Source: PVC group bacterium
GTDB taxonomy: Bacteria > Auribacterota > Erginobacteria > Erginobacterales > Erginobacteraceae
Direction of reading: 5' to 3'
Assembly: GCA_043804695.1 (NCBI GenBank)
Contig: JAZDIV010000032.1
Location: 1-20,478, forward strand
Length of the DNA: 20,478 nt
Shown here: positions 1 to 20,478 of the stretch, in pieces
How positions within the stretch are numbered: position 1 is the first letter of the stretch
Layout of the letters: every line of letters starts with the position of its first letter
Program-made: the position numbers and the translations under genes
The notes under the pieces: model-generated
What the model was told of the DNA's origin: nothing
What the model saw: the letters and a program-made list of their open reading frames with translations, nothing else
Database searches by the model: none

Positions 1-87
1 GGCGGCGCCCGGGCGGGGCGGGGTAATGGTACGCGCTCCGGCCCGTTCGCCTCGCCGCGCTCGCGCGTCGAGCCGAACTTGTTATTC
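1..87 (-). mobile_element. attC site, partial (R' end lies beyond the window start)
   Basis: Minus strand reads GAATAAC-AAGTT-CGGCTCGACGCGCGAGCGCGGCG...GGGCGCCGCC. It has an R''-like xxxTAAC core followed by a GC-rich imperfect palindrome (GCGGCG/CGCCGC), and lies divergent to an integron integrase. Confidence 0.65.
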
Positions 88-187
88 TACACAATCTACA
101 ATTACTCGCCGCCGATGGTCTAAGTTTATGGTCAATTAGCAAAAGCATCAAGAATTCTTTCCTCATTGATCTCCTCATCTCGATTGC

Positions 188-240
188 GCTTAACCGGAAC
201 CGGCTTTCTGTTTAATATAACACCAGATTATCTTTGATTA
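188..240 (-). mobile_element. candidate attI region
   Basis: AT-rich segment just upstream of intI with two GTT cores on the minus strand: GTTATAT (221-215) and GTTAAGC (194-188). The first shares GTTAT with the complement of the attC R'' (GTTATTC). Confidence 0.4.
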
Positions 241-272
241 TATTGATTTAGGGATAACCAGGGGGTTTCTTT

Positions 273-1178
273 ATGAACAAGGGCGATAAGCAATTCCAGG
301 CGGTGCTGAACAATTATGCCAAGTTTTTGCGCGAGAAAAAATTGGCCCTGCCCAGGCACCAGCCCTACCTGGTCCGCTGGGTGAAGGAGTTTCTTCATTA
401 CGCGCGGGGACACCCCGGTTACACATTCGAACAGACGCTTGATCTCTTCCTGGCTGAGGGCGGTGGACGGGTCGGGACCAAGCCCTGGCAGATTCAGCAG
501 GCGGCGGATGCTGTGCGCATCTACCGCTATCAGTTCCGGGCCGCCAACGTCGAGGGGGCATCGGGAGAGGCCGTCCAGCCTGACGGAAAGGTCCCAACCG
601 ATGACGCGAGCCTGCTGGCCCGACTGGAGGAGATCATCCGACTCCGGCACTACGCCCGGAGCACGGAAAAAACTTACCTGCATTGGGCCCGGAGGTTTCT
701 CGATTACCGGCGGCAAACCGGATTGATCGGCGAGCCGAAGGCGGCGGATGTGAAGGCGTTCCTCACCCGCCTGGCGATGGCGGAGAAGGTGAGCGCCTCG
801 ACCCAAAATCAGGCTTTCTGCGCCCTTCTCCTCCTCTTTCGCGAGGTTTTGCGTACCAACCTGGAGGAGATGGCGAACACGGTACGGGCCAAGCTGGGAA
901 GAAAGCTGCCGACGGTGCTCTCCGTGGACGAAGTCCGGGCGGTGCGCAGGACGGGCATTCCCAAGCACGCTTCGGTGCATACCCTGCGGCACAGCTTCGC
1001 CACTCACCTGCTGCTCAGAGGCACCGACATCCGGGAGATCCAGGATCTGCTGGGCCACAAGAGCGTGGAGACGACGATGATCTACACCCCCGTCGCCCGC
1101 GAGCTGAAGACCCGGGCTCGCAGCCCGCTGGACGTCCTGCCGGACCAGAGCCCCGATCCTGGAAGCGCCACCGGCTGA
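273..1178 (+). CDS. intI: integron integrase (tyrosine recombinase), internally deleted and probably inactive
   Basis: IntI-type motifs [77 protein letters not shown] and SPLD. The GxGLR box I, GKGxKDR and the integron-specific insertion are absent. Confidence 0.88.
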
Positions 1179-1200
1179 CCGGGAGCGGAGAAAAGCAAAC

Positions 1201-1234
1201 GCCCCTCCCTGCCAGCGGCAGGGAGGGGCATTTT
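1201..1234. terminator. probable bidirectional intrinsic terminator between convergent intI and metK
   Basis: 13-bp perfect stem GCCCCTCCCTGCC-agc-GGCAGGGAGGGGC, with ATTTT after it on + and GTTTGCTTTT after it on -. Confidence 0.7.
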
Positions 1235-1236
1235 CA

Positions 1237-1260
1237 CACAGACAGGAATGTCTGTGCTAC
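1237..1260 (-). repeat. GTAG-type REP-like palindrome
   Basis: Minus strand GTAG-CACAGACA-TTCC-TGTCTGTG: a GTAG tetranucleotide followed by an 8-bp stem. Confidence 0.6.
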
Positions 1261-2447
1261 TTTTTGGCGGCCTTTTTCAGCTCGTCGACCTTGTCCCGGT
1301 TCTCCCAGGTGAAGCCCTCCTCCTCCCGGCCGAAATGGCCGTAGGCGGCGGTCTTCTGGTAGATCGGGCGGAGGAGATCGAGCATCTCGATGATGCCCCG
1401 GGGCTTGAGGGCGAAGACGTCGCGGACGATCGCGACCAGTTCATCGTCCGACAGATCGCTGGTCCCGTGTGCGTTGACATAGACGGAGACGGGGTCCGCC
1501 ACTCCGATCGCGTGGGCGAGCTGAATTTCACACCGGTCGGCGAGACCGGCGGCCACGATGTTCTTGGCGATGTACCGGCACATATAGGAAGCGCTCCGGT
1601 CGACCTTGGACGGGTCTTTCCCGGAGAAGGCGCCGCCGCCGTGGGGGGCTTCGCCGCCGTAGGTGTCAACGATGATCTTGCGCCCGGTCATCCCGGTATC
1701 GCACTGAGGCCCGCCGATCTCGAACTTGCCGGTCCCGTTCACGATCCAGATGGTGTCTCCTTCCCGGTACAGATCCTTCAGGACCGGCTTGATGACTTCG
1801 TCCCGAATGGCCTTTTTCGCCTCGGAGGTCATGAACTTGCCGGTGCGATCGACGACCTCGCTGGTGTGTTGGGCGGCGACCACCACCCGGGGGATGGAGA
1901 TAACCCGGCCGCCCCGGTACTCGACCGTCACCTGGGATTTTCCGTCCGGCCCCAGCCAGGGGAGGATCTTCTCTTTCCTGACCTGCGCCAGCCGGCGGCA
2001 GAGACGGTGCGCCGTCATGATCGGCAGCGGCATCAGTTCCGGGGTCTCCCGGCAGGCATAGCCGACCATCAACCCCTGATCGCCGGCTCCCTGCTCCTTG
2101 TGTTCCCCTTCCCCCTCGGTCACCCCCTGGGAGATGTCCGGCGACTGGTGGCCGATCGCGTTCAGGATGGCGCAGCTTTTCGAGTCAAACCCGTAGCGGG
2201 GATCGGTATAGCCGATCTCCCTCACGACCCTCCGGACCAGGTCGGGCACGTCGATATAGGTTGTGGTGGTGATTTCTCCCCCCACAATGGCGAGGCCGGC
2301 GGTGATAAAAGTCTCGCAGGCCACCCGGCCCCGCGGGTCGTCGGCCAGCACCTTATCCAGAACCGCGTCCGAGATCTGGTCGCAGACCTTGTCGGGATGC
2401 CCCTCGGTCACCGATTCCGACGTGAAAATGTAATGATTGGGCTTCAT
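1257..2447 (-). CDS. metK: S-adenosylmethionine synthetase
   Basis: [42 protein letters not shown] and YGHFGR motifs; SD AGGAGGAGG at 2460-2452. Confidence 0.98.
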
Positions 2448-2462
2448 AAAACCTCCTCCTCA

Positions 2463-2493
2463 TAAATTAGCTCGCTTCACTCGCGCAACTAAA
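2463..2493 (-). repeat. start-anchored hairpin module S (copy 1)
   Basis: Minus AGTTGCGCGAGTGAAGCGAGCTAATTT(ATG), abutting the metK SD. Confidence 0.75.
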
Positions 2494-2500
2494 TAGAACT

Positions 2501-2527
2501 ACGAATTACGCGAATTACACGAATTTA
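2501..2527. repeat. 9-bp tandem repeat x3 (RCGAATTAC)
   Basis: ACGAATTAC GCGAATTAC ACGAATTTA read directly. Confidence 0.8.
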
Positions 2528-2567
2528 CTTTTAATAAGTCAGCTACATTAATTCAATGCTTGCACAC

Positions 2568-2619
2568 TCTTATTTTTCCGCGCCGCCCCGAAGTATTAAT
2601 CGGGGGAGGAAAAATAAGA
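2568..2619. repeat. palindromic module A (copy 1)
   Basis: TCTTATTTTTCC...GGAAAAATAAGA arms enclosing CCCCGA-N8-TCGGGG; closely similar to 5943-5994. Confidence 0.8.
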
Positions 2620-2644
2620 TAGTAAACCCGCCCGGATCTGGCAA
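2616..2644 (-). promoter_or_regulatory. putative sigma70 promoter for metK
   Basis: TTGCCA (2644-2639), 17-bp spacer, TATCTT (2621-2616). Confidence 0.5.
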
Positions 2645-2778
2645 GGAGAAAGTGCGCCCCCGCTGACCGGGAAATCAGCTGGGCCGATCGGGAAGAAAAA
2701 ACCGGGTGCGGTAGGCTGATCAACGGTGTCGCTATCCAGAACGTGTTGGACTTTAACTGACACCGCCCCGGGCCGGGA

Positions 2779-4548
2779 TCACCGTTTGTGCTCCTCGCGC
2801 TGGAAAAACATCGGAACCGCCCGGCCCAGGATTTTCTTCACCTCGTCCCTGATCTGATCCGCGGAATCATACTGGAGCACGGTCTGGGCCAGTTTCCTGG
2901 CCTCGGCCAGACGGAGCGAGGTGATGATTTTCTTCACCTCCGGGATCATGGCCGGGCTCACGCTGAACTCGTCCAGCCCCAGTCCCAGCAGGATGGGGAC
3001 GGAGAGGATATCACCGGCCATTTCTCCGCACATCCCGACCCAGATGTTGTTCCGGTGTCCGATGGTGATCGTCTGGTGGATCAGGTGGAGCACCGCCGGA
3101 TTGAGGGGATCGTAGAGATAGGCGATCTTTTCGTTCACCCGGTCGACCGCCAGCGTGTACTGGATGAGATCATTCGTGCCGATGCTGAAAAAATCGACCT
3201 GGCGGGCCAGGACCTCGGCCACCACCACCGCCGCCGGGATCTCGATCATGATCCCGACCTCCATCTCCGGAAAAAACGGAATCCCCTGCCGCTTCAGGCC
3301 GTTCTTGGTGTCCTCCCATATCTCCAGAACCCGTTTCAGCTCCGCGTAGCCCGATATCATCGGGAACATGACCTTGACGTTCTTCTGACAGCTGGCCCTC
3401 AGGATTGCCCGGAGCTGGGTTTTGAAGATATCCTGCCGCTCGAGGCAGAACCGGATCGCTCTCCAGCCCATGAAGGGGTTGATTTCCCGGGGGATCTCGA
3501 GAGCGGAATTGAACTTATCGCCCCCCAGGTCGAGGGTGCGGATGATCACCGAAGCCGGCTTCATCTTCGCCGCCACCGTGTTATAGGCCTGAAACTGCTC
3601 TTCTTCATCGGGGACATCAGCCCGATTCAGATAAAAATATTCCGTCCGGTAAAGCCCCACCCCCTGGCCGCCGTGGGCGATGACTGAGGGGAGATCTTCC
3701 GGCATCTCGATATTGGCGGCCAGAGTTATTCGGAAACCGTCGCGGGTTTCGGCCGGAACATCCTTCAGTTCCTTCAGCCGGGCGTCAAACCGGGCTAAAT
3801 CCGATTGTTCCCGCTTCACCCGGGCCAGAGTTGACCGGGAAGGGAACAAGATCACCCGGCCGTCGGTGCCGTCCACGACGACGGGATCACCGCTGCGCGC
3901 GGAGATCGAGATGTCGCCCAGGCCGACCACCGCCGGGATCTCGAGGGAGCGGGCCATGATCGCCGTGTGGGAGGTTTTTCCCCCGATGTCGGTGGCAAAA
4001 CCGATCACATTCTCCTTGTGCATCAAGGCGGTGTCCGACGGGGAAAGATCGTGGGCGATCACCACCACTTCCTCGGCCAGCGAGGCCAGATCGGCCCGTT
4101 TCCGGCCGGTCAGGTTATGGAGCACCCGCCGGGCGACGTCCCGGATATCGCTCAGGCGCTCTTTGATATAATCATCCTTAACCTGGAGGAAGGCCCTGGT
4201 ATACTCGCCCATCACCTCCTGGAAGACATACCCGGCGTTGACCTTCTTTGCCTCGATCCCTTTGACCACTTCGGCGATCAGGGTACGGTCTTCCACCACC
4301 AGAAGGTGGGCTTCGAAGAGATCGGTCACCTCCCGGCCCGCCCGGTCGGCCAGATCCTGACGGATTCTGATCAGTTCTTTCCGGGTTTCGATCAGGGCGT
4401 CTTCAAAACGGGCGATCTCCGCCCCGACCTCTTTTTCGGGGATCTGATGGGGGACAACGGAGGTCTCTTCCAGGTCGAACAGATATATCTTCCCCACCAC
4501 AAAACCGGGAGAGGCGGCGATTCCCTCGAAGACCTTTTCCTTCATCAC
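2779..4548 (-). CDS. ptsI: PEP-protein phosphotransferase (PTS enzyme I)
   Basis: GGKTSHTAIMARS phospho-His motif, GLYRTE, RTLDLGGDK, NPFMGWRAIR, DFFSIGTNDLIQY, GMCGEMAG. Confidence 0.97.
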   Translation of the reverse strand: MMKEKVFEGIAASPGFVVGKIYLFDLEETSVVPHQIPEKEVGAEIARFEDALIETRKELIRIRQDLADRAGREVTDLFEAHLLVVEDRTLIAEVVKGIEAKKVNAGYVFQEVMGEYTRAFLQVKDDYIKERLSDIRDVARRVLHNLTGRKRADLASLAEEVVVIAHDLSPSDTALMHKENVIGFATDIGGKTSHTAIMARSLEIPAVVGLGDISISARSGDPVVVDGTDGRVILFPSRSTLARVKREQSDLARFDARLKELKDVPAETRDGFRITLAANIEMPEDLPSVIAHGGQGVGLYRTEYFYLNRADVPDEEEQFQAYNTVAAKMKPASVIIRTLDLGGDKFNSALEIPREINPFMGWRAIRFCLERQDIFKTQLRAILRASCQKNVKVMFPMISGYAELKRVLEIWEDTKNGLKRQGIPFFPEMEVGIMIEIPAAVVVAEVLARQVDFFSIGTNDLIQYTLAVDRVNEKIAYLYDPLNPAVLHLIHQTITIGHRNNIWVGMCGEMAGDILSVPILLGLGLDEFSVSPAMIPEVKKIITSLRLAEARKLAQTVLQYDSADQIRDEVKKILGRAVPMFFQREEHKR

Positions 4549-4817
4549 TCTTCCCCGAATTTCGCCTTGAACAGGGCCTCGATCTCGTTCATGGCCGTTT
4601 CCGCGTCCTCTCCCCGCGCGATCACCGTCACGGTCGCCCCCTGGGGAGCGGCCAGCATCAGCACCCCCATGATGCTTTTCCCGTTGACTTCCTCGGTCCC
4701 CCGCTTGAGGACGATCTCGGAGCTGAACCGGCTGGTCAGCTGGACGAAGCTGGCGGCTGGCCGGGCATGCATGCCGAGCTTGTTCTCAACCTGGATGGCC
4801 CTTATCACTTCCGGCAT
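4545..4817 (-). CDS. ptsH: phosphocarrier protein HPr
   Basis: GMHARPAA (His15) and NGKSIMGVL (Ser46); 90 aa; ATGA overlap with ptsI. Confidence 0.96.
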   Translation of the reverse strand: MPEVIRAIQVENKLGMHARPAASFVQLTSRFSSEIVLKRGTEEVNGKSIMGVLMLAAPQGATVTVIARGEDAETAMNEIEALFKAKFGEE

Positions 4818-4820
4818 AAT

Positions 4821-5771
4821 CTACTCTTTATTCGGCACCGAATGACCGATCCGCTCCTGGACGGTACGGTCCAGTTCCCGGGCCGCATGATACCCCATTC
4901 TCTTGATCCGGTGATTGAGGGCGGCGACTTCAATCAGGAGGGCCAGATCCCGTCCGGGACCGACCGGGAGAACGATGTGGGGAATCTCGACCCCGAGAAT
5001 GCTCAGGTACTCCTCATCCAATCCCAGCCGTTCATACTCCTTGTCCGGATCCCAGGACTCCAGGGTAACCGCCAGATCCAGCCGCTTGCGCTGCCGGACG
5101 CAGCCGACGCCGAAGAGGTTGCGAACATCGATGATCCCCAGCCCCCTGATCTCCATGTGGAACCGGGTCAGTTCCGAACCTTCCCCCAGCAAGTAGGTCC
5201 CATCCATCAAGCGGACGGAGATGTAGTCATCGCTGACCAGGCGGTGCCCCCGTTCCACCAGGCTCAGGGTGCACTCGCTCTTGCCGACGCCGCTCTTGCC
5301 CCTGATCAAAACCCCCACCCCATAAACCTCGACCAGGTTGGCGATGATGCTGGTGTGGGGAGCGAACATCTCCTCTAAAAATATCGTACAGAGATTGAGC
5401 AGCCGGGTCGTGATCAGGGGGGAACGAAAGACCGGTATCCCGACCCGATCGGCCTCGGAGAGGAGTTCCGGGGGGGGGACGTAATTTCGGGCGATGATGC
5501 AGAACGGGATCTTCTGTCCGAAAAAAAGGCTGAGGCGTTTTTTCCTTTCCGCGGACGGCAAGCCGCGAAGATAACTGATCTCGACCTTGCCCAGAACCTG
5601 GCCGCGCCGGGTGGCGAAGAACGCCAGGTAGCCGGCCAATACCAGGCCGGGGCGATTGATCTCGGAAATCAGGATTTTTCTCTTCAGCCCTTTCTCCCCG
5701 GCCACCAGCCTGAGTTCGAGTTTCTCTCTCAGGCTGTTGTAAAACTGCTTGACGGTGAGACCCTTCATCAT
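4821..5771 (-). CDS. hprK: HPr(Ser) kinase/phosphorylase
   Basis: INRPGL, GVGVLIRGKSGVGKSE Walker A, LVSDD, MEIRGLGIIDV, PVGPGRDLA. Confidence 0.96.
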   Translation of the reverse strand: MMKGLTVKQFYNSLREKLELRLVAGEKGLKRKILISEINRPGLVLAGYLAFFATRRGQVLGKVEISYLRGLPSAERKKRLSLFFGQKIPFCIIARNYVPPPELLSEADRVGIPVFRSPLITTRLLNLCTIFLEEMFAPHTSIIANLVEVYGVGVLIRGKSGVGKSECTLSLVERGHRLVSDDYISVRLMDGTYLLGEGSELTRFHMEIRGLGIIDVRNLFGVGCVRQRKRLDLAVTLESWDPDKEYERLGLDEEYLSILGVEIPHIVLPVGPGRDLALLIEVAALNHRIKRMGYHAARELDRTVQERIGHSVPNKE

Positions 5772-5801
5772 ATTAATTAGCGCCTCCGGCGCTACTTAAT
5801 A
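5771..5801 (-). repeat. start-anchored hairpin module S (copy 2)
   Basis: TATTAATTAGCGCC-tcc-GGCGCTACTTAATA, a 14-bp stem with one mismatch that overlaps the A of the hprK ATG. Confidence 0.8.
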
Positions 5802-5804
5802 GTG

Positions 5805-5829
5805 GATCCCGATTGTTCCAATCGGGATC
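5805..5829. repeat. 11-bp perfect hairpin
   Basis: GATCCCGATTG-ttc-CAATCGGGATC. Confidence 0.75.
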
Positions 5830-5880
5830 TGTTGGTTAAACTCAAATAATCAATAGGGGCAATTGCATAAAAAAGACTTT

Positions 5881-5938
5881 TATACATCAGTCGACATTTG
5901 CCTCCTGGGAGATATTTTTCCTGTCGACTTGATGTATA
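5881..5938. repeat. inverted repeat with a single bulged base
   Basis: TATACATCA-GTCGACA ... TGTCGAC-T-TGATGTATA. Confidence 0.7.
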
Positions 5939-5942
5939 CCAC

Positions 5943-5994
5943 TTTTATTTTTTCGCTCCGCCCCGAAGCATCAATCGGGGGAGAAAAAATAAAA
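5943..5994. repeat. palindromic module A (copy 2), abutting the hpf stop
   Basis: TTTTATTTTTTC...GAAAAAATAAAA arms with inner CCCCGA-N8-TCGGGG. Confidence 0.8.
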
Positions 5995-6510
5995 TTACTC
6001 TATCTCCAGCAGTCCCAGGGCGCCGTCGTCCCGGCGGAAGATAATGCTCAATGTGCCGCCGTCGGCGTTCCGGAAGACCAGAAAGCTCCGGTTGCCTTCC
6101 CGGAGCCGGAGAGAAGCCTCCCGCTCGCCGAGACTTTCAATAACCGGCCCGGGCTCTTTGATCAGGCGGGGGATGTCTTCCGGCCGGTCGTCAACAAAAT
6201 ACGGCGCCCGGATTTTATTTTTCCAACGCCGGGATGATTTATCCTTGATTTTCTTCAGTTTTTTTTCGAACTTCCCGGCCGCCTGGTTCACGGCCGTCTG
6301 CAGGCTGCGGCTGCGGGACCGGCAGTTGATCCGGTGGTGGCCGGACTGGAGATTGATCTCCAGCAGATATCCCGCTTTTTCGGCTTCAATGATCAGGTGG
6401 ACGGTGGCGGCGGGGCTCCACAGCGGCTCCAGGCTCTCAAGTTTCTCGCGGGCGTGATCCTTGATCTCTTCCGTGATCGAAGCGTGCCGCGCGGTGATGG
6501 TAATCGGCAT
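5995..6510 (-). CDS. hpf: ribosome hibernation promoting factor, long form (RaiA/sigma54 modulation family)
   Basis: ITITARHASITEEIKDHAREKL N-terminus and C-terminal FLVFRNADGGTLSIIFRRDDGALGLLE domain; SD AAGGAGG; follows lptB. Confidence 0.9.
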   Translation of the reverse strand: MPITITARHASITEEIKDHAREKLESLEPLWSPAATVHLIIEAEKAGYLLEINLQSGHHRINCRSRSRSLQTAVNQAAGKFEKKLKKIKDKSSRRWKNKIRAPYFVDDRPEDIPRLIKEPGPVIESLGEREASLRLREGNRSFLVFRNADGGTLSIIFRRDDGALGLLEIE

Positions 6511-6524
6511 GGATGATCCTCCTT

Positions 6525-6570
6525 TAATTTTATTTTCCTCTCCTCTCCGGAGGAGAGGAAAATAAAATTA
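6525..6570. repeat. palindromic module A (copy 3), perfect 21-bp stem containing the lptB stop
   Basis: TAATTTTATTTTCCTCTCCTC-tccg-GAGGAGAGGAAAATAAAATTA. Confidence 0.9.
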
Positions 6571-7290
6571 CATTGTAAACTGTTCCCCGAGATAAATCTC
6601 CCGGGCCTGGGGGCTGTTGATCAGTTCCTCGGATGTGCCGGAGATTAAAATCCGGCTCTGGAACATGATGTACGATCGGTCGGTGACCGCAAGCGTTTCC
6701 CTCACGTTATGATCGGTCAAAAGGATGCCCAGGCCGCGGTTCTTCAGGTCGATGATGATCTGCTGCACGTCAAAGACGGCGATGGGATCCACCCCGGAGA
6801 AAGGCTCGTCGAGCAGAATAAACCGGGGGGAGGTCACCAGCGCCCGGGCAATCTCCAGGCGCCTTCTCTCCCCCCCCGAAAGCATGTACGCCTTGCTCCG
6901 GGCGAGGTGATTGATCCCCAGCTCCTGGAGCAGGTCCGTCATTTTCTGCTTGCGGGCGGCCGATCTCATCTTCAGCGTCTGCAGGATGGCCATGATATTG
7001 TCTTCCACGGTCAGGTTTCTGAAAACCGACGGTTCCTGGGACAGATAGCTCATGCCCAGCCGCGCCCGGCGGGACATGGGGAGGTGGGTGATATCCTTCT
7101 GCTGGAAAAAAACCCTCCCCCCGGTGGCCTTGATCAGGCCGACGATCATGTAAAAACTGGTGGTCTTGCCGGCGCCGTTCGGTCCCAGCAACCCGACAAT
7201 CTCCCCCCGGTTGACGTGGAGGCTGACCCGGTCGACCACCCGGCGCTTTTTATACACCTTGACTAAATTTTCCGCCCGGAATAACTCCAT
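6568..7290 (-). CDS. lptB: LPS export ABC transporter ATP-binding protein
   Basis: GPNGAGKTT, LSGGERRRLEIARAL, LLDEPFSGVDP, ILLTDHNVRETL, YLGEQF. Confidence 0.97.
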   Translation of the reverse strand: MELFRAENLVKVYKKRRVVDRVSLHVNRGEIVGLLGPNGAGKTTSFYMIVGLIKATGGRVFFQQKDITHLPMSRRARLGMSYLSQEPSVFRNLTVEDNIMAILQTLKMRSAARKQKMTDLLQELGINHLARSKAYMLSGGERRRLEIARALVTSPRFILLDEPFSGVDPIAVFDVQQIIIDLKNRGLGILLTDHNVRETLAVTDRSYIMFQSRILISGTSEELINSPQAREIYLGEQFTM

Positions 7291-7292
7291 TA

Positions 7293-7315
7293 TATTTTTT
7301 GCTCCGCAAAAAATA
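7293..7315 (-). repeat. 10-bp hairpin with GGA loop, ending 2 nt before the lptB ATG
   Basis: Minus TATTTTTTGC-GGA-GCAAAAAATA-TA-ATG. Confidence 0.75.
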
Positions 7316-7318
7316 GTT

Positions 7319-7369
7319 TAACCTGGGTTATTCATGAAAGGTATTAATTTTCATGAATAACCCAGGTTA
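7319..7369. repeat. palindromic module B (copy 1)
   Basis: TAACCTGGGTTATTCATGAAA-N9-TTTCATGAATAACCCAGGTTA, perfect 21-bp stem. Confidence 0.9.
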
Positions 7370-7576
7370 CTGATTTTCGTTCAATGCATTATGAATAGCG
7401 ATCTTGCTTATGCGGCGGCGACACTCTGCTTTTTATTTTCCGGAAGGACAACGTTTTATCTTTCTATTAACATTGCCTATGGAAATAGATCATTGATTAT
7501 AATCTATTGCCAAAGAAGACGATTGAATCAATATGTTTTCGTGTCACTGTTTTTTTGTCTCTGTCATTGTTCACAG

Positions 7577-7629
7577 CTAATCCGATTTTTGCCTGCCTGC
7601 TGTGGGCAGGCAGGCAAAAATCGGATTAG
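7577..7629. repeat. perfect 24-bp palindrome containing the lptA stop
   Basis: CTAATCCGATTTTTGCCTGCCTGC-tgtgg-GCAGGCAGGCAAAAATCGGATTAG. Confidence 0.9.
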
Positions 7630-8123
7630 AAGTTCACGTTGTAGTCCCGGTCGGGGAAAAACTTGATGCCGGGGGTGTCCTCAACTTCGATCTCATTCCG
7701 GTCCAGGTAAAAGGTGATCTGCCCCCCTCGGACGCTGTCGGTGCGGGAAGTGATCACGGCATCGCCGAGCAAGACGGCCTTCTTCTCGTCGGGATAATAA
7801 ATGACCTTTTCAGCATTGCCGGTCTTCTCTTCCGACAGGATCTGAACATTTCCCTCCCCTTCCGTCCTTTCGACTTTCTTCCCATCCGGCGTGAAGAAGA
7901 TGACCAGCCGGTCGGCCCGGAGGCTGCCCCGGGGATTTTTCACCAGGACGTTGTTGAAGAAGGTCGCCTGCTGATGCCCGTAATCCAGGAAAAGGTTGCC
8001 GTCGCAGGTGACGACCGTCCACTCGTCGTCCGGCGGCGCCTCCGGCTCCGGGGCGGCGAAGAAAACCGGCGAGATCAGGGAGCCGATAAAAACCAGAACA
8101 GTCGTTCCGATGGCGGATTTCAT
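7626..8123 (-). CDS. lptA: LPS transport periplasmic protein, LptA/OstA family
   Basis: Signal-peptide-like N-terminus, OstA-like beta pattern (LRADRLVIFF, EGNVQI, AVLLGDAVI, GGQITFYL); lies between lptC and lptB. Confidence 0.85.
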   Translation of the reverse strand: MKSAIGTTVLVFIGSLISPVFFAAPEPEAPPDDEWTVVTCDGNLFLDYGHQQATFFNNVLVKNPRGSLRADRLVIFFTPDGKKVERTEGEGNVQILSEEKTGNAEKVIYYPDEKKAVLLGDAVITSRTDSVRGGQITFYLDRNEIEVEDTPGIKFFPDRDYNVNF

Positions 8124-8668
8124 AGCGGGAACAGCCCCCGGTTGTCCTTTTCCTTGATCAAAAGCTGCACGTCCTCAAAGACCCGGATCTCTTCGTTATC
8201 GGGGGTCCATAAATACCCCCGGCCGGTCAGGACCATATTTTCCCTGCGCACGGTGATCCGTTCCTCATCCCCGCGGGCGATCCGGGTGTCCGTGTAAAAA
8301 AGCATTTTGCCGGCATTGATCGTCAGATCGCTGATTTTCGGGGCGAGGGCGTCGGCGGTCAAATCGGCGATCTCCATGCAGACCGGCGAGAGAAAATGAA
8401 CCGACGTCCCCGCCAGCTTCCACTCCATGTCCCCGTCCCGGTTGGGGATGTACCGGATGAACCCCCCGCTCACCTCCTGCGCCGGAAGGGCGAGGGTCGC
8501 GGTAGCCCGAGGTGCCGGTGACCGGGACGGGGGGCCGGAGACGACCGGGAGGGGGGGCGGTGAAGGCGCCGGGGAGGAAGTGAATACCTCCTCCCCGCAC
8601 GCGGGTATGGCGACGCCCGCCGAGAGGGCGGCGACCAGAAACGCCGAATTGAGAAGACCACTTCTCAT
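8120..8668 (-). CDS. lptC: LPS export periplasmic protein, LptC-like
   Basis: Hydrophobic N-terminus, Pro-rich linker, WKLAG and MVLTGRG...IRVFEDVQL beta-jellyroll-like pattern; lies between kdsC and lptA. Confidence 0.72.
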   Translation of the reverse strand: MRSGLLNSAFLVAALSAGVAIPACGEEVFTSSPAPSPPPLPVVSGPPSRSPAPRATATLALPAQEVSGGFIRYIPNRDGDMEWKLAGTSVHFLSPVCMEIADLTADALAPKISDLTINAGKMLFYTDTRIARGDEERITVRRENMVLTGRGYLWTPDNEEIRVFEDVQLLIKEKDNRGLFPL

Positions 8669-9165
8669 GTCTTCCGGGCATTCAGTATCAGTTCCACCAT
8701 CTCCATTACCGCTCCCGCTCCGCCCCGGTTCAAGGTTCGGTAGTGGGCGACTTTGAGAACCAGCGGATGGGCATCGGCAACGGCGATCGCGAATCCCGCT
8801 CTTCTCAGCACGGGGAGATCGGCTACGTCATCCCCCGCGTAGGCGATCTCTTCCGGCCGGAAGGAATGGCGAGCCATCAGCTCTTCCATCACCGGGACCT
8901 TGTCAATGATTCCCTGATAGATATCGACAATCCCCAGTTCCCGGGCCCGGCGGGCGACCGTCCCTGACTTCCGACCGCTGACCAGCGCCACCTTCAATCC
9001 GGCCTGCTGTCCTCGGACCAGGGCCGATCCGTCCCGGACATGAAAAGCCTTCAGCTCTTCCCCCCGGCTGCCGTAATAGACCCGGCCGTCGGTGAAAACG
9101 CCGTCCACGTCGAGGATCAGCAGCTTAATCCCGGCCGCCCGGTTTTCGACTTCCGTATTCATCAT
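8665..9165 (-). CDS. kdsC: KDO 8-phosphate phosphatase
   Basis: HAD motif LILDVDGVFTDG, FHVRDG, YAGDDVADLP, GGAGAV. Confidence 0.95.
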   Translation of the reverse strand: MMNTEVENRAAGIKLLILDVDGVFTDGRVYYGSRGEELKAFHVRDGSALVRGQQAGLKVALVSGRKSGTVARRARELGIVDIYQGIIDKVPVMEELMARHSFRPEEIAYAGDDVADLPVLRRAGFAIAVADAHPLVLKVAHYRTLNRGGAGAVMEMVELILNARKT

Positions 9166-9213
9166 AATTGAGCCGTCGCGCAGTCTACCCCGGTTTACCG
9201 GGGCTCAGGCAAC
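9165..9213 (-). repeat. expanded module S variant at the kdsC start
   Basis: Minus GTTGC-CTGAGCCCCGGTAAACCGGGGTAGACTGCGCGACG-GCTCAATT-ATG; similar termini to other S copies with a larger branched interior. Confidence 0.55.
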
Positions 9214-9227
9214 GTTCGGGTAAAAAG

Positions 9228-9330
9228 GTTGCGGTTGCGCGGCTGGAATCGGTTGCGTGGAACGGTTGCGGGTGCGAGCCGCACGTAACCGTACACCGTT
9301 CAACGTTTCGAGCTGCGTAACCGATCAACG
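9228..9330. repeat. degenerate short-repeat inverted repeat (GGTTGC / GTAACC units)
   Basis: Four GGTTGCG units followed by complementary CGTAACCG and CGTTCAACG units around GTGCG-agc-CGCAC. Confidence 0.6.
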
Positions 9331-9402
9331 ATCCCCGGCATTTCCCTTTATTGAAATTTCGATACAGGCACGGTAGTGCCTCCGGCGAAAATTCCAGACC
9401 TG

Positions 9403-10392
9403 CTACACGATCCCCGCGTTCAGCAGGTCCTGCACATCGAGCATCCCCACCGGCTCCCCTTTCCCGTTGACCACCGGCAGCTCGTCCACCTTGCGGGAAC
9501 CGAGCAGGCGGAGAGCTTCCACGGCCAGGCGATCCTCCTCCACGGTCAACGGATGCCGGGTCATCACCAGCCGCACCGGCTGCTCGAGAATGTCCGGCCG
9601 CTCCTCGATATGCCGGCGGAGATCGCCGTCGGTAAAAAACCCGGCCAGCCGGCCGGACCGGTCAATGACGCTGGCCGCCCCGGCCCGGGCCGCGGTAATC
9701 CTGAGGATGACCTCTTTCACCGGGCTCTCCTCCCCGACGACCGGGTTGCTGTCTCCCTTCCTCATCAAATCGGAGACCCGGAGCAGCAGCCTTTTTCCCA
9801 GAGTCCCCGCCGGATGCAGCCGCGCGAAATCGACCGGCCGGAAATTCCGCTTTTCAATCAGCGCCACGGCCAGGGCGTCTCCCAGGGCCAGGGCCGCGGT
9901 GGTGCTGGCGGTGGGGGCCAGATTGAGGGGGCAGGCTTCTCTCTCCACCCCGGCATCAAGAACGACATCGCTGTGGGCGGCCAGGGCGGAAGCGGGGTTG
10001 CCGGTGATGCTGATCAGGGCAACCCCCATCCGCTTGACGAAGGGGATCAGATTTTTTATCTCTTCCGACTCGCCGCTCCGGGAGATCATGACCATGACGT
10101 CATCCTCCCCCACCATCCCCAGGTCCCCGTGCAGGGCTTCCACGGGATGGAGGCTCAGGCTCGGCGATCCCGTGCTGGCCAGCGTCGCCGAGATCTTGCG
10201 GGCGATGATGCCGGCCTTTCCCATCCCGGCGACGATAATTCTCCCCCGGCAGCGATAGAGAATATCGACCGCGGCCGCGAATTCTTCACCCAGCTTCGGG
10301 ATCAGGGCGAGGACCGCCTCCCCTTCCGTCCGCAGCACCGCCCGGCCGATCCCGCAAACATCTATTTTCCGCTCCGGCTGATGATTATTCAT
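9403..10392 (-). CDS. kdsD: arabinose-5-phosphate isomerase, KpsF/GutQ family (SIS + CBS)
   Basis: GMGKAG, TLASTG, EALHGDLG, EACPLNLAPTAST, HPAGTLG, FTDGDLRR. Confidence 0.95.
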   Translation of the reverse strand: MNNHQPERKIDVCGIGRAVLRTEGEAVLALIPKLGEEFAAAVDILYRCRGRIIVAGMGKAGIIARKISATLASTGSPSLSLHPVEALHGDLGMVGEDDVMVMISRSGESEEIKNLIPFVKRMGVALISITGNPASALAAHSDVVLDAGVEREACPLNLAPTASTTAALALGDALAVALIEKRNFRPVDFARLHPAGTLGKRLLLRVSDLMRKGDSNPVVGEESPVKEVILRITAARAGAASVIDRSGRLAGFFTDGDLRRHIEERPDILEQPVRLVMTRHPLTVEEDRLAVEALRLLGSRKVDELPVVNGKGEPVGMLDVQDLLNAGIV

Positions 10393-11221
10393 TCTCTTTC
10401 ACCGCCCGGTCGATTTTCCTGATCATCCTCAGCAGGCCCGGCAGGTCGCCCAGGGGCAGGACGCTGCCGGCATCCGACCGGGCGCTCTCCGGCCGGTCAT
10501 GGACCTCCACGAAAATCCCCTCACAGCCGGCGGCCGCCGCCGCCCGGGCCAGATGCGGGATAAACCCCCGCTCGCCGCCGGTGGAACCGTCCCCACCGCC
10601 CGGAACCTGGACGCTGTGGGTGGCGTCGAATATCACCGGATAGCCGAACCCCCGGATGATCGGGAGGGCCCTCATGTCGTTAATCAGGTTATGATAGCCG
10701 AAACTGACGCCCCGTTCGGTGATGAGCAGGCGGCGGTTCCCGCCCGAGGTGACCTTGTCGATGATATGCCGCACATCTCCCGGGGCCAGAAACTGGCCTT
10801 TCTTCACGTTGACGGCGCGGCCGGTCCCGGCCGCGGCCAGAAGCATGTCCGTCTGGCGGCAGAGAAAAGCCGGCACCTGGAGGACATCGGCCACCCGGGC
10901 CACTTCCCGGGCGTCCGTCTCCCGGTGGAAATCAACCAGAAGCGGAAGGCCCAGCTCCCGCTTCACCCGCTCCAGGATTTTCAGGCCGGAGAGGAGCCCC
11001 GGCCCCCGGTAGGAGGAGAGGGACGTCCGGTTGGCTTTATCATAGGACGCCTTGAAGACGAGCGGGACCCCCTCTCCCCGGCAGATGTCCTTTAAAGCGG
11101 CGGCGACGGCGAGCGTGTGGCTCTCGCTTTCGATGACGCAGAGCCCCGCGATCAGGATCAGCGGATGGCGGCCGCCGATCGGGATCGGACCGACCTGGAA
11201 CTCTCTCACTTGCTCAATCAT
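10385..11221 (-). CDS. kdsA: KDO 8-phosphate synthase (start revised to the ATG at 11221, MIEQVREF...)
   Basis: CVIES, KASYDKANRTS, PAFLCRQTD, NVKKGQF, FDATHSVQ. The ORF track's upstream start lies inside a repeat hairpin. Confidence 0.96.
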   Translation of the reverse strand: MIEQVREFQVGPIPIGGRHPLILIAGLCVIESESHTLAVAAALKDICRGEGVPLVFKASYDKANRTSLSSYRGPGLLSGLKILERVKRELGLPLLVDFHRETDAREVARVADVLQVPAFLCRQTDMLLAAAGTGRAVNVKKGQFLAPGDVRHIIDKVTSGGNRRLLITERGVSFGYHNLINDMRALPIIRGFGYPVIFDATHSVQVPGGGDGSTGGERGFIPHLARAAAAAGCEGIFVEVHDRPESARSDAGSVLPLGDLPGLLRMIRKIDRAVKENE

Positions 11222-11224
11222 ATA

Positions 11225-11370
11225 TAAATTAGCTCGCTGCGCTCGCAACTTTTGCCACTAAGACACCAAGACACCAAGAAAAAACAAATAAGGTGAGTAT
11301 TTTACTCTTTTCTCTCTTTTCTTGGTGTCTTTGTGCCTTGGTGGCTAATAATTATTGAAATTCCGAAGCA
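11225..11370. repeat. composite repeat C (copy 1): module S plus CACCAAGA inverted repeat and tail
   Basis: TAAATTAGCTCGCTGCGCTCGCAACT then GCCACTAAGACACCAAGACACCAAG...CTTGGTGTCTTTGTGCCTTGGTGGC-TAATAAT; colinear with 15371-15507. Confidence 0.9.
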
Positions 11371-11372
11371 GT

Positions 11373-11395
11373 AAGTTAGCGCCTCCGGCGCAACT
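11373..11395 (-). repeat. module S, internal copy
   Basis: Minus AGTTGCGCC-GGA-GGCGCTAACTT. Confidence 0.75.
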
Positions 11396-11396
11396 G

Positions 11397-11510
11397 GGTG
11401 ACGGTTACGGTAACGAGGCCCGTTTCGTCTGGCGGTTAAGGTCACGTGGGCCAGGCCCCGCCGTCACCGTTACCCTGACCGATTCTGGCTTCGTTACCCT
11501 AACCGTTACC
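11397..11510. repeat. hexamer-based inverted repeat
   Basis: GGTGACGGTTACGGTAACGA pairs with TCGTTACCCTAACCGTTACC (2 differences in 20); further CCGTCA/CCGTTA units lie inside. Confidence 0.75.
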
Positions 11511-11545
11511 TTTTTTTGTCCCGATTCATTTATTCAAAAGTATTG

Positions 11546-12346
11546 TTATCGGGATTCCAATACCGGAATTGAGCGCCGCCGGCGCGATATTTCAGGGGCC
11601 TCCGATCTGATCCGCTCCCGAGCACGGGCCAGATCATCCGGCGTGTCGATCCCGATCGTGTCCCGGTCCGTCTCCAGCACTTTGATTTTATATCCATTCT
11701 CCAGGACCCGCAGTTGTTCCAGCCGCTCCTCCTGCTCGAGCGGCCCCGGGGGGAGCTCCACCAGCCGGGTCAGAAAATCTCTCCGGTAGCCGTAGAGACC
11801 GATGTGCTTGTACGCGGCCGGCAACCGGTCCGGGCCGGAAAAAGGGATCGGCGAACGGGAAAAGTACAAGGCATATCCATCCCGATCGGTCACCACTTTC
11901 ACCAGATGGGGGTTCTTCAGATCTTCCGCCTTTTCTATCTTTTTTTTCAGGGTGACGACAACCAGCTCCGGGGCCCGGATCAGCTCGGCAACCGCCAGAT
12001 CAATCATGTCACCGTGAAGAAAGGGCTCGTCCCCCTGGATATTGACCACGATCTCCATCTCCCGGCCCCGGCAGGCTTCCGCCACCCGTTCCGTTCCCGT
12101 GGCCGGCCGGGAAGTGGTCAGAACCGCCTTCCCCCCGAACCGCTCCACGGCCCGGAAGATGCGTTCGTCATCGGTGGCGACGAAGAGATCGTCCAGTCCG
12201 GACGCTTCCGAGGCCCGGCAAAAAACATGCTCGATCACGGTCCGCTGACCAAGCCGGGCCAGGACTTTTCCCGGGAACCGGCTCGACCCGAAACGGGCCG
12301 GGATGACGCCGACCGCCCGGGGGCGGGGATCACCTTTTTCAGACAT
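11546..12346 (-). CDS. kdsB: CMP-KDO synthetase
   Basis: IPARFGSSRFPGKVL, VNIQGDEP, ALYFSRSPIP, KHIGLYGY, LEQLRVLENG, GIDTPDDL. Confidence 0.97.
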   Translation of the reverse strand: MSEKGDPRPRAVGVIPARFGSSRFPGKVLARLGQRTVIEHVFCRASEASGLDDLFVATDDERIFRAVERFGGKAVLTTSRPATGTERVAEACRGREMEIVVNIQGDEPFLHGDMIDLAVAELIRAPELVVVTLKKKIEKAEDLKNPHLVKVVTDRDGYALYFSRSPIPFSGPDRLPAAYKHIGLYGYRRDFLTRLVELPPGPLEQEERLEQLRVLENGYKIKVLETDRDTIGIDTPDDLARARERIRSEAPEISRRRRSIPVLESR

Positions 12347-12392
12347 ATAAAAACACCTTCAAAATAAGGATGAAGTATTCCGCTGATATTTA

Positions 12393-12457
12393 AAATCCCA
12401 AATAACAAATATCAAATAACAAACAAATCCCAATGACCAAAATCAAAAATTCCAAAC
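12393..12457. repeat. degenerate heptamer tandem repeat (AAATMHC)
   Basis: AAATCCC AAATAAC AAATATC AAATAAC AAAC AAATCCC AATGACC AAAATCA AAAATTCC AAAC. Confidence 0.8.
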
Positions 12458-12490
12458 CAGTTATTAGTCAGTCCATAATTGTATGGACAT

Positions 12491-12664
12491 GTCCATTGCG
12501 AGAAGCGAAGCGACGAAGCAATCCGATGCGAAGCATCGTCCTGAGTGAAACGAAGGATCTCTTTTGAATAAGCATCGATCCTTCACTGCGTTCAGGATGA
12601 CCCTTCGGGTCAGATTGCTTCCCGCCACGCTTTGCTCGCGGCTTCGGCTAACGCTCGCAATGAC
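12491..12664. repeat. nested REP-like palindromic element (resembles the CGTC family)
   Basis: Outer arms CATTGCGAG..GAAGCAATC / GATTGCTTC..CTCGCAATG; inner arms TCGTCCTGA..GAAGGATC / GATCCTTC..TCAGGATGA. Confidence 0.75.
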
Positions 12665-12757
12665 CGCAATCGTTGACGTAAATCCTACCACGGTCGGATT
12701 AATATGTTGAAGATAATGTCTTTAGTTAAGTGCCGGATAAATTCGAATAACCTCTGA

Positions 12758-13303
12758 CTATAGTTCCCCTACTATCCACCGGGCGGCTTCATAGAGATCT
12801 TCCGCCACGCAGTCCGGCTCCCCCCAGTCCGGCAGTTCCCGCATCCTCTCCAGCCGTTCCGGCCGGGCCAGCAGAACCGTCCGGCAGCCGGCGTTCCGGC
12901 CGGTCAGGACATCGCTTGCCTTGTCCCCGACCATAAAGGAACGGTCCAGATCAACGGCCTTCTCAGCGGCCAGTTTTTCAATCAGGCGCGGTGACGGCTT
13001 CCGGCACGCGCAGCCGTCCTCCGGATGATGGGGGCAATAGGCGATCCCTTCCAGAACCACGCCCGCGCGACCGAGATCGCTTCGCAGCTTCCGGTGGACC
13101 GTTTCCATCTCCTCTTCCGAAAAATACCCCCGGCCGATCCCGGACTGATTGGTCACCACGAACAATAAAAACCGATTTTCCGCCAGCAGCCGCAGCCCGC
13201 GCAGGGCGGCGGGGAAAATAGCAAAATCGGACGGAGAGTGCAGATACCCGGTATCCGCGTTGATGGTCCCGTCCCGATCCAGGAATACGGCCCTCCTCCT
13301 CAT
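12758..13303 (-). CDS. gmhB: D-glycero-D-manno-heptose 1,7-bisphosphate phosphatase
   Basis: FLDRDGTIN, VTNQSGIGRG, CPHHPEDGCACRKP zinc site, MVGDKASD. Confidence 0.94.
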   Translation of the reverse strand: MRRRAVFLDRDGTINADTGYLHSPSDFAIFPAALRGLRLLAENRFLLFVVTNQSGIGRGYFSEEEMETVHRKLRSDLGRAGVVLEGIAYCPHHPEDGCACRKPSPRLIEKLAAEKAVDLDRSFMVGDKASDVLTGRNAGCRTVLLARPERLERMRELPDWGEPDCVAEDLYEAARWIVGEL

Positions 13304-14286
13304 AACCAGTTGAGAGCGTTCCTCAATTCATCCAGAGAAACGGCTGCCGTCCCCAGTTTTCCGACCACCACACCGGCCGCGCAGTTGGCCAGGAAGGACG
13401 CCTCCCGCAGATCCGCCCCCGCCGCCAGGGCCAGGGATGCCGTCCCGACGACGGTATCGCCCGCCCCCGAGACATCGAAGACCTCCCGGGCGACGGTGGG
13501 GATGTGCATCGGCCGCCGCCGCCGCTGGAAGAGGGCCATCCCCTCCTCCCCGAGCGTGATCAACACCGACTCCGAACCCCACTTCCTCAAGAGGGTCCGG
13601 CCCAGGTCCTCCAGGCCGACCTCTCTTCCCCTCCCCGCCATCTCGATCGCTTCCTTGTGGTTGGGGGTGACCAGGGAGGCGTCCCGGTAGGTGAAATGAT
13701 GGCAGCCGTTGGGATCCACCACCACGGGACATCCGCGGCTCCGGGCCAGGGCGATCAGCTCCCCGATCAGCTCCTGGCTGAGCAAACCCTTGGCGTAGTC
13801 CTCCAGAATGACGCCGTCGATCGGGCGGTCGAGGCGGCGGATGCCCTCCAGAAGCTGCCGCCGCCGATCATCTCCGACATCGGAAGAGCATTCCCGGTCT
13901 ATCCGCGCCACCTGCTGGTGTCCGGCCAGAATCCTCGATTTGGTCACGGTGGGGCGGCCGGCATCCACCACCAGCCCCCGGTCGTCGATCCCCTTCCGGC
14001 GGAGCAGGCTCCTCAGCTTCCGCCCCGGCTGATCGGCCCCGATGACCCCGGCGATAAACGGCCGGGCGCCGAGGGAGCTGAGATTATGGGCCACGTTGGC
14101 CGCCCCGCCGGGGGCCCAGGTCTCGGACTTCACCCGCACGACCGGGACGGGAGCTTCCGGAGAAATCCTTTCCACCTCTCCCCACAGGTATTCGTCCAGC
14201 ATGACATCGCCCACCACCAGTATTGTCTTGCCGGCGAAGCCGCCGATAATGTCATCCCATCTCTGATCCGGATGTTTTTTCCGCAT
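13300..14286 (-). CDS. rfaE1: heptose-7-phosphate kinase, stand-alone RfaE domain I (HldA)
   Basis: VGDVMLDEYLWGEVERISPEAPVPV, GGAANVA, DYAKG, VFDVSGAGDT, VVVGKLGTA; no adenylyltransferase domain is fused. Confidence 0.94.
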   Translation of the reverse strand: MRKKHPDQRWDDIIGGFAGKTILVVGDVMLDEYLWGEVERISPEAPVPVVRVKSETWAPGGAANVAHNLSSLGARPFIAGVIGADQPGRKLRSLLRRKGIDDRGLVVDAGRPTVTKSRILAGHQQVARIDRECSSDVGDDRRRQLLEGIRRLDRPIDGVILEDYAKGLLSQELIGELIALARSRGCPVVVDPNGCHHFTYRDASLVTPNHKEAIEMAGRGREVGLEDLGRTLLRKWGSESVLITLGEEGMALFQRRRRPMHIPTVAREVFDVSGAGDTVVGTASLALAAGADLREASFLANCAAGVVVGKLGTAAVSLDELRNALNWL

Positions 14287-14296
14287 AGGCTCTTCC

Positions 14297-14347
14297 TAAC
14301 CTGGATTATTCATGAAAATTAAATATTTTCATGAATAATCCAGGTTA
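14297..14347. repeat. palindromic module B (copy 2)
   Basis: TAACCTGGATTATTCATGAAAAT-taaat-ATTTTCATGAATAATCCAGGTTA, perfect 23-bp stem. Confidence 0.9.
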
Positions 14348-14387
14348 CTAATTGTCGTTCAATGTAGACAGGCAGGCATAACTCGGG

Positions 14388-15371
14388 TTAATTGCTCAAA
14401 TACCGACCCGGGATCAGGTATTCCGTAACATAATCAGCGACCGCCTCCGGCAGGGGCGTGACGACCTTCTCGTAGCCGGCCCGGCGCAATTTTTCCATCT
14501 CGGCCCGGGTATGATACTGGTAGGTCTCCCTGATCTCTTCCGGGATGGGGACATACTGGATCTGCCGTCTTATCTGCATAACATTAAAAAGAGCAGCCGC
14601 CAACTCATTCCAGGTCCGGCCGGTTCCGGAACCGATGTTGAACAACCCGTGCAATTCAGGCTGACCATAGAGAAAAACAACCATCTCCACCGCGTCCTTG
14701 ACATAGATAAAATCGCGCTCCTGTTCCCCGTCCAGGTACCCTTCCCGGTAGGAGTGAAAGAGATTGATCTTGCCCTTGGCCCGGATCTGCTCGTATCCCT
14801 TGCAGACCATACTCCGCATCGATCCTTTATGATACTCATTGGGCCCGAAAACATTAAAGAACTTGAGGCCGGTGATCCGGTCCAGCCAGCCTTCGCGCCG
14901 GGCGTGAAGATCAAAGAGATGCTTGAAAAACCCGTACCCGTTCAGAGGCCGGAGGCCGCCGATCGCCGACTCGTCATCTATGTACCCGCCGCTCCCGTCT
15001 CCATAGGTGGCCGCGCTGGAGGCGTACATGAACCGGACGCCGGCCCGGAGAGCGTGCGCGGCCAGGGATTTGCTGTACTCATAATTGTTTTTCATCAAGT
15101 AGCGCATATCCGCCTCGGTGGTGGATGAACAGGCGCCGAAATGAAAGATCATCTCCACCGAATCAGGAAGTTTTTCAGCGGTCACCAGCTGGAGAAAATC
15201 ATCCTTCTCCAGGTAATCAGCGAAACGCAGGCCCGCCAGGTTCCTCCACTTGTCACCGCTGTCCAGAGAATCGACGATGAGAATATCGTCCTCTCCCATC
15301 TGGTTCAATTTCCAGACCAGAGCGCTCCCGATGAAGCCGGCTCCGCCGGTAACCACTATTTTTTCACTCAT
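14388..15371 (-). CDS. hldD: ADP-L-glycero-D-manno-heptose 6-epimerase
   Basis: VTGGAGFIGS, GACSSTTE, YASSAATYG, YxxxK (YGFFK), FFNVFGPNEYHKG, RDFIYVKD. Confidence 0.96.
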   Translation of the reverse strand: MSEKIVVTGGAGFIGSALVWKLNQMGEDDILIVDSLDSGDKWRNLAGLRFADYLEKDDFLQLVTAEKLPDSVEMIFHFGACSSTTEADMRYLMKNNYEYSKSLAAHALRAGVRFMYASSAATYGDGSGGYIDDESAIGGLRPLNGYGFFKHLFDLHARREGWLDRITGLKFFNVFGPNEYHKGSMRSMVCKGYEQIRAKGKINLFHSYREGYLDGEQERDFIYVKDAVEMVVFLYGQPELHGLFNIGSGTGRTWNELAAALFNVMQIRRQIQYVPIPEEIRETYQYHTRAEMEKLRRAGYEKVVTPLPEAVADYVTEYLIPGRYLSN

Positions 15372-15507
15372 AAATTAGCTCGCTGCGCTGGCAACTTATG
15401 CCACTAAGGCACCAAGACACCAAGGGAAAACCAAATAAGATGAGTTTTTTTCTCTTTTCTTGGTGCCTTTGTGACTTGGTGGCTAATAATCACTTGAATT
15501 TTCAGCA
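15371..15507. repeat. composite repeat C (copy 2)
   Basis: TAAATTAGCTCGCTGCGCTGGCAACT then GCCACTAAGGCACCAAGACACCAAG...CTTGGTGCCTTTGTGACTTGGTGGC-TAATAAT. Confidence 0.9.
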
Positions 15508-15557
15508 TGATAATAAGTGAATCTCACTCGGCGCTGATACGACTAAAAATAAGGGCT

Positions 15558-15589
15558 ATTATATTACCCGAGCCCCGGTTCTTTTACAA
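15558..15589 (-). promoter_or_regulatory. putative sigma70 promoter upstream of hldD
   Basis: TTGTAA (15589-15584), 17-bp spacer, TAATAT (15566-15561), with an overlapping TATAAT (15563-15558). Confidence 0.5.
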
Positions 15590-15608
15590 GCCGTAAAAAG
15601 ACCCGATT

Positions 15609-16922
15609 TCAGCGCTCCGAGGATGACGGGGATGCCCGGCGCCCGACGATCAGGGCGAGAAAGAGCCAGAAGATGAGCATCACCCGGAAAGAGAAGAACG
15701 GATTATCGGCCAGCCCCCCGATTAAAAAGCCCGCCAGGCCGGCCGTCATTCCCCGTTGAACGGCCTGTTCGAACGGATCTTCCCGGGTCCGTTCGCCGGA
15801 CAGGAGAAGATAGAAGGCGGCGGCCAGCAGCCACAGGAAAGCCGACGCCCCCGCCAGACCGGCGGCGGCCCCCAGGGAGAGGTACATGTTATGCGCGTGG
15901 ATCGGCTGCTCATCCGTCTCCACCGTCTGAAAGTCCTTTTCATACGATGCCATGAAGACCCGGTAACCGGGGCCATACCCCAGAACCGGACGGAGGGCGA
16001 TCATCCGCCGGACCCCGTCCCAGTAGATGAGCCTCTTTTCGATGTTGGGATCGGTTGTGAAGGCCGTGAAACTTTTCAGCCGTTCTTTAAAGTAGGACTG
16101 GGGACCGACATTCACCCCCAGAATAAGAAGCGACGCCAGTAAAACCAGCGCCGCCAGGTAATAGAAGCGGCCCCGCCGGTACAGGGCCAGAACAGCCAGC
16201 GCGATCAGGAGACTGATCCAGGCCGTCCGGGAGAAGGTCAGGATCATCGCAGCGGACAGCAGGAGGGCGGCCAGGCCGCTGGCCGCTCTCAGCCGGGCCG
16301 GCACCCGGGCGGTCGCCAGGGAAACAGCCGGCGGGATCAGGAGCAGCAGCGCCGATCCGGAGGAGTTGGGATGCATGAAGGAGAGCCAGATCCTCCGGGG
16401 CGTCTCCGGGAAGTAAACACCGCGGCTGAAGAGATAGAGCCCGGCCAGGGCGCTCAACCCGGCACCGATCACGAGGACGACGAGGGCCGCCCGCCGGTTT
16501 CGCCCGCTGGACAGGGACACCGAGGCGGCCAGGCAAAAGCCTCCTCCCAGCAGCAGTTCCCGCAGCCCCTCCGCCCAGCTCAGTTCCCTCAGCGGCGAAA
16601 AAACATACGCCATCACCGCCACCGAGAGGAAGACCAGGAGCGGAAGCGTCAGGGCGGTCCGCGGCGGACGCAGCGTCCGGTCCCAGATACAGCCGGCCGC
16701 CCAGAGAACCAGGAGCGGATAGATCAGGTTCCTGATCTTCCCACCGACGCTGAAACGCAGCCAGTTCAGGGAGGGGAAGGACCGGCGGAAGACCGGCTGC
16801 TCGAGAGAATCCGCGGTCCCGTCCGCCTTGTTCAGAGAGACCTGTCCCACTCCGATGAAGAAGATAACGATCAAAAGGAGGCCCCACAAAACCAGGCGAT
16901 ATTTCCCGCGGAAATTGTTCAT
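15609..16922 (-). CDS. O-antigen ligase (Wzy_C/WaaL)-family membrane protein
   Basis: Multiple hydrophobic helices, HPNSSG, LTFSRTAW, RLIYW...PVLGYGPG, HAHNMYL. Confidence 0.88.
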   Translation of the reverse strand: MNNFRGKYRLVLWGLLLIVIFFIGVGQVSLNKADGTADSLEQPVFRRSFPSLNWLRFSVGGKIRNLIYPLLVLWAAGCIWDRTLRPPRTALTLPLLVFLSVAVMAYVFSPLRELSWAEGLRELLLGGGFCLAASVSLSSGRNRRAALVVLVIGAGLSALAGLYLFSRGVYFPETPRRIWLSFMHPNSSGSALLLLIPPAVSLATARVPARLRAASGLAALLLSAAMILTFSRTAWISLLIALAVLALYRRGRFYYLAALVLLASLLILGVNVGPQSYFKERLKSFTAFTTDPNIEKRLIYWDGVRRMIALRPVLGYGPGYRVFMASYEKDFQTVETDEQPIHAHNMYLSLGAAAGLAGASAFLWLLAAAFYLLLSGERTREDPFEQAVQRGMTAGLAGFLIGGLADNPFFSFRVMLIFWLFLALIVGRRASPSSSER

Positions 16923-18043
16923 AACTTAAATTGCGCCATCTCCCGCTTCAGTTCCCCGGCGAACCGGCCGATGGCGAATCTTTCCTCGACCGCCTGCCTT
17001 CCCCGGCAAGCCATCTCCCGGGCTTCGGCCGGCCGGGTGATCATCCGGCGCGCGGCGGCGGCGAGCGCTTCCGGATCCCGGGGGGGGATCAGAAGCCCGG
17101 TCGAGCCGTCGGTCAGAATCTCCTCCACGCCTCCCGACCGGCTGGCCACCACCGGGACCTCCCGGGCCAGGGCTTCGACAACCACCCTTCCGAAAGACTC
17201 CCCCCAGGACGGATGAATCAAAAGATCGAGCTCTCTCAGGCACCGGGGGAGGTCAATCCTCTCCCCCCTGAAAACGACCCGTTCGCCGATGCCCAGTTCC
17301 CGGCAGAGAGTTTCCATCCGATTCCTGAAATCACGGTACCGGCCGGGGGTCCGTCCGATAATCATCAATCTGGCCGAGGGGCAATCACGCAGGAGGAGCC
17401 CGAAACCCCGGATCAGGGACTCATGCCCCTTCTGGGGGCAGATATCGCCGACACTCCCCAGGAGCGGGCCGCCCCCCTCCCCCGGTCTTCCCCCGCCCCC
17501 GGCCCTTTCTTCATCCGGAGGAGGAAGGGGGACGCCCGGGTAGATGACCCGGGATTTTTCCTCGATCCCCTCCCCCAGGATCGGGGCCAACTCCAGAGCC
17601 GACCGGGAATTGAAAATCACCCGGTCGGCCAAACGGGCGGCTTCCTTCATCTCTTCCAACTCCCGCCGCCCGCAGTAGGAGGTCAGAAGCTCATGCAGCA
17701 TCCAGATCACCGGGACCTCCACGTCGGCGGCGGCCTGAACGGCCCGGAAGGACTCCAGACTGTTGGCCACCACCAGGTCCGCCTCTTTCTCCGCGAAGAT
17801 CGCCCGGAGCCGTTTCCGGATCCGGGGCCGGGTGACGAGAATCTCACGACCTGTGAAAGAACGGGCATAAAAAAATACCTCGGCGCCGGCCAGGGGGTGC
17901 CTTTGCAGAAGCATCCCGGCGGCGGGCAGACCCAGAGAAATGCTCCCCGGCTCTATATCTTTCAACAGCTCCTCAACCAGTTCGGCCAGGGTGATCGGCG
18001 CCCCGTTCAGCACCGAGGCGTGGGAGATGAAGACGATCTTCAT
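16919..18043 (-). CDS. glycosyltransferase family 4
   Basis: GT-B motifs VGDICPQKG, HPSWGESFGRVVVEALA, VVASRSGGVEE. Confidence 0.92.
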   Translation of the reverse strand: MKIVFISHASVLNGAPITLAELVEELLKDIEPGSISLGLPAAGMLLQRHPLAGAEVFFYARSFTGREILVTRPRIRKRLRAIFAEKEADLVVANSLESFRAVQAAADVEVPVIWMLHELLTSYCGRRELEEMKEAARLADRVIFNSRSALELAPILGEGIEEKSRVIYPGVPLPPPDEERAGGGGRPGEGGGPLLGSVGDICPQKGHESLIRGFGLLLRDCPSARLMIIGRTPGRYRDFRNRMETLCRELGIGERVVFRGERIDLPRCLRELDLLIHPSWGESFGRVVVEALAREVPVVASRSGGVEEILTDGSTGLLIPPRDPEALAAAARRMITRPAEAREMACRGRQAVEERFAIGRFAGELKREMAQFKL

Positions 18044-18060
18044 ATAAGTTAGTTTTTCTC

Positions 18061-18088
18061 TTATTTTTCCGGAGTAAAAATAAAATTA
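18061..18088. repeat. short module A (copy 4) starting at the GT2 stop
   Basis: Minus TAA-TTTTATTTTT-ACTCCGG-AAAAATAA. Confidence 0.6.
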
Positions 18089-19078
18089 GAGGAGCAGAAA
18101 ATCGAATAAATACCCCGTCAGGAAACGCCATTTGACCTGCAGACGGGTGCGCTTCCGCTCCCTCTCACCGGGGGCACGGTGGGCCGGGTACGCCCAGAGG
18201 AGCGAGACCGTGCCGCGGATGATCGACCAGTAGAGGCCGGCCAGAAAGAGGGGCTTGAAAATCAGCTTGAACCGTGCCGCGGCCGCGGCGCCGTCCTGCT
18301 TGCCGAAGTATCTGAACTGGCTCTGAAAAAACCAGTAGAGGGCGCGGGCCCCCGCCTGCCCGGTGCTCCCGCCTCCCGCGTGAACGACGACCGCCCGGGG
18401 GTTATACCACAACCGGCGGCCGGAGCGGTCGAGCCTCCGGCAAAGATCAACTTCTTCAAAATAAAGGAAAAACTCTTCATCCAGCAGACCGACCTCCTCC
18501 AGCGCCTCCCGCCGCAGGAAGAGCGCCGCGCCCATCGGCTGTTCCACCGTCGATGCCCGGTCGGAGGGAAAATTCGGTTCCAGATACTCACGCCGGGCGC
18601 GGCGGAAGAGACCGATATCTCCCAGGATCGTGAACTGCTGCAGGCTGCTGCGAAACGTCGGAAAACCTCGCACCGAGGGCTGATGCCTGCCGTCCGGGTA
18701 GATCAGCCGGGGACCGCCGCCGCCCGCGGCGGGGCGCTCGTCCAAAAAACGGACCATCTCTTCCAGAGCGCCTTTTCGAATCAGGGTATCGGGGTTGAGC
18801 AACAGCAGGTAGCGGCCGCGGCTGCGCCGGATTGCCTGGTTGCAGGCGGCGGCGAAGCCGAGATTGACCCGGTTCCGGACCAGGGCGGCCTCCGGGAATT
18901 CGGCTGCCACCCTGTCCCCGCTTCCGTCCCGGGAAGCGTTATCGACCACCACAATCTCATATTTCAGAGCCGGCCGCGACGACCGGATGGAAGCCAGGCA
19001 GTCCCCGAGCAGATCCTTCACGTTCCAGCTGACAATACAGATCGACAGATCGATATCTTGTGCGCTCTGCTTTTTCAT
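18086..19078 (-). CDS. glycosyltransferase family 2 (WbbL-like)
   Basis: SICIVSWN, VVVDNASRDGS, NLGFAAACN, LLLNPD, LDEEFFLYFEEVDLC. Confidence 0.93.
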   Translation of the reverse strand: MKKQSAQDIDLSICIVSWNVKDLLGDCLASIRSSRPALKYEIVVVDNASRDGSGDRVAAEFPEAALVRNRVNLGFAAACNQAIRRSRGRYLLLLNPDTLIRKGALEEMVRFLDERPAAGGGGPRLIYPDGRHQPSVRGFPTFRSSLQQFTILGDIGLFRRARREYLEPNFPSDRASTVEQPMGAALFLRREALEEVGLLDEEFFLYFEEVDLCRRLDRSGRRLWYNPRAVVVHAGGGSTGQAGARALYWFFQSQFRYFGKQDGAAAAARFKLIFKPLFLAGLYWSIIRGTVSLLWAYPAHRAPGERERKRTRLQVKWRFLTGYLFDFLLL

Positions 19079-19107
19079 CTATCTCCAATTCACCAACTAT
19101 GATCATC

Positions 19108-20259
19108 TTATAGCCCCGGGTTACCGGAGAGGGTAATAAAAATCTTCTCCTGAACCGGCAGCCCTCCCCGGGCCAGAACATTGCCCCGGTCATCTACCAC
19201 CCGGTACTCCGTCATCCCGTAAGGGAACTTGCGCACCTCCACCCCGAATTCCGTCAACGGGAAAGGAGACCGGTTCTCCATGACGATCAGGAAAACCGGG
19301 CCGTCGCGGCGGGTCTCCACCCGCAGTTTTTCGCGGGCCTGCCACCAGCGGCTGAGTTCAGTGAGCGTGCAGCACCAGGTGTTTTCTTTCAATATCCTGT
19401 CCATGAACGCATCCAGCATCTGCAGCCGCTCGGGCTGGGCGATACTCCCGATAAACGTATGATAGACGAACACGCCGTTTCTATCCGTGACCCGCTTGAA
19501 AAGAGACCAGGCCTTGGCATACTGCTTGGTAGGATCGATATAGTCGGTAAATTCCAGCAGGCCGAAGCCGGAGGGATGATAGGGATAGAGCAGTCCCTGG
19601 GAAAGGGACGGCCTCAGAAGCGTGTTGAACGTTCGGGGGGGGACTATCGAGCTTGAATCATAGAGAAAGTCAAGCGTCTCCAGGACCCGGAAGGTCTCCT
19701 CGTTGGTGCTGAACGAGGGCGCCCGGAAGCCGGCCGGCGGAAAACCCAGTTCGGTCAGGAGCTCCTTCCCTTTCACGATCCGCTCCATCTGCTCGTCGAA
19801 CGAAAGGGTGATCAACTCCTGGCCGGGCTCCGCCCCCCGTGCCATGTCCGGCCCATAGGTGTGGTAGGTCCCGGCCTGGGCGATCTCATGACCGTCGTTC
19901 ACCAGCTTTTGCAGCTCGGCCACCACCTGCGGGCTTTTATTCAACGGATGGGACTTGATGTAATCGGGGATGACGAAAAAGACGCCCTTGATGTCTTTCT
20001 TCTTCAGAAAGAGGCGAAGGATATCGATGTCCTCGGGGGTGCTTGACCCCTCGATGGAATCGTTGGTAAAGACCGTGGCCGACCCGTATCCCCGGGGGTA
20101 GATGTCAATCTCAACGTAGCGGTTCTTCATGAAGAGAAGCTGGGGACCGTACATGTAGTCCTTGGTGATAAAAAAGGTGTTGATCAGAACATAGATAAAA
20201 ATCGCCGCGATGATCACGGCCGCCGCCATCAGTATTTTTTTACCCGGAATGTATTCCAT
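19108..20259 (-). CDS. membrane-anchored polysaccharide deacetylase-like protein (NodB/DUF2334-like fold)
   Basis: N-terminal TM helix, GVFFVIP, GHEIAQ, GFRAPSF, FLYDSS; SD AAGGGGAG. Confidence 0.78.
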   Translation of the reverse strand: MEYIPGKKILMAAAVIIAAIFIYVLINTFFITKDYMYGPQLLFMKNRYVEIDIYPRGYGSATVFTNDSIEGSSTPEDIDILRLFLKKKDIKGVFFVIPDYIKSHPLNKSPQVVAELQKLVNDGHEIAQAGTYHTYGPDMARGAEPGQELITLSFDEQMERIVKGKELLTELGFPPAGFRAPSFSTNEETFRVLETLDFLYDSSSIVPPRTFNTLLRPSLSQGLLYPYHPSGFGLLEFTDYIDPTKQYAKAWSLFKRVTDRNGVFVYHTFIGSIAQPERLQMLDAFMDRILKENTWCCTLTELSRWWQAREKLRVETRRDGPVFLIVMENRSPFPLTEFGVEVRKFPYGMTEYRVVDDRGNVLARGGLPVQEKIFITLSGNPGL

Positions 20260-20274
20260 GCAGGCTCCCCTTTA

Positions 20275-20301
20275 TAAATTAGCGCCTCCGGCGCTAATTT
20301 A
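20275..20301 (-). repeat. module S, perfect 12-bp hairpin
   Basis: TAAATTAGCGCC-tcc-GGCGCTAATTTA, immediately upstream of the SD of the deacetylase-like gene. Confidence 0.85.
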
Positions 20302-20478
20302 GAAGAATTGGAGTGAATTGTACCTTTTAAACGTGTCGCAGACCGATGATTATCCAAGAATTAGTTTGAATGCAACTGCTCAATAAACAACGGTAAGCCT
20401 TTAGCGTAACAAAACTAAACAAAATATTTTTCCCTGGTTGCTTTTTCGCCTGTTTCGGAATTTCCATAATCGGATTTT

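Follow-up and report, generated by a model that had tools for sequence, protein, structure and literature searches.

BOX elements of Streptococcus pneumoniae are modular non-coding units (boxA-boxB(n)-boxC) with fixed ends and a variable middle; they are intergenic and often close to gene starts, and we know of no transposase for them. Gene-less units in series also call to mind integron cassettes, and the modules described below were compared with the attC core motif as generally described. REP, REPIN and BIME repeats, which go with RAYT transposases of the Y1 (HUH) class (PMC3733652, PMC3333891, PMC2817692, PMC3116915), lie mostly 3' of genes. Neisseria REP2 repeats, as outlined in PMC3184786, number about 26, lie immediately upstream of many genes and supply expression signals and their own ATG; mycobacterial MIRUs, in the same account, are 40-100-bp intra-operon units that contain small reading frames and have ends overlapping the neighbouring stop and start codons (PMC3184786). 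In Geobacter metallireducens, short units of 7-9 nt form paired arrays that face each other, described in PMC2700814 as 'global regulator binding sites' of classes 1-3.

The window analysed here (the whole stretch of 20,478 nucleotides) had been predicted to hold an undescribed insertion system. 'Undescribed' is true of the sequences, but their kind, modular intergenic repeats, is already known from BIME, BOX, REP2 and MIRU.

Gene order and spacers of the window

Between 20259 and 1257 every gene is on the minus strand, in a row given over to the cell envelope and sugar signalling. Their order is DUF2334, GT2, GT4, waaL-like, hldD, rfaE, gmhB, kdsB, kdsA, kdsD, kdsC, lptC-like, lptA, lptB, hpf, hprK, ptsH, ptsI and metK; a remnant of an integron-integrase gene (intI) lacking the middle of the catalytic domain lies on the plus strand at 273..1178. 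Six junctions overlap by 4-8 nt, as originally noted (GT4/waaL, rfaE/gmhB, kdsA/kdsD, kdsC/lptC, lptC/lptA and ptsH/ptsI), and the remaining junctions comprise 12 spacers of 29-411 bp with a GC content of 0.21-0.57, against 0.578 for the genome. With 15 spacers and ends as blastn queries against the whole 2.97-Mb assembly of the genome studied (G000; 155 contigs, 88% complete), segments with 10-100 further genome copies were found in 10 of the 12 junction spacers; spacers 19079-19107 and 12692-12757 had no other copies, and spacer 6511-6567 had one. Taken together, the spacers consist almost entirely of such genome-wide repeats. No gene was found in the inserts, in line with the original prediction, and 'orf75' in the 411-bp spacer is spurious, with no family match and a position inside a repeat.

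Genome-wide, 38% of the 650,855 non-coding bases match elsewhere and 25% have at least five partners; 96% of the matched subject bases are non-coding, and 161,856 bases (5.4% of the assembly) have at least five partners. Genes were called with a home-made ORF scorer (2,228 genes, 78% coding), and distances to starts therefore carry its error. G000 was compared with G001, G003, G004, G005, G006, G011 and genus g2 of the same family.

Polar cassettes and other repeats

Where a single small kit had been proposed to fill about ten junctions, the spacers contain elements of several kinds, which separate into four parts: polar cassettes in which a variable hairpin core stands between module X at the 5' end and hairpin S at the 3' end; an unpolarised composite of ~310 bp; a gene-less copy of the inverted repeats that, at another place in the genome, bracket a small GIY-YIG gene; and conserved, non-mobile terminator-like and promoter-like elements. 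The polar X-core-S cassette is the dominant family. X reads (GC)TAAnTTnC and then TGYTTCGGAATTTCAAWAA; across 195 copies, the counts in the columns on its upstream side are T 147, A 149, A 143, n, T 161, T 150, n, C 165. The core is interchangeable and always folds. It may consist of 7-9-nt units in facing arrays, of an X-X' palindrome plus a 'tail' of ~150 nt, of a CCCGA hairpin or of a REP, one core being the REP of a RAYT-like gene. Hairpin S has AT-rich outer arms (AAnTWGC / GCTAAnTT), a GC stem between them and a G-N-A loop, and its S1 form has tandem G.A pairs. Cassettes stack head to tail: the first starts on a TAA that is often the stop of the upstream gene, and the last ends 0-4 nt 5' of the next ATG or just ahead of a Shine-Dalgarno run. 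The subtype of S goes with the core upstream of it, and that of X with the core downstream.

S had been read as a hairpin. This holds for S2, which is predicted to fold strongly as DNA (z -4.7 and -5.2), but for S1 nearest-neighbour energies predict no fold (z 0.5 and 1.4), and a hairpin is suggested by one line of evidence, a covariation that includes tandem G.A pairs. A search with the S1-type pattern gave 152 matches and, in the reversed control, one. Both inner pairs are Watson-Crick, with covarying variants, in 140 of the 152 matches; 95 show tandem G.A, and the loop is GCA in 58 and GAA in 43. It is the mRNA-sense strand that bears these G-N-A loops and G.A pairs.

This architecture recalls BOX elements, which are likewise modular, non-coding and intergenic, often near starts, with constant end modules around a middle that varies; the sequences are unrelated, however, many unrelated cores can supply the middle here, and units stack in series with their 3' end against the start codon. 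Module C and the GGTAACG, GGTTGCG and TTTGG arrays share with the Geobacter arrays tandem units facing opposite-strand units and an intergenic location, also between genes of one operon, but the unit sequences differ and most arrays here are cores between X and S.

Within the window, where all the following features are on the minus strand, the 'tail' core with the inner half of an X-X' palindrome (20302..20478) is truncated at the contig end; 15 aligned copies have a median pairwise identity of 0.89 and a maximum of 0.99. It is followed by an S2 hairpin (20272..20303; stem of 11-12 bp, GGA loop, predicted -11.7 kcal/mol as DNA, z -5.2) that ends 13 nt ahead of the ATG of the DUF2334 gene (20259) and adjoins the Shine-Dalgarno-like run AAAGGGGAG. 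The minimal GT2->GT4 junction (18044..18085) opens at the TAA stop with an AT-rich T hairpin, CTAACTTAT then leading directly into the ATG, and is an S tail without a cassette. After waaL come a promoter-like non-repeated stretch that is no insert and is common to G001 and G004 (15512..15608), module C (15398..15505), in which two facing arrays of CACCAAG-type 8-nt units make a long hairpin with a degenerate X ahead, and an S1 module (15372..15397) abutting the hldD ATG (15371). A B palindrome with 23-bp arms and a conserved left flank (14297..14364) lies 10 nt before the rfaE ATG. Upstream of kdsB, a gene-less inverted-repeat element that includes 'orf75' (12461..12704) precedes a cassette that has an X-like start and arrays of short TTTGG-type units (12347..12463; 13 copies). 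A 30-nt arm piece of the element has 117 copies; its type brackets the small GIY-YIG gene on contig C27, from whose surrounding repeats this module family derives, and in G011 it occupies a different junction, lptA->lptB.

Between kdsB and kdsA, the first cassette of a stack (11373..11558) has a 5' piece that overlaps kdsB over its final three codons and the TAA, then facing GGTAACG-type arrays and an internal S2 (11373-11396) joined to the X (11352-11372) of the second cassette (11254..11372), whose core is module C (11254-11348); an S1 module (11222..11252) ends 4 nt before the kdsA ATG (11221), a start from which relatives align at residue 1. The kdsD->kdsC spacer (9166..9402) has an X-like start, facing GGTTGCG-type arrays and a small CCCCGG hairpin. 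The ~310-bp composite (7319..7628) runs from an H1 hairpin at the lptA TAA through a middle part to a B palindrome, and its copies elsewhere have the B end in common and varied left ends. The small AT-rich hairpin immediately 5' of the lptB ATG (7291..7318) is common to G001 and is therefore older than the adjacent composite insert. A terminator-like palindrome (6511..6567) takes in the lptB TAA, is followed by AAGGAGG and the hpf ATG, is kept in G004, G005 and G006 and is not mobile. The composite hpf->hprK insert (5772..5994) consists of an A hairpin at the TAA, a middle, a CCCGA hairpin (P) and an S2 abutting the hprK ATG. The metK leader cassette (2461..2620) combines an A-type hairpin, a 29-nt piece (37 copies), TAATTCG-type repeats and an S1-like module ahead of AGGAGGAGG and the ATG (2447), and also occurs inside a stack on contig C48; the promoter-like TTGCCA-17-TATCTT (2616..2644) is kept in G001, G004 and G006 and is no repeat. 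Parts of three spacers are, in sum, conserved promoter-like or terminator-like DNA rather than inserts.

Placement and polarity across the genome

Only four of 974 copies of 22 modules lie inside called genes; the original prediction had placed the inserts outside coding sequence apart from stop/start overlaps, and in the window one repeat takes in the 3' end of kdsB. Starts have 50/83 S2 copies (5.4 expected) and 36/52 S1 copies (5.1 expected) within 15 nt, bearing out the S hairpins predicted at downstream starts; within 15 nt of a stop were H1 in 5/7 (0.8 expected), T in 17/36 (6.1) and A in 5/9 (0.8). Expectations are from random positions in the same spacers, and at most 0.001 of simulations reach each observed value, which speaks against random placement relative to gene boundaries. 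H1, T and A hug stops across the genome; several of the predicted TAA-anchored hairpins are conserved terminator-like structures. S offsets are bimodal: of 110 S2 copies, 40 stand at 0-4 nt from the start and a further 17 at 10-25 nt, 15 of the latter with a Shine-Dalgarno-like motif, and 29 of 73 S1 copies lie at 0-4 nt.

The downstream gene is on the same strand for 89 of 110 S2 copies (opposite, 19) and 61 of 73 S1 copies (opposite, 9); in co-directional contexts, sense outnumbers antisense by 66 to 12 for S2 and 43 to 7 for S1. Module C (26 vs 3) and the GGTAACG arrays (25 vs 6) are also polar. The fixed polarity claimed for the whole kit applies to the unit arrays and to modules S, X and C; the B/H1 composite and the GIY-YIG-type element do not show it. 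S orientation agrees with gene direction in 44/52 cases and with replication direction in 29/52, the latter by GC skew, a weak proxy that agrees with 54% of genes.

Like REP and BIME, these are short GC-stem palindromes in more than 100 copies, extragenic and in mosaics with other conserved motifs; GTAG stands directly 5' of the stem in 39/110 S2 copies, and RAYT-like genes occur in the genome together with REPs of their own, one of which is used as a core. Unlike them, S is single, without inverted doublets, has AT-rich outer arms, and points with the gene upstream of starts, whereas REPs are mostly downstream of genes. The position directly upstream of genes is that given for REP2, but the ATG here is the gene's own, at variable offsets of 0-4 nt; and the units have no evident small reading frames, unlike MIRUs.

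The modules might instead serve the host in the first place, as regulatory signals in RNA or DNA (leaders, hairpins for processing or stabilisation, or global-factor binding sites), their spread being a by-product of recombination and selection and not selfish mobility. An orientation that tracks the gene and the fixed distance of S from start codons or Shine-Dalgarno runs would suit this reading, as would the similar Geobacter arrays, interpreted in PMC2700814 as global-regulator binding sites, and the promoter, ribosome-binding site and ATG ascribed to REP2 in PMC3184786. We nevertheless think it unlikely: the genes served are functionally unrelated, the cores are interchangeable and some are REPs of a RAYT-like gene, within-genome copies are up to 99% identical, and the relatives described next differ in what they carry, although their orthologous inserts are far better kept than synonymous sites.

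Gain, replacement and conservation among relatives

The original prediction that spacer DNA is inserted at gene boundaries is borne out by empty, filled and differently filled junctions among relatives; positions are not invariant, spacer DNA having been gained and replaced among G000, G001 and G004. Matching junctions measure 2-34 bp in G004 against 100-411 bp in G000 or G001, and the positive spacers of the junctions listed total 2,330 bp for G000 but 733 bp for G004. At lptA->lptB, G000 has a 307-bp block exactly from the lptA stop to the conserved hairpin that is missing in G001, where the ~310-bp composite stands reversed at kdsB->kdsA. GT2->GT4, empty in G000, is filled in G001 by an X-core-S2 cassette flanked by matching CTAAATTT and GCTAACTT, with CTAAnTT on either side. 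On contig C48, junction g6->g7 has one X-core-S2 and then the ATG in G001, and in G000 that cassette plus two more, which enter after its GCTAACTTG and end in GCTAATTTA; at g8->g9 the cassettes of G000 and G001 differ and both end S2|ATG. Gain or replacement between species thus occurs at fixed boundaries with GCTAAnTT on either side of the added block, and from these alignments new cassettes appear to join at the GCTAAnTT tail of S, adjoining the start codon. With a closest relative that is ~82% identical in coding DNA, insert boundaries can be placed only to a precision of a few bases.

The hpf->hprK insert has an orthologue in G001 and is absent in G004, G005 and G006. Between G000 and G001, 208/229 ungapped columns are identical (91%), with 60/60 in the last 60 nt, against 82% identity in coding DNA and 64% at third codon positions; G000 repeats in general match G001 copies at 90-98%. 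This high identity could reflect recent transfer instead of constraint. X / S2 counts on both strands are 166/236 in G000, 152/191 in G001, 158/243 in G003 and 37/29 in G004, but 0-3 in five genomes of genus g2, which manages without X and S.

Misjoined repeats in a metagenome-assembled genome, whether from assembly or binning, are an exceedingly improbable source of these patterns. Many of the 155 contigs do end in such repeats (the window end, 20478, for example), but the same modules stand in the same order at orthologous junctions of independently assembled relatives and are present in three further assemblies of the species collection.

Search for a mobilising enzyme

No mobilising enzyme tied to X or S was found in the G000 assembly, as the original prediction had stated for the window; a mover could be unassembled, because the assembly is 88% complete in 155 contigs. 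The intI gene scores 183 bits against a cut-off of 265, has only profile positions 2-110 and the C-terminal end, and is an internally deleted remnant, which agrees with the predicted distinction from an attC array. Units here do resemble integron cassettes in being added serially at a fixed boundary in one orientation, with a folded strand-specific hairpin marking the end of each, but they are gene-less and lie between syntenic housekeeping genes genome-wide, away from attI.

A dedicated insertion system, in which a recombinase would read the S hairpin with its GCTAAnTT tail as an attachment site and insert circular or single-stranded X-core-S units like gene-less integron cassettes, could account for defined ends, one orientation, head-to-tail stacking and GCTAAnTT on either side of added blocks. 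A conserved protein reading such sites would also be expected to leave the observed cross-species conservation, and the hairpin is strand-asymmetric (G-N-A loops and G.A pairs, and in the AAGTTGC...GCTAACTT variants an unpaired T). We judge this quite improbable, below even the regulatory reading, since the tyrosine recombinases of G000 amount to three matches, the intI remnant and two full-length single copies that we take, from size alone, to be Xer-like. PF07282 (TnpB-type) and DDE_3 have no matches in G000, its one RT, one IS110-type and six DDE_Tnp_1 matches have no window modules at their ends, and the S|X junction pattern has no matches in viral contigs.

Hairpin-recognising ssDNA transposition, as originally proposed, gained no direct support from the Y1 genes of G000. 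Three of the six Y1 (PF01797) genes in G000 are bracketed by their own repeats, but none of the six is flanked by window modules, S and X included, and their proteins yield no orthologue set confined to X/S-rich genomes. When 2 kb on each side of 17 candidate genes was compared with the window by blastn, 12 short matches and no bracketing pair were obtained. A Y1 gene of G011 has the S2 core in its flanking units and no intact counterpart in G000, G001, G003 or G004; the repeats of a G001 Y1 pseudogene are without the S2 core.

A probable layered deposit of repeat families

We favour, as fairly probable, a layered deposit of small non-autonomous repeat families on conserved promoter- or terminator-like elements. 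The spacers are not the work of one system, as first proposed: they include the GIY-YIG-derived family, the RAYT-like REP core and the conserved terminator-like elements. In such a deposit, new units would enter at a TAAnTT tail, either that of S or a TAA stop with T-rich sequence. One route would be a hairpin-reading enzyme acting in trans, most likely one of the Y1/HUH class, given that three genes of this class in the genome come with hairpin repeats of their own; we propose a Y1 enzyme as the mover only tentatively. The other would be gene conversion among loci already sharing S and X, and such homology-driven spread strikes us as somewhat unlikely to be the main route. Retention may follow from the S hairpin and an A/U-rich mRNA tail giving a workable, insulated translation start; we infer both that the cassettes are transcribed and that they have this role in translation. 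Only about half of the genes in the genome have a Shine-Dalgarno motif.

Gene row and repeat load

Pfam and NCBIfam matches identify a row of minus-strand genes, running from 20259 down to 1257, that begins with a DUF2334/deacetylase-like gene, two glycosyltransferase genes, Wzy_C (O-antigen-ligase-like), hldD, rfaE, gmhB, kdsB, kdsA and kdsD, and continues with kdsC, an lptC-like gene, lptA, lptB, hpf, hprK, ptsH, ptsI and metK. This order is kept in six relatives, one of the same genus (G001), four of the same family (G004-G007) and one of the same order (G011). A plus-strand ORF at 1248-2465 proved to be wrong, the minus-strand frame being metK (555 bits, 90% identical in G001). Rfam at gathering scores and ARAGORN found no families and no tRNA genes, respectively, in the window, which is the entire contig C32 of the 2.97-Mb assembly (G000; 155 contigs, 88% complete).

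Six junctions of the row are coupled, as originally noted, with measured overlaps of 4-8 nt. The others, about ten of which were first said to carry inserts, are twelve spacers of 29-411 bp, ten of them made up mostly of segments with 10-100 other copies by blastn against the assembly. Genome-wide, 38% of 650,855 non-coding bases match elsewhere in G000 and 25% have at least five partners; 96% of the matched subject bases are non-coding. Bases with at least five partners make up 5.4% of the assembly, whose coding density is 78% by a rough gene caller. Repeats of this kind fragment assemblies and generate spurious ORFs such as 'orf75'. One DNA run (word share 0.06) gave only scattered pieces, none of them informative on the junctions, and its three joints lie within coding DNA, likely of other organisms.

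Four classes of module

Originally read as a single kit, the modules fall into four classes: polar cassettes, a ~310-bp composite, an inverted-repeat element and elements that are not inserts. The polar cassette consists of a 5' module X, an interchangeable folding core and a 3' hairpin S (form S1 or S2), a plan seen across all S2 copies, all X copies and one family aligned over 400 nt. We regard X-core-S as the unit because each S subtype pairs with the core on its 5' side and each X subtype with the core on its 3' side. Within a stack, S connects to the X of the following unit, and the stack ends in S followed either by AT and ATG or by a Shine-Dalgarno run. The consensus 5' of X, from 195 copies, is (G C) T A A n T T n C, with named positions agreeing in 143-165 of them; it is present with or without a preceding S hairpin, and in several cases the upstream gene's stop codon provides its TAA. 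The kdsB-kdsA spacer holds a two-unit stack (arrays and S2, then X, module C with its facing arrays of CACCAAG-type units, and S1), the waaL-hldD spacer likewise ends in a C and S1 unit, and the hpf-hprK spacer ends in the CCCGA hairpin P and S2; a unit with the core termed 'tail' and S2 lies upstream of the DUF2334 gene, and one further unit lies in the metK leader.

The ~310-bp composite (7319-7628) has the hairpin H1 at one end and the palindrome B at the other, and its copies have the B end in common and varied left ends. The inverted-repeat element (12461-12704) has arms made of the repeats found on both sides of a small GIY-YIG gene of contig C27 (25980-26195), where the left-arm repeats stand upstream of the gene and their inverse downstream; in the window copy both arms are present, of the same type as the C27 arrays, and the gene is absent. 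In G011 the same element occupies a different one of the operon's junctions. The fourth class, of non-insert elements, comprises a terminator-like palindrome that lies between lptB and hpf and is conserved in G004-G006, a small hairpin before lptB, common to G001, and promoter-like stretches after waaL and before metK, common to G001 and G004 and, for that of metK, also to G006.

The hairpin H1, the GIY-YIG-type element and the X-X' palindrome all have the 8-mer TAATCCGA, or its complement, as their outer end (7578-7628, near 12704, and 20450-20478). These modules are unrelated in other respects, and the 8-mer may be a motif that they share for cleavage or recognition.

Placement at starts and stops

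Copies were counted by blastn, a generic regular expression for S having been dropped because it counted palindromes twice. S2 has 110 copies of ~29-33 nt in the assembly, none within called genes; 89 lie upstream of a co-oriented gene, versus 19 for which the next downstream gene is on the opposite strand, and only four have a convergent partner. For the 73 copies of S1 the corresponding counts are 61 and 9. The fixed polarity claimed for the modules therefore holds for S1 and S2 but not for the ~310-bp composite (12 versus 13 for B, 6 versus 6 for H1). Called starts lie within 15 nt of S2 in 50 of 83 cases and of S1 in 36 of 52, compared with 5.4 and 5.1, respectively, expected from random placement in the same spacers, and the anchoring of other hairpins at stops was likewise recovered (within 15 nt for H1 in 5/7, T in 17/36 and A in 5/9). 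Offsets of S2 are bimodal, with 40 of 110 copies at 0-4 nt from the start, only 2 at 5-9 nt and 17 at 10-25 nt, 15 of these last having a Shine-Dalgarno-like motif between S2 and the start. S points the same way as the gene downstream of it in 44 of 52 cases; it follows a GC-skew proxy of replication direction in 29 of 52, and as regards lagging-strand targeting this latter agreement discriminates little, since the proxy is weak and matches only 54% of genes.

The expectation that modules stay outside coding DNA was borne out in that only 4 of 974 copies (22 modules) lie in called genes, but not at kdsB, whose last three codons and stop are supplied by a repeat. No unit in the window carries a gene, in line with the original observation.

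Turnover and distribution among relatives

Alignment with relatives revealed empty, filled and differently filled versions of the junctions, so that the variability anticipated for a mobile system is indeed present. Positive spacers summed over the compared junctions come to 2,330 bp in G000 versus 733 bp in G004. Between lptA and lptB there are 335 bp in G000 versus 30 bp in G001, the extra 307 bp lying exactly between the stop and a conserved hairpin; G001 carries this composite reversed in the kdsB-kdsA spacer, with the TAA formed by its end. The GT2-GT4 junction in G000 has the T hairpin and CTAACTTAT before ATG and nothing more, and that in G001 has an X-core-S2 unit flanked by CTAAATTT and GCTAACTT. 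In a second syntenic region, that of contig C48, the g6-g7 junction of G001 contains one unit and then ATG, and that of G000 the same unit plus two more, placed after the GCTAACTTG of the first and ending in GCTAATTTA; at g8-g9 the two genomes have different units, both ending in S2 directly followed by ATG.

G000, G001 and G003 are rich in X and S2, G004 has fewer, and in another genus of the same family all five genomes show only background counts (0-3 matches). At least 84 loci in the species collection have the S-X junction pattern; they lie in three assemblies and one 1.5-kb contig binned as Bacteroidales, one of the records bearing it being Candidatus Euphemobacter frigidus (phylum Candidatus Auribacterota). 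The pattern had no exact matches in viral contigs.

The hpf-hprK inserts of G000 and G001 are orthologues that agree at 208 of 229 columns and throughout the last 60 nt; nine ungapped genes of the row are 82% identical between the two genomes, and 64% at third positions. Repeats of G000 match dispersed G001 copies at 90-98%, values that come from best hits among many and are hence biased upward, and copies of one family within G000 have a median identity of 0.89 (maximum 0.99). Judged from these alignments, such identity would not be expected of neutral junk; the repeats are either read by something conserved or recently exchanged.

Structure and expression signals

S2 is predicted to fold into a hairpin of very high stability, whether as DNA or RNA, and no fold is predicted for S1 under standard energies. 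The S1 pattern has 152 matches versus 1 in a reversed control. Both inner pairs are of Watson-Crick type in 140 of the 152, and their variants covary; tandem G.A occupies the following two positions in 95, and 101 have GCA or GAA as their loop. Tandem G.A pairs, and G-N-A triloops closed by C-G, are unusually stable. Read in the sense of the gene, the S2 loop is G-N-A in 108 of 110 copies, and the fold should therefore be favoured on one strand, in mRNA sense. A Shine-Dalgarno-like motif was found for 1,144 of 2,217 called genes, and we propose that in such a genome the units persist because S and its A/U tail would be usable as a start signal, which would give them a role as RNA.

A scan for sigma-70-type promoters gave 12 sites in the window versus 5.9 expected, none consistently within a module, and a simple terminator scan of the whole window gave 29 sites versus 21.3 expected without flagging the T or A modules. 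In the T hairpin the stem is AT-rich; this module is also found as a cassette core inside leaders.

The metK leader (2448-2778) combines a conserved promoter-like TTGCCA-17-TATCTT with its repeat cassette; no SAM riboswitch was found in it by Rfam.

Comparison with known repeats and integrons

S2 resembles REP sequences in being a short GC palindrome of high copy number, extragenic and strongly folding. The abstract of PMC3733652 describes for RAYT-associated REP (RAYT being the Y1, or HUH-type, transposase that goes with them) a conserved GTAG or CGTC tag at one hairpin end; the bases directly before the S2 stem are GTAG in 39, TTAG in 45 and GTTG in 18 of 110 copies. Unlike REP/REPIN, S2 stands singly at cassette 3' ends, upstream of co-oriented genes and not in inverted doublets downstream, and unlike REP/RAYT, no Y1 gene in G000 is flanked by the same repeats. 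Nor is the ~310-bp composite like a MITE, its ends being unrelated hairpins, and no DDE, IS110 or RT locus has window modules at its ends. BOX elements are a known relative of the idea. None of REP/BIME/RAYT, Neisseria REP2 and mycobacterial MIRUs (PMC3184786, in excerpt), the facing arrays of Geobacter (PMC2700814, in excerpt) or BOX resembles the modules in sequence or in a grammar of head-to-tail units that abut the start.

The separation from integron attC arrays was upheld by the gene-less units, by flanking housekeeping genes that are syntenic in six relatives and by the state of the neighbouring integron integrase, a plus-strand remnant (273-1178; 183 bits versus a cut-off of 265) with its middle third missing. 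This remnant lies beside metK also in G001 (L013 19603-19899; 62% over residues 9-104) and is therefore old.

No printed description of these repeats was found in published main texts; literature searches led only to the families compared above, and the main text of PMC9324843, on Auribacterota genomes, does not contain 'repeat', 'intergenic', 'transposase' or 'coding density'.

Search for a mover

No mobilising enzyme was found in G000. The suggested search for co-occurring tyrosine recombinases gave three matches there, one being the intI remnant, and none is tied to the modules. That for HUH/RAYT nucleases fared no better, as none of six PF01797 matches in G000 is flanked by S, X, B or C. 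PF07282 and PF13358 (DDE_3) had no matches in G000, and window modules were absent from the ends of its one RT, one IS110-type and six DDE_Tnp_1 loci.

Three of the six Y1 genes are bracketed by other repeat families, which are absent from the window. A 163-aa RAYT-like gene has on its flanks a GC-rich REP of 17-35 copies that elsewhere is the core in X...S units, and two Y1 genes of ~320-335 aa have a C-terminal extension, one with 33-bp direct repeats on both sides. The extended gene at G000 C114:32620-33819 is conserved and single-copy, with a different bracketing palindrome in each lineage (L127-L130): its orthologues in G001, G004, G005 and G006 each have a lineage-specific palindrome on both sides, a pattern that fits a vertically inherited RAYT-like gene co-evolving with its repeats. 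For none of the six proteins, tested one by one, are the orthologues restricted to X/S-rich genomes. Inactivation of the C114-type gene in G005 and G006 ('1 TAA') was ruled out on translation, the TAA being natural stops, so there is no co-distribution with X/S. In G011 a 151-aa Y1-like gene stands between two sets of five tandem 80-bp units (L025, G011:C121; 880-1260 and 2020-2440), each with the S2 core nested within a CCCAGGG...CCCTGGG stem. This protein was not found in G000, G003, G004 and G013, and G001 has a broken copy only, at which the outer stem is kept and the S2 core is absent; the link of the G011 gene to S2 is therefore only suggestive.

The best-supported account is that of REP/BIME/BOX-like non-autonomous repeats with a new grammar, in which directional X-core-S units would be added at a TAAnTT tail, form stacks from one gene's stop to the start of the following gene and end in a hairpin that favours the mRNA as its strand. 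Tentatively, they may be moved by a Y1/HUH enzyme acting in trans or, with only slightly lower likelihood, by conversion between loci sharing S and X. It is improbable that X-core-S units are cargo-less cassettes of an orientation-controlled insertion system, with an attachment site made of the S hairpin and GCTAAnTT tail, or of a TAA stop and T-rich sequence, and an enzyme either unassembled or of an unrecognised family. In such a system, landing always between a stop and the next start would rewrite housekeeping leaders, and the host would tolerate or exploit the insertions because S would give a translation start free of Shine-Dalgarno.

If the account of non-autonomous repeats with a new grammar is true, a lineage within an uncultured phylum of the PVC group has ~5% of its genome as directional repeat cassettes, which have replaced short coupled junctions of core operons and placed a standard hairpin and A/U tail at more than 100 start codons. 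It would be a natural test bed for translation start without Shine-Dalgarno, would show how operons survive being pulled apart, and would raise the question of what maintains 91-100% identity of non-coding repeats between species that are close to saturation at synonymous sites. New here are the X-end consensus, the added-cassette comparisons, the conservation figures, the state of the intI remnant and the negative co-distribution test.

Other observations

In every family genome compared, lptB is directly followed by hpf (6511-7290 in the window); in many bacteria rpoN lies between the two. On contig C48 of G000 (34151-39924; L028 4151-9924), two long stretches without called ORFs are 88-93% identical to G001, G003 and G004, well above the neighbouring genes, and are probably an rRNA operon. 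In G011 (L018), facing arrays of a GGTTCA-type unit stand at nearly every junction of the same operon, including 134 bp of them between ptsH and ptsI, an overlapping junction in all other genomes compared.
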